Assembly (NCBI GenBank): GCA_977017575.1
Contig: CDRNVI010000009.1
Coordinates: forward strand, 496,001 to 560,000
Length of the DNA: 64,000 bases
Direction: 5' to 3'
From: Paramoeba atlantica
Taxonomy: Eukaryota > Protista > Discosea
In this document: positions 1 to 64,000 of the stretch, one piece after another
Layout of the letters: each line of letters begins with the position of its first letter
How positions within the stretch are numbered: the stretch's first letter is position 1
Program-made: the position numbers and the translations under genes
The notes under the pieces: generated by a model
Seen by the model: only the letters and a program-made list of their open reading frames with translations
The model's database searches: none
Told to the model about the DNA's origin: nothing

Positions 1-1707
1 CTTGGCGAACTCCAGCCGAACTCTCAACTGTTGAAAACAGTTCCCCGTTCTTTCCGTAAAAGAGGAGTTCAGACGCTGCCCCATATTCGGCAACAAATAG
101 TCGCTGAAAAGGCCGAAGGGCGCTAAAAGCAAAAATTGCTTTTGCAATCTCGTCGCGTGAAGGGCTATTAAAAGCGTTCTTCATATCCAACGAGAGGATA
201 GCACACCCTTCCATATATCGTCGATTGAGTTCGTGAACAATAGTCTCGCAGCCAGCGCGACTCATCACCCCATGCTGCATCGGCAGGAAAAGCTTTTCAA
301 ATTTATGTTCGTTACGCAGAAGAAGGATTAGTCCAGCCAACTTGAGAAAAATTTCTCCCATTGCCACCGGTAGAACGGCTTGAGCTGTTTTAGGGAGTGC
401 AACTAAGCGTGCTCTCCGCAGTCTGCGCATTACATCCTTGGACAGCATTCCGTTAATTAAATCGCACATCATGTGGCTTAGACTCGTGCAACAGATCTCA
501 TCGTCCAAGAGCAGACGAGAATGATGGCCTCTGTGGTACCGGATGGACCTGGGGCGGCGCCTTTTGCGAGTCTCTTTCCTTCTTCTCGGAGTTCATGGGG
601 CGGGATACATGCTACCTTCGGGGCGTCTGTGGGAAGCTCAAAAGAAATCGGTAAAGATGGGTGTAGTTTTTGTAATTGAGACAATTTTTCTTCGTCCCCT
701 AATGATGTTTCGGTGATGTCTTGATCTAACACGCGCGTCGCTTTCTTAATCGCTCCTTCCAAAACCAGTCGTGTCGCTTTTTTGACTGCTCTCAGATCTT
801 TAGCCTTTTGCTCCACTTCACTGTTTCCTGCATTCGTCTCCTGAGTTTGAATTGGGCGGCGACGACGCTTTTTTCCAATGAGCACTGTAGCTAACGAATG
901 TTTCATTGCCGACATGGTTCTGTGCCAGATTTGATTTCGTTGGTCGTAAGAAGAATCTGCGTAATCCCGCATTATGTCACGATAGATAGAGACAACACAG
1001 GGCACAAACTCTGCACTGACAGTCCGCATGGTTGGCATTGGATCGAAATCCAAGTCTGCTTCCGTATGAGAAAATCCTTGATTACTGGGAATTCCTTTAG
1101 CGTCCACATCAATTCTGCTTTTTGAATCCTTTCGATGTAGCCATTGTATTGAATAAACTCTCACATTAGAATTTGGAGGAATGAACCCACGAAATTGCTC
1201 GCCGCATTTGTACCCTTCTATACCTTCATACTGGAGAGACATCCGTCCGATTCCGGCACGCTTCTTAACCGACTTAACCACACCTTTCGATATATTCAGC
1301 TGCGAGGAATCGCTGAAGCACCATGCCATCAAGCACGAGTCCCCTTGTTTCGCCGTTTTTGATGAATCCCAGATGGTATCCGGTGCCATTGGAAACTGCT
1401 CCGTTGGGTTTATCGACTTATTCAACTTCTCTATCATCTCGGCCTCCTTGGCAACTTCTATGACAGACTCTGTTTCAGCAGGAAGTTCAAAGTTCGGCAT
1501 CGTGATATTGTTTTCGTCAACTACCTCGTGCAGTGTCGTAGACCCGTCAACCCTTCCAGTGCTCAATAGGGTGTCATCAGGAGTTAAACAGTCGGCGTAT
1601 GTCTGACATTCGACATCTGCGTCCTGCGTCGGCTGTTCGGCTGAAGTTTCATCATTCGTCGCAGTGATCGACACAGTCGTCGAAAAAACAGCAGGAAAAA
1701 CGAACAA
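1..1707 (-). pseudogene. CRE/SLACS-clade non-LTR retrotransposon (CRE-A): N-terminal region and start of RT, one frameshift near 495, runs off the window start
   Basis: ORF 478-1707 ends at KGAAPGPSGTTEAII. Manual translation in the shifted frame continues RLLLDDEICC...PVAMGE...LDMKNAFNSPSR...SSAGVRQ to base 1 and closely matches ORF 2297-5056. Confidence 0.9.
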
Positions 1708-1709
1708 GA

Positions 1710-1780
1710 TCTGGCGTGCAATTCAAGGCGTGCATAATATCTGGCGTGCAATATCTGGCGTGCAGTATCTGGCGTGCATA
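1710..1780. repeat. Short imperfect tandem repeat (core ATCTGGCGTGCA, about 5 copies) upstream of the CRE-A ORF
   Basis: The repeats are read directly at 1710-1780. Confidence 0.75.
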
Positions 1781-1832
1781 ATATCAACAACAGACAACTA
1801 TTTTTGAAGCTTTGACTTGAAGCAAAAGCTAA

Positions 1833-2399
1833 TCATAGTCGTAGACCTCCAACCCATGTTTCAGCCTGAATATATTGCCGCAATTGAGAAACTACTGCGT
1901 ATGCAGAATATTTCTCTAACTCAAGCTGAAAGGCTTCTCGTGTTGGCGTATAATCTAGACCTGCCCTCTTTGCCAATGTTTTTAGTAGCTGTTTAGTCTC
2001 CTCGTGCAAGACCCCACAATCAGTAATCGCAATGCAACGGAAACTTTCGGGATCTAAGCCTTTCTCCTTCACGTATTTATTATTCTTTCTGTCTTGGGCA
2101 CTCTGGAGCAAGGCATTGCTACTTTGCTTTCGGTAGCTACTGCAACACGTATGAACTACGGTTAAATCGTATAAAATTTCACCAACGTCGGGCCACAAGA
2201 TCGCAAGGTCTGGTCCGGATCTGATTCTACGAGCTCGGCATGGGTGTTGTTCTGCTGCTTCTGGGGAAATTGAACATTTGCACTTAGTGCAGAAGAATGA
2301 CGTGTGAATTCGTGGCTCGATTGCACAAGGGAGACTGGCTTTGGAACACAGATCGGAAAGATATCGCACCAAATGAGAGTGTTTGCGTGTACAGTTCAT
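1833..2399 (-). pseudogene. 3' fragment of a CRE-type element (zinc finger and restriction-like endonuclease)
   Basis: Motifs MNCTRKHSHLVR, IEPR, CTKC..H.C and RSGPDLAILW..YDLTVVH; closely similar to the C-terminus of ORF 19987-22725. Confidence 0.9.
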
Positions 2400-5056
2400 T
2401 CCAGCGCATCGTGAGCACCTTACGGTCCGTTAGTTCCGAGTTTGTACCTTGTGTTGTCGCGATCTATCGGGATATCATGAGGGATTACGCGAGTTCCTCG
2501 TACGAGCAACGGAATCAAATTTGGAACAGAACTCTGTCGGCAATGAAACACTCTTTAGCCACAGTGCGCCACATCATTGGAAAGAAGCGTCGTCGCCGTC
2601 CAGTTGAAATTCAGGAGACGACAACTCTGAACAGTGAAGCGGAGCAAAAGGCGAGTGATTTGCGGGCTATAAAGAAAGCAACGAGACTGCTCTTGGAAGG
2701 AGCAACGAAGAAGGGAACGCGAGTATTAGATCAGGAAACTGCAACTACAACGATGACGGATGAAGGAAAATTGGACCAATTGCGAAAATTGCATCCCTCT
2801 TTGCCTATTTCATTCGCGCTTCCGACAGACGCCCCGAAGATTGCGTGCCTCCCACCGCAAGAGCTACGTGATGCAGGGAAAAGACTAGCAAAGGGATCGG
2901 CTCCCGGACCTTCGGGTACAACGGAAGCCATTGTTCGGTTGTTATTGGATGATGAGATCTGTTGTTCCAGTCTGTGTCATATGATCTGTGATCTTGTCAA
3001 CGGGATGCTGTCCAAAGAAGTCATGCGTAGATTGAGGAGAGCGCGTCTCGTCGCACTTCCCAAGACATCAAAATCCGTTAGGCCTGTGGCGATGGGGGAG
3101 GTTATGTTGAAGTTGGCGGGGCTGGTCCTAATACTTCGACATGAACACAAATTCGCGAAGCTGTTTCTTCCGATGCAACACGGGGTTATGAGCCAAGCGG
3201 GCTGTGAAACTATCGTGCACGAGCTCAATCGTCGGTACATGGAAGGACACGCCATTCTCTCTCTGGACATGAAAAACGCCTTTAACAGCCCTTCACGCGA
3301 TGACATTGCGAAAGCGATTTTCGCGTTTAGCTCACTTCGACCCTTTCAGCGACTTTTTGTTGCTGAATATGGGGAACCATCAGAGCTCCTCTTCTATGGC
3401 AAAAACGGGGAATTATTCTCCAAAGTCGAGAGTTCGGCTGGAGTGCGTCAGGGGTCGCCGTTATCAACGTTGTATTTCTGTACATTTCTTCAACCGATTC
3501 TTGAGACGATCGCGCAGGAATTCCCATCGCTTAACATATACGCTTATGTCGATGACATCAACATCTCCTCACACGATGTGGATCTCATCGCCTCTGCATA
3601 CGTCCATCTCAAGGAGCTCCTGGAAAGTAAATCGATCCGACTTGCGCCGCAAAAATGTGTTTGGTTTGATGGATTAAACAACGTCAAACTACCCGAGAAA
3701 CTAGTCAACGAAGGTGTTCAGATAGCCGAAAAAGCCGTCAAAGTTCTAGGAGCCTATGTAGGGGGATCAACCAGAGTCAGCGAATTACTTCTCAACAAGC
3801 TTGAAAAACACCGGGCAATTTTCCGGCGGCTGAAAACCATGGGTGCGAATAACATTTCGATGCTCCTCTTGTCGCGATGCGTTAATGTGAGACACAGGTA
3901 CCACATACGAGTCCATCGGCCAGAGGAAACCTTTGAGATGGCGAAATCCTTCGACAAAGAGGTGCACGAAGTTCTGACCACCTGGTTCGGAGAAATGAAT
4001 CCGAAACAGATCGCGTGGGCACGACTTCCGGTAAAGAGTGGAGGTTTAGGGCTGACGCCCACGGATCTTCTACGAAAATCGGCGTATGAGGCGTCGAGGC
4101 ACAACGCTTTTGAACGACTAAATTCACTTTCAGTTCGAGCGACAGGCCTTACATCCCCATCGCCGGTAGGAAATGAAGATTCAATCCGCCCCCCTAACGA
4201 CGAATTCGTCACCGAAGCACAGCTTAACAAATCAATTAAGGAATCGCTGTCGAAAGACCCGAATGTCGCGTCGTTACTGCGCGCCGCAAGCGAGAAAGGG
4301 AATTCATCGTGGATACAGTCGAACGCAAAACTAGTATCTTCCAAATTTTACACCTTGGCACTTATACCTCGTCTTGGTCTCAGTCACCCGCGGCTTCCAG
4401 GAAACTTACAATGCCCGGGGTGTCGAGTCATTCTTGAGTCTTCGTCAGCCCTCTCGCACATAGCGGGATGTGTTCAGTGCTCTGGAAACAATGCCACGAC
4501 GAAACATGATGCGCTGGTGCGTAGAATTTACGATCTGTGCATGAAGGCTGGGGTACCATGCGAGCGGGAGCCACGACAATTTACGACCTACAAATGCTCC
4601 ACTTGCGGGGAGTCGTTCCCGCATTGGCGCAAACGTGAGCACCAACAGATCTGCCGAAATGCTAGTCTTCACCGGTCCGGACCTGATATAGTCATATATT
4701 GGGCGTCCGGTGAAGTCTTCTACGACCTCACTGTAATCCATGAATTGGCGCCGTCGAACTTGCGGCGAGGGAGTGGGGCCCTAATGAGGGATGCGATCGC
4801 ACGGAAACATAATACGTACGTCGCATCGGGGATGATTCCGCAGGAACGTTTTAAATGCATCCCAGTCCTCTCCGGCGGCGCCATGCATCAAGGGCTCAAG
4901 ACCCTTCTGCATACGCTAGCGGACTGCTGTGGGCTTGAAAGAGGGAAAACTTTGAACGAATTTTCGTTGCACCTTCAAGAGTTGAACGGATCAGTGGTAT
5001 TTTCCCAGCTGAAAAATTATCTAACGCAGGAGACATCTCAGGAACTGGGCCTCTGA
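2398..5056 (+). CDS. 5'-truncated CRE-type RT-RLE polyprotein (CRE-C)
   Basis: Open frame with GSAPGPSG, LDMKNAFN, GVRQGSPLS, YVDD, LPVKSGGLGL, CPGC..HIAGC, KHDALV and GPDIVIYW..YDLTV. Homology to other copies begins near 2398. Confidence 0.92.
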
Positions 5057-5200
5057 ACAGGTTTTTAGTTTCGGTCTATTAGAAATCTTTGGTATTATTA
5101 TAAACGTTTTTTTTTGTATTAACCTGAACACATAACATAACATAACATAACATTAAGGATATAAAGTATTCAAAAGAATAGAATACGATATATAATATCA

Positions 5201-5320
5201 TTTTTGGGATAGTTTCTCTTCGAAAATTGAGAGAAGGGGGGAAGGTGAACATTTCTCATTTCTCATTATCCTACGTGACTTCCTGCTGTGAGAGCTTATA
5301 GGATTTCATGGGAGAAATGG
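5201..5320 (+). other. Conserved structured motif, copy 1 (ATTTTYGG, TTCTCT/AGAGAA hairpin, GGGGGGAAGG)
   Basis: The same motif recurs at about 8262 and 13983 with a variable loop and a conserved stem. Confidence 0.6.
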
Positions 5321-5329
5321 CTCTGAGCA

Positions 5330-6357
5330 ACCGGCTACGTGAGGAATGATTTTGCATGCCGACTCTACAATTCCACGTCCCGGGCATGTGATATTGCATG
5401 GAGCGTTACTGAGTTCGATTCCGAGGCGCATCATAAGAGTGTACCGAAAGAGGTAGGGATTTACGTAATTGTTCGTCGAGTCTAAATGTGTGCTCGCTTC
5501 TTTTGTGCGTTTCGTGATATCTTGAAATCTGGGATTCTCGTTCAAATCCATTGCTACCTTTTCATGTTCACTCTTCATATTCTTTGGCAGCTGGGTACGT
5601 ACCGCCTGAGCTTTCGATCCAGGACTACTTACTTGTTTCTTGGCTGAGCTATCTACTGGGGCATTAGAGGGCTGATTTCGCTCTTCAATAGATTTGCGTG
5701 AGGCTTCGAAAAAGTAACGTTGCTTTAGAACCGTTGAGGTAATTCCAAGGCCTCCCATTTTACATGGAAGGGCGGCGAGTTTGAGGGCTTCACTGTCAGC
5801 ACCACCTTTAGAATCTTGTGTATTTCTTCATCAAAGGTCTGTGCTAGGAGAATAGAGGCTCCAGGTTTGTGGACTCGCAGATGGTAGCCGTGGCGCGGTA
5901 ATGTGCATCTCTTGAGAATCGCGAGCGATAAGTTGCTTGGGCCCATAATCTTGAGTCTTCGGAAAAGACATTTATGTTTCTCCAGCTTTTCCAACAGTTT
6001 TCGCTCCACTGCTTTATTGTGTCCTATGTACGCCCCAAGAACTTTGATGGAATCCACGCAGTCTTCCACCCCAAGCTCTCGAAGTGACATGCCTCGGTGG
6101 TTCGTGGTGTTATTGCCTTGGAAAAGTTCGCACTTGCGAGAATTTATTTCGAGGTTTAATTCACTTGTCAGTTCTTTAAAATGAAGAAAAGCAACTTCCA
6201 ATGATGATTCATTCTTAGAACTCATGGTAACATCGTCTTGGTAGGCTCGAATGGTGACGTCTGGATAGAGTTTCGCAATTTTCTTCAACGGACCTTGCAG
6301 CACGGCGCAGAAATATACTGACGAGAGTGCTGATCCCTGTCGGACTCCTGATGAGCT
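5330..6357 (-). pseudogene. Internal CRE RT fragment, frameshifted
   Basis: ORFs 5725-6375 (GVRQGSALSS, YQDD) and 5306-5758 (GGLGI, LMMRLG, CPG) overlap in different frames. Confidence 0.88.
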
Positions 6358-6409
6358 TTCAATTACGGAATGCAAGGTATTGTTCGCGAAGAAAAGAAGT
6401 TCCGATGAT

Positions 6410-6649
6410 TGCTACGATGGGAAGATCATGGCTGAAAGCTTTCAATGTATACCTGTCCTCTCAGGGGGTGCAATGCATTCAAACACGAAGGCTCTTATGG
6501 ATGCTCTCGCAGATGCCTGTGGAATGCAGCGCAAACGCGTTTATGCCGAATTTCAGCTATTGTTGCAGGAGCTTAATGGGGCGGTAGCATATTCACAGCT
6601 GAGTCGATACCTTCGCAAGGAGGACAAAAGTCGGGAATATGCCTTCTAA
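6410..6649 (+). pseudogene. CRE C-terminal tail fragment
   Basis: GKIMAESFQCIPVLSGGAMH...LLLQELNG matches the RLE tail of other copies; 45 bp are identical to 13675-13720 on the minus strand. Confidence 0.8.
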
Positions 6650-7304
6650 AGCACGGAACAATGCGCCTTCGCCAGTGCACTGATTTCAATTCGCTGAGAA
6701 TCTAACGCTGAGATCAAAACACTTTCTAGCACACTTGCTCGGTTGCGTTAAATGCACAGGCGCAAATGCGACAACGCGACATCATGCTCTCGTTCGTCAT
6801 ATTTACGACCTCTGTCTTCAGACCGGAGTCCCATGCGAGCGGGAACCGAGACAATTCACCACTTATCGATGCCTGAAATGTAATGAATCGGTGAATGAAC
6901 AGCGCAAACATGAACATCAGAAAAAGTGTGGAACCACATCATTCCATCGCAGCGGACCAGACTTAGCAATTTACTGGGCGTCCGGTGAGATATTCTATGA
7001 CCTCACTATCATAAATGAAATATCCAAGACGAATCTCGGTAAACGGAGCAATCAGCTAATGCAGGAAGCCGAAAAACGCAAAGTCGACACGTATGTTAAC
7101 TCGGATCTAATACCTCATGAAAAATTTACATGCGTATCAATACTCGCCGGAGGAGCAATGAACAAAAGTGGCCTGGCTCTCCTGAAATCTCTGGCCGATG
7201 CTAGCGGGCGTGATCGCGATATCGTTGTGCAAGATTTCATAATGCACCTCCAGGAGTTAAACGGCACTGTGCTGTGTTCTCAAATGAGCAAAGCACTATC
7301 GTAG
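6650..7304 (+). pseudogene. CRE endonuclease-domain fragment
   Basis: GCVKC..RHHALV, CEREP, CLKC..H..C and RSGPDLAIYW..YDLTI. Confidence 0.88.
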
Positions 7305-7559
7305 GTCAAATATTAAATATATAGAATTATAAGATTTAGCTTACAAAGACGCGTAAGCTTAGTTAGAACTACCCCCATACAATGGGGGGTAGCGCCAATA
7401 CGAAATACTTATAGACATTTCCAGGTTAGCGTATTTATTTATCTATTTATTTATTTATTCATTTTTTTGTAAGATCATCCATTGACGCCAAAAACGCCTT
7501 CAACTCCCCGAATAGGGCGGATATTGCCAAACACGTATTTGCTTGTGGTACACTACGCC

Positions 7560-8200
7560 CGTTTCAACGGATCTTTCACGCTGAATATGGCCAACCCTCA
7601 GAGCTACTGTATTACGGATACGATGGAACGCTATTCGGAGTCATTCCCAGCACATGTGGTTTGCGGCAAGGTTCCCCGCTGGCATCTCTATAAAAACTCT
7701 AAGAAAAAAAACTCTTTCTTTTTATTCGGAGTCATTCCCAGCACATGTGGTTTGCGGCAAGGTTCCCCGCTGGCATCTCTATACTACTGCGCTTTCCTGC
7801 AGCCACTATTGGAGATTCTGAAACAAGAGTTTCCCGACATCGAAATATATGCGTTTATTGATGACGTGAACATGGCTTCGAAAAACTCACAATCATTGGC
7901 CAAAGCATTTGTAAGGCTCCAAGAAATGGTGAATGCTCACAACATTGAACTTGCTCCTGGAAAATGCGTGTGGTTCGGTGGACAGGAAAAAATCCCGATT
8001 CCAGAACAGCTTGCAAATGAAGGGGTCAAGGCTGCATACGATTCTATAAAGATCCTTGGGGCACACCTTGGAGAAGATGAATCTGTAAAGTCGGGTTTGT
8101 TTCAGCAGCTTGTCAGGAATACCGAAGCCTTTCGCCGATTAAAACTTATGGGCGCCAACAATGTCTCACTTTTGCTACTTTCCAAAAGCATGAATATAGT
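7560..8200 (+). pseudogene. CRE RT-core fragment with an internal 61-bp direct duplication (7632-7692 and 7723-7783)
   Basis: GLRQGSPLASLYYC and FIDD motifs; the duplication is read directly. Confidence 0.85.
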
Positions 8201-8261
8201 ATATAAGTTCTAAACACAATATCACTATAAGCTGAGTCAGCTTATAAATTATATAGATTTC

Positions 8262-11200
8262 ATTTTCGGGGATAGTTTCTCTTTGAAAATTGAGAGAAGG
8301 GGGGAAGGCGAACATTTCGCCAAGGAGCCTCGAACAGCATGAATGTGAGGCATCAATACGCCATAAGAGTGCACGAGCCAACGTTATCCGACGCGGTCTC
8401 TCTCAGTTTCGACAACAACGTTCGTTGTTGTCAAAACCCTTCGTTGGGCCTCCGCCGTTGTCAAGGCCAAGCATGCACACCTCATCACGAAGAGCACGCA
8501 TGAGAGCCTTGAACTTAGAGACATGGAAGGCAGAACCATCACCGCAGGCATCAACAAAAACTCCGCCTCCAGCATCTCATCTCCCTTCACAGCGAACAAA
8601 CATTGAAACATTGCGACCTCCAATTGCGTCTCAACCCTTGAAGCTTCCCTCGCCACTCCCCTTACGGATGTCGTATCCAGTCGAATTGCTAGCATCTCCA
8701 GCTAAGGCGGCGTCATGTTCTCCCGCGGCCCCGATTGGAGAACCGAACGAGACGGGAAAATGGCGCATTCGTATTAAAAAAACTTGTGCCGTCGCAGCTG
8801 GCGCCTTAAAAGCGGCATCCAACGCCATGTCAGATGCAGTTTTCAATGCAGCAGGTGACGCACAACCTCCGGACACGAGCAAGGAATCCGGTCAATCACT
8901 TGAACCACCTGTCAGGAACGAGGAAATAGCAGCCGCATCTGAAGGTTTGGAGGATCACTCAGCGCGTGAGTTCCAGGATTGCGACTCGCCTCAGGGAGAT
9001 AAACCACAACGGGAAGGTGCTGTCCATCCGATTATCTTTATTAACGACGAACACCCGGACGGAAGCTCAGGAGTCTTTGAGATTATGCAGAACATTGACG
9101 TCAAAACACAATTCCCCATACCACCTGACGAAATCTGGAGACAATCCAAGCAAATAAAGGCAGGAACTTTGTGTTCGATAGTGTGGGCTTTTGCAAATCA
9201 GGAAAAGATCAATATGGCGTGCGGTAAGGTAGTGCGAACGCATAGCAAGCGTGGAGGGATGGGGAAACTCTCAATGCAATACACGGGGATCTCAGGGTAC
9301 AAAGAAGAACAGGAATACACAGGATCTCTGCCGCCCCAAGAAAACGTGAGAATCTTCCGCATTATCTGGCATCAAGCGCCACCTCCGATTGATGTTACCG
9401 TGTTACGTGATAGTACTATCGAGAATCATCTGATCACACTGACCCCAGACAACGTACAGGGGGAGGGAGTTGATCTCTTACCAATACCCACCGTTCGGAA
9501 TATCAGTCCTGACCTTATTCCATGCGTCATCGCAACTTTTCGTGAAATTGTAAAGGATTACATCAGTGCCGATCACCAGCAGAGGAATATTATTTGGCAT
9601 CGACTGCTGTCGGCGATGAAGCTGTCGCTTGCAGGAGTACGCCGCGCCAGTGGGAGGAGTAGGAGACAAAGACCATATCCTAAAAATAACGATGACAAGG
9701 AAGATCAGGCCGCCTTGAATGACCGGAGAGCTATCAAAAGAGCAACGCGGTTGGTTACTGAAGGGTGCGCGTCACAAGCAGCCAGAGTATTAGATCAAGC
9801 CTTCACGCCAAGTAATCTTCCGGATGAGGAAACCTTGGACAAGTTGTCAGAATTGCATCCTCAAAAAGAATGCGACTTCAGAATCCCAGCAGACGCGCCA
9901 ATAATGTCTGGGATTGAAATGGAAGAACTCCGTGCTGCTGGAAAGCGCCTGGCGAAAGGGGCCAATCCGGGTCCAACAGGGATGACGGATAGCATTGTAC
10001 GGCTGCTGCTTGATGATGAACTTTGCTGCATCAATTTGTGTCACATGATATGTGATCTCATCAACGGTTTCCTGGGCAAGGACGTGATTCGTCGCATCAA
10101 CCGCGCTAGGCTGGTTGCCATTCCCAAAAGTTGTGGAGGGGTTCGCCCAGTCGCAATGGGTGAGGTGCTCAATAAATTGGCCGGCATAGTCCTAATGCAA
10201 AGGTATGAGCATACGCTGGCTCCGTTATTTGCACCCATGCAACAGGGCGTTTTCTCAAAAGCGGGATGTGAGAAAATAGTGCACCAACTTCGGAATCGCC
10301 ACAGCAATGGATATTCCATTCTATCCGTAGACGTTAAAAATGCCTTTAACTCGCCGAGCAGAATGGATATAGCAAAGCACGTTTTAGCCTTCAGTGCACT
10401 CCGCCCTTTCCAGCGATTCTTCGAGGTCGAATACTCGGGGGCCTCTGAATTGCTGTATTATGGTTCAGAAGGAAAATTGGTCGGAACAGTCCTAAGCACA
10501 TCAGGTCTGCGGCAGGGTTCACCATTGGCTTCCATGTATTATTGCGCCTTTTTTCAACCCATGCTGGAAACACTGTCGATGGAATTTCCCGAAGTGGAGT
10601 TTCACGCTTTCATCGATGACGTTACCATGTCCTCCCTAAAAAGTGCTCAAATCGAAAAAGCGTTTCAGAGACTCCAAGAGTTGATGGTTCAATACTCGCT
10701 CACGCTAGCAACAAAGAAGTGTATATGGTTTGGGGAGGGGTCGGCTCAGCCAATCCCACCAAGCCTGAAGGTACAGGGTGTGCGCAATGAGGAAGAAGCG
10801 GTCAAAGTATTGGGGGCACACATCGGCAAAGAGAATCAGATCAAGAAAAGATTAATGGAAGCAGTGGATAAACAAGATACAAGCTTCCAGAGATTAAAAG
10901 CAATGGGATTAAGCAATGTTGCATTGATACTTCTTTCGCAGTGTATCAATGTTAAGCAACAATACGCCATGCGCGTCCATCCGCCATCTGTGACAAAGGA
11001 GGCCTCCACCAAATTCGATGACAATGTCGAGAGCGTATTGAAGAAGTGGCTCGGTCCATTGACGGAAAAGCAGGTGGAGATGGCCCGGCTGCCCCTGAAA
11101 AAAGGAGGTCTAGGTGTGACGTCTTGTTCAAAGGTTCGTGAAGCGGCATATTTAGCATCACGCTACCAAGCTCTTGAGCGAATAAACTCTTCTACTGCTC

Positions 11201-12193
11201 GGGCTCGGTTGCCAAACCAAAACGTCCCTTACACTGGAGAAGAAGAGAATTCAGCTTTGCCACCTATGGATGAAGTTACGACGGCAGCGGTACTTCACGA
11301 AAAAGTGGTTGCGAGGTTAAAACAAGATCCGGAGTATTCTAATATTTTAAGGGTAACAACCCGAAAGGGGAATTATGATTGGCTTAAATCGGAGGTCCGC
11401 TTCGTTCCCTCACATGCCTTTGAAATACCAGTTATGGTACGACTTGGAATTCCTCACCCAAGAATCCCAGCAACGATCCTATGTCCAGGTTGTAAGACTT
11501 TGCTGAACAATAAGACTGCTTTGGTACACATCCCAGGGTGCGCTCAGTGTTCGGGGCAGAACGCTACCGTGAAGCACAATCGTCTCGTCAAATACCTCTT
11601 TGATCTAAGTCAAAAGTCCGGGATACCTTGCGAACGTGAACCTAGGGCCTTCAGTTCCTGGAAGTGCGCCACATGTAAAGCGGCTGTGAATCCGGAAAAC
11701 AGGGGAATTCATGAGAAGACATGCTCAGGGCGGCAGTTGTTCAGGTCAGGCCCTGACCTCGTGATTTATTGGTCAACAGGCGAACTGTTTTACGACCTTA
11801 CAGTGATTCACGAGCTTGCGCCGTCGAACATTAGTAAGACGTGCGCGAACCTGGCAAAAGACGCAATAAAAAGGAAGCATCAAACATACGTAGAATCAGG
11901 AAAGATCCCTGACGTAGCTTTCCAATGCTTGCCGGTTTTTTCTTGCGGATCCTTGCATCAGAACACCCGATTCCTCATCCATGCTTTGGCGGACGCTGCG
12001 TGCCTTGATCGCCACAGAACAGAGATGGAATTTAAATTACTGTTGCAAGAACAAAATGGGCTCGAAGTGTATGCGCAGCTTCGTAGCCACCTGGCCGACA
12101 GGAAGATGCAAGAATTAAGTGTTTAGTGTGGTAATCATAATCTATTAATGTATTATGGAGTAGATATTATGGTCTTAATACAAAAAAAAAAAA
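8262..12193 (+). mobile_element. Apparently full-length CRE/SLACS-clade non-LTR retrotransposon (CRE-E) ending in poly(A)
   Basis: Conserved 5' motif at 8262, a single intact ORF, a short AT-rich 3' UTR and an A-run at 12181-12193. Confidence 0.85.
8290..12126 (+). CDS. CRE-E polyprotein: Pro-rich N-terminus, Tudor-like domain, RT, CCHC knuckle, RLE (first in-frame ATG at 8473)
   Basis: 1278-codon ORF with GANPGPTG, VDVKNAFN, GLRQGSPLA, FIDD, LPLKKGGLG, CPGC..HIPGC, KHN and GPDLVIYW..YDLTV. Confidence 0.93.
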   Translation: MREGGKANISPRSLEQHECEASIRHKSARANVIRRGLSQFRQQRSLLSKPFVGPPPLSRPSMHTSSRRARMRALNLETWKAEPSPQASTKTPPPASHLPSQRTNIETLRPPIASQPLKLPSPLPLRMSYPVELLASPAKAASCSPAAPIGEPNETGKWRIRIKKTCAVAAGALKAASNAMSDAVFNAAGDAQPPDTSKESGQSLEPPVRNEEIAAASEGLEDHSAREFQDCDSPQGDKPQREGAVHPIIFINDEHPDGSSGVFEIMQNIDVKTQFPIPPDEIWRQSKQIKAGTLCSIVWAFANQEKINMACGKVVRTHSKRGGMGKLSMQYTGISGYKEEQEYTGSLPPQENVRIFRIIWHQAPPPIDVTVLRDSTIENHLITLTPDNVQGEGVDLLPIPTVRNISPDLIPCVIATFREIVKDYISADHQQRNIIWHRLLSAMKLSLAGVRRASGRSRRQRPYPKNNDDKEDQAALNDRRAIKRATRLVTEGCASQAARVLDQAFTPSNLPDEETLDKLSELHPQKECDFRIPADAPIMSGIEMEELRAAGKRLAKGANPGPTGMTDSIVRLLLDDELCCINLCHMICDLINGFLGKDVIRRINRARLVAIPKSCGGVRPVAMGEVLNKLAGIVLMQRYEHTLAPLFAPMQQGVFSKAGCEKIVHQLRNRHSNGYSILSVDVKNAFNSPSRMDIAKHVLAFSALRPFQRFFEVEYSGASELLYYGSEGKLVGTVLSTSGLRQGSPLASMYYCAFFQPMLETLSMEFPEVEFHAFIDDVTMSSLKSAQIEKAFQRLQELMVQYSLTLATKKCIWFGEGSAQPIPPSLKVQGVRNEEEAVKVLGAHIGKENQIKKRLMEAVDKQDTSFQRLKAMGLSNVALILLSQCINVKQQYAMRVHPPSVTKEASTKFDDNVESVLKKWLGPLTEKQVEMARLPLKKGGLGVTSCSKVREAAYLASRYQALERINSSTARARLPNQNVPYTGEEENSALPPMDEVTTAAVLHEKVVARLKQDPEYSNILRVTTRKGNYDWLKSEVRFVPSHAFEIPVMVRLGIPHPRIPATILCPGCKTLLNNKTALVHIPGCAQCSGQNATVKHNRLVKYLFDLSQKSGIPCEREPRAFSSWKCATCKAAVNPENRGIHEKTCSGRQLFRSGPDLVIYWSTGELFYDLTVIHELAPSNISKTCANLAKDAIKRKHQTYVESGKIPDVAFQCLPVFSCGSLHQNTRFLIHALADAACLDRHRTEMEFKLLLQEQNGLEVYAQLRSHLADRKMQELSV

Positions 12194-12374
12194 TGACCCA
12201 GTAGACGAACCAAGTAGGTTGATCGACTCTAGTACCACATATATATATATATATCAGTCCGCAAGTGGTCGCAGCAATGCTCTACTTGTTATTATTATTC
12301 TCATTTTATCCTAACACAAAGCTCGCTGCGACAACACTACCCACGCGACTCCATCCACTTTTCCTTCTCGTACC

Positions 12375-13499
12375 GCCTCTCTTCACAACGTCGAAAAAGC
12401 GCTGCACCAGTGGTTGGGAGAAATGACCAAAGAGCAAATCGAATTGGCTCGGCTGCCGCTAAAGAAAGGAGGCCTTGGTCTGACATCATGTCATAGTATT
12501 CGTGCGGCGTCATACGAAACTTCTCGTTACCTAGCTCTAGAGCGCAAAAACTCAATTTCTGCTCGGGCGGGCAATGTGAGTAACGTATCCGCTATCATGG
12601 ATAATGGAATGAGTCAAACAGCAGTGGTCGCCCCAATTGATGAAGTAACAACAGCCGCGCAATTGCACCAGAAAGCATACGAGGCTTTAAAGGATCACGA
12701 TCCCAGGCTAGCCACAATATTAAATGCTACCACACGGAAAGGAAGCTATGACTGGTTACAGTCTAATGCTAAATTTGTACCCACGCGTGCATTTCAGATT
12801 GCAATCATGACACGCCTTGGGATGCCTCATCCTCGACTCCCGAAATCGCTGCTGTGCCCCGGCTGTTGTATGTTACTCGACAACAAAACAGCTTTGCAGC
12901 ACATCCCCGGATGCGTCCAATGTACAGGGCTTAATGCCACAGTGAAGCACAATCGGCTGGTTAAGTATATCTTCGAGTTGGCGCAAAAGGCCGGTATACA
13001 ATGCGAGAAAGAACCGCGATCTTTTTCGACTTGGCAATGCGGAATTTGCAAGAATAAAGTGTTTCCAAGCAACAAAATGATTCATGACAAAACATGTGCC
13101 GGACGTCAGCTGTTTCGCTCAGGGCCGGATTTGGTGATATATTGGTCAACCGGGGAAATATTTTATGATCTAACTGTGGTGCACGAGCTATCGAACTCCA
13201 ATCAAGCGAAATCTTGTTCCCAGCTTCTTACAGATGCAATCAAGCGGAAACGGGATACATATGTGACATCCGGAAAAATTCCCGACTTCGCATTTCAGTG
13301 CATCCCAGTGCTGTCCTGCGGCTCTCTTCATCAAAATACGAGATCTCTGTTGCATGTCCTATCCGACGCGGCACTCTTAAATCGTCGAGCAACTGAAATG
13401 GAGTTCAAGCTCCTACTTCAGGAACTGAATGGGACGGAAGTGTACGCCCAGTTGCGGAACCACTTATCCCCGCAAGGCAGCAGCAGGTACAGCATTTGA
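12375..13499 (+). pseudogene. 3' third of a CRE element related to CRE-E (thumb to RLE)
   Basis: ORF 12414-13499 is colinear with the CRE-E C-terminus. Confidence 0.9.
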
Positions 13500-13674
13500 G
13501 CCAAATGTATCAACATAGTTTCGTTTTTCAATGCCTATATGTATTATTATACATAATATCTATAGAGAATTCCCACTCAAAGATATATAAAAAGAATAAA
13601 AATTGCAAAGGAAGGCAACAAGCTTAATAAATTTGACAAGCTTAATAAAATTCACAAGCTTAATAAAATTTGAG

Positions 13675-13795
13675 AGGACAGGTATACATTGAAAGCTTTC
13701 AGCCATGATCTTCCCGGTCTTGACGTATGTGTCATGTTTTCGTCGACAGGCGTCGCGGAATAAATGTGCACACTTTGTGTCAAGGTTTGAGGGTG
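13675..13795 (-). pseudogene. Small CRE RLE fragment
   Basis: APSNLDTKC..RRKHDTYVKTGKIMAESFQCIPVLS. Confidence 0.8.
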
Positions 13796-13809
13796 CAAAA
13801 AAAAAAAAA

Positions 13810-13956
13810 AAGATCAAGTTTTTTGTAAGATGAAGTTTTTTGTAAGATCAAGTTTTTTGTAAGATCAAGTTTTTTGTAAGATCAAGTTTTTTGTAAGATC
13901 AAGTTTTTTGTAAGATCAAGTTTTTTGTAAGATCAAGTTTTTTGTAAGATCAAGTT
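13810..13956. repeat. 17-bp tandem repeat AAGATCAAGTTTTTTGT, about 8.6 copies
   Basis: Units start at 13810, 13827 and so on to 13946. Confidence 0.95.
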
Positions 13957-13982
13957 CATTTACTTGTAAGTTCTGTTCTAGT

Positions 13983-14100
13983 TATTTTTGGAGGTAGTTT
14001 CTCTCACGAGAGAAGGGGGGAAGGTGATGTTTCGCCCGTGGCTTCCTGTCATAGGATTTCACAGGAGAAATGCCTCCAAGAAACGCTGAGAATCTAAGAA
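13983..14100 (+). other. Conserved structured motif, copy 3
   Basis: ATTTTTGGAGGTAGTTTCTCTCACGAGAGAAGGGGGGAAGG...CTTCCTG..ATAGGATTTCA..GGAGAAATG is shared with 5201-5320. Confidence 0.6.
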
Positions 14101-14129
14101 CATATAATATAAGAATGAAAAAAAAAAAC

Positions 14130-14200
14130 TATAAAAGTTTACGAAAAGAATTGCACAATGGAAATTTTGATTTTACTTGAACTTGAATATCGTGAAGTTC
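14130..14200 (+). mobile_element. Left end (A-repeat start) of a YR retrotransposon, isolated fragment
   Basis: TAAAAGTTTACGAAAAGAATTG..ATTTTGATTTTA resembles the start of the A repeat of element YR4 (reverse complement of 44750-44816). Confidence 0.5.
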
Positions 14201-14607
14201 TGCCTGATTGACATTCCATGTGCCAGGGTTGTAGTTATATTAAAAAAAAAAGCAGCAGATCAAGTTCACAACACCGTAGCGAAATGGGGGAAAGGCACTG
14301 AATGCGTAATAGAATAAAAAAAGAAATATTTGAATACCGGATACTCAAGAAGAGCTTGCTCTATTGATGTGCGATGTGGCGTGTTGTACGCATTCTTAAA
14401 ATCGATAGTCAAAATGGTGGCTCCTGCTTCGTGTTCTTCCAACAGCTCGTGGACGATAGATTCACATGCATTTTTCTGTAGGATTCCCCGCTGGATAGGT
14501 TGGAATATTTTTGTTAAAGAACTCGCATGTCGCTCAAGAAGTATACATCATTCTGTACCTTGTTGAATGAGTTTGTTGATTTTTCTTTCCTACTCTTTTT
14601 CTTTGAA

Positions 14608-17221
14608 ATGGGCATGCTCACGCGTGCCAAAGCGAAGGAGACGGGGGTAGCTCCCGTCGTCCAGTCGCTTCCCCCCACACGCCGGAAGAAGAGACTCCCC
14701 GCGGAAAAGCCAACGCTACTACCGCCGCCATCGCCACCACCGCCCCAGCAGTCGCCACCGCCGCAGCAACGATCGCCACCACCACCACAGCCACCACTGC
14801 AGCCACTACCGCAACGACCGGACCAATCGTCAATCAATTTCACGGCCCCGAAGTCGCGTGAGCCATCATGCAACAGACCGGAGAAAGGCAGCGCGAGTTG
14901 CGAAACAAGCGTATCAACAAAGAACACCTCCCTAACCTCTTACCCTTCAATAGGCAAAGCGTCGCCCGGTAAAATCGTCATCCGTCGACGCGGCACTCGT
15001 TATAGATCCTTCCAGCACCTGCTTGATACAATGAAAGAACAGGAGGCTGTCGCAAAAGAAACCGCCACGAAGGAAGCTGCCGCGAAAGAAGCCGCCGCGC
15101 AGGAAGCTGCCGCGAAAGCGATAGCAGCGAAACAGGCTTCACAAGAAGGACTCGAAAAAGTAACTCCAAACCGGGTAGCGGTAAATCAGACAAATCGGCT
15201 GGCGGCCATCGGGAAAGTGGCCGGTTTTGTCGGGAAAACAGTCTGGAAGGGACTTCAAACCCTCAACGGAGCTCATTTATTGAAGAGAGATGAAAGCCCA
15301 CTAAAAAAACAATACGTCAACGGCTACTCAAATCATGGGGAGGGATGGTTTCACGACGTGCGAGGTTTCGACATCTTCTCCGACGCGCCCGAAGGGGATA
15401 CACCTGATACGTATTTCACGCCTGTAAAACCCGATTATCGGACTCCCAACGATGATGAAACACCACCTACATGTACATCGCGTGCATCACAACCTTTTCA
15501 TCGCTTCTTCTATGCAGAGTACTCGGAGGCGTCGGAGCTGTGTTATTACGGATCGTGGGGTCGACTCACCGGGGTTCTTTCGAGCACAAACGGTGTACGT
15601 CAAGGTTCCACTCTCTCAACAGTATACTTTTGCGCCTTTTTACAACCAATTATTGAAACTTTGGCTGCAGAATTCCCTGACATCACGATTGCTGCATACG
15701 TTGATGATATTAACCTCGCTTCCCACGACACGCAACTCTTAAGCAAAGCTTTTGTACGCCTAAAAGAACTGCTGGCAGCGGAAGATCTCCTTGTATCAAC
15801 TGAGAAGTGCGTCTGGTTCAGCGGGGTAAGCCGAGTTTGGTTCAGCCAAGGAGCCTTTACCTGATGACATCAGGGATGCAGGGGTGAGAAATGAAGAAGA
15901 TGCACTGAAAACACTCGGAGCTTTTATAGGAGATGATGATAAAGTTAGTGAGAAACTTTTAAGTACATTCAAAAAGCACGATGCAATTTTCAGGAGACTC
16001 AAGCTCATGGGAGCAAACAACGTGTCAACCCAATTGCTGTCAAAATGTGTAAACGTACGGCAAACTTATCACATGCGTGTACATAACCCAACTGCGACTG
16101 AGGCATTAACGTTCAATTTTGACAATGCCATTGCGGAAGTTCTCACTTCGTGGTTTGGAAAGCTATCCGACGACCAGATTTCGCTACTTAGACTACCTGT
16201 AAAGAAAGGAGGCCTGGGTCTGACTGCGTGTCTACCTACCCGCAAAGCGGCATATGAATCTTCGAAATTCACAGTTCTTGAACGCCCAAAAACCAATTCA
16301 GTTCGGACTGGGGAATTCCAAGAAGCGAATGCCAACATGCATAAGGACGTACCAGTAGACGAATCAACGCAGGCGGCAGAGATACACGCGAAAACTTGGG
16401 TGCAACTCACGGAGTCGGAATCTCCCATGGCATCTATATTGCAAGCAACGACGCATAAAGGAAACTACGCATGGATCATGTCAAGCGCACGGTTTGTGCC
16501 ATCTCATCTATTCACTCTGGCACTTTTACCTAGGCTAGGTCTAACTCATCCGGAACTTCCACCCCGAATGTTATGCCCAGGATGCAAAGTTCTACTAACA
16601 TCCGGTTCCATTCTGACGCACATAGCAGGCTGCACAAAATGCTCAGGGCTCAACGCAACCGTGAAACATAGCACGCTAGTGAATTTCCTCTATGAGTTAA
16701 GCTTGAAAGCTGGCATTCCTTGTGAGAAGGAACCGCGCCTATATTCAACGTATCGGTGCACGCAATGCAATGAAGTAGTCGGGCCGGAATACAGGCAGAC
16801 ACATAGTAAAGTGTGCGGAGGGAAATCTTTTCGCCGCTCTGGACCAGATCTCGTAATTTACTGGAATGATGGAGAAATATATTACGATTTCACCGTGGTA
16901 CATGAATTAGCGCCTTCAAATTTGGGAACGAAATGCAATAAGCTATTCCGGGACGCCATCAAACGAAAACACGATACTTATGTCGCAACAAATAAAATCG
17001 CGAAAGAAAAATTCAGATGTATTCCCATCCTCTCTGGTGGATCCCTCCATTTCAATACGAAGTCGCTGTTAATGGCCCTCGCAGATGCGGGCAGCGTACC
17101 TCGACAGCAGCTTCAGCTTGAGCTACAACTTTTGCTACAGGAGCAAAATGGTGCCATACTATATTCACAACTTCGGAATTACCTTGAGAAGGACAAGAGG
17201 GCGCTCCAGTTCGCTATATAA
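14608..17221 (+). pseudogene. Rearranged CRE element (CRE-F): Pro/Ala-rich N-terminus, early RT deleted, frameshift near 15840, intact C-terminal part
   Basis: ORF 14527-15864 jumps from a low-complexity region to PFHRFFYAEY, GVRQGS and YVDD; ORF 15884-17221 carries the thumb, knuckle and RLE; short duplication TGGTTCAGC at the break. Confidence 0.88.
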
Positions 17222-17474
17222 AGAGTTTCTAAAGAGGGGCAGAGCTTCTAAAGCCTGCAGTCAGGATAGATTTTTCAGAACTTGAGATAGTAATTGGCGC
17301 ATTTACAATCAATAACCAAGCAGAACGGACATGTGAGCGATTTTGATGTGTATGAGGAATGAGTGAGTGAGGAGACGAGATGACGAGGGGGGCTCTCAGA
17401 TAGTAGGCAATCTGGGGTTTCTTCTTCTTGCCGTCACTAGCGTTTGGGTGATTTGAAGACTGGCGAGTGGGTGG

Positions 17475-18095
17475 TCCCCGCCGGGGGACTACCCATTCGC
17501 AAGAGAGAGAAAGTTTGAATATTGTTTTGTGGACGTCCATATATTTTTTGTTATCATTATAGTCAGGATAGAAAAGTTGAAAGACATGTAGTTATTTAGT
17601 TTTATTTACTTGATGAATATTATTTACTTAGGACAATTCTTTATATATTTTGTACAAAGATTTTATGATGAGCAATTCTTAGAGTTTACGGAAAGAATTG
17701 CTTGAAGAAAATATTTATTCTTTGACCGTGGCCCTACGGGACACATATACATATATGTACCTGATTTTGCCCCCTCCGGGGGGAACCATGTAATTATACT
17801 TTTAGCATACTATACTATACATTATTTTACTCTAGTGACTTATAACCTTTTTCCACTCGCAAAAGGAAAGTTGCCCCACCCGCCAAACCACTCCCCGCCG
17901 GGGGACTACCCATTCGCAAGAGAGAGAAAGTTTGAATATTGTTTTGTGGACGTCCATATATTTTTTGTTATCATTATAGTCAGGATAGAAAAGTTGAAAG
18001 ACATGTAGTTATTTAGTTTTATTTACTTGATGAATATTATTTACTTAGGACAATTCTTTATATATTTTGTACAAAGATTTTATGATGAGCAATTC
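17475..18095 (+). mobile_element. Solo B1-A2-B2 3' end of a YR retrotransposon (B1 17475-17678, A2 about 17679-17891, B2 17892-18095)
   Basis: Two identical 204-bp direct repeats; B start TCCCCG..GGACTACCC.TTCGCAAG is homologous to 30922-30988 (minus); AATTCT-N14-AGAATT junction at 17671-17702. Confidence 0.8.
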
Positions 18096-18190
18096 ACCCT
18101 TGAAAACAGCAAGGCATGCTTAATCAACGTTTATTCGCCTACGGCGACAGCGAATACGACAATACAAGACTCTTTTGATGATTCTAACTT
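18096..18190 (+). pseudogene. Possible AP-endonuclease fragment of a non-LTR element
   Basis: Manual translation gives TLENSKACLINVYSPTATANTTIQDSFDDS, resembling the APE (I/V)NVY(A/S)P motif. It is short. Confidence 0.4.
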
Positions 18191-18628
18191 TTTCTAGTTT
18201 TGCTGAGATAAATTTCGTTGCGATGAAATTCTACTGCGATAAAAATTCTGAAAAGATAAAATTATGCTGCGATAAATTTCTGCAAAGATAAAATTATGCT
18301 TAAGACCACTTTTGAAATGAATAGGTATAAACAAAAGGATTAAATCCCCAAATGCATATATACGGTTATGTGATCTCCGGGAAGTATTAGAACGAGCAAA
18401 AATGATTCTTTATTTGACGCTTGGCATGGGGATGATGTGTGAAGTCTGGTCGTGTAACTGTAAAAATACGGACGCAAGACGCGAGCAGCAAAGAAAAGAT
18501 TGTAAAAAGCGATGCAGTAATTGTTGCGCCATAGTTCGTAGTTGTTGCTTGTTGTTTTTTTTAAGTTTTTAAACCTGATGTCTGCCGGGGGCACGCGCCC
18601 CATCATTCGAAAGAGGAGAAAGGCTCCC

Positions 18629-19262
18629 GGAAAGCTACGGGAAACGTGCCATGAGGACTTGTCTGCGCGAAGCGTGTTGGTTTCTTATCCGCAGGTTGTG
18701 ATTTCTGGCCTCGAGCGCCCAAACCTCCTTTCAGCTCGGCTGGGTTTCGTCAACTTCCGGATGAGTAATCTTCGCGCTCACGGAAAGCTACGGGAGACGT
18801 GCCATGAGGACTTGTCTGCGCCAAGCGTGTTGGTTTCTTATCCGCAGGTTGTGATTTCTGGCCTCGAGCGCCCAAACCTCCTTTCAGCTCGGCTGGGTTT
18901 CGTCAACTTCCGGATGAGTAATCTTCGCGCTCACGGAAAGCTACGGGAAACGTGCCATGAGGACTTGTCTGCGCGAAGCGTGTTGGTGTCTTATCCGCAG
19001 GTTGTGATTTCTGGCCTCGAGCGCCCAAACCTCCTTTCAGCTCGGCTGGGTTTCGTCAACTTCCGGATGAGTAATCTTCGCGCTCACGGAAAGCTACGGG
19101 AAACGTGCCATGAGGGCTTGTCTGCGCGAAGCGTGTTGGTTTCTTATCCGCAGGTTGTGATTTCTGGCCTCGAGCGCCCAAACCTCCTTTCAGCTCGGCT
19201 GGGTTTCGTCAACTTCCGGATGAGTAATCTTCGCGCTCACGGAAAGCTAAGAGAAACGTGAG
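18629..19262. repeat. 153-bp tandem repeat, 4 full copies plus a partial copy
   Basis: Units start at 18629, 18782, 18935, 19088 and 19241 and are nearly identical. Confidence 0.97.
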
Positions 19263-19364
19263 GACTAGTCTGCGTCCTCCCGCAAGTTGTGATGTAAAGT
19301 CGATAAGAAGTTGATGTGCGAGATGAACTTATCGAGTCACGTAAAAAAAAAGACTTTGTATTAA

Positions 19365-22300
19365 GTTCGGTTCTCAGTAATTAAGAATTCTTCCACGGAA
19401 AAGCCGAAGAAAACACCACGCATCCGAGTCATTGGAGCCGAACCTTTATCGAAGAACTGGGTCGATCACGGAACACCCACCATCACCCCGGTAAAGAACA
19501 TCATCAAAATTACTCCGCAAAAATTTAAAATAGTCTCGAACCAAGAAAACTCTGGAAAAGCACGCGAAATCAACACACAATTTTCGTTTCCAACAGCTGA
19601 AAACGGGCAAGAGAGTGACATCGAAAGTGAGCGTGATCAAATGACGCTAGACAGTGATTCCGACGCTGATCAGGGAGAAATGGCGATGCGAAACAACAGC
19701 ACAAAAGCAGCAGATCAAGTTCACAACACCGTAGCGAAATGGGGGAAAGGCACTGAATGCGTAATAGTAGTATACTGTATGCATAATAGAATGGGGGTTT
19801 CGGCAGAATTCAGAGAGCTACAAGTCGAAAGGGACTGTTGTTGGACGAACCGCGCGAAAAGGCAATGTTAAAATTAAAGTATCCTACGTACCAGCCTTAG
19901 GAAACCAAGGACCCAGCGGCGTCTTATACCTTCCACAGTCGGACAAAATCAAAATCTACAGTCTTCGGGCGACGAAACTTCTTCAAGTGGAGACGGCGAT
20001 CCAGAACCTGGAGGAGGAATCAGAAAATGTCTCGTCTGACGACAGTGGCTGCGATCTCGACCCCCTCCCGGACCTTCCCAACATCGAGCCATCCTTCGCG
20101 GTGCATGTGGTAGCAATCTTCCGTGCGATTATCCGAGGCTATGCCACTGTTGAACTTGATTCTGAGAAAGCAGCGATCTGGCACAAATTTATGAATGCGC
20201 CGCGAGACTCACTTGCTACAGTGCGGGATGCAATTAGAAGAACCCAAAGAGTGGGACACGTGCGAAAGGAACGTAACGAGCTATCAGATGGCATAAATCT
20301 AAGTGCAGAACAACGAGCCGAACTAGAAATCGACAGGCGCGCGATCCGAAACGCGTTGCGAACAGCCAAAGCAGGGAATCTGGGGAAAGCCACTCGAATT
20401 CTAGATAACATTTACAAGGACTCCACTCTTTCGGCCGAAGAAAAATTTCAGAAACTACGAGAATTGCATCCTGTTGGACCCCCTATCCAAATACCGGAAG
20501 CTGACTTCCCACGCATCGGAGTTGTTGAAAGTTCGGAACTTCGTCTGGCAGTTGAGAAATTGGCTCGTGGAGCTTCCCCCGGGCCAAGCGGGCTAAGTGA
20601 GAGTATGATGCGGTTGCTTGTGGACGATGATGTATCATGCCTTTCACTGTGCCACATGATTCGAGATGTAATCAACGGAGAAGTTCCACTAAGCGTCCGG
20701 AAGCGCCTTACTCGCTGCAGAATCATCGCCCTACCAAAGCCGCAGAACGGGATACGGCCAGTTGCCATGGGAGACACTATTTTGAAAATCTGTGGATCTA
20801 TTCTACTGCAGCGACATGAAACCACCTTGAAGACATTCTTTGCGCCAATTCAACGAGGAGTCCTACACAAAAATGCCTGCGAATCCATCGTCCACGAACT
20901 GCTTCAAGAATACGAGGACGGACATGCGTTGCTTACGGTAGATTTCAGCAATGCGTATAATACCCCGCGACGCGATGCCATTGCACAAACACTGGTAAGC
21001 AATCCCATATTCAAACCTTTCCTGCGCCTGTTCTACTTTGAGTATGGGCTACCTTCGGAGCTCCTCTTCTTCGCGCATAATGCCCTCTACGCTGTCTTGG
21101 AAAGTTCTTCCGGAATCCGCCAAGGTTCAGCTCTATCCTCCATGTACTTCTGTGCCCTTCTACAAAGCCCAATACGAGAAGTAGCCAGCCTATATCCCGA
21201 CGTAACGATCAGGGCATACCAGGATGACGTGACCCTAAGCTCGAAAAACGTGTTGTCACTTGAGGCAGCGTTCTTGCACTTGCGCGAACTTACCAGTGAT
21301 CTTAACCTGCATGTCAAGTTTCAGAAATGTGAATGGTTCCAAAAGAATACTACATTTGATGACGAACTATTGTCTCTGAACCGCTTAGGCGTTAACTCCC
21401 GGAATGATGCGCTTAAAATATTGGGAGCGTACATAGGAGCAAATGAGGTGATAAAAGATCTTCTTCTACGGAAGATGGAAAAACACAAATGCCTCTTCCG
21501 TCGACTCCTGCTCATGGGTCCAAGCAATCTCTCCCTCGCAATTCTACGTCGATGCACGATTCCGCGACAAGATTATCATCTGCGAGTTCATCGTCCGGAA
21601 GCAACCACGCGGCTAGCCGAAACCTTCGAAGACCACGTTCAACAAGTTCTTAAGAAATGGTGCGGAGCTGACACACAAGCCTTGCAACTAGCGGTCCTTC
21701 CTCAGAAACTAGGCGGCCTAGGATTGATCTCTTCGACTTTGAAGCAGAAATACTACTTTGAAACTGCTCGGAAATCTATTGTTGAGCACCCAAAACCCAA
21801 TAACGCTCCAGTAGGTATAAAAGGTGGAGATAAAGTACACGCCAACGGACAAAGTCGTAGTGAAGTCGCCCAGAAGCTGCTGAAAAAGAAGATGAAAGAG
21901 GAACACGAAAAGAAGGCTTGCGAGCTACGGAAGAATTCGCAATTGGAGCTTGTAATGAAACGCACTATGGAGAACAACTTGCATCTCGAAAGCACGAGCA
22001 ATTATATCAATCCTTATTTATTTCGATACACACTCATGATGCGGTTAGGAATCAGTTTACCTCAAGCTCCTGCCAAAGTCACATGCCCTGGATGCTGCAC
22101 CCAAGAATCCCCATCCAGTATCATTCCACATGTTGCAGGCTGCTCTCGTTGCTCTGGTATGAACTGCACACGCAAACATTCCCACATCGTCCGCTACCTA
22201 TCAGAGTTATGTTCCAAAGCAGGTCTTCCGAACGTCACTGAACCGCGCATTCACTCCTCATATTACTGCACCAAATGTAAATGCTCCATCGCCGCCGACG

Positions 22301-22725
22301 TAGCCGAACAGCATCCATGTAAAGCACGCCGTATCCGCTCGGGACCTGATCTCGCCATCATGTGGCCACACATGGGGGAAGTGCTCTATGACTTCACGGT
22401 GGTGCACACCTGTTGCAACAGTTACGCGAAACAGACCAGTTCAGCACTCATACAACAAGCGATCGATCGAAAAATCAAGAAATATGTCTCCGAAAAGGGT
22501 GTCGATAGTGAATACTTCCGTTGTCTGGCCACCTCAGACTGTGGCCTTCCACACAATGACACCAAGGCACTTTTGAAGGCAATAGCGCAGCGCGCAAAAA
22601 TGAACTACGACAATGCACGACAGGGATTTCAACTTGAGATTGAAAAGATGTCCGCATACACGGTGGTATCTCAACTACGTGAGTACATTCCGAAGGATAA
22701 CTGGATAGGTGGACTTCGCTTCTAG
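19365..22725 (+). pseudogene. CRE element (CRE-G): long RT-RLE ORF; Tudor-like N-terminus separated by a 22-nt insertion (19767-19788)
   Basis: ORF 19987-22725 has all RT and RLE motifs (YQDD). Removing the 22 nt joins ORF 19641 in frame (KGTECVIEWGF...KGTVV...VSY). An uninterrupted copy of the junction (CGTAATAGAAT) is at about 14300-14313. Confidence 0.85.
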
Positions 22726-23049
22726 AAGGTCACTAAGTGTGTTCGCATACTCTCCCTCCCCCAGTCTTCTCTCACTTTGCTTCTTCTTTCACTTTGCTTC
22801 TTCCACCTAGTTGCTTGCTCTTTCCTAGCCAAAGACGATGCGCTAGCCGAGCTACTCCCATCCTCCTCTTCCTCCTAATACGCAGATCAGAATATTAGGT
22901 TCCTTTATAATATGTAAACTTGTGTAAAATAGTGATTGTATTTCATATGTATACCGCAGACTCCCCCTTCAAAAGCGTATGAATGCCGCAGGCATGAGGA
23001 AGATTATAATGGAATACTAGATATCGTATTAGGATGATAGTCCTGTCAA

Positions 23050-26000
23050 AATAGTTTGTGGGGATTTGAACGCACCTTTGCTAACCCGAAAGGCTGGTAG
23101 TGCAACACAAAACGAGCCAAGAGGCTGAGACAGTTCTTAAATTCACTAGGAGCCAAATCCACGCACGAAGGATGTTGCGCACGTAGAAAATGGACTTACC
23201 GCTTCCCTAGATCCAAAAAATACCCAGAAGGTTTTACCAAACAACTTGATCACATTATTGTCAACCGTCGTTTTTTCTCTTCCATCCGAGCACAGAAATC
23301 AACTATCGCCCCGGTTCTCTCACGACACTGTGCTCTTTCTGCAGTATTTAATTTCCGATGGAAAGCGCAAGAGAAGACTGTGCAACCTCCTTTTTGGAGA
23401 GCATTAAAGAATGATAATGTTAAAAGCAATTTTGTAGCAAATGTGAAGCGATCTCTAAAACAAGCTCCCAAGAGAAATCGTTCTGAGAATGAAACTACTG
23501 AGGAAACTTTGCCCGATCTTGATAACTCAAAGAAAATAACGTGGGATAAATTGTCCAAGGCAATAGAACGTTCCTCCTTGTCCCTTCCTAAAAGACACTC
23601 CAAAAATACAGAAATGAACTTCTACTTCGAGACCGTAGTTCAAAATTTGAGCTTGACACACTTGATGAAAGTTGTGAATAATAAAACGGAATTCCTCCGC
23701 CTATCCAAGGAGCACGTAAGCCGCGTAGAACATTGTATAGTAACTGAATGTGAGAACTTAGAAAAAGAACTGCAAACCATTCCTACGTCTGCGTATAGAA
23801 CTATACGGAATATAGTCGGAGAAAATAGGCTTGAATTCACATTATTCGGAGGGTCAGTAAACGATAGCCTTAAACTTGTCCGCGAACATTTCAGCGAAAC
23901 AGGAAGAGCCGACACAAAAACCAATGAACCCATAAATTTTTCTCCTGCCCCCAAACGCTTGGAAAAGATTGACGGCTGTAGATTTCGTACAGATGAGATA
24001 ATCTCCGCACTGAATAAACTTAAAACAGGTAAAGCTCCCGGGGATGACAACATACCGGTGGAGGCCCTCAGGGCTATAGCTGATGACAGTGAACTGCTAG
24101 CCATAATTCTTGGTATCATGAACGACGTCCTTGATACTGGGCGTGCGGACGAATCATGGAAATCTATAATGCAAGTCCCTCTGCCGAAGAAAGGAAATCT
24201 AAAGTTGCTAGCCAATTGGCGCCCCATCTGCCTTGTCAATCACATTGCAAAAGTATTGAACCGAATGATCCTCGATCGAATACAACCTGCCGTAGAAAAT
24301 TCTTTGCGATGCAATCAATTCGGTTTTCGGCCAAATCGTTCAACTGCAGGAGCTCAAGCGACTTTTATGGAAATAGCGACAAAAGCCAAGAGGGGCTCGG
24401 GGGTGTACGCATGCTTCATCGACTTTAAACAAGCCTTTCCCTCAGTATCTTTCGCTGCAATTGAGGCCACTCTCCTAGCGTTTGACATACCTATCAATCT
24501 TTCGAATGCCATCATGTCGATATACAAGAACCTACGATCCCATGTTCGCACCCCTTATGGAAAGACTGAAGAATTTTCTCTCACACAAGGCACTCTACAA
24601 GGAGATGTACTAGCGCCATACCTGTTCATCATGGTTTTAGATCGCATACTAGTTGAAGCTATAGACAGGCATAAGCTAGGACTTGTTACGCACTCTTCGG
24701 GCACCAGAAGTCGGGGACTAAAAGAACTGCGGGTCTCCGATATCAACTATGCAGATGACATTGTGTTATTCGCATCCTCTAAAAATGAGCTAAAACTAAT
24801 GATCAACAATATATTTTTATCCTCAGCAAAGGCGAATCTTCAGATCAATGTTGGGCCACACAAAACTGCATGGATGATCCTAGGAAAGTTGCAAGATGAT
24901 GGTGAACCGTTGACCATTGAAGGCTTAGGTGAGATTCCTAAGGTGGAATCATATAGATATCTCGGAAGCCCCCAAAATACGGAGGATAAATGCACCTCTC
25001 CACAAGAGCGATTGAGGCTAGGATGGGGTGCAATGCACAAACTGAGATCTCTATGGGCAGCTCCTATTTCTTCAAAGTGTAAATTCCACATATTTAAAAC
25101 TTTAATCCAATCGGTGGTATACTATAATCCGGGAACTTGGAACATTACTCAAGATGAGCTTCACTCCGTCCAGGTTCAGATTAATCGAATGCGAAGAGTT
25201 GTTTTCGGTGTAAAGAATACGAAGGACATCCACCTTAGAGAAACCTCTTTATATCCAACCGACTTAAAACCAGCGACGGTGGTCCAGACACAACGCGCTT
25301 CTCTCATAGGGCACTTGATACGGCATTCTCAACCGTTTCTTACGGCTGCAATGTGGCGGACGAATGACGAAACTTCAAAACCTTCCTTGTCTGAAAGATG
25401 CGCAGCTGAACTACACTCTAATGTTTCCGAAATACTTCGATTGGGCCAAAGTCGATCTGATTGGCGCAAGCTGGTGGAAAAACTTCAGAAAGAGCTGGAA
25501 CCACGTCCTTCATACATAAAAGTATCTTCAACGTCTTGGGATAAACGCTATCAAACGTCAATCGCTCACCACAGTGGGTATAAAGAGCTACAATTCATCG
25601 AAGAAGGAAAAACGGCGTTTCCCATTAGAGAGAACGAAACACATATTTACACTGACGGATCGCTTATCTTTAAAAAGAATCAACAACTCAAGGGATGCGG
25701 TATGGTAATCTTGCGAGGACGCGAGCGCATACAATTTAGAGGAATGAAACCACCTCCCGAATATTCCAGCTCAATTCAATCGATCGAATCATATGCTGCA
25801 ATTGAGGCCACAGAAGAGGCAAAGGCGTATGAGGGAGATGATATCTTACACACAGATTCGGAGTACCTATGGGAATTCTTTCACGAAATAGTTCATAAAT
25901 ATAGGCTCATTGGGTATCAATCTTTCGAAAACCATAAAACCATGGAATTGCTGAGAGACGCTTATTTTGATATTAAGACGAACAGAAATTTCTATTGCGT

Positions 26001-26640
26001 AAAAGTAAAATCCCGTAACGAAAACCCATGCAACGACACAGCCGACTCCATGGCGAAAGAGGCATGTGAACTAGCAAAACGTGAAGTCTCAGTTAAGTAT
26101 TTCGGGGAAGTACTGATGCTGGAAAGTAAAAGAAAGACAGGTCTGAATCAGGGACCCCGCTTAACTAAGACCCAATGTAGGCGACAAGGTTTCAAAATAG
26201 AACAATCTCAAACAATGGAAACAACGACCGTAAAACCCCCAGCTACAAAATCTAAAATACGCGGAAACCGTAGCAAGTCCAATGAAAACGATAATCAGGA
26301 AACTAGTGATCAAAATACAGTCAAAAGATCTAGGAATTCACCGCGCAACATGACTTCAACTGTATTAAACACAAAAAAGCATAAAAATAAAGATTCTGTC
26401 CCCGAGCCTTCACGGACAGTCAGCCCAAATACAATTATATTAGAAAAAGCGCGTTCGAATCATTCGCAAAAGAAGCGATTAAAAGATACAGGAGAGGAAG
26501 ATACCCAAGTGACAAAAGGCGAAAAACACAACGAAAGTCGACAGAAGACTACGGAAATCAATAAGACAACGAAGACATTGTCAAGTTCGCGATCAACTAC
26601 GGGCAATAAGAAAGTAAACGTGACAGAGCATGAAAAGTGA
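23050..26640 (+). mobile_element. APE-RT-RNase H non-LTR retrotransposon (ingi/L1Tc- or RTE-like), 5'-truncated, frameshift in APE near 23115
   Basis: Upstream manual translation gives IVCGDLNA, WTY and LDHIIV; the ORF has KAPGDD, NWRPICL, QFGFR, FIDFKQAF, QGDVLAP, YADD and RNase H motifs YTDGS, E, HTDS and NDTAD. Confidence 0.9.
23380..26640 (+). CDS. RT-RNase H polyprotein (APE C-terminal part continues in frame upstream)
   Basis: 1086-codon ORF with RT and RNase H motifs and a low-complexity basic tail. Confidence 0.88.
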   Translation: MQPPFWRALKNDNVKSNFVANVKRSLKQAPKRNRSENETTEETLPDLDNSKKITWDKLSKAIERSSLSLPKRHSKNTEMNFYFETVVQNLSLTHLMKVVNNKTEFLRLSKEHVSRVEHCIVTECENLEKELQTIPTSAYRTIRNIVGENRLEFTLFGGSVNDSLKLVREHFSETGRADTKTNEPINFSPAPKRLEKIDGCRFRTDEIISALNKLKTGKAPGDDNIPVEALRAIADDSELLAIILGIMNDVLDTGRADESWKSIMQVPLPKKGNLKLLANWRPICLVNHIAKVLNRMILDRIQPAVENSLRCNQFGFRPNRSTAGAQATFMEIATKAKRGSGVYACFIDFKQAFPSVSFAAIEATLLAFDIPINLSNAIMSIYKNLRSHVRTPYGKTEEFSLTQGTLQGDVLAPYLFIMVLDRILVEAIDRHKLGLVTHSSGTRSRGLKELRVSDINYADDIVLFASSKNELKLMINNIFLSSAKANLQINVGPHKTAWMILGKLQDDGEPLTIEGLGEIPKVESYRYLGSPQNTEDKCTSPQERLRLGWGAMHKLRSLWAAPISSKCKFHIFKTLIQSVVYYNPGTWNITQDELHSVQVQINRMRRVVFGVKNTKDIHLRETSLYPTDLKPATVVQTQRASLIGHLIRHSQPFLTAAMWRTNDETSKPSLSERCAAELHSNVSEILRLGQSRSDWRKLVEKLQKELEPRPSYIKVSSTSWDKRYQTSIAHHSGYKELQFIEEGKTAFPIRENETHIYTDGSLIFKKNQQLKGCGMVILRGRERIQFRGMKPPPEYSSSIQSIESYAAIEATEEAKAYEGDDILHTDSEYLWEFFHEIVHKYRLIGYQSFENHKTMELLRDAYFDIKTNRNFYCVKVKSRNENPCNDTADSMAKEACELAKREVSVKYFGEVLMLESKRKTGLNQGPRLTKTQCRRQGFKIEQSQTMETTTVKPPATKSKIRGNRSKSNENDNQETSDQNTVKRSRNSPRNMTSTVLNTKKHKNKDSVPEPSRTVSPNTIILEKARSNHSQKKRLKDTGEEDTQVTKGEKHNESRQKTTEINKTTKTLSSSRSTTGNKKVNVTEHEK

Positions 26641-26989
26641 CCTTTCATACTAATGCTTATGCAAAAATGAATTTCACATAGGAGGTGCATTTAGTTCCAA
26701 TATTTTTCTTTGTATCGTTGCAAGTTTCAGAAAAAGTGGATTGAACCGTTTGCTGTCGTGCTCACATCGGCAAGTGACTTATACAGCAGACGAAGGCTAA
26801 GTACTGAAGTGTCATAGGGATCGAATGATTAGGATACATAAAATAAAAAGTCTGTTTGTTTTCGAAAAATTTTCTGCAAGTTAGTTCCGCGCGGTTGGAT
26901 TGATAGGTTAAATGTTCAGGAGAAAATTGTAAATCCTTTAACTGGGCAAATTCTCCCAGTGTTGGTTGGTTGGTTGGTTGGTTGTTTTG

Positions 26990-27421
26990 GTAAACGAAAC
27001 GGTAGAAACATCGACATGCCTCCGGTAGTTCGATCTGGTAGAATCCACATCGCAGATCGCGCTTAACTGCCGCATCGTATTGCACTGCATCCACGTACGT
27101 AGAGGGCTGTGAAATTGGTACTTGGGCCTCATGTGCTTCGTGAAGAGCGTAATTATGAGCAGTTGGCCAACAGATGAATCGTCGACGTGGCTTTTCGTCG
27201 CGATATTCTAGCGTCGTAAATGGGACAATCGTGCCTTTGGTTGGGCTCATTTTCAGCCTTTCTTCAGCTACACTTTTGATTATTCCACATTTGGTCAATT
27301 GATCTATGTCATTTTGTGAAATAGTCGTTTTCGAGGCTGGTTGTATTTTCGGAACTGGTATTTGGGGGTTTATGAGTTGATTCCATACGTCACCGAAACG
27401 CTCTTTTGTCTGCGAATTCAT
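26990..27421 (-). pseudogene. YR1 RT N-terminal fragment
   Basis: PFTTLE..RRRFICWP..KRDLRCGFYQ is colinear with the YR2 RT. Confidence 0.85.
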
Positions 27422-27677
27422 TAAAGCTCTTACCTTCTCTAGCTGAATAGCTGAAACCTCGGTAACATGCAGAGGTACAGTGTCCCTCTGTTCTCTTGTT
27501 GAGAGTTTTGTTCGCCGATTTGAGCCCCTAACTGGTCCACTAAAAAGGACTCAGTGTATTTGTTGTTGTTGTTGTTGTTTGTTCGCCGATGCATTCTACT
27601 TAACGTTCTTTTCTGTGCCGGTAATAGGCTTTCATTCAAAGCAATCCAATCTCCATTCATCAAATTGTTCGGTTTAT

Positions 27678-28976
27678 TTATAGTCTTCGCGTGGTATTTT
27701 GAGTTCCGAGTGCAAGTGCCGTCGCTTCGCTGGGCCCCGCGTATCTCAAAAGTGTTGCCACCTGCTTGTGATGAGAGAGCCTCATGACTTGTTCGAGGGA
27801 CTGGTGCCCCGTAGCTACGTGGTGCATTAGACTGGTGATGGCTCCATGTTTGAGGGAATGGGATGTGTACTGGAGACCCATGTGATGTTTGAGGAAACGG
27901 GAAATACTGGTGGTTGTAAGTGTACTGATTTTCTGGTTCGATTTTATATTCTTCACATGGTTGTAAATAAGGGTCGTACTCGGGCCTTCGATAACAACCA
28001 TGTTGTCCGGTCGAAAAGGCTGCTCTTTGGTAGTCTTGGTTTTCGCACCCCAATTGATAACTATTCTGTTCGGAGTTCTGACCACAAAATCTCGACCCAC
28101 AAGATTGCAAACCTCGCCAACCCGCGAAGCCGTTTTGAACGCTAAATGCATTACAGCAGCCATCTCCTTTGACATGATCGGTGTAAGCCGTTCTATAGCT
28201 TGACGATTCATCGGCGCTGCTTGTCTCCGAGGGATAACCGCCCCACGCCTGACCAATGCCTTCGAATACATTTCTGTCTGAGTTGTAGGTCTGCGCAGTC
28301 GGCGGAGTACCGAAATCAAATGTCGCAGGTATACCAATTTGGTTTGAATGGTGGTATGTATTCGTATGATATACAGGACCACACCCTGGTCCGTGAGCGG
28401 CAATCTGCGGCGCCACATGTCCAAAATCAGGCGTGCCCTCGTATTCCATGTTGAGGTGGCCCATATTCCGCGTATTTCCTCTCTGATTTCCGGATTCGTG
28501 ACCTGCAATACGTTGTTGAGGATAAAGTCGGACGAGGCTGTTTGGATTCCAGACGTTCGCATATTTGTTTCGCTGATCGTACCACCGCATCTTTGGGTGA
28601 CCTGTGATATCGCATTCTTCGTGACTGGAGATTTCTTCCACACTGTATTGTTCACGTTTGTGGTCTTGGGGCGAACGTTTGGCTTCTTGGTCTTCTGCTT
28701 TGGAGCGAGGTTTCCGGTATTTTTCGCTATGGTGTTCGTCTTTGACTTGCTTTTGTATTGTTTCCGAGTTTGAAGTGAAATTTTTGTTTTTATTTTTACT
28801 GACTTGCAATTTTGTACTGAAATTTTTGTTTTTAGTATCTGTTGCTGACTTTGAATTCTGCTTTTCTGGCATGATAATGCTATTTTCACTGGCAAAGGAA
28901 GTTTGTATAGAGACTGATTTTGAACTTTTATATGTTTTGTTTTAAACTGGCTTTGGAGGGGGTGGACTACTGGGAG
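27678..28976 (-). CDS. YR1 tyrosine recombinase, in frame behind the gag TGA
   Basis: ASRVGE, HSLKHG and HHKQVATLLRY; the frame is open from the gag stop (manual translation). Confidence 0.88.
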   Translation of the reverse strand, partial: LPVVHPLQSQFKTKHIKVQNQSLYKLPLPVKIALSCQKSRIQSQQQILKTKISVQNCKSVKIKTKISLQTRKQYKSKSKTNTIAKNTGNLAPKQKTKKPNVRPKTTNVNNTVWKKSPVTKNAISQVTQRCGGTISETNMRTSGIQTASSDFILNNVLQVTNPEIREEIRGIWATSTWNTRARLILDMWRRRLPLTDQGVVLYIIRIHTTIQTKLVYLRHLISVLRRLRRPTTQTEMYSKALVRRGAVIPRRQAAPMNRQAIERLTPIMSKEMAAVMHLAFKTASRVGEVCNLVGRDFVVRTPNRIVINWGAKTKTTKEQPFRPDNMVVIEGPSTTLIYNHVKNIKSNQKISTLTTTSISRFLKHHMGLQYTSHSLKHGAITSLMHHVATGHQSLEQVMRLSHHKQVATLLRYAGPSEATALALGTQNTTRRL

Positions 28977-30287
28977 TCACATTCGGCGGCCAGCGCCCCC
29001 CGCGGAGAAATCCGATGTGGGTGAGTACTGGGTCTTTCTGTTATTGTCCGAGGTGTAATTTGGGCGATAAGGTTCACTTGGCCTGAACCCACGACCTCGA
29101 GTCATACCACGTCCTCTTCCGAAATTTGCACTAGGATAAGTGGCACGACCGTATCCCCCACGTCGCGCAACTACTTTTCGCTGGTAGTTGACACTGTGTT
29201 CTATGCCATTCCCGATCACATCCGCCGGGTCTTTGTTCACCTCGTAGATCATTCGAAGATATCGTGGATCGGCTCCGCGATAAACACCCTGCTGCATGCG
29301 AAGATCGTCCAACGCTCTTTGCCCTGTTTGAACTTGTGCCACATTCTCTGGGTCAATTCCACCTCTTGCTTTAACGTCGTCTACCCAATGCTGCATTACA
29401 TCCCACATTGGTTGCAAATTTGGCGGTAAAGGATTTGGAAGTGCCAGGGCGGTTCGAATACGCAAAAGAAGAAAATCAACCCCGAACTCGCTATCCGTCG
29501 CAATGTATTTGTTCCACGTTCGGACATCGCGTACTTTAAATTCGTCGGCTTCTGGAATTGTTTCATCAGCATTTGTTTCACAAGGTTCCAATCGATCCGG
29601 CATAGCTGGTTCCGCTTTCACAATCTCGATTCTCGTGTAATTGAGTTTGGGATTAGGAAGGTGGTAGTTTCCCACATTATAGCTAATAACGACAGTTTTC
29701 TGCTCTTCAAATTCACTTTCTTCTATCGGAATACCGCGCCATGTTGTTGCTTCGCTTGGAGAACTTGTGGCCGCAAACCAAGTTACTTCTACCTCCAAGT
29801 CATATCGTGCAATCTTGTCCAAGATCTCCTGCACCTTAGAAGAAAGATTTTCTGGCTTGATGACAGGTAAGCTTGCGTACAACGCATTGGTAGCACTGTC
29901 CACGCAACAACGAAAAGTATTTGTCATGTCTTGGCGATCTTTCCGAACTGAGAAGGGAAAAGTTGAATGTGGCACTGCTTGTGTAGAGGGAGGTTCCGCC
30001 GACGAGGAACGAGACTGAAAAGCCTTCATTTCGTCGCGCACTATCCCTTGTAACTCTTTTCTCAACACTTCCTGCACATCTTGTCGGATGGTTCGGCGCA
30101 CATCTTCTTGAACAATCGCCATTCGCGATGTTAAATTTTCTAGCGATTGGTCAAGACGACTTACTCTGGTGGGTATATCACTGGTGCATTCCAACGAGTC
30201 CACACTTTCTACAGGATCGTCCCGACCTTGAGTTTGAAAAGCCACGGGAGCTTCTTCCTCGCGTGAGCGCGCCCGTGTAGATACCAT
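28977..30287 (-). CDS. YR1 Gag-like protein (MVSTRARS...), RG-rich C-terminus
   Basis: First ORF of the element, ATG 43 nt behind the SL exon, homologous to the gags of YR2 and YR3. Confidence 0.82.
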   Translation of the reverse strand: MVSTRARSREEEAPVAFQTQGRDDPVESVDSLECTSDIPTRVSRLDQSLENLTSRMAIVQEDVRRTIRQDVQEVLRKELQGIVRDEMKAFQSRSSSAEPPSTQAVPHSTFPFSVRKDRQDMTNTFRCCVDSATNALYASLPVIKPENLSSKVQEILDKIARYDLEVEVTWFAATSSPSEATTWRGIPIEESEFEEQKTVVISYNVGNYHLPNPKLNYTRIEIVKAEPAMPDRLEPCETNADETIPEADEFKVRDVRTWNKYIATDSEFGVDFLLLRIRTALALPNPLPPNLQPMWDVMQHWVDDVKARGGIDPENVAQVQTGQRALDDLRMQQGVYRGADPRYLRMIYEVNKDPADVIGNGIEHSVNYQRKVVARRGGYGRATYPSANFGRGRGMTRGRGFRPSEPYRPNYTSDNNRKTQYSPTSDFSAGGAGRRM

Positions 30288-30329
30288 CCCAAAAAATGTA
30301 GTATTACAGTAGGAAAACAAGAAAAATTG

Positions 30330-30365
30330 CAACAAGGTACAGAAACTGTATCTTTATCGTTAAAG
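30330..30365 (-). ncRNA. Retroposed spliced-leader exon (36 nt, CTTTAACGATAAAGATACAGTTTCTGTACCTTGTTG)
   Basis: Contains the euglenozoan SL core ACAGTTTCTGTAC and ends in TTG; identical at four loci; not followed by a GT intron. Confidence 0.85.
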
Positions 30366-30447
30366 AGAAAAGTATCATTTTATAATACAATTAGTCACTG
30401 ACATTCTATATTTCCCACTTCGGTGAATTATTATCCTTAAAGTCTCA

Positions 30448-30988
30448 GTTTTCATACCTCAACATATTCACCTTCTTGGTCACTTGCGAACGGGTAGTCC
30501 ACCCCACGCGGGGAGTGGATGGGGCATGGTGGGCGGGGCAAACGTTTCGTCGCGGAAATATGAAACAATATTCTTATATCAATCTTTATGCTAATACATA
30601 TTCACATGTACATTAATGTTATCTCACAAGTTGAATTTCAAAAACATGCGTACAATGCCCGCCGGCTATTCGGCAAAATAGCTCAATCATGTAAATTCAA
30701 AATCAATATTAAAATCAAAATGATGCGCTGGACAATTCTTATCGTAAACTCTTAGAATTGCGCCTCGCATCATAGGACAAATAAATTCAAACAGAAACAA
30801 ATCTCCTATAGTATGTTCAACCTCATCACTTTACTTTCAACCCATTCATATCATGATGTACATTATCAGATATCTTACTCCTGTGATTCACATTCAGATT
30901 CATATTACACATTCATATCTTGTTTTCATACCTCAACATATTCACCTTCTTGGTCACTTGCGAACGGGTAGTCCACCCCACGCGGGGA
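30448..30988 (-). mobile_element. Solo B1-A2-(partial B2) end of the YR4 family
   Basis: 67-bp direct repeat 30448-30514 and 30922-30988; about 30540-30754 is nearly identical to 44601-44816; junction hairpin at 30733-30760. Confidence 0.82.
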
Positions 30989-31413
30989 CCACCCAATCGC
31001 TAGTCCCTCGTACGTTCCATTCACCCTTTCGCACGTCCAGTTTGCTGCCGTCGTTGATTTAAATGTTCTTTTTTTTTTTTCTTTTTTTCGGGGTTAGGGG
31101 TTTTTTTTTATTTGTGTGTTGTATTATGTATTGCGTGCATCTATTTACTATCAATAATGTCCTCGGCTTACTGGGTCTGCAGGATTATTTTCGGATGATA
31201 CATAACGCGGGGATATTGCGAAGCCATGTCGTCGAAGCGTTTTCAATACTGCTTTTAATTCTGTTGTAATACCATCTGATTTTGAGACTGGGAGCTTGCG
31301 AGAGTAATTAGTTTATGGTGGGTAAGATATCTGGAAATTATAAACTATATTTATATCTTCGATTGTTACATAGAAAACTGTTGTTAATCTTACTCGTGTA
31401 ATTGTAATTTTCA

Positions 31414-31464
31414 ATGCCTACAACCCGTTCTCAGGCGGCCGCAGAGGTCGCGATGCGGCAAGAA
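31414..31464 (+). pseudogene. Displaced first 17 codons of the YR3 gag (MPTTRSQAAAEVAMRQE)
   Basis: Joins in frame to CAG ATG AGT at 36591 when YR2 is removed; the N-terminus resembles the other gag starts (MVSTRARS, MVQTRSKA). Confidence 0.75.
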
Positions 31465-31655
31465 TAAAACTCTTGGAAATGTAATTGGGCCTTTGTACTA
31501 GTGTCAGGAATTAAGGAAAACATGAAGGACTTATTCGTGAACTACGGCATGATATTATTTGCAAAATTAGACAGACTTTTCTTATTTGTATTTCGCACGA
31601 ATAAAAGTGGCCTTCTTGTTCTCTCTGTTCTATCTCTCTGTTCTCTCTGTTCTAT

Positions 31656-31691
31656 CTTTAACGATAAAGATACAGTTTCTGTACCTTGTTG
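31656..31691 (+). ncRNA. Retroposed spliced-leader exon joined at the AG acceptor of repeat A
   Basis: SL followed by ACAGACTTTT (31692) versus genomic TTAG followed by ACAGACTTTT at 31570/31571 and 36258/36259. Confidence 0.9.
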
Positions 31692-31733
31692 ACAGACTTT
31701 TCTTATTTGTATTTCGCACGAATAAAAGTGGAA

Positions 31734-32984
31734 ATGGTGCAAACACGTTCGAAAGCACATGATTCTCAAGAGGACTATGCCACGGATAGCGACACTGAAC
31801 AAACGTGCGGCACATATTACCCAAAACCGAATTCGACACAAATCACTTCGAGCCACTCACTTCCAGATGTTTTCCTCACCGAACAGGTCAATACAGTCGT
31901 GGAAAAGCTAACGCGTGCACTTGAAAAAGTCACTTCGAAGGTTGATGCGATGGAGGAGCGTGAACGGAAAAGGCGAAAAGAGACAAACATTACGGATCCA
32001 TCTGCACCGCGACACGGACAAGCACCTGGGAACACCTTATGTCCTCTTCCAACCTCCTTGAAAAAGAGATGCAGTGTGCCAGAAGAGCTCAACAAGCAAT
32101 ACGCCGCACAAAGGGTTATGCTCCCAGAGGAAGTAGAGAGTCAAGTCAATGAGGTTATGGCGACCGTGCAACAGAATGACATAGAAGTCGAAGTAACCTG
32201 GTTCCCCGTTGGAGGTAGGAAAGAGACAGGGACAACATGGCGAGGTACGGTAGAGGACAATGGAGACGAGGAAAATCCTATCATTGTTTCCTACCCGTGG
32301 GGTAACTATCCTCTGCCTAATAGCAACGTGTGTTATACGCGCATCGTGATATCAGCAAGTGAGCCAAAGATGCCAGGCAAATTGCCCGAATCGGACGATG
32401 AAACTGCACCATCAGAAGAGACGAACGACAGTTTCAACCTCCGGGACGTTACAACATGGAACACATACATTACCCAGGGGCCACTAGGGATTGAAATATT
32501 GAAACAGCGGTTGCGAACGGCGCTGGATCTCCCTTCTCGAATGTCACCACAGCTACAAGCCCTTTGGGATATCTTGTGTGCTTGGATAGACGATAGCGCA
32601 GAAAGAGGGGGCGTGAACAGCGACGCCGTCAATCACAAAAACGTCGGCCAAAGCACAGTTGACCAGATACGCATTCTGCAAGGAATATATCGAGGAGCAG
32701 ATGCTCGATATATACGCTCACAATACGTTACCCAGAAAGACCCACAGGACCGACTTGGTAATGTAATTGAGCAAAGCGTAACCTACAATCAAGCAACCAC
32801 GTATACGAGCCGTGGATCCCAGCGGACCCGCTATACGCCTCGCATGCCGATACGAGGGCGAGTATATGCAAATCGGACCCCCATAAATCGGACTGGCATA
32901 CTAGAACATGGCATTACGCGTCAAGCGACCATCGCACCACGCGCTCCGGATTTTCGTGGACGGGGGATCGGTCCACAGCACTGA
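31734..32984 (+). CDS. YR2 Gag-like protein
   Basis: ATG 42 nt after the SL; coiled-coil-like region and conserved EVEVTW..WRG..VSY..LP domain. Confidence 0.85.
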   Translation: MVQTRSKAHDSQEDYATDSDTEQTCGTYYPKPNSTQITSSHSLPDVFLTEQVNTVVEKLTRALEKVTSKVDAMEERERKRRKETNITDPSAPRHGQAPGNTLCPLPTSLKKRCSVPEELNKQYAAQRVMLPEEVESQVNEVMATVQQNDIEVEVTWFPVGGRKETGTTWRGTVEDNGDEENPIIVSYPWGNYPLPNSNVCYTRIVISASEPKMPGKLPESDDETAPSEETNDSFNLRDVTTWNTYITQGPLGIEILKQRLRTALDLPSRMSPQLQALWDILCAWIDDSAERGGVNSDAVNHKNVGQSTVDQIRILQGIYRGADARYIRSQYVTQKDPQDRLGNVIEQSVTYNQATTYTSRGSQRTRYTPRMPIRGRVYANRTPINRTGILEHGITRQATIAPRAPDFRGRGIGPQH

Positions 32985-33005
32985 CTCTCAAGAGTCCTCC
33001 CCCCG
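32948..33005 (+). promoter_or_regulatory. Putative recoding cassette: G_GAT_TTT slippery site, 6-nt spacer, GC stem enclosing the gag stop
   Basis: Equivalent sites at 29007-29013 (-), 37718-37724 (+), 43446-43452 (-) and 49670-49676 (-), with covarying stems. Confidence 0.8.
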
Positions 33006-35902
33006 AGGAAAAGCAAGTACACACCAATAAAAAGGAAGTTAAAAGATCAAATACAGAATCCAAAATACAAAAATATCAATATGAAGCAGAACACGAAAAC
33101 GAAAATAAAAATACAAAGTCAAATTACAATAAACAAAGCAAGTACAAAACGGAAAAACATTTATCAGCCAGTATTACGGACCAGCACCTCTATCCGACCC
33201 GTTTGCAAGACACAAACGGAAAAACTACCGTCCCACACGTGCAAATTTCGAATCAGCAATATCGATACCCACAGATCCACTACCCGACGTATCATCACCA
33301 AGGCTCATCGTCAGACCAATGGATCCCACATCAAAATATCGAATATCACCCAGCCACCGAGACACAACATACCCCAGGAACAGACCCCCTATTACGTTAT
33401 GTCCAATTTCCTCAACGTGACATCTCCTTCGGTAATGGAAGCGTTGAAGCCTATGTGGGCGGAGACAACATGGACTACCAGGTGCCGTCTGCTATGCCAT
33501 ATGCGGAGTTTGGGAATACCCATTACGGATACGGGGGTCATACGATTTATTATGGGACGCCCGATATCTACACAGACCAAGCTCACGTACCTAAAACACC
33601 TTATAGCAATTTTGAAGCGACTGGAACTCTCTACGCGGCAATCCCAAATGTACACGAAAGTGTTGATCCGCAAGGGGGCATCTATCCCACAGCACCAGGC
33701 GGCCCCAGTAACCAAGAAGGATTTGCAGAAAACGCTTATGAGCATGCCGGAAGACAGAGCAGTGGTTGCACTCCTTGCTTTCAAAACAGCTTCCCGGGCT
33801 GGGGAAATCGCCAAGCTACGCAGGAAGGATGTTATAGTGCTCCGCCCGTCACGTATTATCATCAACTGGGGTACGAAATCGAAAACCTCCAAGGCACAAC
33901 CATTCCGCCCCGACAATCTAGTGGTAATCGAGGGAGAAACCACCAGGCGTATCTACAACTACCTGAAGAGGTTAAGCCCGCATCAGCGGATCAGCAACTG
34001 TACAACACAAGACCTCACTCGCACGCTCAAGAAAGGACTGGGGAGCAATTACAGTTCCCACTCCCTCAAGCATGGATCAGTCCAATACCTGATGAGGCAA
34101 GTCGCCAAAGGCTCCATAACTATGCCGCAAGTCATGCACCTGGCCAAACACAAACAATTGTCAACCCTTATGCGCTATGCAGGTATGAACGAGACTACGG
34201 CACTGGCACTGGGAAGTCAGAAGCTGACCAAACTCCTATGAAATCTAAGACGCTCGAATACCAAGGTGGGTGGATCGGAATCACGGAGAAAATGCAGTAC
34301 GGTATTCGACGTACGATAACCAGAATGTTTCGCCGAACATGCCGCCCTACGGCGAAGCAGATGCAGACACTACCTATCCACGCGAAACATGTACCGCCGC
34401 TGTACCTGGAACGTTTAACTTCTTTGATGAATGCGCCTACGCGAGAACGCTTCACACAAGTGTGGGAACTACTTATTAACCCAACGAACGATGCACCAAT
34501 CACCACTATACCTCTCGTATCTCCCACATGTCTGAGCAAGAAAGACGTATGCATCTTGATCGATGTTGATGTCCTGGAAAGAGTAAATGACCAAACATTG
34601 CACAAATATCCGACCAAAGGAATCGTACACCCTTTTACGAACGTCGAAGAACGCGACACTGGATTACGTAGGCGATTTATTTGTTGGCCTAAAGAACATA
34701 ATGCTGCTATTGAGGATGCATATAAAGCTGACGTACCAATAGGACACCCCACGATGTATATGCCCGCCGTACAACAACAGTATGCAGTGAAGAGAGACCT
34801 CAGTTGTGGTTTTTACCAAGTAGAATTGCCGGTTGAAGCTCGGGCACATTATCGTTTCGCATATAACGGCGGCCTATACCAACTGAAGCGCATGCCCATG
34901 GGACATGCGTGCGCGCCAGAGATTCAACATATAGCAACCAGTGTCTTAGCTGGAGACGGGAAGTATACCTCATTGGCACATCGATTCAAGGGACAGTTAG
35001 ATATCTACCTGGACGGGATCCGCTTCAGTGGCACAGCAGAGCAAAGCCATGTATACGAACAGTGGCTGGAGGAACGGGCTAAAGATATTGGAATGACCTT
35101 CAAACCGAGTGATTCTTACATAGGTACGAACTACAATTTCCTGGGAATAGAATATGACCATAGCCAACAAAAATGCCGAATAGGAGAGCGTTTTCTCAAC
35201 AAGATCCCAAAACAATTACCCGAGTTGGCGCAACTTCACGTATACGAATCCTTAATTGCTCGCCTCATTTATGCATCCGCGGTATCAGGGATCTTATTAC
35301 CAAAGTACTATTGGGTGATAAAATATATTAGAAGACAGCTCTCAAAATTAAATAGAGGGGTGATGCAGGACACAGATACAATTGTGCCATCCGCTAACAT
35401 ATACCAGCAAATGAACGAATGGGTATACCAAATACATAAGAATCCATGGCGCGCTTGCGCAGACGTCAGTACCCCAGTAACAGTAATGTACACCGACGCG
35501 TCGAAAGCTGGATGGGGCGCAGTATTATTCCCTTCAATAGGCCCAATGACGGCCACAGGCAGCTTATGGGAAGAACCCTATGAAATAAACAAAGCAGAAA
35601 TTTTAGCGGTCGAGCGGGCCTTACATACGTTTGAGGCGTATTGGCACGAGAACAAACTTCTCCACGTATACGTAGATAACACTAGTGTGCAAGCCGCCAT
35701 GACACGTAGTTGGGCGGATTCAGAGGGATTGGCCGAGGTATTATATCGAATACTAACCTATTTACGCGAGATGAATATTATACATTCAACATCATACGTT
35801 AATACAAAACAAAACCTCGCAGATCCGTGGAGTCGCGGAAAATTTGATACTTCGCATGGGGTGATACTTGCGAAGGGGTGGAGCGGGCGAGCCCCGTCGT
35901 AA
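32948..35902 (+). CDS. YR2 Pol in the -1 frame: extension overlapping the YR ORF, then RT and RNase H
   Basis: Frame verified open from 32948 to 33203 and through ORF 33203-35902; KRDLSCGFYQ, MPMGH, YLDG, TDAS, E, DN and NLAD motifs. Confidence 0.88.
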   Translation, partial: GFSWTGDRSTALTLKSPPPEEKQVHTNKKEVKRSNTESKIQKYQYEAEHENENKNTKSNYNKQSKYKTEKHLSASITDQHLYPTRLQDTNGKTTVPHVQISNQQYRYPQIHYPTYHHQGSSSDQWIPHQNIEYHPATETQHTPGTDPLLRYVQFPQRDISFGNGSVEAYVGGDNMDYQVPSAMPYAEFGNTHYGYGGHTIYYGTPDIYTDQAHVPKTPYSNFEATGTLYAAIPNVHESVDPQGGIYPTAPGGPSNQEGFAENAYEHAGRQSSGCTPCFQNSFPGWGNRQATQEGCYSAPPVTYYHQLGYEIENLQGTTIPPRQSSGNRGRNHQAYLQLPEEVKPASADQQLYNTRPHSHAQERTGEQLQFPLPQAWISPIPDEASRQRLHNYAASHAPGQTQTIVNPYALCRYERDYGTGTGKSEADQTPMKSKTLEYQGGWIGITEKMQYGIRRTITRMFRRTCRPTAKQMQTLPIHAKHVPPLYLERLTSLMNAPTRERFTQVWELLINPTNDAPITTIPLVSPTCLSKKDVCILIDVDVLERVNDQTLHKYPTKGIVHPFTNVEERDTGLRRRFICWPKEHNAAIEDAYKADVPIGHPTMYMPAVQQQYAVKRDLSCGFYQVELPVEARAHYRFAYNGGLYQLKRMPMGHACAPEIQHIATSVLAGDGKYTSLAHRFKGQLDIYLDGIRFSGTAEQSHVYEQWLEERAKDIGMTFKPSDSYIGTNYNFLGIEYDHSQQKCRIGERFLNKIPKQLPELAQLHVYESLIARLIYASAVSGILLPKYYWVIKYIRRQLSKLNRGVMQDTDTIVPSANIYQQMNEWVYQIHKNPWRACADVSTPVTVMYTDASKAGWGAVLFPSIGPMTATGSLWEEPYEINKAEILAVERALHTFEAYWHENKLLHVYVDNTSVQAAMTRSWADSEGLAEVLYRILTYLREMNIIHSTSYVNTKQNLADPWSRGKFDTSHGVILAKGWSGRAPS
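32985..34241 (+). CDS. YR2 tyrosine recombinase, in frame behind the gag TGA (first ATG 33081)
   Basis: ASRAGE, HSLKHG and KHKQLSTLMRY catalytic motifs. Confidence 0.9.
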   Translation, partial: LSRVLPPRKSKYTPIKRKLKDQIQNPKYKNINMKQNTKTKIKIQSQITINKASTKRKNIYQPVLRTSTSIRPVCKTQTEKLPSHTCKFRISNIDTHRSTTRRIITKAHRQTNGSHIKISNITQPPRHNIPQEQTPYYVMSNFLNVTSPSVMEALKPMWAETTWTTRCRLLCHMRSLGIPITDTGVIRFIMGRPISTQTKLTYLKHLIAILKRLELSTRQSQMYTKVLIRKGASIPQHQAAPVTKKDLQKTLMSMPEDRAVVALLAFKTASRAGEIAKLRRKDVIVLRPSRIIINWGTKSKTSKAQPFRPDNLVVIEGETTRRIYNYLKRLSPHQRISNCTTQDLTRTLKKGLGSNYSSHSLKHGSVQYLMRQVAKGSITMPQVMHLAKHKQLSTLMRYAGMNETTALALGSQKLTKLL

Positions 35903-36590
35903 GTAACAGCAAGTAAAGATCTAGCAAGTACATAAGATAAATATTTAGATGCACTTTTGAGACCATACAAAATTACGTTCTACTACTAGAATAAGCCGAA
36001 TGGTAAACCGCGACGGAATATTAGACGATACACACATAATAGATGACAACAATACAGCTACTAAGTTGTTTATTAAACAATGGATTAATTAATATGTGTT
36101 ACCCAGAGACGGCTTGTCAAGGAGGATTCAACGTGTTGTCAAGGCCCAATTATAAAACTCTTGGAAATGTAATTGGGCCTTTGTACTAGTGTCAGGAATT
36201 AAGGAAAACATGAAGGACTTATTCGTGAACTACGGCATGATATTATTTGCAAAATTAGACAGACTTTTCTTATTTGTATTTCGCACGAATAAAAGTGGCC
36301 CACCCACCTCCCCGCTCCGCGCGGGCGAGCCCCGTCGTAAGTAACAGCAAGTAAAGATCTAGCAAGTACATAAGATAAATATTTAGATGCACTTTTGAGA
36401 CCATACAAAATTACGTTCTACTACTAGAATAAGCCGAATGGTAAACCGCGACGGAATATTAGACGATACACACATAATAGATGACAACAATACAGCTACT
36501 AAGTTGTTTATTAAACAATGGATTAATTAATATGTGTTACCCAGAGACGGCTTGTCAAGGAGGATTCAACGTGTTGTCAAGGCCCAATTA

Positions 36591-39500
36591 CAGATGAGTT
36601 CTCATCCAGAGGAACAAGTGGACGAGCCATTACCAATCTATCCGTCTTCAAACAAGCGCAGAGCGACGCGTCAACGCTCGCGTTCTCTTCCTCGTCTATC
36701 TAATCCTTTTACCCGAGTTGTAGAGGAGGAAATCCCGGAAAAAAGTGTTCCAGACCCAAGAGTGCACTCAGCGAACCAAATGGTGGAAGTGTTTGGTGGT
36801 CTGTCGAAGCAGTTGGAGGCGCTCCTTAAGAACCAGCAGGAGCAGCAGTCTCTTTGGGAGCGGCGTAGCACCCAAGAAAGTGAACGGTTTGAAACGCTTT
36901 TAAGTAATATACGGATCGGATCTTCGCTCCATGGCGGCGAACGGGCACATATGGCATCAGCTCCCGACACACCGGGAGATCAACCTTTGACATTGGACAA
37001 AGTCCGGGATGAGGTACGGAAGATAAAAGATCTATTGGATGATTATGTTGTGGAATTGAAGGTAACCTGGTATTGGACAGGAGAAACACCAGTGTGTGCA
37101 CAAACATGGAGAGGCGTGGCTCACACGACGGGAGATGAAACCGATTCAATCATTGTAACTTACCCTCACGGAACGTCGGAGCTCCCTCTGCCTGGTGTGA
37201 CTTACACCAAGATCGAGGTTGTGGGTAAAACACCAATAGACAGCGTTACTCAGGACAGCGTCGAAGAGAAAGAATTTGTTCTCCACGATGTCAGTACTTG
37301 GGAGTCCTTGTTGGTGCCTCAGAAGGATTATGATGTGTTGGAGAATCGTCTCCGTGTGGGATTACGTATGCCGACTACATTAACTCCGGAATTGCAATAC
37401 GTGTGGGATCTCTTCCATCAATGGGTACTCTTGACGCAGGGCAAGGGTGGGCTCAATCTTGCAGATAAGAAGCATTTAAAGATGGGCCAAATGCTACTGG
37501 ACCGTTTGCGGATAAAGCAAGCCATTCTCCGAGGAGCAGACCCGCAATACGTGGAAACTCATTATGGTGTTCAACAGGACCCAACGGATCAGTTGGGGAA
37601 CATGCTCGTTAGCAGCATAAATTACAACAAGACTCGAGGCAGGGCTGGCGGTCACCGAGGACGACGAGCATATTACGGTCGAGGAACACAGGAGCAGAAT
37701 TCCAAGGTACCGCGATCGGATTTCGCGCTGCGGGGGTCTGGCGGGAAGTGACTCGGAGAAGTCCGCCCCCGGGCAAAAAGCCAGTCTATACAAAGAATAA
37801 AATTAAAGGAAAATTTAGGGAGCAAAAAGAGCAGGGAGAATTTTTTAAGTCAAAGCAAGAAGCAAGAGAATGTACAGCGGATAATAAAAGCAAGTTTAAA
37901 GCGTATAACGCAGGATCAAGTCAAGTCAAGTCAAAGGCAAGGCAAGTCAACACATCTGCAGTCGGAGGAAACATACAGCCCTGTTTCGCACCCAAAACGG
38001 ACCCCGCAAACCGTTTTGAGGGACTCCCCCGTCACACAACCAACATGCGCGTTTTTGAGAGACGTGCGATATGTCCTCGCGGAGATGGGAATCACAAGAA
38101 CAGAAATGCAAAAACATCTTCTAAATTTATGGGCCCGAACTACGTGGATGACCCGCGCACGATTACTCCGATAAATGCGAGCCGCTCATCTTTCGTTCGA
38201 CGACGACAACGTCGTCGCATTCATTTCCGGACTAAGGATCACCGTTCAAACCAAGCACACTTACCTGAAACACTTAATTTCCGTACTTGCGAAGGCTCAA
38301 AAGCCTACAACACATGCGGAACTTCTCGCCAAAACTTTCGCCAGGACCGGGGCAGCGATACCGACCCGACAAGCACTCCCAATTTCCAAAGATCAGATCC
38401 GGCTGTTAATTCCCCTAATGCCAAACGATATGAAGCTGGTAGTGCTCGTCGCTTACAAAACGGCTTCCAGAGCGGGCGAAGTTTCAAAAATGCGGCGCAG
38501 AGATGTTATTACCCTTCGGCGGGACCGGGTTGTTATCCATTGGGGCCAACATACGAAGACTACCCGAGCGCAGCCGTTTCGGCCGGACTCTTTCACGGTG
38601 ATCGAGGGCGAATTTACGGAGGAAATTTACAAACTCTTGAAGAATCACCAATTAACCCAACGTTTCAGTCGAGTTACTACGGAGGGAGTGACCAATTTTC
38701 TGCGGGACCATTTGGGCAAGGGATACTCATCCCACAGCCTCAAACATGGGGCAGTGCGTGCCATGATGGAAGAAGTGGCACACAACAACCTCACTATGGA
38801 GGATGTAATGCGGCTATCAAAGCACAAACAGATGGCAACGTTGCTCCGGTATTCCGGGGTGACGGAAACTGCTGCCTTGGCGCTCGGCACACAGCGGAGC
38901 ACCAGGACACTCTGACGTCCAAGGTTCCACTTGGGTATGGTATTAAGAGGCCTAGCATAGAGAGATTAGGCGTACATTGGGAACCTGCCATGCAGGACGC
39001 TCTTTGGAACCCAAAGTTGGTGTGGTCCCGCTTGCACCGGAAGACAATCCGCCCTACCTCAGATATGATGGTGAAGGTGCCTTTGCATGCGAAGTACGTA
39101 TCCCCTCTGTATTTGGACTGTGTGCGCGAATTAATGAATCCCCAAACGCAGCACAGATTCGATTATTTATGGAAAGAAATTTGTAATCCATCAGTGCCCT
39201 AAATTATTCCGCGCCCAAGTCCAGTGAGTCCGTCCGAATTGACTCACAATGACTTGAAACAATTGCTTGAGGCGGACATAATTGAACGAGTCGAGGATAC
39301 TTTGGCGAATCCTACTAAGGCATGGGTAATCCCATTCACCACTTTGGAGGACAGAGAGGGAGCTTTTAGACGCCGATTTATTACGTGGACAAAGATCCAT
39401 AACGCTGCAATCGAAACTTCTTACGTCGCACATGTTCCATTAAAGCAGCCAGTTGAATATGTATCGCAAGTACATGAGGATGGTGCGGTTCTCCGTGATT

Positions 39501-40830
39501 TATCTTCTGCATTTTATCAGGTAGCCCTGCCGGGTTTAACTAGGTCCTATTATCGGTTTCATTGTAGTGGCGTGACATATCAAATGAAAAGGATGCCGAT
39601 GGGACATGCAATGGCACCGGAATTCATGCAAATCATTACGTCAGTTATTGCGGGCCACAGACATTACACGGAGCCACCGACCTTGCTGCGTCATCAAGTT
39701 CAACCGGACATTTACGTTGACGGTTTGCGTTATTGCTCTGATAAATTATCGGGAAAGGATTATGCGGAGTATGTTGATGCGAGAGCCAAACGTATCGGAG
39801 CCACATTCAAGGTAACAAAACAGGATCATGTAGAGAAGTACGAATGGTTAGGGGTAGAATATGACCACATCCAACATTCGCACCGCATGTCTCAGCGATT
39901 CATGTCGAAAATTCCAGGAACATTACCATTGAATTCACCCTTTTGCTTTTATGAAACTCTCTGCGCCAGATTGGTTTACGCCTCCGGTGTATTGCGAATT
40001 CCGTTAGCCAAGTATTATTGGATTATCAAATACATACGAAGGCAGGTTTCCAAACTAAACAAGGGCTTAATGAACGAGATGACGTCTGTTGAGCCCCCTA
40101 TGGGGGCGCTCAACCAGATGCACAGATGGGCTCAAGAAGTTCTCTCGAATCCTTGGCAAATTTATGAAGAACTACCGTTTACAGCTGCCACGCTATTTAC
40201 AGATGCTTCCTTGGATGGTTGGGGGGCAGTGCTGTTTCTGCCTGACGGCACGGTATACGGCACCGGGGCGCCATGGAAAGAAAAGATGGAAATTAACGAG
40301 GGGGAAGCCCTCGCTGTGGAGAGGGCAATGCTAGCTTTTCGTCCACAGTGGCCGCATATGAAAAAGACTTATATCATGATTGATAATACTAGCGTGCAGC
40401 ATGCTCTGCGAAAGCGATGGGCTGATTCTGAGGCTATCGCCCGCGCGTTGATGCGTATTGAGCAGTTAATGAAAAATTCAGGCATATCCTTATTTCCTCA
40501 GTATGTTAGAACAAAAGAAAATTTGGCTGACCCGTGGAGTCGGGACAAATTTTCTACTTGGCGACAGGGTGGTGTTTTCAAACTGGCCCCGTCACAGACT
40601 AGCGAGTGGGCGGGTGCGGACGTTCCCATTCGTTAGTCAATTGAAGCAAGTGTAAAAGAATTCGTAGTGGACACATCGTCCTAAAGTTATAATGATTAGA
40701 GGTCAAAGATTTAATGGCCTTCTCGAATATATATGAGACGGTGTTTACTGATTAGATATAGTTTATTGATGTTTTATCTCCAATGCCTGGACGAGGCGTC
40801 GCCGACCGCTTGTTACCCAAATACTAATTA
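36591..40830 (+). mobile_element. YR3: gag (to 37751), YR (37752-38915, TAA at 38172), Pol in the -1 frame (37718-40636, TAA at 39200); interrupted by YR2, 3' repeats truncated
   Basis: ORFs 36534-37751, 38175-38915, 37748-39202 and 39224-40636; one nonsense codon in each of YR and Pol. Confidence 0.88.
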
Positions 40831-43800
40831 CTGTCGTTTCATCGCAGCTAAGCAGGAGGTATTGTCTATATACAAGTCGATACACGTGTCGCGATTAAAG
40901 TGATGAACGAAGTGCTCCAAAGCAAGACGAACGGCCCTCGCCTCCGCTTTGTTGACTTCGTACTCGTATTCCTCGGGCCATTTATCTCCAGCACACAGCA
41001 TTTGCCCATAATCTAAGTATAGAACGGCGCCCCATCCCTTGGACGAGGCATCTGTAAATAACGTGTGATTGTGCGGAACGGCATCTGGGTGCGGCAAAGG
41101 GGTTACAGGAATATTACTCGTCAACTTTTTATTCCATCTGGTCAATGAGATTCCGACATAAGCAGGCAACATTGCGCGTTTAATTCCCAAATCTGGATTC
41201 CGATTTAATGCATTTATGCGTCGTCGAACAATTTTCAATATCATGTGATACTCCGGTAACGGTTCTCCCAAAATTCCGGATGCATATATCATTCTACCTA
41301 CAGCTGATTCTAAATCGTCGTATGTTATCGTACGGAAACTATGTTTTCTCAACCGTGCTACAATTTTCGGCACAAGCGCTACTTTCTTCTCGCGATGTAA
41401 ATATGACACTCCATTGAAAATATAATTTTGTTGGGGAGGAGTCCCGTGGTCTTTAAATCTTGCATTTATGAATGATGACCTGCGATCTACGAATTCACCG
41501 AACTTACTCGCCGTCTGGAAATCCCCGGCAAAACGAATTCCATCAATGTAAACATCGGCGCCTTTTACCGGAAATCTATCTTCTTTTGAACAGTATTTCG
41601 GGTCGCCAGCCAAAACTGCGGTAATCGAATGCATCAACTCTGGAGCACATCGATGTCCCATGGGCATAACTGTTAGTTCATACAAGTGGCCGTCACCTGA
41701 TCGAAAACGAAATTTTGCTCTCGAGTCAATTGGAATTCCTACTTGATAAAAACTGCATGCGAGATCCCTTTTAATTCCGTAATCTTGCTTCACCTGGTGT
41801 AAATAGTAGGCAGCATGTCGTAAAGGAATGGAAGGCACGTACGATTCCCGAATTCGAGCGTTGTCTGCTCTCGTCCATGCGATGAATCTTCTTCTTTCAC
41901 AGATACCATCGTCACCGTCAGGCTCCACTACAGTGAATGGAATGACCCATTGATTTGTCGGGCGTTTTGTCTCTTGTTCGTGGGACACTTTCGATACAAA
42001 GCCTGCGTCAATTAACAACTGTACATCGCTTAATGGGACAGAGAAAAATTGAGGAGATTCTTTTTCTGGTTCTGGTAACAGATCAAACATTTCACGTCGT
42101 AGGTACTCGCAGCGCTGACGCGTTTCCTCATTCATTAAACTCATGACTCGTTTGAAATTAATTTGTGGAATGTCAAATTTCACATGTAGCGGTAAATGAA
42201 AGTTCTCTTTCGTCGCTAGCTTGGTAGCTCTTTTAGTTCGCACGATAGTATGCTTGATTTTCTCCTGCGGCATGTCCCGCAGGAACTCGCGAAATAAAAA
42301 CCCTGATTCTATAGCGTTTTCAGGAGGGAGGTCGCTTTTGCGGTTCCCAACGCCAAAGCTGTTGTCACTGGGTCGCTATTGTATCGGAGGAGTGATTCGA
42401 TCTCTTGATGCTTCGCCAAATTTTTCAAATCTTCCAATGTTAACTTTCCCTGTGCTACCTCTCGAAATAGCATTGTAATTGCCCCCCTCTTGGCTGAATG
42501 AGTCCCGAACCCCGCACCTAGAATGTCGCGAATCTTGCTGTCCATCTTTCGCACTGTTGTTCGACACAGGACGTCGTAAGACTTCAGAATACGTAGGTGA
42601 TCCGCTATTTCGAGAGTTCCCTGTCCCGATATGACTGTATACATTGATTTTTTCCACGGGTTGCATCTTGAGGTCTTTGTGCCTCGACCCCACCATATTA
42701 TGATCCGGTTGGAGTTTACTTCCACAAAATTTTCCTTTCTCAGGGAAGCCGTTTCGCTCCATCTCGATGCACTCTTCCAACATATTAGCATTGTGACACT
42801 TTCGTTCGCCTCCAGGTTTGATCTTAGACGACAAAGAAGGTGTGGTGTCAGCGGCGTCATTTGGTGCATCGGCTCTCCCGCTCCCTCTGCTTGCAGGGCT
42901 CGAACAAAGAACTTGAGTGGATTTATGTTGGCACCCGCTAGGTTGAATAAGGTCATGAGATTTCTGCCGTACGTTAACCTGGTCTGCACTGATATTGGTA
43001 ACATTTGCAAGAACGTTACCGCGTGGATTGGATTTCGTTCGATTCTTCGCCAGGTACAGAATCCCTGAAACCTTTCCCATAGACGCGCACGAGTTGACCA
43101 AGTCCTGCTTGCCCACATCGACGCTATGGCGTCCAGCGCTATCCGTACTTCGTGCGTTACCAAAGTCACTCCCATGAGATGCTGTGTCAATTTCCTTCTC
43201 GCTTGGTTTGATTGTTGCAAACTCAAAACTCCTCCGTATACTTGCGTCGAGTTCACCAACCTTCCGTTCAAGTTTACTGAGCTTGTCACATGTTCCCCTG
43301 AACAATTCTTGAAACGTTTGGTTACTAGCGAGGTTTCCGCCCCAAAGCGCCCCCGTTTCCGGGGGGCCGGGACACTGGCAATTTTCGGGTGGTCGTCCTA
43401 TAACGACTTTCCGCTCTGATGAGCGGTGCCAGACACCCGCGACCGAAAATCCGGCTGCTGGCGTCGATGCGGACACTGGCGTAGGATATGATCGGGGGAA
43501 CGACAATTGAAACACAATAAACGATTACGGTAAGGTGGTCCACCGGGAAATATGTTGGCTTGCATCGACGGTCCCGGTGGTGGTGGTGGTGGTGGTGGGA
43601 AACCTTGGAACGGTGGTGGGTAATAGGGCGCAGAAAAGTTCGCAGCGTAATACTTCTTCTTGGCTTTATCCCGTTCAGTCAATTGGTCTGCTACGTGCTG
43701 GTAAAATTTGTCATTAGAACGTTCATCCTTGCTAATTTTACGGTGTACATCTTCAACGTCAATTTTTCGGGCGCGCCAGTAAGCGTCTCGCAAGCTTTGT

Positions 43801-44816
43801 ACGATTGCGTTTCCTAACTCAATAAATGTACCCTTGTTCCAATCTTGCGTTTGACGCGCTAGTAAGATCCATCTGCCCAATAAATTGTCAAAGTTGCGTT
43901 CTTGCTGCTTTACAAAATTTTTATCATAAAAATACTGGTTTAAGCGCAATCCGAATTCGGGTGCCTCTCGCAATTCCCTCATCAGGTCTCTGATCTTGAA
44001 TCCATCGTCATTGCGTGCATTTATCCATGCTTCGTAGGTCACGGGTTCGTAATGTTGAAGCTTGAGCGACGGCGGAACTGTTTCTTGTCCAGAGACTTCT
44101 TGGCTACCATACTGTGGCGGAAGGGGCCGTCCTCCACCAAGAGATGGTGCTTGTTGAACACTCAGCGATGCGTGTTCTTGATCCAAAATTTCGATAACGT
44201 AATAATTCAATTCCGCATGCGGAAACGGATATTCTGTAGTAAGGTCGTCTTCCCAAACTGCCCAGATCTCAATACCATCTCGTCGGGCCTTTCCATGAGA
44301 TGTTGTTAGTGGCGCAGAGGGGCTGTCTTTACGGCGCCAGGAGGCTTTCAAATGTACTGTGGCCGGCTCCGTCGTACACGTCAAAAGTTTTTCGCATACA
44401 TTGGACACAACGGCATTTAGGTCTTTGTTTCGAAGTGGTTCACTCGGTATTTGCTGTCCAGTCGGGGAAGAGCCTCTTGACGATACTTGTTGGGTAGAAT
44501 CGGAAGTCATGGCAAACTTTTCGTCGCGGAAATATGAAACAATATTCTTATATCAATCTTCATGCAACAAGGTACAGAAACTGTATCTTTATCGTTAAAG
44601 CAAACTTTTCGTCGCGGAAATATGAAACAATATTCTTATATCAATCTTCATGCTAATACATATTCACATGTACATTAATGTTATCTCACAAGTTGAATTT
44701 CAAAAACATGCGTACAATGCCCGCCGGCTATTCGGCAAAATAGCTCAATCATGTAAATTCAAAATCAATATTAAAATCAAAATGATGCGCTGGACAATTC
44801 TTATCGTAAACTCTTA
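40828..44816 (-). mobile_element. YR4: A1 44601-44816, SL, gag 43398-44510 with CCHC knuckle, YR 42309-43397, Pol in the -1 frame (TAG at 42376), RNase H truncated
   Basis: CFNCRSPDHILRQC; ASRWSE, HSAKRG and KHQ..LLRY; KRDLACSFYQ, YIDG and TDAS; the RNase H lacks the final N.AD motif. Confidence 0.88.
44565..44600 (-). ncRNA. Retroposed spliced-leader exon joined at the AG acceptor of the YR4 repeat A
   Basis: SL followed by CATGAAG versus genomic ATTAG followed by CATGAAG (AG at 44653-44654); 52-nt UTR duplicated (44513-44564 and 44601-44652). Confidence 0.9.
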
Positions 44817-44943
44817 TAAGGCCCTTTCTTTTGTTAAGTCCCTTTCTTTTGTTAAGGCCCTTTCTTTTGTTAAGACCGTTTCTTTTCTTAAGACCCTTTC
44901 TTTTGTTAATGACCTTTCTTTTGTTAAGACCCTTTCTTTTGTT
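44817..44943. repeat. 18-bp satellite block (GTTAAGACCCTTTCTTTT), about 7 units
   Basis: Read directly. Confidence 0.95.
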
Positions 44944-45983
44944 GGCTAGGGGGGACCTTCGATGAATCTTCATCGAAGGTGTTTTTGACTTTTTTTGACT
45001 TTTTTAACTTTTTGTTTTTGAACGAATTTTTCCATTGGCTGTTGAAAACACGTTGCATGAAACATATAATTTCATTTTAAATTCAATAATGTTTTGTTTT
45101 TTTGTCTGAATTCTGACTTTCCGTTTTCTTTCACATTTTGGCTTGGGGGTACGTTCGTTGATTTCTCAACGAACGTACCCTGTGACCGTAAAAAATATGC
45201 AGGACCTTAGAGGGAGGAGGAAGAAAGGCCCAACTGATAACTACTTGATAATCTTGATAATCTTGACCAACTACCTTGATAACAAATTTTAGCACCCATT
45301 CGTGGGAAGCAATTGGCGAAGCCCAACTACCTTGATAACAAATTTTAGTACCCATTTTGGCCGCGCGGGGGCCCCCGCGTGAGCGGGGGTGCGCGCGGCC
45401 GCGAAACGGCGAGGGCCCGCGTGAGCGGGCCTGAGCCGTACCCCGCGTAGGGTTCCCCTATGCGTCGTTAGTGGGAAACAATTTGCGAAGCTCACTGAAT
45501 TTCGTAGTTTTCGCTACGCAGGCGTTGTCAACGTATATAGCGAAGTGTAGGATACTGAACGCACGGAAAAGGAAAATCAAAAAAAATTCTTGGATGTTCC
45601 ACAAAAGTCCTTGACTTATGCAAAAGTCCTTGATTTCCACCGTAAATTTCCGTTCGTTGAGCACTCAACGAAAATCCGGCACTTCGTTGAGTACTCAACG
45701 AAAATCCTGTGTTTACCCCTTCCGCAGGATTGTCGCTCAAAATATTTATATGGATCAGTCAAAAACGCTTCGATGAAGATAAACTGAAGAAACGGTGAAA
45801 TTCCTCTACGAGCCTTCACAAAACACTTCGATGAAGCACCAAAAAAGTCAAAATGTCTATATGGATCCGCGAAAAACGTTTGCGTGAAGATTTAAAAAAA
45901 TAAAAGAAAAGTCAAAAACACCTTCGATGAAGATTCATCGAAAGTGTACAACTTTCAATGTGCTTCATCGAAAGTTGTACACT
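44944..45983. mobile_element. Non-coding palindrome-rich module with perfect 36-bp inverted repeats (44958-44993 and 45907-45942); MITE-like, function unknown
   Basis: Inverted repeats verified base by base; TTCGATGAA motif about 7 times; several internal hairpins; no credible ORF. Confidence 0.5.
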
Positions 45984-46022
45984 TGTTAAGACCCTTTCTT
46001 TTGTTAAGACCCTTTCTTTTGT
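45984..46022. repeat. 18-bp satellite, about 2 units
   Basis: Read directly; abuts the B2 end of YR5. Confidence 0.9.
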
Positions 46023-49000
46023 GAATTTCATTTTGTGTGAATATCGTACTTTGTAGAGATACTATATAAAGTATACGCCCATTCAGGGTAAGGTTTGCAA
46101 TAACTATCAAAACATATAGTTGCAGAATAGAATGATATCAACATTCGTTTTGTCGACCTATAATATAAACTACCTAAATCAAAACTATACGATAGGGCAT
46201 CGCGCCTGGCCGGCGCGGGGGCTGGTGGGTGGTCGCAAAAATTATCGAAGTAAAGTGAAGAAAATATTGTCCTAAGAATCTTCTTCTAAGAAATATTATA
46301 TGAAATAACGAAACAAAAGTACATTACACGTAAAGTTTATGCGTAAAAGTGCAGTATATGCTAAAGATGTATTCAAGATTGCACTGGTTGGTGCGTGCAT
46401 GAAACACGTTAACCACTGCACACTTCCTAAAATTCTTTTCGTAAACTCATAGAATTTCATTTTGTGTGAATATCGTACTTTGTAGAGATACTATATAAAG
46501 TATACGCCCATTCAGGGTAAGGTTTACAATAACTATCAAAACATATAGTTGCAGAATAGAATGATATCAACATTCGTTTTGTCGACCTATAATATAAACT
46601 ACCTAAATCAAAACTATACGATAGGGCATCGCGCCTGGCCGGCGCCACCACCCTCTCGCTACTAACTTTCCACCCCTTTCGCGTTATCAGGGTCTGCCTC
46701 GGCATAACGAAGTCGGCTGATTTTGTCGGCAGGGTTACTTTTCGTGCTCACGTACCGCGCATCTACGGCAATTCCTTGCTTTTTAATTACATTCAAAACC
46801 TTTTCAAGTTCGTCAGAAACGCCGGAAGATTTCGATATTTTCCTATTGACGGCTGCCATGCACGAAACGTTGTCTACATATAAATCTAGACACGTCCCTT
46901 CCCGAAAGTGGTGTTTTAATTTTTCAATACTAAGATAAACGGCACGAATTTCTGCCCGATTGACTTCATAGTCAAACGATGCATCCCACTTACCGCCGAC
47001 ACAGATCATTTCTCCATAGTCCGTGTACAACACCCCTCCCCATCCAACCTTGGAGGCATCGGTGTACAAAACATGTTGGTGAACGACTGTATCCGGTCGA
47101 GGTTGAGGAGCAACGGGTATATTAGCTCGTAACTCGTCTCTCCATTTTGCTAGACCACACCTAGTAACCTTGGATAATGGCACAGCAACATCCGCCAATA
47201 AAGGGTAGCGATTCAGCTCGTTTATGCGGCGTCGCGTGATCCGTAAAATATTGTGAAAGCGGGGGAGGTTCATTCCTAATATCCCGGACGAGTAGATAAA
47301 ACGGCCAACACAGGCTTCAAGATCACTGTACGTCAGTATTCCAAAATGGTTCGCCTCTATTTTAGACAACACCTTCGGTCCAAGTGCGACTTTATGCGCT
47401 TGATGGTCGTAAAGCACGCCGTTATAAACATATTTCGTCAGTGGATAACCTTCTGCGGATTTAAATTTCGCGCTTATGCTTTTTGCCCTTTGATCGATAA
47501 AGTTCTCGTAATGTTGTACGGCATTGAAAGAGCCTGCGAACCGAACGCCATCAATATATACATCAATGGCTGACGAAGTAAAGCCATGTGATTGCTTGCA
47601 ATAGTGGGAATGACCCGCTATAGTGGCGGTCACTGTGTGCATAATTTCGGGCGCGCATCTGTGACCCATAGGCATTACTGTCATTTCGTACATTTCTCCC
47701 TCATGGGAGAACCGAAACTTTGCGCGTGACTCGAGGGGTAGTCCAATCTGAAAGAAACTACACGCCAGGTCACGTTTGACTGCGAATGAAGAGCTTACAT
47801 TATGTAGATAATACGCGGGATGTGAGAGAGGCACGTACGGCTCATATTCTTTTAACGACATATTGTCGACTCGCGTCCAAGCTATGAATCTTCGCCTCTG
47901 GAATTCTCCATCATCTGTGCGTTCAACTACTGAAAAGGGAATAATCTCTTGCATCGTTGGACGGTCCACCAATTCATTTTCCCCGACGCGGGAAATAATT
48001 CCATGTTCAACAAGAGCGCGAACATCCTCATTCGCAAGCCCCCCGCTCACCCGACCAGTTTTCGTTGTCCCCTCCGGGAGCTTAGCCAACATATCCCAGA
48101 CCTCTTCGAAACGGTACAAAGTCGCTGGGTTCATCCATTTTCGAACTTTTTCATAATTCATCTACGGAGGAAAACGTTTACTAAAAGTGAAACCGATTCT
48201 ATAGATGTAAATGTAATTGTGCATATTGATCTAAAAGTTTCCTTTTATCTTATATCATTCAAAATGGAACTATCTTAATCCGAAAAACATATCACTTGCT
48301 ATTGAACTAACGAATGGGTGATCGCCGGCACCCACCCGAATAGATCTTGAAAAGATCTATTCGGGGAATGTCAGGCTTTATATGCAATGGTAAATTCAGA
48401 TCGTCGGGGCCGGCCAATCTAGAGGAACGGCGCGGTCGCACTATTGTGTGACGTTTTTTGAGAGGATAATCATCGAGGTACGATTCGAAGTCTTTATAGC
48501 CCATCATATTGGTAATAGTTGTGTCGCTTTTTGGGTCCCTAGTGCAAGAGCTGTTGTCAAGGGGTTCTCGTTGTATCGGAACAACGATTCTGCTTCTTGA
48601 TGTTTCGCTAGACGTTGCACTTCTTCCAGGGTTAAGAGGCCTCTTGCCACTTGTTCGAATAGATACGTTATCGCCCCTCGTTTCAGCGAATGCGTTCCGT
48701 AGCCGTCCCCGAGAGTCGAACGAATTATTGTGTCCATTTCGCGCACGGTTGTTTTGCAGAGGAGAACCCCTTTTTTCATCTTTGAAACTTGTTGCGCTAT
48801 TTCGCTCGTCCCGTCCCCCTCCAGCACAGCGTACATCGACGCCCGATACGGGTCTAATCGAGTCGTCTTCGTCTTTCGTCCCCACCATATGACTACTCTT
48901 GCGCTCGTGACGTGGCAAAATTGTTCTTTGACTAAGTTTGACGTTTCGGTCCACCGGGACGCCGCCTTCCAACATATTAGTGCGGCTATGTCCTGGGATC

Positions 49001-49986
49001 TCGTTAGATTGCTTCGCAATTGCGCGAGAAGTAGAGGCGTTATCGGTTTCATTGAATCGGCTCCGCAGCCCCCTCGGATAACAATGTTTTGCAACGAAAT
49101 TTTATCGCATTCGTGTTCATTTGTAGACCATTGAATATGGCCATCAAGTTTCGGGCGTATGTGAGTTTCGTTGTGACCGCTATTGTCAACGTTTCCAAGT
49201 ATGCTACGGCGGACAAGGGAGTCACCTCTAGGCTTTTCCTGCAACAAAACTCGTTTAGTTGGTGCCACAAGCGTCCCCTCGTGGCCCACGTGCTTGTTGC
49301 CCACATTCCTCTCATAGTTTGAAGGGAGGTTTCTATGGCTGCGTCTGACTTTTTTGTCGCGGTCAGCCTCCACAAAAGATTGTCTTGTGCGGTTTTCCTG
49401 TCGTTTACAACGTTTGTTATCACCCTCCTTGACGTTATTTGGTCCTGAGGGGGCGCAGTATCCGCAATTCTAACACTTTGTCGAATCTTCCTCTTCTTCG
49501 CTTTTTGCGAGGTAGTTTGACATGAGTTCACTGATCCGGACGATAAAGTCTCGGAAGCTGGAGTACTTTTCACCCTTCGTTTCTTTCGAAGAGTACGAGC
49601 TGTTACGAGTGGGGGTCCCTAGTAGGACCTCTTACTGCCTTGTATGGCAGAGCCGTCCACCCGTTTTTCGAAATCCCCCGTCTTTGCGCTGGGACAATCT
49701 TTTTGCAAGTGTCCAATTTGATGACAAATAAAGCACACACGCTTTTTCCTTCCGACGCTACCTGGTCCCGCAAAAATTATCGAAGTAAAGTGAAGAAAAT
49801 ATTGTCCTAAGAATCTTCTTCTAAGAAATATTATATGAAATAACGAAACAAAAGTACATTACACGTAAAGTTTATGCGTAAAAGTGCAGTATATGCTAAA
49901 GATGTATTCAAGATTGCACTGGTTGGTGCGTGCATGAAACACGTTAACCACTGCACACTTCCTAAAATTCTTTTCGTAAACTCATA
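46023..49986 (-). mobile_element. YR5 with complete split direct repeats; gag deleted except the knuckle (49619-49768), YR frameshifted near 49055, RT/RNase H ORF 46662-48161 open
   Basis: A1 49769-49986 equals A2 46234-46451 (218 bp); B1 46452-46645 equals B2 46023-46216 (194 bp, 1 mismatch seen); manual translation gives CFICHQIGHLQKDC. Confidence 0.92.
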
Positions 49987-50730
49987 TAATGACCCTTTCT
50001 TTTGTTAATGACCCTTTCTTTTGTTAAGACCCTTTCTTTTGTTAAGACCGTTTCTTTTGTTAGGACCCTTTCTTTTGTTAAGACCCTTTCTTATGTTAAG
50101 ACCCTTTCTTTTGTTAAGACCCTTTCTATTGTTAAGACCCTTTCTTTTGTTAAGACCCTTTCTTTTGTTAGGACCCTTTCTTTTGTTAAGACCCTTTCTT
50201 TTGTTAGGACCCTTTCTTTTGTTAGGACCCTTTCTTTTGTTAAGACCCTTTCTTTTGTTAAGACCCTTTCTTATGTTAAGACCCTTTCTTTTGTTAAGAC
50301 CCTTTCTTTTGTTAAGGCCCTTTCTTTTGTTAAGGCCCTTTCTTTTGTTAAGGCCCTTTCTTCTGTTAAGACCGTTTCTTTTCTTAAGACCCTTTCTTTT
50401 GTTAATGACCTTTCTTTTGTTAAGACCCTTTCTTTTGTTAAGACCCTTTCTTTTGTTAAGACCTTTTCTTTTGTTAAGACCCTTTCTTTTGTTAAGACCG
50501 TTTCTTTTTTTAGGACCCTTTCTTTTGTTAAGACCCTTTCTTTTGTTAAGACCCTTTCTTATGTTAAGACCCTTTCTTTTGTTAAGGCCCTTTCTTTTGT
50601 TAAGACCCTTTCTTTTGTTAAGGCCCTTTCTTTTGTTAAGGCCCTTTCTTCTGTTAAGACCGTTTCTTTTCTTAAGACCCTTTCTTTCGTTAGGACCCTT
50701 TCTTTTGTTAAGACCCTTTCTTTTGTTAAG
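49987..50730. repeat. 18-bp satellite block, about 41 units
   Basis: Read directly; the ORFs called here are repeat artefacts. Confidence 0.97.
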
Positions 50731-53700
50731 AAACACGTAGAATGTTTTTTGAGCTAAGTCGCACCAACACTATCTCCAACGATGCTTCTTAGTGTCTCGT
50801 ATGTTACCTCTCTTTTCTTATCTATTTACATCAGCTCCCCAAAAATGACCCAATTTTCTCAAGTCACTCCTTTAAAGGAGAAACCCAATCCGCTGCGGGT
50901 AAATGATGCCGCAGCTGTGTATAAATCGTATGCGCAGACAGTTTTTCAATAAGCAACTGAAATTGATTCAATGTTGTCTTTTTATCTAGCTTTGCCCGAT
51001 CCGCAAGTATTTCAACTAAATTTTTCGTATTCTCATGCAATAAACCAAAATTCGAAGCTGGTATACACAAAAACTGAGTTTCTTTGAACATACCTGTTTT
51101 CACATATCGATTATGTTTTCGCAATATAGACGCTTTAAACAACTCACCACTATGTACATGACGCAAAGTGGGGCTACACGAATGCACAATCGTTAAATCG
51201 TAATACACTTCTCCTCGATCCGGCCACATAATCACAATGTCTGGGCCACTTCTTATAAGCTTTTCCTTTCTGCACGGATGCTTGTCGATATGCGCTGGTG
51301 ATACTTCGGCACCGCAATGTGAGCATCGATATGACGAGAAGATTCGCGGTTCTAGAACACAGGGGAGTCCAGCTTGAAGGCAAAGATCCGAGAGAAATCG
51401 TAACAAGTATGAATGCTTACGAGTTGCATTGGAACCAACACATTGAACGCATCCAACTACATGACTAAATATGTCTCTGCTTTTCTGTTCATTTCGGCAA
51501 CCTGGGCAAGGGATAGACGAGGGAATCTCTTTTTGATGAAGTCCTAGTCGTAGAAGTAAGGCATAGCGGAATAAATAGGGATTCACGAATCCAGTTAGAC
51601 AACACATATGTTCGAATGCCCCTTTTTGACGGGTGTGTTGAAGTAATTCCTTATAAAAAGGATCTTGGGAAATCTCTTGGAATTGCTTTTCTTGCACATG
51701 TCGAATGATCTGTCGTACATCTGTTTTCTTTAAGCTCTGAGGATTCTCTTTTAGATTTTCCGCATCAAGGTCAGGCCCGTACTCTTCAAGCTCTTTGTCA
51801 TTAAGAGGAGCAGTCTCTTGTATCACTGGGGCTGATGGGTTTACCTGTTGCTCTTCAATGATATTTCGAGATTGTACGTAAGCATGTTTCTGGATGAGCT
51901 TAGACGGAGTTAGGCCCAGGCCTCCTAAATCCCACGGCAGTGAGCATAGTGGTTGGAGAACTTTCTTAGGGACTTCGAGCCAATGTTCCAGGATGGTGTC
52001 TATCTTCTGATCGAAGGATTCGGCAATTTGGAATGTTGTATCCGGTGGATGTGCGCGTAAAAGGTACCCAAGTCTGGTATTCGTACTTTTTGAAAGTATT
52101 GCAAGGGAGAGGTTCGATGGACCCATTTTCTTTAACCTGCGGAATAAACAGATATGCTTATTTTGACTTTGAATTAAGTTCATGCGAACGTCTTCCTTTT
52201 CACCTACAAAAGCACCTAGAACCTTCACACATCCTTGGGTTCCTTGAATTCCGGCATGCAGTAGCGAACGCGGCATTTCGATGGTATGTTTACCTTGCAA
52301 AAACCTACATTTCTTTGGATTGATTTCAAGTCCAATGTCTTTGGCGACTTTGCGCAAAGTGAAGAAGGCTTCCATTAAGTCATTTGAATTTTTGCTAGAC
52401 AATGTCACATCATCAATATACGCTTTAACTTTCACATTTGTTGCTTGAGCTGCCAGTTTCGTTAAACATGGATGCAGGAAGGCGCAAAAATACAAGCTAG
52501 AGAGCGCAGATCCTTGTCGAACTCCTGAACTACTTTGGATCGTCGAATGAAGTGCGTCGTTTGCGAAGAAGAGTAATTCAGAAGGAGTTCCGTACTCAAG
52601 AGAGAACAGCCGAAGAAAGGGACGAAAGATTGGATTTTGGTATAGTTCTTTCGCAAGAGCTAAGCGAGAGGGAGTATTGAAAGCATTCGTGAAGTCTATA
52701 GTAAGAACAGAATTACCATCATTGTACTCGTCACTGAGTTCATGTATCATGGTTTCACATGCGTTCTTGTGAAGAACTCCTCTTTGAAAGGGGAGAAAAT
52801 GTGTGATTAGATCTTGCTGATGACGTTGCATGAGCACAGTTCCGCATAACTTCGTAAAGGTTTCTCCCATGGCAATCGGTCGCAATCATCCAGCAGGTTT
52901 GTTTATTCCAATTAATCTGCAACGGGTTAATCTTGTTCGAACTGAATCCGGGACATCTCCATTGACCACATCTCTTGCCATGCATGTCATCGCTTTGCAG
53001 CAAATTTCATCTTCAGCCAATATCCTCAGAAGATCTTCACCAAATCCAGTTGCCCCAGGCGCCGCTCCGCGAGCCAGCTGCTTCACCGCTTCTTGAAATT
53101 CTACGGAAGTTATCTTTGCAGTGTACGGGGCGTCTGCTGGGAGCTCTGGTGGATTTCCTCCTGGCGGATGTAATGCTGCGAGTAGAGCTGCTTTTTCATC
53201 CGCATTTAATGCGTTCCCAACATAAATGTTATCTAAAATTCTTGACGCCTTACTTAAGTTCCCGGCTCGAGCATGTAGCAGCGCTTTCTTGATTGATTTT
53301 ATATCACTGGTAGCTTCTTCATCCTTCTTCTGTGAAACTGATCGATGTTGAGCATTGTCTGGCGTTGGGCTCTCCGTGCTTCTTTGTTTTCTTTTAAGGG
53401 CCTTTCGTAGCGTCTTTAGTGAGTCTCTAGGTGCGTTTAAAAATCGGTGCCAAATTGACTCCTTCTCGGTTTGCACTTCGCAGGTTAAGTAATCTTTAAT
53501 AATGTCTCGAAAGATGTGTACCAGTTGCGCTGTGAAGGAAGGGTCAATTGGTATAAAGCTCGGCAAAATGATTTTATCTAGGCCGTAATCGTATGGGCAT
53601 GAGCTGCATTTAACCATGGGGATCTCGCTCTTTCGCGCTTGGACCATTTTGATGACCTGTATCTCGAAAATGGATATGTGCGGTCTCGCAGGGATATACG

Positions 53701-54479
53701 TTGTTCCGCTAGGTCCTTCCTCTCCTTCAAAAGGGGAGTATGCAAGAGTTAAAGTGACGTTGTCCTTTCTACAATATCTTCTATTCACCTTTGCATGTGA
53801 TGTGTGTAAGTTACCAAGTTGTCGCTTCCACACTAACTTGCACGTTGTGCCAACAGCCCAATTACTAGATAAGTGCATCACATGGTCTCTAGCTATTGGG
53901 AAGTTCGCATCACGTAGCCCTTCTTCCGGATCTGTCTCAATTGATGCTGTAGGTTCTATCTCTTCTTCGTTGGAGTCCTTTTTTGCCGAATCTTCAAGCT
54001 CCTCGTCCTCATCTGATTCAGGCGAAGTTGGTATCCGATCTGCGGAAATGGATGATCTTCGACTTTTCTGACTCAAAGATTCATGTTTTTCAGGATCAGA
54101 ACTCCAAAGAAGTTTGTACTTTGTTTTACCGGCTTTTCGTTTTCTGTAACCGATTTCATCGAGCGTCTGTACCACAACTGGACCCTTGCTACGCGTTTGT
54201 CTTTTATCCTTTATCACAGATTTTAACACACATGCTTTGGATATTTCTTCTGTAGGTTCATCTCGTTTTCCTAAAGTGAAGTGAGAATCAGACTTGATTG
54301 ACAAACTTTGTGGCGTTCCTTGCACACTGCGCGACGTGACTAATTTGAGCGGCTTGGGCGTAGCATCACCAGGAACCGATTCCGAAGTGTGTATTTCGAT
54401 TTCGCGAGAATGCATAGTGTAATTAATATTAATATTAATAAATCAACAAGGTACAGAAACTGTATCTTTATCGTTAAAG
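50731..54479 (-). mobile_element. Full-length SL-capped CRE element (CRE-H) inside the satellite; ORF 50864-54415 with one in-frame TGA at 52886-52888
   Basis: SL, 28-nt UTR, ATG 54415; KPAG*LRPIAMGE where other copies have G; YIDD and RLE motifs; satellite on both sides. Confidence 0.92.
54444..54479 (-). ncRNA. Retroposed spliced-leader exon at the 5' end of CRE-H
   Basis: Identical 36-mer, directly abutting the satellite. Confidence 0.88.
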
Positions 54480-57400
54480 ACCCTTTCTTTTGTTAAGACC
54501 CTTTCTTTTTTTAAGACCCTTTCTTTTGTTAAGACCCTTTCTTTTGTTAAGACCCTTTCTTTTGTTAAGACCCTTTCTTTTGTTAAGACCCTTTCTTTTG
54601 TTAGGACCCTTTCTTTTGTTAGGACCCTTTCTTTTGTTAAGACCCTTTCTTTTGTTAAGACCCTTTCTTTTGTTAGGACCCTTTCATTTGTTAATGCCCT
54701 TTCTTTTGTTAATGCCCTTTCTTTTGTTAATGCCCTTTCTTCTGTTAAGGCCGTTTCTTTTCTTAAGACCCTTTCTTTTGTTAATGACCTTTCTTTTGTT
54801 AAGACCGTTTCTTTTCTTAAGACCCTTTCTATTGTTAAGACCCTTTCTTTTGTTAAGACCCTTTCTTTTGTTAAGACCCTTTCTTTTGTTAAGACCCTTT
54901 CTTTTGTTAAGACCCTTTCTTTTGTTAGGACCCTTTCTTTTGTTAGGACCCTTTCTTTTGTTAAGACCCTTTCTTTTGTTAGGACCCTTTCTTTTGTTAG
55001 GACCCTTTCATTTGTTAAGGCCCTTTCTTTTGTTAATGCCCTTTCTTTTGTTAATGCCCTTTCTTCTGTTAAGGCCGTTTCTTTTCTTAAGACCCTTTCT
55101 TTTGTTAATGACCTTTCTTTTGTTAAGACCGTTTCTTTTCTTAAGACCCTTTCTATTGTTAAGACCCTTTCTTTTGTTAAGACTCTTTCTTTTGTTAAGA
55201 CCCTTTCTTTTGTTAAGAACCTTTCTTTTGTTAAGACCCTTTCTTTTGTTAAGACCCTTTCTTTTGTTAAGACCGATTCTTTTGTTAGGACCCTTTCTTT
55301 TGTTAAGACCCTTTCATTTCTTAAGACCCTTTCTTATGTTAAGACCCTTTCTTTTGTTAAGACCCTTTCATTTCTTAAGACCCTTTCTTATGTTAAGACC
55401 CTTTCTTTTGTTAGGACCCTTTCTTTTGTTAGGACCCTTTCTTTTGTTAAGGCCCTTTCTTTTGTTAGGACCCTTTCTTTTGTTAGGACCCTTTCTTTTG
55501 TTAAGACCCTTTCTTATGTTAAGACCCTTTCTTATGTTAAGACCCTTTCTTTTGTTAAGACCCTTTCTTTCGTTAAGGCCCTTTCTTTTGTTAAGGCCCT
55601 TTCTTTTGTTAAGACCCTTTCTTTCGTTAAGGCCCTTTCTTTTGTTAAGGCCCTTTCTTTTGTTAAGGCCCTTTCTTTTGTTAAGGCCCTTTCTTCTGTT
55701 AAGGCCCTTTCTTTTGTTAAGAACCTTTCTTTTGTTAAGACCCTTTCTTTTGTTAAGACCCTTTCTTTTGTTAAGACCGATTCTTTTGTTAGGACCCTTT
55801 CTTTTGTTAAGACCCTTTCTTTTGTTAAGACCCTTTCTTTTGTTAAGATCCTTTCTTTTGTTAAGACCCTTTCTTTTGTTAAGACCGATTCTTTTGTTAG
55901 GACCCTTTCTTTTGTTAAGACCCTTTCTTTTGTTAGGACCCTTTCTTTTGTTAGGACCCTTTCTTTTGTTAAGGCCCTTTCTTTTGTTAGGACCCTTTCT
56001 TTTGTTAGGACCCTTTCTTTTGTTAAGACCCTTTCTTTTGTTAAGACCCTTTCTTTTGTTAAGACCCTTTCATTTCTTAAGACCCTTTCTTATGTTAAGA
56101 CCCTTTCTTATGTTAAGACCCTTTCTTTTGTTAAGACCCTTTCTTTTGTTAAGGCCCTTTCTTCTGTTAAGACCGCTTCTTTTCTTAAGACCCTTTCTTT
56201 TGTTAAGACCCTTTCATTTCTTAAGACCCTTTCTTATGTTAAGACCCTTTCTTTTGTTAAGACCCTTTCTTTTGTTAGGACCCTTTCTTTTGTTAATGAC
56301 CTTTCTTTTGTTAAGGCCGTTTCTTTTCTTAAGACCCTTTCTTTTGTTAATGACCTTTCTTTTGTTAAGACCGTTTCTTTTCTTAAGACCCTTTCTATTG
56401 TTAAGACCCTTTCTTTTGTTAAGACTCTTTCTTTTGTTAAGACCCTTTCTTTTGTTAAGAACCTTTCTTTTGTTAAGACCCTTTCTTTTGTTAAGACCCT
56501 TTCTTTTGTTAAGACCGATTCTTTTGTTAGGACCCTTTCTTTTGTTAAGACCCTTTCATTTCTTAAGACCCTTTCTTATGTTAAGACCCTTTCTTTTGTT
56601 AAGACCCTTTCATTTCTTAAGACCCTTTCTTATGTTAAGACCCTTTCTTTTGTTAGGACCCTTTCTTTTGTTAGGACCCTTTCTTTTGTTAAGGCCCTTT
56701 CTTTTGTTAGGACCCTTTCTTTTGTTAGGACCCTTTCTTTTGTTAAGACCGTTTCTTTTGTTAAGACCCTTTCTTTTGTTAAGACCCTTTCTTTTGTTAA
56801 GACCCTTTCTTTTGTTAGGACCCTTTCTTTTGTTAAGACCCTTTCTTTTGTTAAGACCCTTTCATTTCTTAAGACCCTTTCTTATGTTAAGACCCTTTCT
56901 TTTGTTAAGACCCTTTCTTTTGTTAGGACCCTTTCTTTTGTTAAGGCCCTTTCATTTGTTAGGACCCTTTCTTTTGTTAGGACCCTTTCTTTTGTTAAGA
57001 CCCTTTCTTATGTTAAGACCCTTTCTTTTGTTAAGACCCTTTCTTTTGTTAAGGCCCTTTCTTCTGTTAAGACCGCTTCTTTTGTTAAGACCCTTTCTTT
57101 TGTTAAGACCCTTTCTTTTGTTAAGACCCTTTCTTTTGTTAAGACCCTTTCTTTTGTTAGGACCCTTTCTTTTGTTAGGACCCTTTCTTTTGTTAAGACC
57201 CTTTCTTATGTTAAGACCCTTTCTTATGTTAAGACCCTTTCTTTTGTTAAGACCCTTTCTTTTGTTAAGGCCCTTTCTTTTGTTAAGGCCCTTTCTTTTG
57301 TTAAGGCCCTTTCTTTTGTTAAGGCCCTTTCTTTTGTTAAGACCCTTTCTTCTGTTAAGGCCCTTTCTTTTGTTAAGAACCTTTCTTTTGTTAAGACCCT

Positions 57401-60400
57401 TTCTTTTGTTAAGACCCTTTCTTTTGTTAAGACCGATTCTTTTGTTAGGACCCTTTCTTTTGTTAAGACCCTTTCTTTTGTTAAGACCCTTTCTTTTGTT
57501 AAGACGCTTTCTTTTGTTAAGACCGATTCTTTTGTTAGGACCCTTTCTTTTGTTAAGACCCTTTCTTTTGTTAGGACCCTTTCTTTTGTTAGGACCCTTT
57601 CTTTTGTTAAGGCCCTTTCTTTTGTTAAGGCCCTTTCTTCTGTTAAGACCGCTTCTTTTCTTAAGACCCTTTCTTTTGTTAAGACCCTTTCATTTCTTAA
57701 GACCCTTTCTTATGTTAAGACCCTTTCTTTTGTTAAGACCCTTTCTTTTGTTAGGACCCTTTCTTTTGTTAGGACCCTTTCTTTTGTTAAGGCCCTTTCT
57801 TTTGTTAGGACCCTTTCTTTTGTTAGGACCCTTTCTTTTGTTAAGGCCCTTTCATTTGTTAGGACCCTTTCTTTTGTTAGGACCCTTTCTTTTGTTAAGA
57901 CCCTTTCTTTTGTTAGGACCCTTTCTTTTGTTAAGGCCCTTTCATTTGTTAGGACCCTTTCTTTTGTTAGGACCCTTTCTTTTGTTAAGACCCTTTCTTT
58001 TGTTAAGACCCTTTCTTTTGTTAAGACCCTTTTTTTTGTTAAGGCCCTTTCTTCTGTTAAGACCGCTTCTTTTCTTAAGACCCTTTCTTTTGTTAATAAC
58101 CTTTCTTTTGTTAAGACCCTTTCTTTTGTTAAGACCCTTTCTTTTGTTAGGACCCTTTCTTTTGTTAGGACCCTTTCTTTTGTTAAGACCCTTTCTTATG
58201 TTAAGACCCTTTCTTATGTTAAGACCCTTTCTTTTGTTAAGACCCTTTCTTTTGTTAAGGCCCTTTCTTTTGTTAAGGCCCTTTCTTTTGTTAAGGCCCT
58301 TTCTTTTGTTAAGGCCCTTTCTTTTGTTAAGACCCTTTCTTCTGTTAAGGCCCTTTCTTTTGTTAAGAACCTTTCTTTTGTTAAGACCCTTTCTTTTGTT
58401 AAGACCCTTTCTTTTGTTAAGACCGATTCTTTTGTTAGGACCCTTTCTTTTGTTAAGACCCTTTCTTTTGTTAAGACCCTTTCTTTTGTTAAGACGCTTT
58501 CTTTTGTTAAGACCGATTCTTTTGTTAGGACCCTTTCTTTTGTTAAGACCCTTTCTTTTGTTAGGACCCTTTCTTTTGTTAGGACCCTTTCTTTTGTTAA
58601 GGCCCTTTCTTTTGTTAAGGCCCTTTCTTCTGTTAAGACCGCTTCTTTTCTTAAGACCCTTTCTTTTGTTAAGACCCTTTCATTTCTTAAGACCCTTTCT
58701 TATGTTAAGACCCTTTCTTTTGTTAAGACCCTTTCTTTTGTTAGGACCCTTTCTTTTGTTAGGACCCTTTCTTTTGTTAAGGCCCTTTCTTTTGTTAGGA
58801 CCCTTTCTTTTGTTAGGACCCTTTCTTTTGTTAAGGCCCTTTCATTTGTTAGGACCCTTTCTTTTGTTAGGACCCTTTCTTTTGTTAAGACCCTTTCTTT
58901 TGTTAGGACCCTTTCTTTTGTTAAGGCCCTTTCATTTGTTAGGACCCTTTCTTTTGTTAGGACCCTTTCTTTTGTTAAGACCCTTTCTTTTGTTAAGACC
59001 CTTTCTTTTGTTAAGACCCTTTTTTTTGTTAAGGCCCTTTCTTCTGTTAAGACCGCTTCTTTTCTTAAGACCCTTTCTTTTGTTAATAACCTTTCTTTTG
59101 TTAAGACCCTTTCTTTTGTTAAGACCCTTTCTTTTGTTAGGACCCTTTCTTTTGTTAAGGCCCTTTCTTTTGTTAGGACCCTTTCTTTTGTTAGGACCCT
59201 TTCTTTTGTTAAGACCCTTTCTTATGTTAAGACCCTTTCTTATGTTAAGACCCTTTCTTTTGTTAAGACCCTTTCTTTTGTTAAGGCCCTTTCTTCTGTT
59301 AAGGCCTTTTCTTTTGTTAAGAACCTTTCTTTTGTTAAGACCCTTTCTTTTGTTAAGATCCTTTCTTTTGTTAAGACAGATTCTTTTGTTAGGACCCTTT
59401 CTTTTGTTAAGACCCTTTCTTTTGTTAAGACCCTTTCTTTTGTTAAGACCGATTCTTTTGTTAGGACCCTTTCTTTTGTTAAGACCCTTTCTTTTGTTAA
59501 GACCCTTTCTTTTGTTAGGACCCTTTCTTTTGTTAAGACCCTTTCTTTTGTTAAGACCCTTTCATTTCTTAAGACCCTTTCTTATGTTAAGACCCTTTCT
59601 TTTGTTAAGACCCTTTCTTTTGTTAGGACCCTTTCTTTTGTTAAGGCCCTTTCATTTGTTAGGACCCTTTCTTTTGTTAGGACCCTTTCTTTTGTTAAGA
59701 CCCTTTCTTTTGTTAAGACCCTTTCTTTTGTTAAGACCCTTTTTTTTGTTAAGGCCCTTTCTTCTGTTAAGACCGCTTCTTTTCTTAAGACCCTTTCTTT
59801 TGTTAATAACCTTTCTTTTGTTAAGACCCTTTCTTTTGTTAAGACCCTTTCTTTTGTTAGGACCCTTTCTTTTGTTAAGGCCCTTTCTTTTGTTAGGACC
59901 CTTTCTTTTGTTAGGACCCTTTCTTTTGTTAAGACCCTTTCTTATGTTAAGACCGCTTCTTTTCTTAAGACCCTTTCTTTTGTTAAGACCCTTTCTTTTG
60001 TTAAGGCCCTTTCTTTTGTTAAGGCCCTTTCTTTTGTTAAGGCCCTTTCTTCTGTTAAGGCCCTTTCTTTTGTTAAGAACCTTTCTTTTGTTAAGACCCT
60101 TTCTTTTGTTAAGATCCTTTCTTTTGTTAAGACAGATTCTTTTGTTAGGACCCTTTCTTTTGTTAAGACCCTTTCTTTTGTTAAGACCCTTTCTTTTGTT
60201 AAGACCCTTTCTTTTGTTAAGACCGATTCTTTTGTTAGGACCCTTTCTTTTGTTAAGACCCTTTCTTTTGTTAGGACCCTTTCTTTTGTTAGGACCCTTT
60301 CTTTTGTTAAGACCCTTTCTTTTGTTAAGACCCTTTCATTTCTTAAGACCCTTTCTTATGTTAAGACCCTTTCTTATGTTAAGACCCTTTCTTTTGTTAA

Positions 60401-63400
60401 GGCCCTTTCTTCTGTTAAGACCGCTTCTTTTCTTAAGACCCTTTCTTTTGTTAAGACCCTTTCATTTCTTAAGACCCTTTCTTATGTTAAGACCCTTTCT
60501 TTTGTTAAGACCCTTTCTTTTGTTAGGACCCTTTCTTTTGTTAGGACCCTTTCTTTTGTTAAGACCGTTTCTTTTGTTAAGACCCTTTCTTTTGTTAAGA
60601 CCCTTTCTTTTGTTAAGACCCTTTCTTTTGTTAGGACCCTTTCTTTTGTTAAGACCCTTTCTTTTGTTAAGACCCTTTCATTTCTTAAGACCCTTTCTTA
60701 TGTTAAGACCCTTTCTTTTGTTAAGACCCTTTCTTTTGTTAGGACCCTTTCTTTTGTTAAGGCCCTTTCATTTGTTAGGACCCTTTCTTTTGTTAGGACC
60801 CTTTCTTTTGTTAAGACCCTTTCTTATGTTAAGACCCTTTCTTTTGTTAAGACCCCTTCTTTTGTTAAGGCCCTTTCTTCTGTTAAGACCGCTTCTTTTC
60901 TTAAGACCCTTTCTTTTGTTAATAACCTTTCTTTTGTTAAGACCCTTTCTTTTGTTAAGACCCTTTCTTTTGTTAAGACCCTTTCTTTTGTTAGGACCCT
61001 TTCTTTTGTTAAGACCCTTTCTTTTGTTAAGACCCTTTCATTTCTTAAGACCCTTTCTTATGTTAAGACCCTTTCTTATGTTAAGACCCTTTCTTTTGTT
61101 AAGACCCTTTCTTTTGTTAAGGCCCTTTCTTCTGTTAAGACCGCTTCTTTTCTTAAGACCCTTTCTTTTGTTAATAACCTTTCTTTTGTTAAGACCCTTT
61201 CTTTTGTTAAGACCCTTTCTTTTGTTAGGACCCTTTCTTTTGTTAGGACCCTTTCTTTTGTTAAGACCCTTTCTTTTGTTAGGACCCTTTCTTTTGTTAG
61301 GACCCTTTCATTTGTTAAGGCCCTTTCTTTTGTTAATGCCCTTTCTTTTGTTAATGCCCTTTCTTTTGTTAAGACCCTTTCTATTGTTAAGACCCTTTCT
61401 TTTGTTAGGACCCTTTCTTTTGTTAAGACCCTTTCTTTTGTTAAGACCCTTTCTTTTGTTAAGACCGATTCTTTTGTTAAGACCGATTCTTTTGTTAGGA
61501 CCCTTTCTTTTGTTAAGACCCTTTCTTTTGTTAAGACCCTTTCATTTCTTAGACCCTTTCTTATGTTAAGACCCTTTCTTTTGTTAAGAGCCTTTCTTTT
61601 GTTAGGACCCTTTCTTTTGTTAGGACCCTTTCATTTGTTAATGCCCTTTCTTTTGTTAATGCCCTTTCTTTTGTTAATGCCCTTTCTTCTGTTAAGGCCG
61701 TTTCTTTTCTTAAGACCCTTTCTTTTGTTAATGACCTTTCTTTTGTTAAGACCGTTTCTTTTCTTAAGACCCTTTCTATTGTTAAGACCCTTTCTTTTGT
61801 TAAGACCCTTTCTTTTGTTAAGACCCTTTCTTTTGTTAAGACCCTTTCTTTTGTTAAGACCCTTTCTTTTGTTAGGACCCTTTCTTTTGTTAGGACCCTT
61901 TCTTTTGTTAAGACCCTTTCTTTTGTTAGGACCCTTTCTTTTGTTAGGACCCTTTCATTTGTTAAGGCCCTTTCTTTTGTTAATGACCTTTCTTTTGTTA
62001 AGACCGTTTCTTTTGTTAAGACCGTTTCTTTTCTTAAGACCCTTTCTATTGTTAAGACCCTTTCTTTTGTTAAGACTCTTTCTTTTGTTAAGACCCTTTC
62101 TTTTGTTAAGAACCTTTCTTTTGTTAAGACCCTTTCTTTTGTTAAGACCCTTTCTTTTGTTAAGACCGATTCTTTTGTTAGGACCCTTTCTTTTGTTAAG
62201 ACCCTTTCATTTCTTAAGACCCTTTCTTATGTTAAGACCCTTTCTTTTGTTAAGACCCTTTCATTTCTTAAGACCCTTTCTTATGTTAAGACCCTTTCTT
62301 TTGTTAGGACCCTTTCTTTTGTTAGGACCCTTTCTTTTGTTAAGGCCCTTTCTTTTGTTAGGACCCTTTCTTTTGTTAGGACCCTTTCTTTTGTTAAGAC
62401 CCTTTCTTATGTTAAGACCCTTTCTTATGTTAAGACCCTTTCTTTTGTTAAGACCCTTTCTTTCGTTAAGGCCCTTTCTTTTGTTAAGGCCCTTTCTTTT
62501 GTTAAGACCCTTTCTTTCGTTAAGGCCCTTTCTTTTGTTAAGGCCCTTTCTTTTGTTAAGGCCCTTTCTTTTGTTAAGGCCCTTTCTTCTGTTAAGGCCC
62601 TTTCTTTTGTTAAGAACCTTTCTTTTGTTAAGACCCTTTCTTTTGTTAAGACCCTTTCTTTTGTTAAGACCGATTCTTTTGTTAGGACCCTTTCTTTTGT
62701 TAAGACCCTTTCTTTTGTTAAGACCCTTTCTTTTGTTAAGATCCTTTCTTTTGTTAAGACCCTTTCTTTTGTTAAGACCGATTCTTTTGTTAGGACCCTT
62801 TCTTTTGTTAAGACCCTTTCTTTTGTTAGGACCCTTTCTTTTGTTAGGACCCTTTCTTTTGTTAAGGCCCTTTCTTTTGTTAGGACCCTTTCTTTTGTTA
62901 GGACCCTTTCTTTTGTTAAGACCCTTTCTTTTGTTAAGACCCTTTCTTTTGTTAAGACCCTTTCATTTCTTAAGACCCTTTCTTATGTTAAGACCCTTTC
63001 TTATGTTAAGACCCTTTCTTTTGTTAAGACCCTTTCTTTTGTTAAGGCCCTTTCTTCTGTTAAGACCGCTTCTTTTCTTAAGACCCTTTCTTTTGTTAAG
63101 ACCCTTTCATTTCTTAAGACCCTTTCTTATGTTAAGACCCTTTCTTTTGTTAAGACCCTTTCTTTTGTTAGGACCCTTTCTTTTGTTAATGACCTTTCTT
63201 TTGTTAAGGCCGTTTCTTTTCTTAAGACCCTTTCTTTTGTTAATGACCTTTCTTTTGTTAAGACCGTTTCTTTTCTTAAGACCCTTTCTATTGTTAAGAC
63301 CCTTTCTTTTGTTAAGACTCTTTCTTTTGTTAAGACCCTTTCTTTTGTTAAGAACCTTTCTTTTGTTAAGACCCTTTCTTTTGTTAAGACCCTTTCTTTT

Positions 63401-64000
63401 GTTAAGACCGATTCTTTTGTTAGGACCCTTTCTTTTGTTAAGACCCTTTCATTTCTTAAGACCCTTTCTTATGTTAAGACCCTTTCTTTTGTTAAGACCC
63501 TTTCATTTCTTAAGACCCTTTCTTATGTTAAGACCCTTTCTTTTGTTAGGACCCTTTCTTTTGTTAGGACCCTTTCTTTTGTTAAGGCCCTTTCTTTTGT
63601 TAGGACCCTTTCTTTTGTTAGGACCCTTTCTTTTGTTAAGACCGTTTCTTTTGTTAAGACCCTTTCTTTTGTTAAGACCCTTTCTTTTGTTAAGACCCTT
63701 TCTTTTGTTAGGACCCTTTCTTTTGTTAAGACCCTTTCTTTTGTTAAGACCCTTTCATTTCTTAAGACCCTTTCTTATGTTAAGACCCTTTCTTTTGTTA
63801 AGACCCTTTCTTTTGTTAGGACCCTTTCTTTTGTTAAGGCCCTTTCATTTGTTAGGACCCTTTCTTTTGTTAGGACCCTTTCTTTTGTTAAGACCCTTTC
63901 TTATGTTAAGACCCTTTCTTTTGTTAAGACCCTTTCTTTTGTTAAGGCCCTTTCTTCTGTTAAGACCGCTTCTTTTCTTAAGACCCTTTCTTTTGTTAAG
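54480..64000. repeat. 18-bp satellite array (more than 520 units) with variant units and higher-order structure, continues beyond the window
   Basis: Unit GTTAAGACCCTTTCTTTT; variant markers recur at 720, 990 and about 6900-6950 bp. Confidence 0.98.

Follow-up and report, generated by a model that had tools for sequence, protein, structure and literature searches.

Tyrosine recombinase frames kept open directly behind the gag stop codon of VIPER-type retrotransposons, with readthrough as a tentative explanation

The tyrosine recombinase (YR) frame of VIPER-type retrotransposons in an assembly of Paramoeba atlantica begins immediately past the gag stop codon with no ATG at its entry, as the reading frames examined here support. 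The ATG-less stretch that follows this stop is kept free of further stop codons by selection. Ribosomes coming from gag most likely make the recombinase, by whatever means they enter its frame. Leaky termination at the gag stop, which would yield a Gag-YR fusion, is tentatively favored as the means of entry.

The window analyzed here is a stretch of 64,000 nucleotides (contig CDRNVI010000009.1, positions 496,001 to 560,000 of the forward strand), and positions below are counted from its first letter. Five VIPER-type elements, E1 to E5, are located in it and have the following features.

31459-36590, plus strand: E2, a complete VIPER-type element with all three reading frames intact
31459-31612 (A1), 35883-36152 (B1), 36147-36300 (A2) and 36321-36590 (B2), plus strand: E2 split direct repeats, 99-100% identity
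31734-32984, plus strand: E2 gag, ATG at 31734, stop TGA at 32982-32984
32985-34241, plus strand: E2 YR ORF, in frame with gag, 418 codons and a stop codon, with its first ATG at codon 33 (33081)
32771-35902, plus strand: E2 pol frame, 1043 codons, shifted -1 from gag, with RT and RNase H
28977-30287, minus strand: E1 gag, ATG at 30287, stop TGA at 28979-28977
27678-28976, minus strand: E1 YR ORF, in frame with gag, 432 codons and a stop codon, with its first ATG at codon 139
36534-37751, plus strand: E3 gag, stop TGA at 37749-37751
37752-38915, plus strand: E3 YR frame, in frame with gag, interrupted by a premature stop at codon 141 (38172-38174), after which it resumes to codon 388
43398-44510, minus strand: E4 gag, starting with ATG at 44510 and stopping with TAG at 43400-43398, with a CCHC zinc knuckle close to the end
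42309-43397, minus strand: E4 YR ORF, in frame with gag, 362 codons and a stop codon, with its first ATG at codon 75
49619-49861, minus strand: E5 gag-end remnant, 80 codons, stop TAG at 49621-49619
48504-49618, minus strand: E5 YR region, N-terminal part (to about 49052) in the gag frame, core in another frame (ORF 49373-48504) through an indel

The pol frame of E2 opens 70 codons ahead of the gag stop, overprints the entire YR ORF and then continues into RT/RNase H. In profile searches the YR ORF matched PF00589 above the curated cut-off (E 1e-07), with the Phage_integrase domain at residues 258-402, and thus encodes a tyrosine recombinase. RT_RNaseH also scored above its cut-off, and RVT_1 gave a weak match of 19.4 bits, below cut-off. 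Together with the split direct repeats and a gag-YR-RT/RH gene order seen in all families examined, these domains identify VIPER-type YR retrotransposons. YR cores can be aligned across nine families with 40 invariant columns, and among named organisms Papus ankaliazontas and Diplonema papillatum have the nearest YR relatives. The elements carry no protease and no obvious start for their second gene, YR. Many copies are degenerate. The pol frame of the E1 copy has a TAA 12 codons past the gag stop. Kinetoplastid-type spliced-leader relics are fused to gag leaders, and the relic of E2 ends at 31692, about 40 nt upstream of the gag ATG. An Rfam search of the window matched no family. The wider sample comprises 50 loci of this genome, in which the E4-like clade (more than 100 matches) is represented by four lineages only.

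A first-pass annotation of this DNA had described the YR frame as open in the gag frame right after a single gag stop in all five elements. The junction is indeed present in each, with TGA-CTC in E1-E3 and TAG (TAG-G) in E4 and E5 as reported, but not every gene is intact. Frame 0 stays open behind the stop for 433 codons in E1, 419 in E2, 363 in E4 and 190 in E5. In E3 it is open for 141 codons up to the premature stop, and in L023, a related copy, for 387. Translated searches (tblastn) place the YR domain in the gag frame for E1-E4; in E5, whose gag is cut to 80 codons, only the N-terminal part (49336-49052) is in this frame and the core (49052-48513) is indel-shifted. The first in-frame ATG is found far downstream at codon 139 in E1 and codon 75 in E4, as had been noted, and at codon 33 in E2 and codon 112 in the E3 family (L023). 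The arrangement of one stop followed by an open frame 0 is shared by all five elements and at least 12 diverged families of this genome. Three apparent exceptions proved to have the same layout plus one indel each. For the L018/L019 family, entry by frameshift (-1 to YR, -2 to pol) was considered and rejected, since one stop-adjacent indel explains both shifted frames more simply.

The identity of the gag and YR frames in five of five elements, originally counted as evidence, is weak when taken alone. Because pol is entered by a -1 shift ahead of the gag stop and its frame covers all of YR, YR is locked into the gag frame and this identity needs no selection for readthrough. Frame identity alone, being inherited and pol-locked, is not beyond chance, whereas the stop-free stretch is. 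In a shuffle test the pol protein was held fixed and its synonymous codons were shuffled 5000 times over the 637 codons that separate the gag stop from the first in-frame ATG in 12 families. Frame 0 contains no stops where 16.0 are expected, and none of the 5000 shuffles reached zero (minimum 7). The same shuffle predicts 52.8 stops in the +1 control frame, where 47 are observed. Over the entire linker the count is zero against 23 expected, and for the four window families it is zero against about 9.8, the product of the per-family probabilities of zero being about 1e-6. Protein identity across the linker is low in either frame (15-46% versus 12-33%) and gives no means of telling the two apart.

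The same layout recurs in two D. papillatum elements and three metagenomic relatives. It can also be read from the published coordinates of the Trypanosoma cruzi VIPER element, in which ORF1 spans 169-1509, YR 1510-2517 and RT/RH 1386-4214 (PMC5146736). By these coordinates YR continues in the ORF1 frame immediately past the ORF1 stop, and RT/RH, in the -1 frame, begins 124 nt upstream of this stop (PMC5146736; PMC6681497). Judged from sequence, the layout is shown here to be deeply conserved, from kinetoplastid-type to diplonemid hosts. Two candidates for natural Gag-YR fusions were discarded. The gene model of the Diplonema protein KAJ9461657.1 skips the stop by a predicted intron and merges two elements, and open-frame values of 748-765 aa were not reproduced at the same places (364 aa). 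A gag search for such fusions returned only gag-sized ORFs.

The end of gag also contains a -1 frameshift cassette, consisting of an in-phase slippery heptamer, a downstream structure and a -1 ORF that is open across the site. In E2 its parts are as follows.

32948-33017, plus strand: recoding cassette, with the slippery heptamer G_GAU_UUU at 32948-32954 and a 3' arm region reaching to 33017
32962-32966 (GGGGG) with C-run 32999-33004, plus strand: stem 1 of the cassette
32983-32996, plus strand: stop hairpin GACTC/GAGTC, holding the gag stop at 32982-32984

Heptamers in this genome are G_GAU_UUY, G_GGU_UUU or G_GUU_UUC, 10-26 codons before the stop (10-17 in the window's five elements); Diplonema and two metagenomic relatives have G_GGA_AAC. 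The cassette helices are 79-87% paired. Between clades, pairs change on both sides, for example from GGGGG/CCCCC to GGGTGG/CCACCC and from CTGGC/GCCAG to CGAGT/ACTCG; within the A-G clade the helices hardly vary and covariation is weak. The small hairpins first reported at the stop read as stated: GACT(C)/(G)AGTC in E1-E3, and GTCGT/ACGAC in E4 and GGTCC/GGACC in E5, where the stop sits in the loop. However, a hairpin containing the stop is melted when that stop occupies the A site, so it is better read as the third stem of the frameshift pseudoknot. A readthrough stimulator would be expected about 8 nt after the stop, and none is established in this usual place. Single-sequence folds 3' of the stop give only small local hairpins in shifting register, and the 5' arms of the conserved helices lie upstream of the gag stop. 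The proposal that one RNA element has three outcomes is supported to this extent: the stop follows an in-phase slippery heptamer at a distance of 8-26 codons and falls within its pseudoknot, so that a single cassette could give three products.

In the pathway that we favor, element RNA capped by the spliced leader would be translated from the gag ATG. At the in-phase G_GNU_UUY heptamer and its three-stem pseudoknot, some ribosomes would slip -1 into pol and make Gag-linker-RT/RNase H. The remainder would arrive at the gag stop (UGA or UAG, never UAA), and most would terminate there to give Gag. A small share might read this stop as sense and continue in the gag frame, via a fast-evolving basic linker, into the recombinase. 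The resulting Gag-YR fusion could enter particles along with Gag. Both the entry by readthrough and the making of a fusion protein are what we infer from sequence. The ATG-less entry and the preserved stop-free stretch speak for the readthrough that the first-pass annotation called probable, but the frame count, the hairpin and the stop context add little weight, and stop-adjacent ATGs in four other lineages make termination and restart a real alternative.

The identity of the gag stop speaks for readthrough as well. It is never TAA in 19 lineages (16 TGA, 3 TAG), compared with TAA at 5 of the 24 intact stops of YR and pol, a contrast that is only borderline among related lineages. The contexts TGA-C and TAG-G are not distinctive. 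TGA-C occurs at 12 of 16 TGA stops of gag and is equally common at those of YR and pol in these elements (6 of 10); UAG-G occurs three times at gag.

The main rival to readthrough is stop-coupled restart. Here, termination at the gag stop would leave part of the ribosome on the RNA, and translation would restart at or next to the stop on an ATG or another codon, producing free YR and no fusion. An ATG is present at codon 1 or 2 in 4 of 17 lineages, against an expectation of about 0.3-0.5: TGA CAA ATG in family D, TGA ATG in the metagenomic L055 and L056, and TGA ATT ATG in L057. These ATGs, far above chance, are left unexplained by readthrough, and restart would equally account for a frame that is open from the stop onward. 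Calicivirus restart tolerates non-ATG codons, and relatives of totiviruses swap frameshift, fusion and stop-restart at one junction. Against this, the nearest ATG in the window's five elements is at codon 33, 13 of 17 lineages would need a non-ATG restart, which is unusual in nature, and L055-L057 may share one origin of their ATG. We consider restart unlikely.

Somewhat less likely again is separate expression of YR. Either it would have an RNA of its own, made by spliced-leader addition at an internal acceptor downstream of the gag stop, or ribosomes would start on the first in-frame ATG by internal or leaky initiation; the open stretch would then be untranslated. In 12 of 17 lineages no ATG of another frame comes between the gag stop and the frame-0 ATG, and in families A-K the first ATG lies upstream of the conserved YR block. 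In B, C and K an ATG start would therefore yield a complete enzyme, which counts against readthrough. A short C-rich tract followed by AG can also be read just past the stop in the A-G families. However, an untranslated stretch should have gathered some of the 16 expected stops. In families B, C, C2, K and K2 an in-frame ATG is not reached until 56-139 codons past the stop, and in B, C, K and K2 one to four out-of-frame ATGs come before it. Overall, out-of-frame ATGs show none of the depletion that is a signature of scanning (12 observed versus 13.2 expected), so scanning from a separate mRNA is argued against. The intact D. papillatum element (copy 1) has no ATG for 193 codons past its UGA. 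Its first ATG lies 24 residues beyond the conserved Trp of the YR N-domain, so a start there would cut off a conserved motif. Spliced-leader relics occur only ahead of gag, and none precedes YR in any locus searched. A search for sequencing runs turned up four DNA-type entries from a single study and one run guessed to be RNA, which gave no contig for the many-copy family L034 and is uninformative on expression or internal spliced-leader addition.

It is very improbable that no dedicated mechanism exists, the open stretch being a by-product of pol overlap and RNA or composition constraints while many copies use recombinase from other copies: the pol lock does fully explain frame identity, and the poor linker conservation in both frames and the many degenerate copies fit such a reading, but shuffles conditioned on the pol protein still expect 16-23 stops with the +1 control as expected, and the feature persists from kinetoplastid-type to diplonemid hosts.

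The elements can be compared with several known systems. VIPER and TATE, YR retrotransposons of kinetoplastids typified by VIPER of T. cruzi, have the same gag-YR-RT/RNase H order, A1 ... B1-A2-B2 repeats and a YR gene overlapped by RT/RH; the elements described here differ in residing in another, apparently kinetoplastid-type protist and in forming many diverged families. VIPER likewise has a split-repeat pattern of a 5'-terminal A1 and a 3'-terminal B1-A2-B2 (PMC6681497). The VIPER descriptions consulted here list three ORFs without discussing how YR is translated (PMC5146736; PMC6681497). No paper proposing readthrough was found, but the layout itself was already implicit in the T. cruzi coordinates (PMC5146736).

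As in gag-pol of murine leukemia virus (UAG-G plus a pseudoknot), a downstream enzyme lies in the gag frame behind a single leaky-type stop, which is UAG-G in E4 and E5 (UAG GGA in E5). The viral pseudoknot lies downstream of the stop, beginning at a distance of about 8 nt, and the virus makes Gag-Pol, whereas here the pseudoknot straddles the stop and belongs to an upstream -1 slip site, and the in-frame product would be Gag-recombinase. Coronavirus-type -1 cassettes with three-stem pseudoknots have an in-phase heptamer that a spacer of 5-8 nt sets apart from two nested or pseudoknotted stems with an inner hairpin, and a zero-frame stop inside the structure; the elements resemble these, and the dianthovirus heptamer GGAUUUU is comparable to theirs. 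Unlike in those cassettes, the zero frame is proposed to continue past its stop. The nsp2 site of PRRSV (G_GUU_UUU, -2 and -1 shifts) also splits ribosomes into three products at one short RNA site, as proposed here, but uses two frameshifts and a protein trans-activator instead of frameshift plus readthrough. The L018/L019 family even has G_GUU_UUU with all three frames open, the PRRSV heptamer, although one indel is the simpler reading. Stop-restart junctions of caliciviruses, victoriviruses and hypoviruses have adjacent stop and ATG, as in family D and the three metagenomic relatives; the window's five elements differ in having no adjacent ATG.

We know of no account of how YR retrotransposons express and package their recombinase. 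One possibility, somewhat less secure than readthrough itself, is that a cassette of about 70-90 nt at the gag end is ancestral to VIPER-type elements across Euglenozoa, including VIPER of T. cruzi. From a single capped RNA it would yield Gag through termination, Gag-Pol through a -1 frameshift and Gag-recombinase through readthrough, with YR overprinted on the Gag-Pol linker, and some lineages would have swapped readthrough for stop-restart. Because T. cruzi VIPER and Diplonema share the layout, the idea is testable in organisms with existing proteome and ribosome-profiling resources. Should readthrough fail, a conserved stop-free, ATG-less stretch would still need an explanation. If it is true, Gag-YR would be made by readthrough beside Gag-Pol by frameshift at the same gag end, a combination that we have not found described for any retroelement, and this would explain why the recombinase gene has its place inside the pol linker.

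The five retroelements in the window (VIPER-type elements E1-E5) encode gag, a tyrosine recombinase (YR), and reverse transcriptase/RNase H (RT/RNase H), in that order. All five gag stops lie where the first-pass annotation had placed them, each with an open gag frame immediately behind it. Its further claim that YR occupies the gag frame in every element holds for E1-E4. In E5, only the first part of YR does so, its core having been moved out by an indel. In E3, a premature stop interrupts the YR frame at codon 141. There is also a third frame, -1 to gag, which becomes open 20-70 codons ahead of the gag stop in E1-E4 and 3 codons ahead in the degenerate E5. This pol frame spans the whole YR gene and continues into RT/RNase H; in E2, it is open for 1043 codons without a break, and the +1 frame is riddled with stops. 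The same layout is found in at least 12 diverged families among the 50 loci examined in this genome, which has more than 400 further candidate copies.

Loci L018/L019, L040 and L043 are not true exceptions, since each differs from the common layout by one indel. In L018 (1166-1172) and L019, G_GUU_UUU lies in the gag frame where all three frames are open, with YR -1 and pol -2 relative to gag. One indel next to the stop explains these frames; alternatively, they may reflect a -1/-2 double shift by analogy with PRRSV. The pol frame of E1 contains a TAA at 28944-28942 (-), 12 codons behind the gag stop. At this site, the near-identical copy L014 (1400-1425) reads ...CCAGTTAAAAAC, and its pol frame is open for 952 codons. 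E1 is therefore broken in pol and not in gag or YR.

Several families carry a kinetoplastid-type spliced-leader relic fused ~20-45 nt upstream of the gag ATG, and the DNA copies of these elements stem from trans-spliced RNA. Since the relics are fused ahead of gag, the elements descend from capped, full-length RNAs in which gag is the first ORF. The split repeats of E2 follow the pattern described for VIPER of T. cruzi and Crithidia (PMC6681497).

Complete element and spliced-leader relics (...AACGATAAAGATACAGTTTCTGTACCTTGTTG)
31459-36590: E2, complete, with split direct repeats A1 ... B1-A2-B2
31648-31692: spliced-leader relic
30337-30360 (-): spliced-leader relic
44571-44594 (-): spliced-leader relic
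54450-54473 (-): spliced-leader relic
Further loci L010, L036, L040, L046, L051: relics at gag leaders

The neighbouring non-LTR element also carries a fused relic; a non-LTR element with RT occupies 50864-54415 (-). E5 is flanked by a satellite of 18-nt period (region 50002-50757), beyond which the DNA is AT-rich over a long distance (35% G+C) and strongly strand-skewed (AT skew about -0.5; region 54000-64000).

An in-phase slippery heptamer (G_GAU_UUY, G_GGU_UUU or G_GUU_UUC) is found in every family, 10-26 codons upstream of the stop. Behind it are helices in pseudoknot topology, GGGGG/CCCCC and CTGGC/GCCAG, with the stop between them. These pairs are altered on both sides between clades (GGGTGG/CCACCC in the E4 clade, CGAGT/ACTCG in family K2). 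The hairpin reported at the stop is real; its stem differs in sequence in families K (E4), L and K2 yet still pairs. It is now assigned to the frameshift pseudoknot, as the inner of its stems, because its 5' arm sits inside the ribosome during stop decoding. Pol has to remain -1 to gag, and the overlap fixes YR at +1 to pol, so indels that preserve pol keep YR in the gag frame. The in-frame count of five out of five therefore stands as an observation but not as independent evidence, inheritance and this pol lock accounting for the consistency.

The pol lock places no bar on frame-0 (gag-frame) stops anywhere from the gag stop to a YR start codon. These were counted in shuffles that keep the pol protein constant and draw its synonymous codons anew according to the codon usage of pol. 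The 637 codons, from 12 families, that separate the gag stop from the first in-frame ATG contain no stop versus 16.0 expected, and the minimum among 5000 shuffles is 7. The control +1 frame has 47 versus 52.8 expected. Across the whole linker leading into the recombinase, there are 0 versus 23 expected. Linkers are nearly unalignable between families, and the absence of stops therefore needs continuing selection. This pattern indicates gag-frame translation of the ATG-less stretch. On sequence grounds, ribosomes must reach the YR frame either from gag or at the stop that ends it.

In the window's elements, readthrough to Gag-YR would be the simplest route, and we give it slightly less than an even chance. 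Stops in UGA-C or UAG-G context are leaky in eukaryotes. The gag stop is UGA or UAG in 19/19 lineages (UAA in none), versus UAA at 5 of 24 YR and pol stops. UGA-C is equally common at these other stops. Arguments from stop identity and context are soft, the lineages compared being related. No readthrough stimulator is established at the usual position, and no readthrough proposal for VIPER-type elements was found in the literature searched.

In the chief competing reading, ribosomes would instead restart at the gag stop where they have just terminated, which is unlikely for the window's elements. Elsewhere, an ATG lies directly or one codon behind the stop in 4 of 17 lineages, far above chance, and readthrough has no need of it.

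Stop-adjacent ATGs
L011 (family D): TGA CAA ATG
L055:2711-2716, L056:1788-1793 (metagenomic): TGA ATG
L057:2046-2054 (metagenomic): TGA ATT ATG

This suggests that stop-coupled restart operates in these four lineages; non-ATG restart may serve the remainder.

Separate expression of YR is more doubtful still for the window's elements. Behind the stop there is no in-frame ATG for 139 (family B, E1), 112 (C, E3), 99 (C2), 75 (K, E4) and 56 (K2) codons. In B, C, K and K2, 1-4 out-of-frame ATGs precede the first in-frame one, and overall such ATGs are undepleted, matching composition (12 versus 13.2 predicted). Judged by these counts, the pattern does not fit a separate YR mRNA whose leader is scanned by ribosomes. 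Spliced-leader relics were found only ahead of gag, and none before YR, in any of the loci examined. That YR has no dedicated mechanism is very improbable for these elements, and a small share of the odds is assigned to none of these readings.

Tyrosine recombinases usually carry the Arg of H-x-x-R in their second catalytic box. Here this box is HS-x-K-(H/R)-G in all families (for example, 33384-34238), with an invariant Lys at the place of that Arg and no Arg after it in the E1-E3 clade. Gag ends in a CCHC zinc knuckle (CFNCRSPDHILRQC; 43401-43470 (-)) in the E4 clade and in an Arg/Gly-rich tail without this knuckle in the E1-E3 clade (28980-29100 (-)). Elsewhere in the genome, an open frame at G000:C92:46949-47935 measures 754 aa in one search versus 364 aa in another, at the same place and frame, and one at G000:C84:9044-9895 measures 937 aa; these are possible fused ORFs.

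A YR-core profile found 1178 proteins, the named ones belonging to the prokinetoplastid Papus ankaliazontas and to Diplonema papillatum. The architecture of gag, one TGA, and YR open in frame recurs in two elements of Diplonema and on three metagenomic contigs. There, too, YR is overprinted by a -1 pol frame, which is open from 35-67 codons before the TGA, and four of the five have the canonical heptamer G_GGA_AAC. Diplonema copy 1 has three intact ORFs, and its YR frame lacks an ATG for 193 codons, the first lying 24 residues past a conserved Trp motif. The Diplonema gene model KAJ9461657.1 (1630 aa; L054:3001-11459), in which a predicted intron bypasses the gag stop and pieces of two adjacent elements are merged, is probably an artefact of annotation rather than a fusion protein. 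The T. cruzi VIPER consensus places ORF1 at 169-1509, YR at 1510-2517 and RT/RH at 1386-4214 (PMC5146736). These coordinates are arithmetically equal to the layout seen here. It is plausible that the history is mixed, the junction having alternated between readthrough and restart.

What the first reader, a model, noticed from the sequence alone, without database searches (positions are those of the whole stretch)
31465..31736. Genomic record of trans-splicing in YR2: repeat A, then SL exon, then duplicated 5' UTR
A1 contains TTAG followed by a 40-nt UTR (31571-31610). Downstream, the SL exon is joined to the same 40 nt (31692-31731) exactly at that AG. The upstream A copy ends in GGCC like A2, not GGAA like the UTR before the ATG, so it appears copied from the 3' repeat. 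Inferred model: SL trans-splicing removes most of A1 from the mRNA, the element rebuilds its left end from A2, and here the SL was retained. This would explain split direct repeats as compatible with obligatory trans-splicing.
Basis: partly seen in the sequence, partly recalled or inferred. Interest (0 to 1): 0.85.

Follow-up and report, generated by a model that had tools for sequence, protein, structure and literature searches.

The report
Spliced-leader relic in a recombinase retrotransposon
A young, intact tyrosine-recombinase retrotransposon in a kinetoplastid-type protist carries a DNA copy of the spliced leader joined exactly at a splice acceptor, which shows that it copies itself from trans-spliced mRNA and hints at where its replication intermediates end.

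Summary
YR2 (31464-36589) is an intact VIPER-like element: gag, tyrosine recombinase, RT/RNase H and split direct repeats A1...B1-A2-L-B2.

Its 5' end reads: full A, CC, a 41-nt CT-rich filler, 38 nt of a 39-nt Euglenozoan-type spliced leader (SL), then a second copy of the last 40 nt of A, then ATG. The SL is joined exactly where A has TTAG.

New evidence from a public assembly of the same organism:
- Sibling YR2 copies have the plain form, with A running straight into AAATG.
- YR4, YR1 and YR6 also have SL-bearing copies, and YR4 and YR1 have plain ones too. In 4 of 4 families the SL junction maps to an AG of unspliced A.
- In 188 kb there are 12 SL copies. Eleven end at the same base, and their 5' ends are ragged (31-38 nt).
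- In three families the A copy upstream of the SL stops at the A/linker boundary (+0-2 nt).

Best reading: trans-spliced mRNA is the reverse-transcription template. The left repeat is normally rebuilt by a homology-guided transfer onto A2. Here an end-to-end transfer kept the SL.

No RNA evidence was obtainable, and I found no published description. Other notes of this scan report SL-capped elements elsewhere in this genome.

The parts
31290..31463 (+). 5' end of host element D: repeat A of D (about 31290-31413), ATG at 31414 and the first 50 nt of its ORF1. YR2 is inserted here.
   Evidence: Window 31300-31413 matches the A2 of D in L002:14912-15025 at 97% (sequences). The D ORF1 frame continues at 36590 with no target duplication.
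31464..31610 (+). Complete repeat A (left copy, 147 nt) of YR2.
   Evidence: Identical to A2 at 36152-36298.
31567..31570 (+). TTAG: the trans-splice acceptor inside A. The AG is at 31569-31570.
   Evidence: The SL copy is joined to the base that follows this AG. The same holds in YR4, YR1 and YR6.
31571..31610 (+). Segment 'a': the last 40 nt of A, which forms the 5' UTR of the spliced mRNA.
   Evidence: Three identical copies in the window.
31611..31612 (+). CC: the same two bases that follow A2, i.e. the first two bases of linker L.
   Evidence: Plain copies have AA here.
31613..31653 (+). CT-rich filler. It holds a 22-nt tandem duplication (units starting at 31618 and 31640) whose 18-mer ends in the first 4 nt of the SL copy.
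   Evidence: The 18-mer occurs only twice in the window, at 31618 and 31640, and nowhere in the 5 loci held at that point (L001-L005).
31654..31691 (+). DNA copy of 38 nt of the spliced-leader exon. It lacks only the cap-adjacent first nucleotide of a presumed 39-nt exon.
   Evidence: There are 12 copies in 188 kb, each joined to a different sequence at the same 3' base. Its 13-nt core and overall layout match published 39-nt Euglenozoan SLs (PMC3795323). Depth on the SL is about 45 times that of the element in DNA runs, and RNA contigs show the SL joined to other leaders.
31692..31731 (+). Second copy of 'a', here in its mRNA context as the 5' UTR directly after the SL.
31734..32984 (+). ORF1, gag-like, 416 aa.
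   Evidence: No Pfam hit. It is 42% identical to the ORF1 of YR1 and 32% to that of D. Copies 99% identical exist in the ENA assembly.
33081..34241 (+). Tyrosine recombinase ORF.
   Evidence: Pfam Phage_integrase, E = 6.7e-8, 32.9 bits against a cut-off of 27.1.
33203..35902 (+). RT/RNase H ORF, overlapping the recombinase ORF in another frame.
   Evidence: Pfam RT_RNaseH 26.5 bits (cut-off 24.8); RVT_1 below its cut-off. BLASTP to the RT ORFs of D, YR4 and YR5 gives E = 1e-91 to 1e-134.
35861..35882 (+). Purine-rich tract directly upstream of B1.
   Evidence: A GCGAnTGGGTGG-like motif occupies the same place in six families.
35883..36151 (+). Repeat B1.
   Evidence: 100% identical to B2.
36152..36298 (+). 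Repeat A2, carrying its own TTAG followed by 'a'.
36299..36320 (+). C-rich linker L between A2 and B2.
   Evidence: A CCCRCCCRCC...CCCC motif sits at the A2/B2 junction of all six families examined. A contig joining A2-L-B2 is present in DNA runs X1 and X2 (tables 5 and 5c).
36321..36589 (+). Repeat B2, the right end of YR2. D resumes at 36590.

Best explanation
The region is the aberrant 5' junction of a very young, intact VIPER-like tyrosine-recombinase retrotransposon.

Like all mRNAs of its Euglenozoan host, the element's RNA is trans-spliced. The acceptor is the AG 40 nt before the end of repeat A. The mature template is therefore SL-a-ORFs-B1-A2-L-..., and it lacks the first 107 nt of A.

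Reverse transcriptase copies this mRNA to within one nucleotide of the cap. Normally the growing cDNA transfers, by homology within the 40-nt 'a', onto the internal A2. That rebuilds a plain A1 and discards the SL. The plain sibling copies show this outcome.

In this copy the cDNA was completed through the SL and then joined end to end, not by homology, to a strand ending at the A2/linker boundary. Some polymerase stuttering occurred at the joint. The result is A(+CC)-filler-SL-a-ATG. The product was then integrated into ORF1 of another element without a target duplication.

Shown by sequence: the structure, the plain siblings, the AG coincidence and the raggedness of the SL 5' ends.
Inferred: the order of events, A2 as the donor, and the nature of the strand that ends at the A boundary.
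For: (a) The structure and the repeat identities are as described. A1 = A2 and B1 = B2 at 100% and all ORFs are open, so the insertion is recent.

(b) The SL identity is secure. The 13-nt core and the 19+13+7 layout match published 39-nt Euglenozoan SLs. There are 12 copies in 188 kb. Eleven end at the same base and are followed by different sequences, with an ATG 23-55 nt later. Their 5' extents are 38 nt (six copies), 37 (three), 36, 32 and 31.

(c) In the RNA run the SL is joined at the same base to other CT-rich leaders. In the DNA runs SL depth is about 45 times that of the element.

(d) Plain YR2 copies exist in L002:5639-5790 and L003:9801-9947, with A running directly into (A)AATG or its remnant.

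(e) Plain and SL forms also exist for YR4 (L006 against window 44508-44816) and for YR1 (L004 against the window and L005). YR6 has an SL form.

(f) In 4 of 4 families the base after the SL equals the base after an AG in unspliced A. By chance this is about (1/16)^4.

(g) In YR2, YR4 and YR6 the upstream A copy stops at the A/L boundary, +0-2 nt.

(h) The filler holds a 22-nt duplication that includes the first SL bases, a mark of slippage at the joint.

(i) Gene order, split direct repeats and the lack of a target duplication fit VIPER/TATE as described in PMC6681497 and PMC12278014. The need to rebuild ends from an internal copy is shown experimentally for DIRS-1 (PMC7192593).
Against: - There is no transcript evidence. 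The only RNA run has zero depth over YR2, so splicing at this AG is inferred from DNA alone.
- Only 2 nt (CC) directly tie the left A to A2, and they could belong to the filler.
- In YR4 and YR6 the boundary nucleotides are ambiguous between A2/L and the SL.
- Why a non-homologous transfer should land at the A/L boundary is unexplained. The origin of the filler is also unknown; it was not found elsewhere.
- The region upstream of the AG is not pyrimidine-rich.
- The locus itself was not found in the independent ENA assembly, so misassembly is excluded only by analogy with the other junctions.
- No SL RNA gene was seen, so the exon's first nucleotide and its intron boundary are inferred.
Confidence: 0.75

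Rival explanations
1. Same retrotransposition of trans-spliced mRNA, but the upstream A was copied from a second, unspliced pre-mRNA (its A1) or from another genomic copy, not from A2.
For: The trans-spliced RNA lacks the 5' part of A, so any second template carrying A would serve. Only 2 nt (CC) argue for A2. YR1 in L005 shows that SL-headed cDNAs can integrate with no A at all.
Against: An unspliced A1 has no discontinuity at the end of A. Yet in three families the A copy stops exactly there, at the point where A2 meets linker L. CC matches L, not the AA of A1.
Confidence: 0.1
2. DNA-level event: a plain genomic copy was broken and then repaired or gene-converted with a partial SL-headed cDNA. 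This inserted filler + SL + 'a' at the A/ORF boundary after integration.
For: SL-headed cDNAs clearly exist in this genome. Filler and microduplications are typical of end-joining repair. L002 carries the same YR2-in-D right junction with a plain A1.
Against: It needs a break exactly at the end of A in three different families (YR2, YR4, YR6). It does not explain CC. The left flank of L002 is different DNA, so L002 is not simply the unconverted allele.
Confidence: 0.07
3. Assembly or library artefact: a cDNA-like or chimeric read was built into the contig.
For: No spanning read or independent contig was obtained for 31611-31691. In the RNA run the SL forms snap-back artefacts (X5 record 25).
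Against: The same architecture recurs in the window (YR4) and in a separate public assembly (YR6 in L004). There are twelve SL junctions in long contigs full of repeats. A full A upstream of the SL is not what a cDNA contaminant would give. The flanks of D are restored in frame.
Confidence: 0.03
4. The SL is there because the element targets SL RNA genes, as CRE/SLACS/CZAR do, or because it carries a built-in functional leader.
For: Site-specific retrotransposons in SL genes are known in trypanosomatids (PMC12278014). CRE-like elements are present here.
Against: The whole exon lies upstream and stops at the exon's last base. No SL intron or second half of an SL gene follows. The upstream DNA differs at every copy. 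Plain siblings lack the SL. A DNA-encoded leader would not receive the SL RNA's cap.
Confidence: 0.02

Closest known systems
VIPER / TATE (VIPER-like superfamily of the DIRS order) of kinetoplastids, with its derivative SIRE
   Same: Gene order gag - tyrosine recombinase - RT/RNase H with overlapping ORFs. Split direct repeats A1...B1-A2-B2. No target-site duplication. Insertion at a fixed phase of short tandem repeats. Euglenozoan host (PMC6681497, PMC12278014). From my own memory, not checked here: SIRE was reported to donate trans-splice acceptor sites to T. cruzi genes (Vazquez et al. 1994).
   Different: Neither paper mentions an SL inside element copies ('spliced leader' occurs 0 times in PMC6681497, and once, about CRE, in PMC12278014). 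Placement with VIPER/TATE on a tree was not tested. The conserved C-rich linker between A2 and B2 did not come up in the passages I read.
DIRS-1 of Dictyostelium (internal complementary region model)
   Same: The transcript is incomplete, and the ends are rebuilt from an internal copy before recombinase-mediated integration. Linear single-stranded cDNA intermediates are involved (PMC7192593).
   Different: DIRS-1 has inverted terminal repeats plus an ICR, not split direct repeats. There is no trans-splicing. Nothing here shows the form of the cDNA.
Relict spliced leaders in dinoflagellate retrogenes
   Same: A genomic DNA copy of the SL at the 5' end of a retroposed sequence is taken as proof that a trans-spliced mRNA was reverse transcribed (PMC5585692, PMC6050394).
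   Different: Those are host genes recycled by retroposition. Here the SL sits inside autonomous retrotransposons, between a rebuilt terminal repeat and the UTR, so it reports on the element's own replication.
CRE1/2, SLACS, CZAR (non-LTR elements in SL RNA genes)
   Same: An association of a retroelement with SL sequence in Euglenozoa. CRE-like elements in this genome also carry an SL at their 5' end.
   Different: Those elements interrupt the SL exon between nt 11 and 12 of a real SL gene (PMC5814959). Here a full exon precedes the element and no SL gene surrounds it.
Retroviral/LTR strand transfers, and template-jump chimeras of non-LTR elements (my own knowledge)
   Same: A short terminal redundancy ('a', comparable to R) guides a strand transfer. 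When the transfer fails, polymerases join ends without homology and add filler.
   Different: This is an analogy only. No primer-binding site complementary to a tRNA 3' end is present, and integration is by a tyrosine recombinase.

Membership tests
VIPER-like tyrosine-recombinase retrotransposons (order DIRS) | Encodes a tyrosine recombinase instead of a DDE integrase | tested here: met
   Pfam Phage_integrase, 32.9 bits against a cut-off of 27.1, on 33081-34238. Homologous ORFs are present in YR1, D, YR4 and YR5.
VIPER-like tyrosine-recombinase retrotransposons (order DIRS) | RT and RNase H domains | tested here: met
   RT_RNaseH above its cut-off; RVT_1 below its cut-off in YR2 (19.7 against 29.6) and borderline in D (29.1). 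The nearest Atlas clusters are Euglenozoan RT/RNase H proteins; this is a lead only.
VIPER-like tyrosine-recombinase retrotransposons (order DIRS) | Gene order gag-like, YR, RT/RH, with the YR and RT ORFs overlapping | tested here: met
   ORFs at 31734-32984, 33081-34241 and 33203-35902. This is the layout given for VIPER/TATE in PMC12278014.
VIPER-like tyrosine-recombinase retrotransposons (order DIRS) | Split direct repeats A1 ... B1 A2 B2 | tested here: met
   A 147 nt and B 269 nt, both pairs 100% identical. The same layout is present in D, YR1, YR5, YR6 and the YR4-like tail.
VIPER-like tyrosine-recombinase retrotransposons (order DIRS) | No target-site duplication | tested here: met
   The D ORF1 frame is restored exactly across 31463 | 36590.
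VIPER-like tyrosine-recombinase retrotransposons (order DIRS) | Groups with VIPER/TATE in RT, RH or YR phylogenies | not tested
Retrocopy of a trans-spliced mRNA (SL relic) | SL exon ends at its normal 3' base and is joined to sequence that follows an AG in the unspliced form | tested here: met
   YR2, YR4, YR1 and YR6.
Retrocopy of a trans-spliced mRNA (SL relic) | The transcript with this junction exists | not testable with these tools
CRE/SLACS/CZAR-type insertion into an SL RNA gene | Element interrupts the SL exon and is flanked by both parts of an SL RNA gene | tested here: not met
   The full exon lies upstream only, no intron follows, and the upstream flank differs at every copy.

The most novel reading that the evidence does not exclude
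The end of repeat A, where A2 meets the conserved C-rich linker L, is a physical terminus of a replication intermediate. It would be either the start site of minus-strand cDNA or the 3' end of a plus-strand 'strong-stop' DNA.

If so, B-A is in effect a circularly permuted LTR, bounded upstream by a purine-rich tract and downstream by L. The 40-nt 'a' plays the part of R. These recombinase elements would then replicate much like LTR retroelements and be opened at the B|A junction by the recombinase.

The SL-bearing copies would be fossils of failed strand transfers. They would map the ends of intermediates that nobody has yet seen for split-direct-repeat elements.
Probability: 0.3. Interest if true: 0.85.

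Novelty: new variant of a known kind. Interest (0 to 1): 0.68.

Why it matters
How tyrosine-recombinase retrotransposons replicate is poorly known. Only DIRS-1 has been tested at the bench (PMC7192593). For elements with split direct repeats (VIPER, TATE, Ngaro, PAT) the model is purely formal.

These copies give three things:
- Direct DNA evidence that, in an organism where every mRNA is trans-spliced, the mature SL-capped mRNA is the template for reverse transcription.
- The exact acceptor used in four families.
- A set of natural 'failed transfer' products whose junctions mark where the cDNA ends and where the donor strand ends.

This makes the priming and strand-transfer steps directly testable. 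It also gives a simple marker, an SL inside the element, for recent retrotransposition in Euglenozoan genomes.

Tried and rejected
(1) RNA evidence. The RNA run has no depth on YR2, so neither expression nor the junction could be tested.

(2) Independent confirmation of this locus. The exact ORF1 is not on record. The ENA assembly holds sibling copies but not this insertion. Logan contigs break at the SL, so nothing bridges the junction.

(3) I suspected that linker L is the reverse complement of the purine tract before B1, as an ICR-like stem. Duplex energies are no better than with composition-preserving shuffles of L (z from -0.06 to -1.5). I rejected this beyond plain G-rich against C-rich composition.

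(4) The SL copy at L003:6852 is preceded by CCCACCC, which looked like a piece of L. It is in fact the terminal inverted repeat of a Tc1/mariner-like DNA transposon abutting a CRE-like element.

(5) The filler was sought elsewhere, in the window and in loci L001-L005. It was not found, so its source is unknown.

(6) No SL RNA gene was found in the window or loci, and other notes of this scan report none. The exon's first base and its intron are therefore inferred from the 39-nt rule.

(7) Literature searches for SL relics in YR elements of Euglenozoa found nothing. The exact SL string is in no searchable paper.

(8) The organism could not be named, because run and organism labels are coded.

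Full report
**What is there**

The window is a nest of retroelements beside a 9.5-kb array of an 18-bp satellite. The finding lies at the 5' end of one of these elements, here called YR2 (31464-36589, + strand).

YR2 encodes three proteins. There is a 416-aa gag-like ORF (31734-32984). There is a tyrosine recombinase (33081-34241; Pfam Phage_integrase, E = 6.7e-8, above the curated cut-off). An overlapping RT/RNase H ORF runs from 33203 to 35902.

It has split direct repeats. A1 (31464-31610) is identical to A2 (36152-36298). B1 (35883-36151) is identical to B2 (36321-36589). A 22-nt C-rich linker, L (36299-36320), lies between A2 and B2.

This gene order and repeat layout are those described for VIPER and TATE of kinetoplastids (PMC6681497, PMC12278014). 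Four further families of the same kind lie in the window: YR1 (26762-30447, -), D (31290-40830, +), YR4 (40828-44816, -) and YR5 (46023-49990, -). They are related at 25-60% protein identity.

YR2 is inserted inside ORF1 of D. D's ATG is at 31414. Its frame is broken after 31463 and resumes exactly at 36590, with no target duplication.

**Check of the observation**

- TTAG at 31567-31570, followed by 40 nt that end A (31571-31610).
- CC (31611-31612).
- A 41-nt CT-rich filler (31613-31653).
- A 38-nt block (31654-31691).
- The same 40 nt again (31692-31731), then AA and the ATG at 31734.

The left A continues GG-CC, as A2 does, and not GG-AA. The 41-mer occurs three times against none expected. 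The 3' part of the 38-nt block occurs four times against 0.01 expected.

**Is the 38-nt block a spliced leader?**

Yes, on four grounds.

First, its 13-nt core is identical to that of the published Euglenozoan SLs. Its layout (18 + 13 + 7 nt) is one nucleotide short of their constant 19 + 13 + 7 = 39 nt (table in PMC3795323).

Second, the window plus eight loci fetched from a public assembly of the same organism (188 kb in all) hold 12 copies. Eleven end at the same base (...TTGTTG) and are then followed by different sequences, with an element's ATG 23-55 nt further on.

Third, their 5' ends are ragged: 38 nt in six copies, 37 in three, then 36, 32 and 31. This is what cDNA synthesis stopping near a modified cap would give. 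The link to cap modification is my inference from trypanosome biology.

Fourth, in the one RNA run the block is joined at the same base to other CT-rich leaders. In three DNA runs its depth is about 45 times that of the element.

No SL intron follows any copy, so these are not SL RNA genes or insertions into them.

**Sibling copies: the key new evidence**

The exact ORF1 is not on record. A 99%-identical protein led to three contigs of ENA assembly ERZ24900291.

- L002 carries YR2 with a plain 5' end. A runs straight into AAATG with no CC, filler, SL or duplication. It is 99.6% identical to the window over 9.1 kb, including the same right junction with D, but has a different left flank.
- L003 carries a second plain copy, with a 113-nt deletion that removes the ATG. 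A joint matching this deletion (31731 to 45) also appears in run X2.
- L001 is truncated at the ATG.

The plain form is therefore canonical, and the window's copy is the exception.

Three other families tell the same story.
- YR4 has a plain copy (L006, A running into C-ATG). The window's copy has full A, then the SL directly, then a 53-nt duplicate of the end of A that starts after TATTAG.
- YR6 (L004, - strand) has full A, the SL, and a 23-nt duplicate that starts after CTCAG.
- YR1 has a plain copy (L004), in which A reads ...CGTCGTATAG followed by CAATTTTTC.... In the window's copy the SL replaces the last 9 nt before that AG, with no duplication. In L005 a third copy has no A upstream at all.

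In all four families the base after the SL is the base after an AG of unspliced A. By chance this would happen about once in 65,000.

**Where the upstream A stops**

In YR2, YR4 and YR6 the A copy upstream of the SL ends where A2 meets L. That is +2 nt (CC) in YR2, and +0-1 nt in YR4 and YR6, where the boundary bases could belong to either A2/L or the SL.

In YR6 the UTR continues 12 nt beyond that point before the ATG. The stop is therefore tied to the repeat boundary, not to the start codon.

An unspliced A1 has no discontinuity at that position. A2 does. This is the best argument that the left A was copied from A2, and it suggests that the A/L boundary is a physical end of some intermediate.

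L is conserved as a C-rich motif (CCCRCCCRCC...CCCC) in all six families examined. A purine-rich motif (GCGAnTGGGTGG) precedes every B1. Their mutual complementarity is no better than their composition predicts.

**Most likely mechanism**

Shown:
- The element exists in plain and SL-bearing forms.
- The SL is joined at an AG of A.
- The SL copies look like cDNA of capped RNA.
- The SL-bearing YR2 is young: its repeats are identical and its ORFs are open.

Inferred, step by step:
- The mature mRNA is SL-a-ORFs-B1-A2-L-....
- Reverse transcription normally transfers within 'a' onto A2, which rebuilds A1 and drops the SL. This parallels the internal-copy rebuilding shown for DIRS-1 (PMC7192593).
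- If the cDNA is instead finished through the SL, the mismatched tail has two possible fates.
- The tail may find a foothold a few bases upstream in A. This gives the YR1 type: the SL replaces 9 nt, with no duplication.
- Or it may be joined end to end to a strand ending at A2/L. This gives the YR2, YR4 and YR6 type: full A, SL, then the duplicated 'a'.

The YR2 filler contains a 22-nt duplication that includes the first four SL bases. That fits polymerase slippage at such a joint.

SL-headed non-LTR elements in the same contigs are often preceded by poly(A) runs. The same template class therefore serves target-primed elements too.

**Limits**

- There is no transcript evidence, and no spanning read or independent contig for this particular junction.
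- The A2 origin rests on 2 nt plus the boundary argument.
- The source of the filler is unknown.
- No SL RNA gene was seen.
- Phylogenetic membership in the VIPER-like group was not tested.

**Comparison and novelty**

The element is a new member of a known kind: VIPER-like, with split direct repeats. SL relics as proof of retroposition are known for dinoflagellate host genes. I found no report of SL relics inside tyrosine-recombinase elements, nor of their use to map strand-transfer ends.

Such repeats also occur in hosts without trans-splicing (Ngaro, PAT; PMC6681497). Trans-splicing is one cause of the incomplete transcript that these repeats compensate for.

Other first-stage notes of this scan report SL-capped elements on other pieces of this genome, and the YR4 junction in this window. 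I checked the YR4 junction and the general claim myself.

Noticed in passing
window 31414-31463 and 36590-37751: YR2 is inserted 50 nt into ORF1 of another YR element (D). The frame is restored exactly across the insertion and there is no target duplication. L002 carries the same right junction but a different left flank (an RT ORF of another element). This suggests either a read-through retrotransposition of YR2 together with D, or ectopic recombination.
   Followed up: partly
window 36299-36320, 46217-46233 (-), 30515-30537 (-); L002:15026-15048; L004:14588-14605 and about 16190-16213 (-): A C-rich linker (CCCRCCCRCC...CCCC, 17-25 nt) sits between A2 and B2 in all six YR families examined. 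A purine-rich GCGAnTGGGTGG motif sits directly before every B1. Both are conserved although the A and B repeats themselves differ greatly between families. Their pairing is no better than with shuffled controls.
   Followed up: partly
window 30372-30447 with 30330-30371 (-); L004:9866-10000: In the window's YR1 copy the SL replaces the last 9 nt before the acceptor AG of A, with no duplication. This is a second type of SL-bearing junction. That copy is itself inserted 67 nt into the B2 of a YR4-like B-A-L-B tail (30448-30988).
   Followed up: yes
L005:9546-10122: A third YR1 copy has an SL with no A upstream, only a run of T. Its SL copy is split by an insertion of about 530 bp flanked by an 8-bp duplication (TCTGTACC).
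   Followed up: partly
L006:2625, L006:7496, L008:5433, L008:6115 (all -): SL-headed units sit directly after long poly(A) runs, sometimes two in tandem about 680 bp apart. This looks like head-to-tail retrocopies of trans-spliced, polyadenylated RNAs.
   Followed up: no
L003:5257-6835: A Tc1/mariner-like DNA transposon (DDE_3 transposase, 114-nt terminal inverted repeats at 91% identity, TA flanks) abuts the SL of a CRE-like non-LTR element.
   Followed up: partly
window 44817-44943, 49991-50731, 54477-64000: An 18-bp satellite fills the last 9.5 kb of the window. YR4, YR5 and a CRE-like element are inserted in it, YR5 between TTA and ACA of the unit with no duplication.
   Followed up: partly
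window 40830/40831: D ends right after its B1, with A2-L-B2 missing; they are present in L002. There it abuts the truncated 3' end of the oppositely oriented YR4. This is a rearrangement joining two elements at or near a B|A junction.
   Followed up: no
window 31654-31672 (SL nt 2-20): The 5' half of the SL can form a 7-bp hairpin (ATCTTTA / TAAAGAT). The RNA run holds a snap-back contig of the reverse-complemented SL joined to the forward SL at this point (X5 record 25).
   Followed up: no

Follow-up and report, generated by a model that had tools for sequence, protein, structure and literature searches.

A candidate -1 ribosomal frameshift signal at the end of gag and an open -1 frame across the tyrosine recombinase gene in VIPER-like retrotransposons of a diplonemid-type euglenozoan

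In a 64,000-nt stretch of the Paramoeba atlantica assembly GCA_977017575.1 (CDRNVI010000009.1:496001-560000; hereafter the window, to which all coordinates refer), five tyrosine recombinase (YR) retrotransposons carry an in-phase slippery heptamer and a GC-rich RNA structure at the end of gag, and, apart from one decayed copy, their -1 frame is open or nearly open from this site across the whole YR gene into reverse transcriptase (RT) and RNase H (RH). We consider it likely from these features that paused ribosomes slip by -1 at the end of gag, cross the overprinted YR gene and reach RT/RNase H. The sequence-level predictions of -1 programmed frameshifting hold in the window and in elements outside it; from the sequence features, their conservation and the open-frame statistics we infer slippage, how efficient it is and the fusion product that would follow.

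The window elements, A to E (YR1 to YR5), are YR retrotransposons of VIPER-like type (order DIRS); their host is a diplonemid-type euglenozoan, and their genes run gag - YR - RT/RNase H. Their YR genes are homologous across all five and encode a tyrosine recombinase rather than a DDE integrase (Pfam Phage_integrase, 6.7e-8, at 33081-34238 in element B). In the 899-residue ORF of element B, RVT_1 and RT_RNaseH were the sole Pfam domain matches, with neither a methyltransferase nor a protease found; its RT and RNase H are of kinds related to those of LTR retrotransposons. At E<=1e-30, RT/RH of this element matched 1118 representative proteins. Diplonema papillatum hypothetical proteins were the nearest named proteins to the window elements, and named kinetoplastid proteins were absent from the matches of a word-based protein search. 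The tie to VIPER is suggested by motif-level similarity and architecture. Element B, whose split direct repeats A1 / B1-A2-B2 were tested and found 99-100% identical, is laid out as follows.

31459..31612, + strand: 5' split direct repeat A1, 99-100% identity to A2 at 36147-36300
31653..31691, + strand: spliced-leader exon copy in the 5' region, containing ACAGTTTCTGTAC
31734..32984, + strand: gag ORF, first ATG to TGA, frame 0; 29-35% identity to the gag ORFs of other elements
32948..32954, + strand: slippery heptamer G_GAT_TTT in gag phase, a known viral shift site (PMC5009743)
32961..33005, + strand: putative stimulatory structure; S1 pairs CGGGGG (32961-32966) with CCCCCG (33000-33005)
32982..32984, + strand: gag stop TGA, next base C, inside the structure
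32985..34241, + strand: dual-coded overlap, frame 0 past the gag stop (Phage_integrase, stop maps, shuffles)
32955..34384, + strand: -1 frame linker, ~475 codons, stop-free, unconserved in sequence, no ATG before +522
34385..35902, + strand: RT/RNase H in the -1 frame (Pfam RVT_1 and RT_RNaseH; RT alignment)
35883..36590, + strand: 3' split direct repeats, B1 35883-36152, A2 36147-36300, B2 36321-36590

Past the gag stop, frame 0 of element B continues as an open run and then as the YR ORF (ATG 33081, stop 34239-34241). Sequencing depth rose about 100-fold in all runs at the spliced-leader exon copy, and both of the contigs that the one RNA run with the species label placed on the element lay at this segment.

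Seven further elements share this layout: four from another assembly of the organism (L003m, L004, L006 and L009, which with A to E make nine homologous elements of the organism), two from other metagenomes (L011 and L012) and one from D. papillatum. It also recurs in published VIPER copies of Bodo saltans, Crithidia fasciculata and Trypanosoma cruzi, whose sequences we read by eye from PMC6681497 suppl. 10, with only the folds computed. The gene order, with ORF3 overlapping ORF2, agrees with the ORF tables of PMC6681497 suppl. 3. All elements examined have RT in the -1 frame with respect to gag, while gag and YR share one frame with a single intervening stop (by eye in the three kinetoplastid copies). 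This stop is UGA in those three copies, and TGA-C or TAG-G in the diplonemid-type elements and those from metagenomes. Frame 0 is open to the YR stop in 10/12 mapped elements, the other two being C, with an extra early stop, and the degenerate L004.

A preliminary description of this DNA had reported G_GAT_TT(T/C) in gag phase in all five window elements, and we recovered each of them, with 24-48 nt between the heptamer end and the gag stop. The first G lies at 29013(-) in A, 32948(+) in B, 37718(+) in C, 43452(-) in D and 49676(-) in E, and all five sites read xxG GAT TT[TC] in the gag frame, encoding Asp-Phe. Only 22 GGATTT[TC] sites occur in the 64 kb, counting both strands. In-phase slippery heptamers of any type appear in gag bodies at 0.0028 per codon, or 0.057 expected per 20-codon tail, and all ten gag tails scored had one, 15-57 nt upstream of the gag stop. 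The D. papillatum copy has one 18 nt upstream of the stop, and the Bodo, Crithidia and T. cruzi copies have one at the gag end (by eye).

Five heptamer types were found, so that lineages differ in the site but keep its slipperiness: G_GAU_UUY in seven elements; G_GUU_UUY in L004 and L009; G_GGA_AAC in D. papillatum, L011, L012 and Bodo; A_AAA_AAA in Crithidia; and A_AAA_AAC in T. cruzi. The G_GA and G_GU types are listed among natural shift sites in PMC5009743, which also bears out the earlier statement that G_GAU_UUU is an established viral slippery heptamer. The encoded dipeptide varies (DF, VF, GN, KK, KN), so the site is not accounted for by a protein motif in Gag. GAT/GTT is preceded by G in 9/9 elements of the organism, within codons for S, P, S, P, G, R, P, Q and P.

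Downstream of the heptamer, the GC stems were as earlier listed, starting 5-6 nt past it in 9/9 elements (6 nt had been claimed), with fold energies of -15 to -44 kcal/mol. The stem, S1, is present, but not as the plain stem described, since the fold is a multi-branched structure or pseudoknot. S1 is part of the minimum free energy (MFE) fold in 7/9 elements, costs +0.8 kcal/mol in B and takes a shifted register in A. The structures of the other window elements are as follows.

28957..29013, - strand: element A (YR1); heptamer GGATTTC at 29013-29007; S1 GGGGGG/CCCCCT; S2 GCTGGC with GCCAGT further downstream
37718..37771, + strand: element C (YR3); heptamer GGATTTC at 37718-37724; S1 CGGGGGT/GCCCCCG; S2 CTGGC with GCCAG downstream
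43386..43452, - strand: element D (YR4); heptamer GGATTTT at 43452-43446; Y-shaped; S1 CGGGTG/CACCCG; z -2.6
49606..49676, - strand: element E (YR5, decayed); heptamer GGATTTC at 49676-49670; Y-shaped; S1 CGGGTGG/CCACTCG; z -2.4

The Y-shaped structure of D has two inner hairpins, the second of which carries the gag stop TAG in its apical loop, and in E the TAG likewise lies in a hairpin loop; the stop is also in a hairpin loop in L006, L009, L012, T. cruzi and Crithidia. In B, S1 encloses the gag stop together with a GACUC/GAGUC hairpin.

We observed covariation in S1, in the inner hairpins and in a candidate second stem, S2. The claim that the stem covaries stood insofar as an S1 pair is changed on both sides, from G-C to U-A, in D, E, L006 and L009; as these four form one clade, the changes amount to few independent events. 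The closing pair of S1 is C-G, G-C or G.U. The inner hairpin holding a TAG stop is built from four unrelated stems (GUCGUU/GACGAC, GGUCCU/GGGACC, UUCCC/GGGAA and GCACA/UGUGC). In the candidate S2, present in 6/9 elements, 5-6 nt following the S1 5' arm pair with 5-6 nt located 5-8 nt past the S1 3' arm, spanning an A-rich loop; CUGGC/GCCAG is replaced by CGAGC/GCUCG in L009. The GYCAGU motif is found in each of the three -1 frame phases, which marks it as a feature of the RNA and not of the protein. The stimulator takes a Y shape, in which S2 probably forms an H-type pseudoknot.

This support varies among elements. Fold z-scores were unremarkable for A, B, C, L003m, L004 and L006, and B, with no S2 found and S1 outside the MFE fold, is the weakest case of the nine. 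L012 has a 9-bp stem 5 nt past the heptamer with UGA in the loop, and L011 has weak structure after its heptamer. In T. cruzi VIPER, A_AAA_AAC is followed after 6 nt by a perfect 10-bp stem with the gag UGA in its loop (-34.9 kcal/mol, z -3.2), by sequence a textbook frameshift cassette. The Crithidia fold has -24.3 kcal/mol, z -2.2 and UGA in the loop, and the Bodo hairpin lies ~28 nt past the heptamer, beyond the usual spacing.

The -1 frame leading to RT/RNase H is open over YR, as had been described. Counted from the slip site, element B has no stop before the RT/RH stop at +2952, A has one at +69, C one at +1482 and D one at +1074, while the decayed E has several. We compared the 1.1-1.3 kb YR overlap of six elements with 1000 synonymous-codon shuffles of the YR frame per element, which keep codon usage and the YR protein: 0-1 stops were present versus 11.6-18.3 predicted, and 0/1000 shuffles in each element reached the observed openness. 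The +1 frame of the same overlap, used as a control, has 22-37 stops on the stop maps and matches the shuffle expectation. Within gag the -1 frame carries ~22 stops, and it opens immediately upstream of the slip site. Frequent overlap-frame stops in other copies, named in the preliminary description as evidence against frameshifting, were not what we found: like B, elements L003m, L006, L011 and L012 are fully open from the slip site to the RT/RH stop, and the Bodo and T. cruzi copies are open from the slip site into RT (by eye). The overlap-encoded -1 peptide is not conserved in sequence beyond background; kept open yet unconserved, it fits the linker that had been proposed.

Under the frameshift model, a full-length RNA would be translated from the gag start, and most ribosomes would stop at the gag stop to yield Gag. 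A minority would pause with their P and A sites on G_GAU_UUY, because, we propose, the GC-rich structure starts 5-6 nt downstream: S1 around one or two hairpins, one of them with the gag stop, and S2 probably converting the whole into an H-type pseudoknot. Paused ribosomes would move back one base and stay in the -1 frame for ~350-475 codons, a stretch overprinted on the entire YR gene; the RT and RNase H that follow would then complete a Gag-linker-RT/RH fusion. An unconserved linker of 350-475 residues is unusual for a Gag-Pol fusion.

RT/RNase H could instead have an mRNA of its own, trans-spliced or internally initiated, with translation beginning inside the -1 ORF. The start would be either its first ATG, 330-520 nt past the gag stop, or the Met that is conserved upstream of RT, and the heptamer and structure would serve some other role. 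In this lineage monocistronic mRNAs usually arise by spliced-leader trans-splicing, a route by which Euglenozoa can cut polycistronic RNA, which makes a separate RT mRNA feasible as a mechanism; the element itself also contains a spliced-leader exon copy. We nevertheless judge this reading unlikely. In five elements no stop interrupts the -1 frame over the 293-485 nt from the slip site to its first ATG, where 3.2-6.6 stops are expected (P 0.001-0.027 each); internal initiation does not explain this. The frame also opens just ahead of the slip site. A start at the conserved MN methionine is disfavoured: this Met is conserved, but ~40 residues into the conserved RT N-terminus, with the conserved R..I.R..R and PLHV upstream of it. 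The sense strand past the gag stop is A-rich, with no polypyrimidine tract, and five different heptamers, all slippery and in phase, are left unaccounted for.

The shared frame of gag and YR, the open frame 0, the seven stops in hairpin loops and an ATG 0-2 codons past the stop in T. cruzi, L003m and L006 would also suit a structure that mainly drives stop-codon readthrough or termination-reinitiation for YR, with the -1 ORF open for an unrelated reason. This we regard as very unlikely, because it offers no reason for the slippery heptamers or for the open -1 corridor, frame 0 ahead of the first YR ATG is open only weakly beyond chance (P 0.08-0.68 per element, ~0.05 combined), and the position of that ATG varies from +3 to +414 nt. 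Moreover, a ribosome at the stop has already unwound the S1 5' arm, so that S1 could not act on it from downstream, and the continuous -1 corridor locks gag and YR into a shared frame, which is therefore not independent evidence. Readthrough or reinitiation would fit better alongside frameshifting than in place of it. Chance and composition, by which a T-poor + strand (AT skew +0.18 to +0.27 over the element) gives long open frames and nine homologous elements inherited their heptamer from a common ancestor, were also tested and proved scarcely credible: 19-37 stops close the +1 frame of the same DNA, the shuffles predict 12-18 stops, the -1 frame is closed in gag, and at an RT identity of 24-46% between families, with third codon positions saturated, the heptamer persists or becomes another slippery heptamer.

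Returning to the frameshift model, we also offer a tentative and rather doubtful extension, that the gag-stop structure is a three-way recoding hub on one mRNA, ancestral to kinetoplastid and diplonemid VIPER-like elements. If so, termination would yield Gag, -1 frameshifting would yield Gag-linker-RT/RH, and readthrough or termination-reinitiation at the hairpin-loop stop would yield YR, whose frame is that of gag; 1.1-1.3 kb of RNA, dual-coded throughout, would serve both the YR and the RT/RH product.

Among known systems, the closest is VIPER of T. cruzi and its relatives, reportedly described by Lorenzi in 2006. The elements share with it the order gag - YR - RT/RNase H without protease, integrase or methyltransferase, split direct repeats A1 ... 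B1-A2-B2, an ORF3 that begins before the end of ORF1 and spans all of ORF2, and the RT motifs IPF.VVE....G.RRR.I.WP/TK; published copies also have gag and YR in one frame, RT in -1, and a slippery heptamer in phase at the gag end, accompanied by a stem-loop. They differ in host, diplonemid-type here and kinetoplastid for VIPER, and in the heptamer, G_GAU_UUY or G_GUU_UUY here and A_AAA_AAC, A_AAA_AAA or G_GGA_AAC in VIPER. VIPER, the vestigial interposed retroelement of T. cruzi, has relatives in Crithidia, Leptomonas and Bodo (Ribeiro 2019, PMC6681497), and its ORF overlap is already tabulated there (suppl. 3), so the dual-coding overlap is not new. We found no paper in the literature proposing frameshifting for VIPER elements, nor any description of the gag-end signal that the published T. 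cruzi, Crithidia and Bodo elements share.

Retroviral and LTR-retrotransposon gag-pol frameshifting (HTLV/BLV A_AAA_AAC, MMTV, HIV-1) likewise depends on a site of the X_XXY_YYZ type close to the gag stop, with a stem-loop or pseudoknot after a spacer of 5-8 nt, and a minority of ribosomes make the Gag-Pol fusion, as we would expect here. In the elements here, in contrast, a shifted ribosome would cross a whole YR gene of 1.1-1.3 kb in the alternative frame before RT, Gag and RT have no protease between them, and the stimulatory structure holds the gag stop. Viral sites with identical heptamers (G_GAU_UUU in pea enation mosaic virus RNA2 and dianthoviruses, G_GUU_UUU in luteoviruses and cardioviruses; PMC5009743) share the non-canonical G_GA or G_GU P-site re-pairing and a nearby zero-frame stop, but serve RNA virus replicase genes, have stimulators that need long-range pairing or a viral protein, and are evolutionarily unrelated. 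TATE of Leishmania and other trypanosomatids and DIRS1-like elements are also YR retroelements with overlapping YR and pol ORFs. In TATE, however, the overlap of ORF3 with a long ORF2 is confined to the final 0.5-0.9 kb and falls short of gag (PMC6681497 suppl. 5), and in DIRS1-like elements, which have a methyltransferase and inverted repeats, pol overlaps the non-catalytic part of YR and leaves the catalytic domain free (PMC3266345).

Searching the window with the three proteins of element B (tblastn), we found five related elements at ~27-50 kb, all VIPER-like tyrosine recombinase (YR) retrotransposons with the layout gag - YR - RT/RNase H (RT/RH). Between-family identity was 33-34% for gag, 32-48% for YR, and 23-46% for RT/RH. 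In element B, Pfam matches to RT and RNase H were confined to the C-terminal 380 residues of the 899-residue ORF at 33203-35899, and its split direct repeats follow the pattern published for VIPER (PMC6681497).

Elements and features in the window
Element A, minus strand: YR1
Element B, plus strand: YR2, the element located by the preliminary description
Element C, plus strand: YR3
Element D, minus strand: YR4
Element E, minus strand: YR5
31459-31612, 5' side of element B: A1 split direct repeat, 99-100% identical to its repeat partner
31570-31610, 31691-31731, and 36258-36298: copies of the 41-nt segment from the end of A1
31653-31691, element B: spliced-leader exon copy, containing ACAGTTTCTGTAC
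33081-34238, plus strand, element B: tyrosine recombinase, phage-integrase type (Pfam)
35883-36590, 3' side of element B: B1-A2-B2 split direct repeats, 99-100% identical

The preliminary description had proposed a -1 ribosomal frameshift at the end of gag. In line with it, all five elements carry xxG GAT TT(T/C) in the gag frame 24-48 nt before the gag stop, and every stem that it listed was present 5-6 nt 3' of the heptamer. It had also treated G_GAU_UUU as an established shift site, which is documented along with the G_GA and G_GU shift-site classes (PMC5009743). Within gag bodies, in-phase slippery heptamers occurred at 0.0028 per codon, equivalent to 0.057 expected per 20-codon tail, while one was observed in 10 of 10 gag tails scored.

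A search with RT/RH identified 14 relatives, mostly on contigs of one ENA assembly. This assembly represents the same organism, as it contains the window's satellite and also copies of portions of the window at 98-100% identity. The gag end was retained at four of these loci, each with an in-phase heptamer and the same kind of stem after it: G_GAT_TTC (L003), G_GAT_TTT (L006), G_GTT_TTT (L009), and G_GTT_TTC (the degenerate element L004). The base preceding the GAT or GTT codon was G in all nine elements of this organism, and the codon ending in that G varied, encoding S, P, S, P, G, R, P, Q or P.

An exhaustive search used a profile of RT/RH only (the full-length alignment, with its words drawn from the unconserved linker, gave no matches) and returned 1118 representative proteins at E<=1e-30; in 57 of the best 150 of these 1118 relatives, 270-750 residues precede the RT domain. 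Two of these, L011 and L012, come from other metagenome assemblies; in each, an in-phase G_GGA_AAC precedes the TGA-C gag stop by 15-18 nt. A degenerate Diplonema papillatum copy (L010) has the same heptamer in phase, a 6-nt spacer, and a stem CCCGGGGG/CCCCCGGG whose loop contains the gag TGA; it contributes the gag-end cassette only, its downstream part being too degenerate for the frame-corridor test. N-terminal extensions of 600-750 aa in some relatives were of low complexity and lacked CCHC motifs, and were not accepted as clear cases of natural in-frame Gag-RT fusion. Three D. papillatum proteins (KAJ9435842.1, KAJ9436991.1, and KAJ9461657.1; P0088, P0165, and P0166) are annotated with both YR and RT/RH on a single chain of 1190-1630 aa, and represent either a family with one ORF, as in the Bodo TATE copies, or gene models with artificial introns that bridge the frames.

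Stop maps of elements A-E matched the counts previously given for the -1 frame, that of RT/RH, where it overprints the YR gene. There were no stops in B between -180 and the RT/RH stop (+2952), a single stop in each of C (+1482), D (+1074), and A (+69), and several in E, with 22-37 stops in the +1 frame over the same overlap. Openness also held in further copies: the -1 frame was unbroken to the RT/RH stop in L003 and L006, where frame 0 was likewise unbroken between the gag and YR stops, and fully open for ~2.9 kb in L011 and L012, with ~60 stops in the +1 frame. For a null model, the YR frame was randomized by synonymous-codon shuffling that retained the protein and codon usage (1000 shuffles per element). 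The shuffles predicted 11.6-18.3 stops in the -1 frame versus 0-1 observed in six elements, and in each of the six, 0 of 1000 shuffles were as low as the observed count. The number of +1-frame stops agreed with the shuffle expectation. Since the -1 frame also contains ~22 stops inside gag, T-poor composition is not the cause of the open frame.

The first -1-frame ATG does not occur until 327-522 nt past the slip site. From the gag stop to this ATG, there were no stops in five elements versus 3.2-6.6 expected (P 0.001-0.027 for each), and conserved RT residues were found 5' of the 'MN' methionine. Element A is truncated in RT and, given its -1 stop, is probably a dead copy. Its TAA at +69 (within 29013-28940) is in the context GTT TAA AAC, directly past the 3' arm of the second candidate stem described below (S2). 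L002 is a near-identical relative of element A that lacks gag.

The overlap had been described as encoding a linker, and its sequence fits that term, as it is not conserved. Identity at YR-frame third positions, which are the first positions of the -1 frame, was ~0.30 in the overlap versus ~0.31 in non-overlapping RT. We rejected the alternative of an overlap-encoded conserved domain such as a protease, as these values show no constraint on the protein and Pfam detected no domain in the linker. The apparent selection in the linker, as judged by these comparisons, acts on openness only. This is the expected outcome if the slip site is where ribosomes enter and RT is where they need to arrive, as the frameshift model would have it. 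Polymorphism among public runs was also considered as a test of selection. Variant copies (the X2 copy of element B among them) had gag, YR, and the -1 frame all hit by nonsense changes; they are decaying paralogues and uninformative on selection. In runs X2 and X3, a copy of element B has 228 nt of 33217-33446 swapped for CTA, a net 225-nt deletion that preserves both overlapping frames, and another copy shows deletions of 2 nt at both 33372 and 33390.

Folding of the region 3' of the heptamer gave a recurrent architecture. In D, E, L006, and L009, the MFE fold was a Y-shaped junction formed by an outer stem (S1) that encloses two hairpins, with the gag TAG in the apical loop of the second; the four stop-bearing stems are unrelated in sequence. 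S1 was present in the MFE fold of C, L003m, and L004. In A, the G-run and C-run paired in a shifted register, with the exact S1 at +2.5 kcal/mol, and in B, S1 was at +0.8 kcal/mol relative to a competing local hairpin. One S1 pair shows a double-sided change from G-C to U-A, and the closing pair is also variable. A second stem (S2) likely exists. It would pair 5-6 nt directly after the S1 5' arm with 5-6 nt located 5-8 nt past the S1 3' arm, with an A-rich loop between, and this pairing is possible in 6 of 9 elements. CUGGC/GCCAG is replaced by CGAGC/GCUCG in L009, and a sixth pair alternates between G-C and A-U. The downstream GYCAGU occurs in all three -1-frame phases, which points to constraint at the RNA level. 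Together, S1 and S2 likely form an H-type pseudoknot, its large insertion containing the stop codon.

Across all elements, YR lies in the gag frame, with a single stop between the two genes. This stop is TGA-C or TAG-G in the diplonemid-type and metagenome elements (at 32982 in B, where the stop-to-YR interval is 32982-33081, and at L003:4002, L006:4145, L009:4493, L010:4548, L011:3002, and L012:1392), UGA in the kinetoplastid copies, and UGA-AUG in T. cruzi. Frame 0 continues open to the YR stop everywhere except in C and degenerate L004, and an ATG lies 0-2 codons past the gag stop in T. cruzi VIPER, L003m, and L006. This arrangement suggests that YR may be made by readthrough or by termination-reinitiation. 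Frame-0 openness from the gag stop to the YR start is a low-power test, with only 0.3-1.6 stops expected from -1-codon shuffles. The shared frame would be forced by the requirement for a continuous -1 corridor.

The spliced-leader exon copy of element B is flanked by A1 on one side and by a 41-nt duplicate of the end of A1 on the other. Read depth jumps ~100-fold at 31653-31691 in every run, and contigs of the sole RNA run with this species label matched this spliced-leader segment only. The spliced-leader sequence, together with D. papillatum hypothetical proteins as the closest named RT/RH relatives, places the host among diplonemid-type Euglenozoa. Large ORFs with RVT_1 at 2297-5056, 8290-12126, 19987-22725, and 23380-26640 (one also with RNase H) appear to be non-LTR-type retrotransposons occupying the left half of the window, making the region a transposon graveyard. 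A strongly strand-asymmetric satellite with an 18-nt period (GC 35%, AT skew -0.5) occupies 49991-50731 and 54477-64000, is 91-94% identical to L003:7380-8244 on a contig of the ENA assembly, and contains the 2359-codon 'ORF' at 54490-61569.

Published kinetoplastid VIPER copies (PMC6681497 supplement 10) were examined by tracking frames by eye through the 60-nt lines, and folds were computed. The Bodo saltans copy has ...AAG GGA AAC... in the gag frame, giving G_GGA_AAC 24 nt before TGA, with a hairpin ~28 nt 3' of the heptamer (-21.1 kcal/mol, z -2.9). YR shares the gag frame, RT is in the -1 frame, and no -1 stop was seen by eye between the site and RT. Crithidia fasciculata has, past the CCHC knuckle, TTC CAA AAA AAA GGG AAG ... 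TGA, which contains A_AAA_AAA and is followed by a bulged hairpin with the stop in its loop (-24.3 kcal/mol, z -2.2). T. cruzi Dm28c reads TCA AAA AAC GGC CGA GGG GCT GCC G ... TGA ATG, giving A_AAA_AAC, a 6-nt spacer, and a perfect 10-bp stem GGGGCUGCCG/CGGCAGCCCC whose loop holds UGA (-34.9 kcal/mol, z -3.2); RT is in the -1 frame, with no -1 stop seen by eye from the site into RT. Collectively, comparative sequence evidence supports the proposed -1 frameshift at the gag end, a reading now broadened to classical VIPER.

ORF overlap between YR and RT/RH is known for VIPER, TATE, and DIRS1-like elements (PMC6681497, PMC12278014, PMC3266345). The overlap itself is already on record, as the ORF table of PMC6681497 gives, for T. 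cruzi, C. fasciculata, and Leptomonas pyrrhocoris, an ORF3 that begins 5' of the ORF1 end and spans ORF2; 'frameshift' in that paper refers to mutations only. The VIPER/TATE literature lists overlaps without a mechanism and leaves open how overlapping ORFs of YR retrotransposons are expressed. A full-text literature search found no paper tying YR retroelements or VIPER to ribosomal frameshifting, and none on -1 frameshifting by cellular elements in Euglenozoa, of which the cassette would be a case. A conserved -1 cassette would account for ORF3 always beginning before the gag end, for its overprinting of the entire recombinase gene, and for the unchanging relation between the frames. A direct test is feasible for the VIPER cassette of T. 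cruzi (A_AAA_AAC, 6 nt, 10-bp stem), whose host genetics are good and for which ribosome-profiling methods exist. The corridor of 350-475 codons, stop-free yet variable in sequence, is an unusually clean natural case of selection for nothing but openness, and overlapping-gene detection methods could usefully be benchmarked on it.

In contrast to VIPER, TATE has an ORF3 whose overlap with a long ORF2 is confined to the final 0.5-0.9 kb of the latter (PMC6681497 supplement 5). As this ORF3 does not reach gag, a frameshift at the gag end could not serve RT in TATE. The type of mechanism is that of known gag-pol -1 frameshifting; no description of it was found for this element class or eukaryotic lineage, and the unusual feature relative to the known type is the long, unconserved, fully overprinted corridor.
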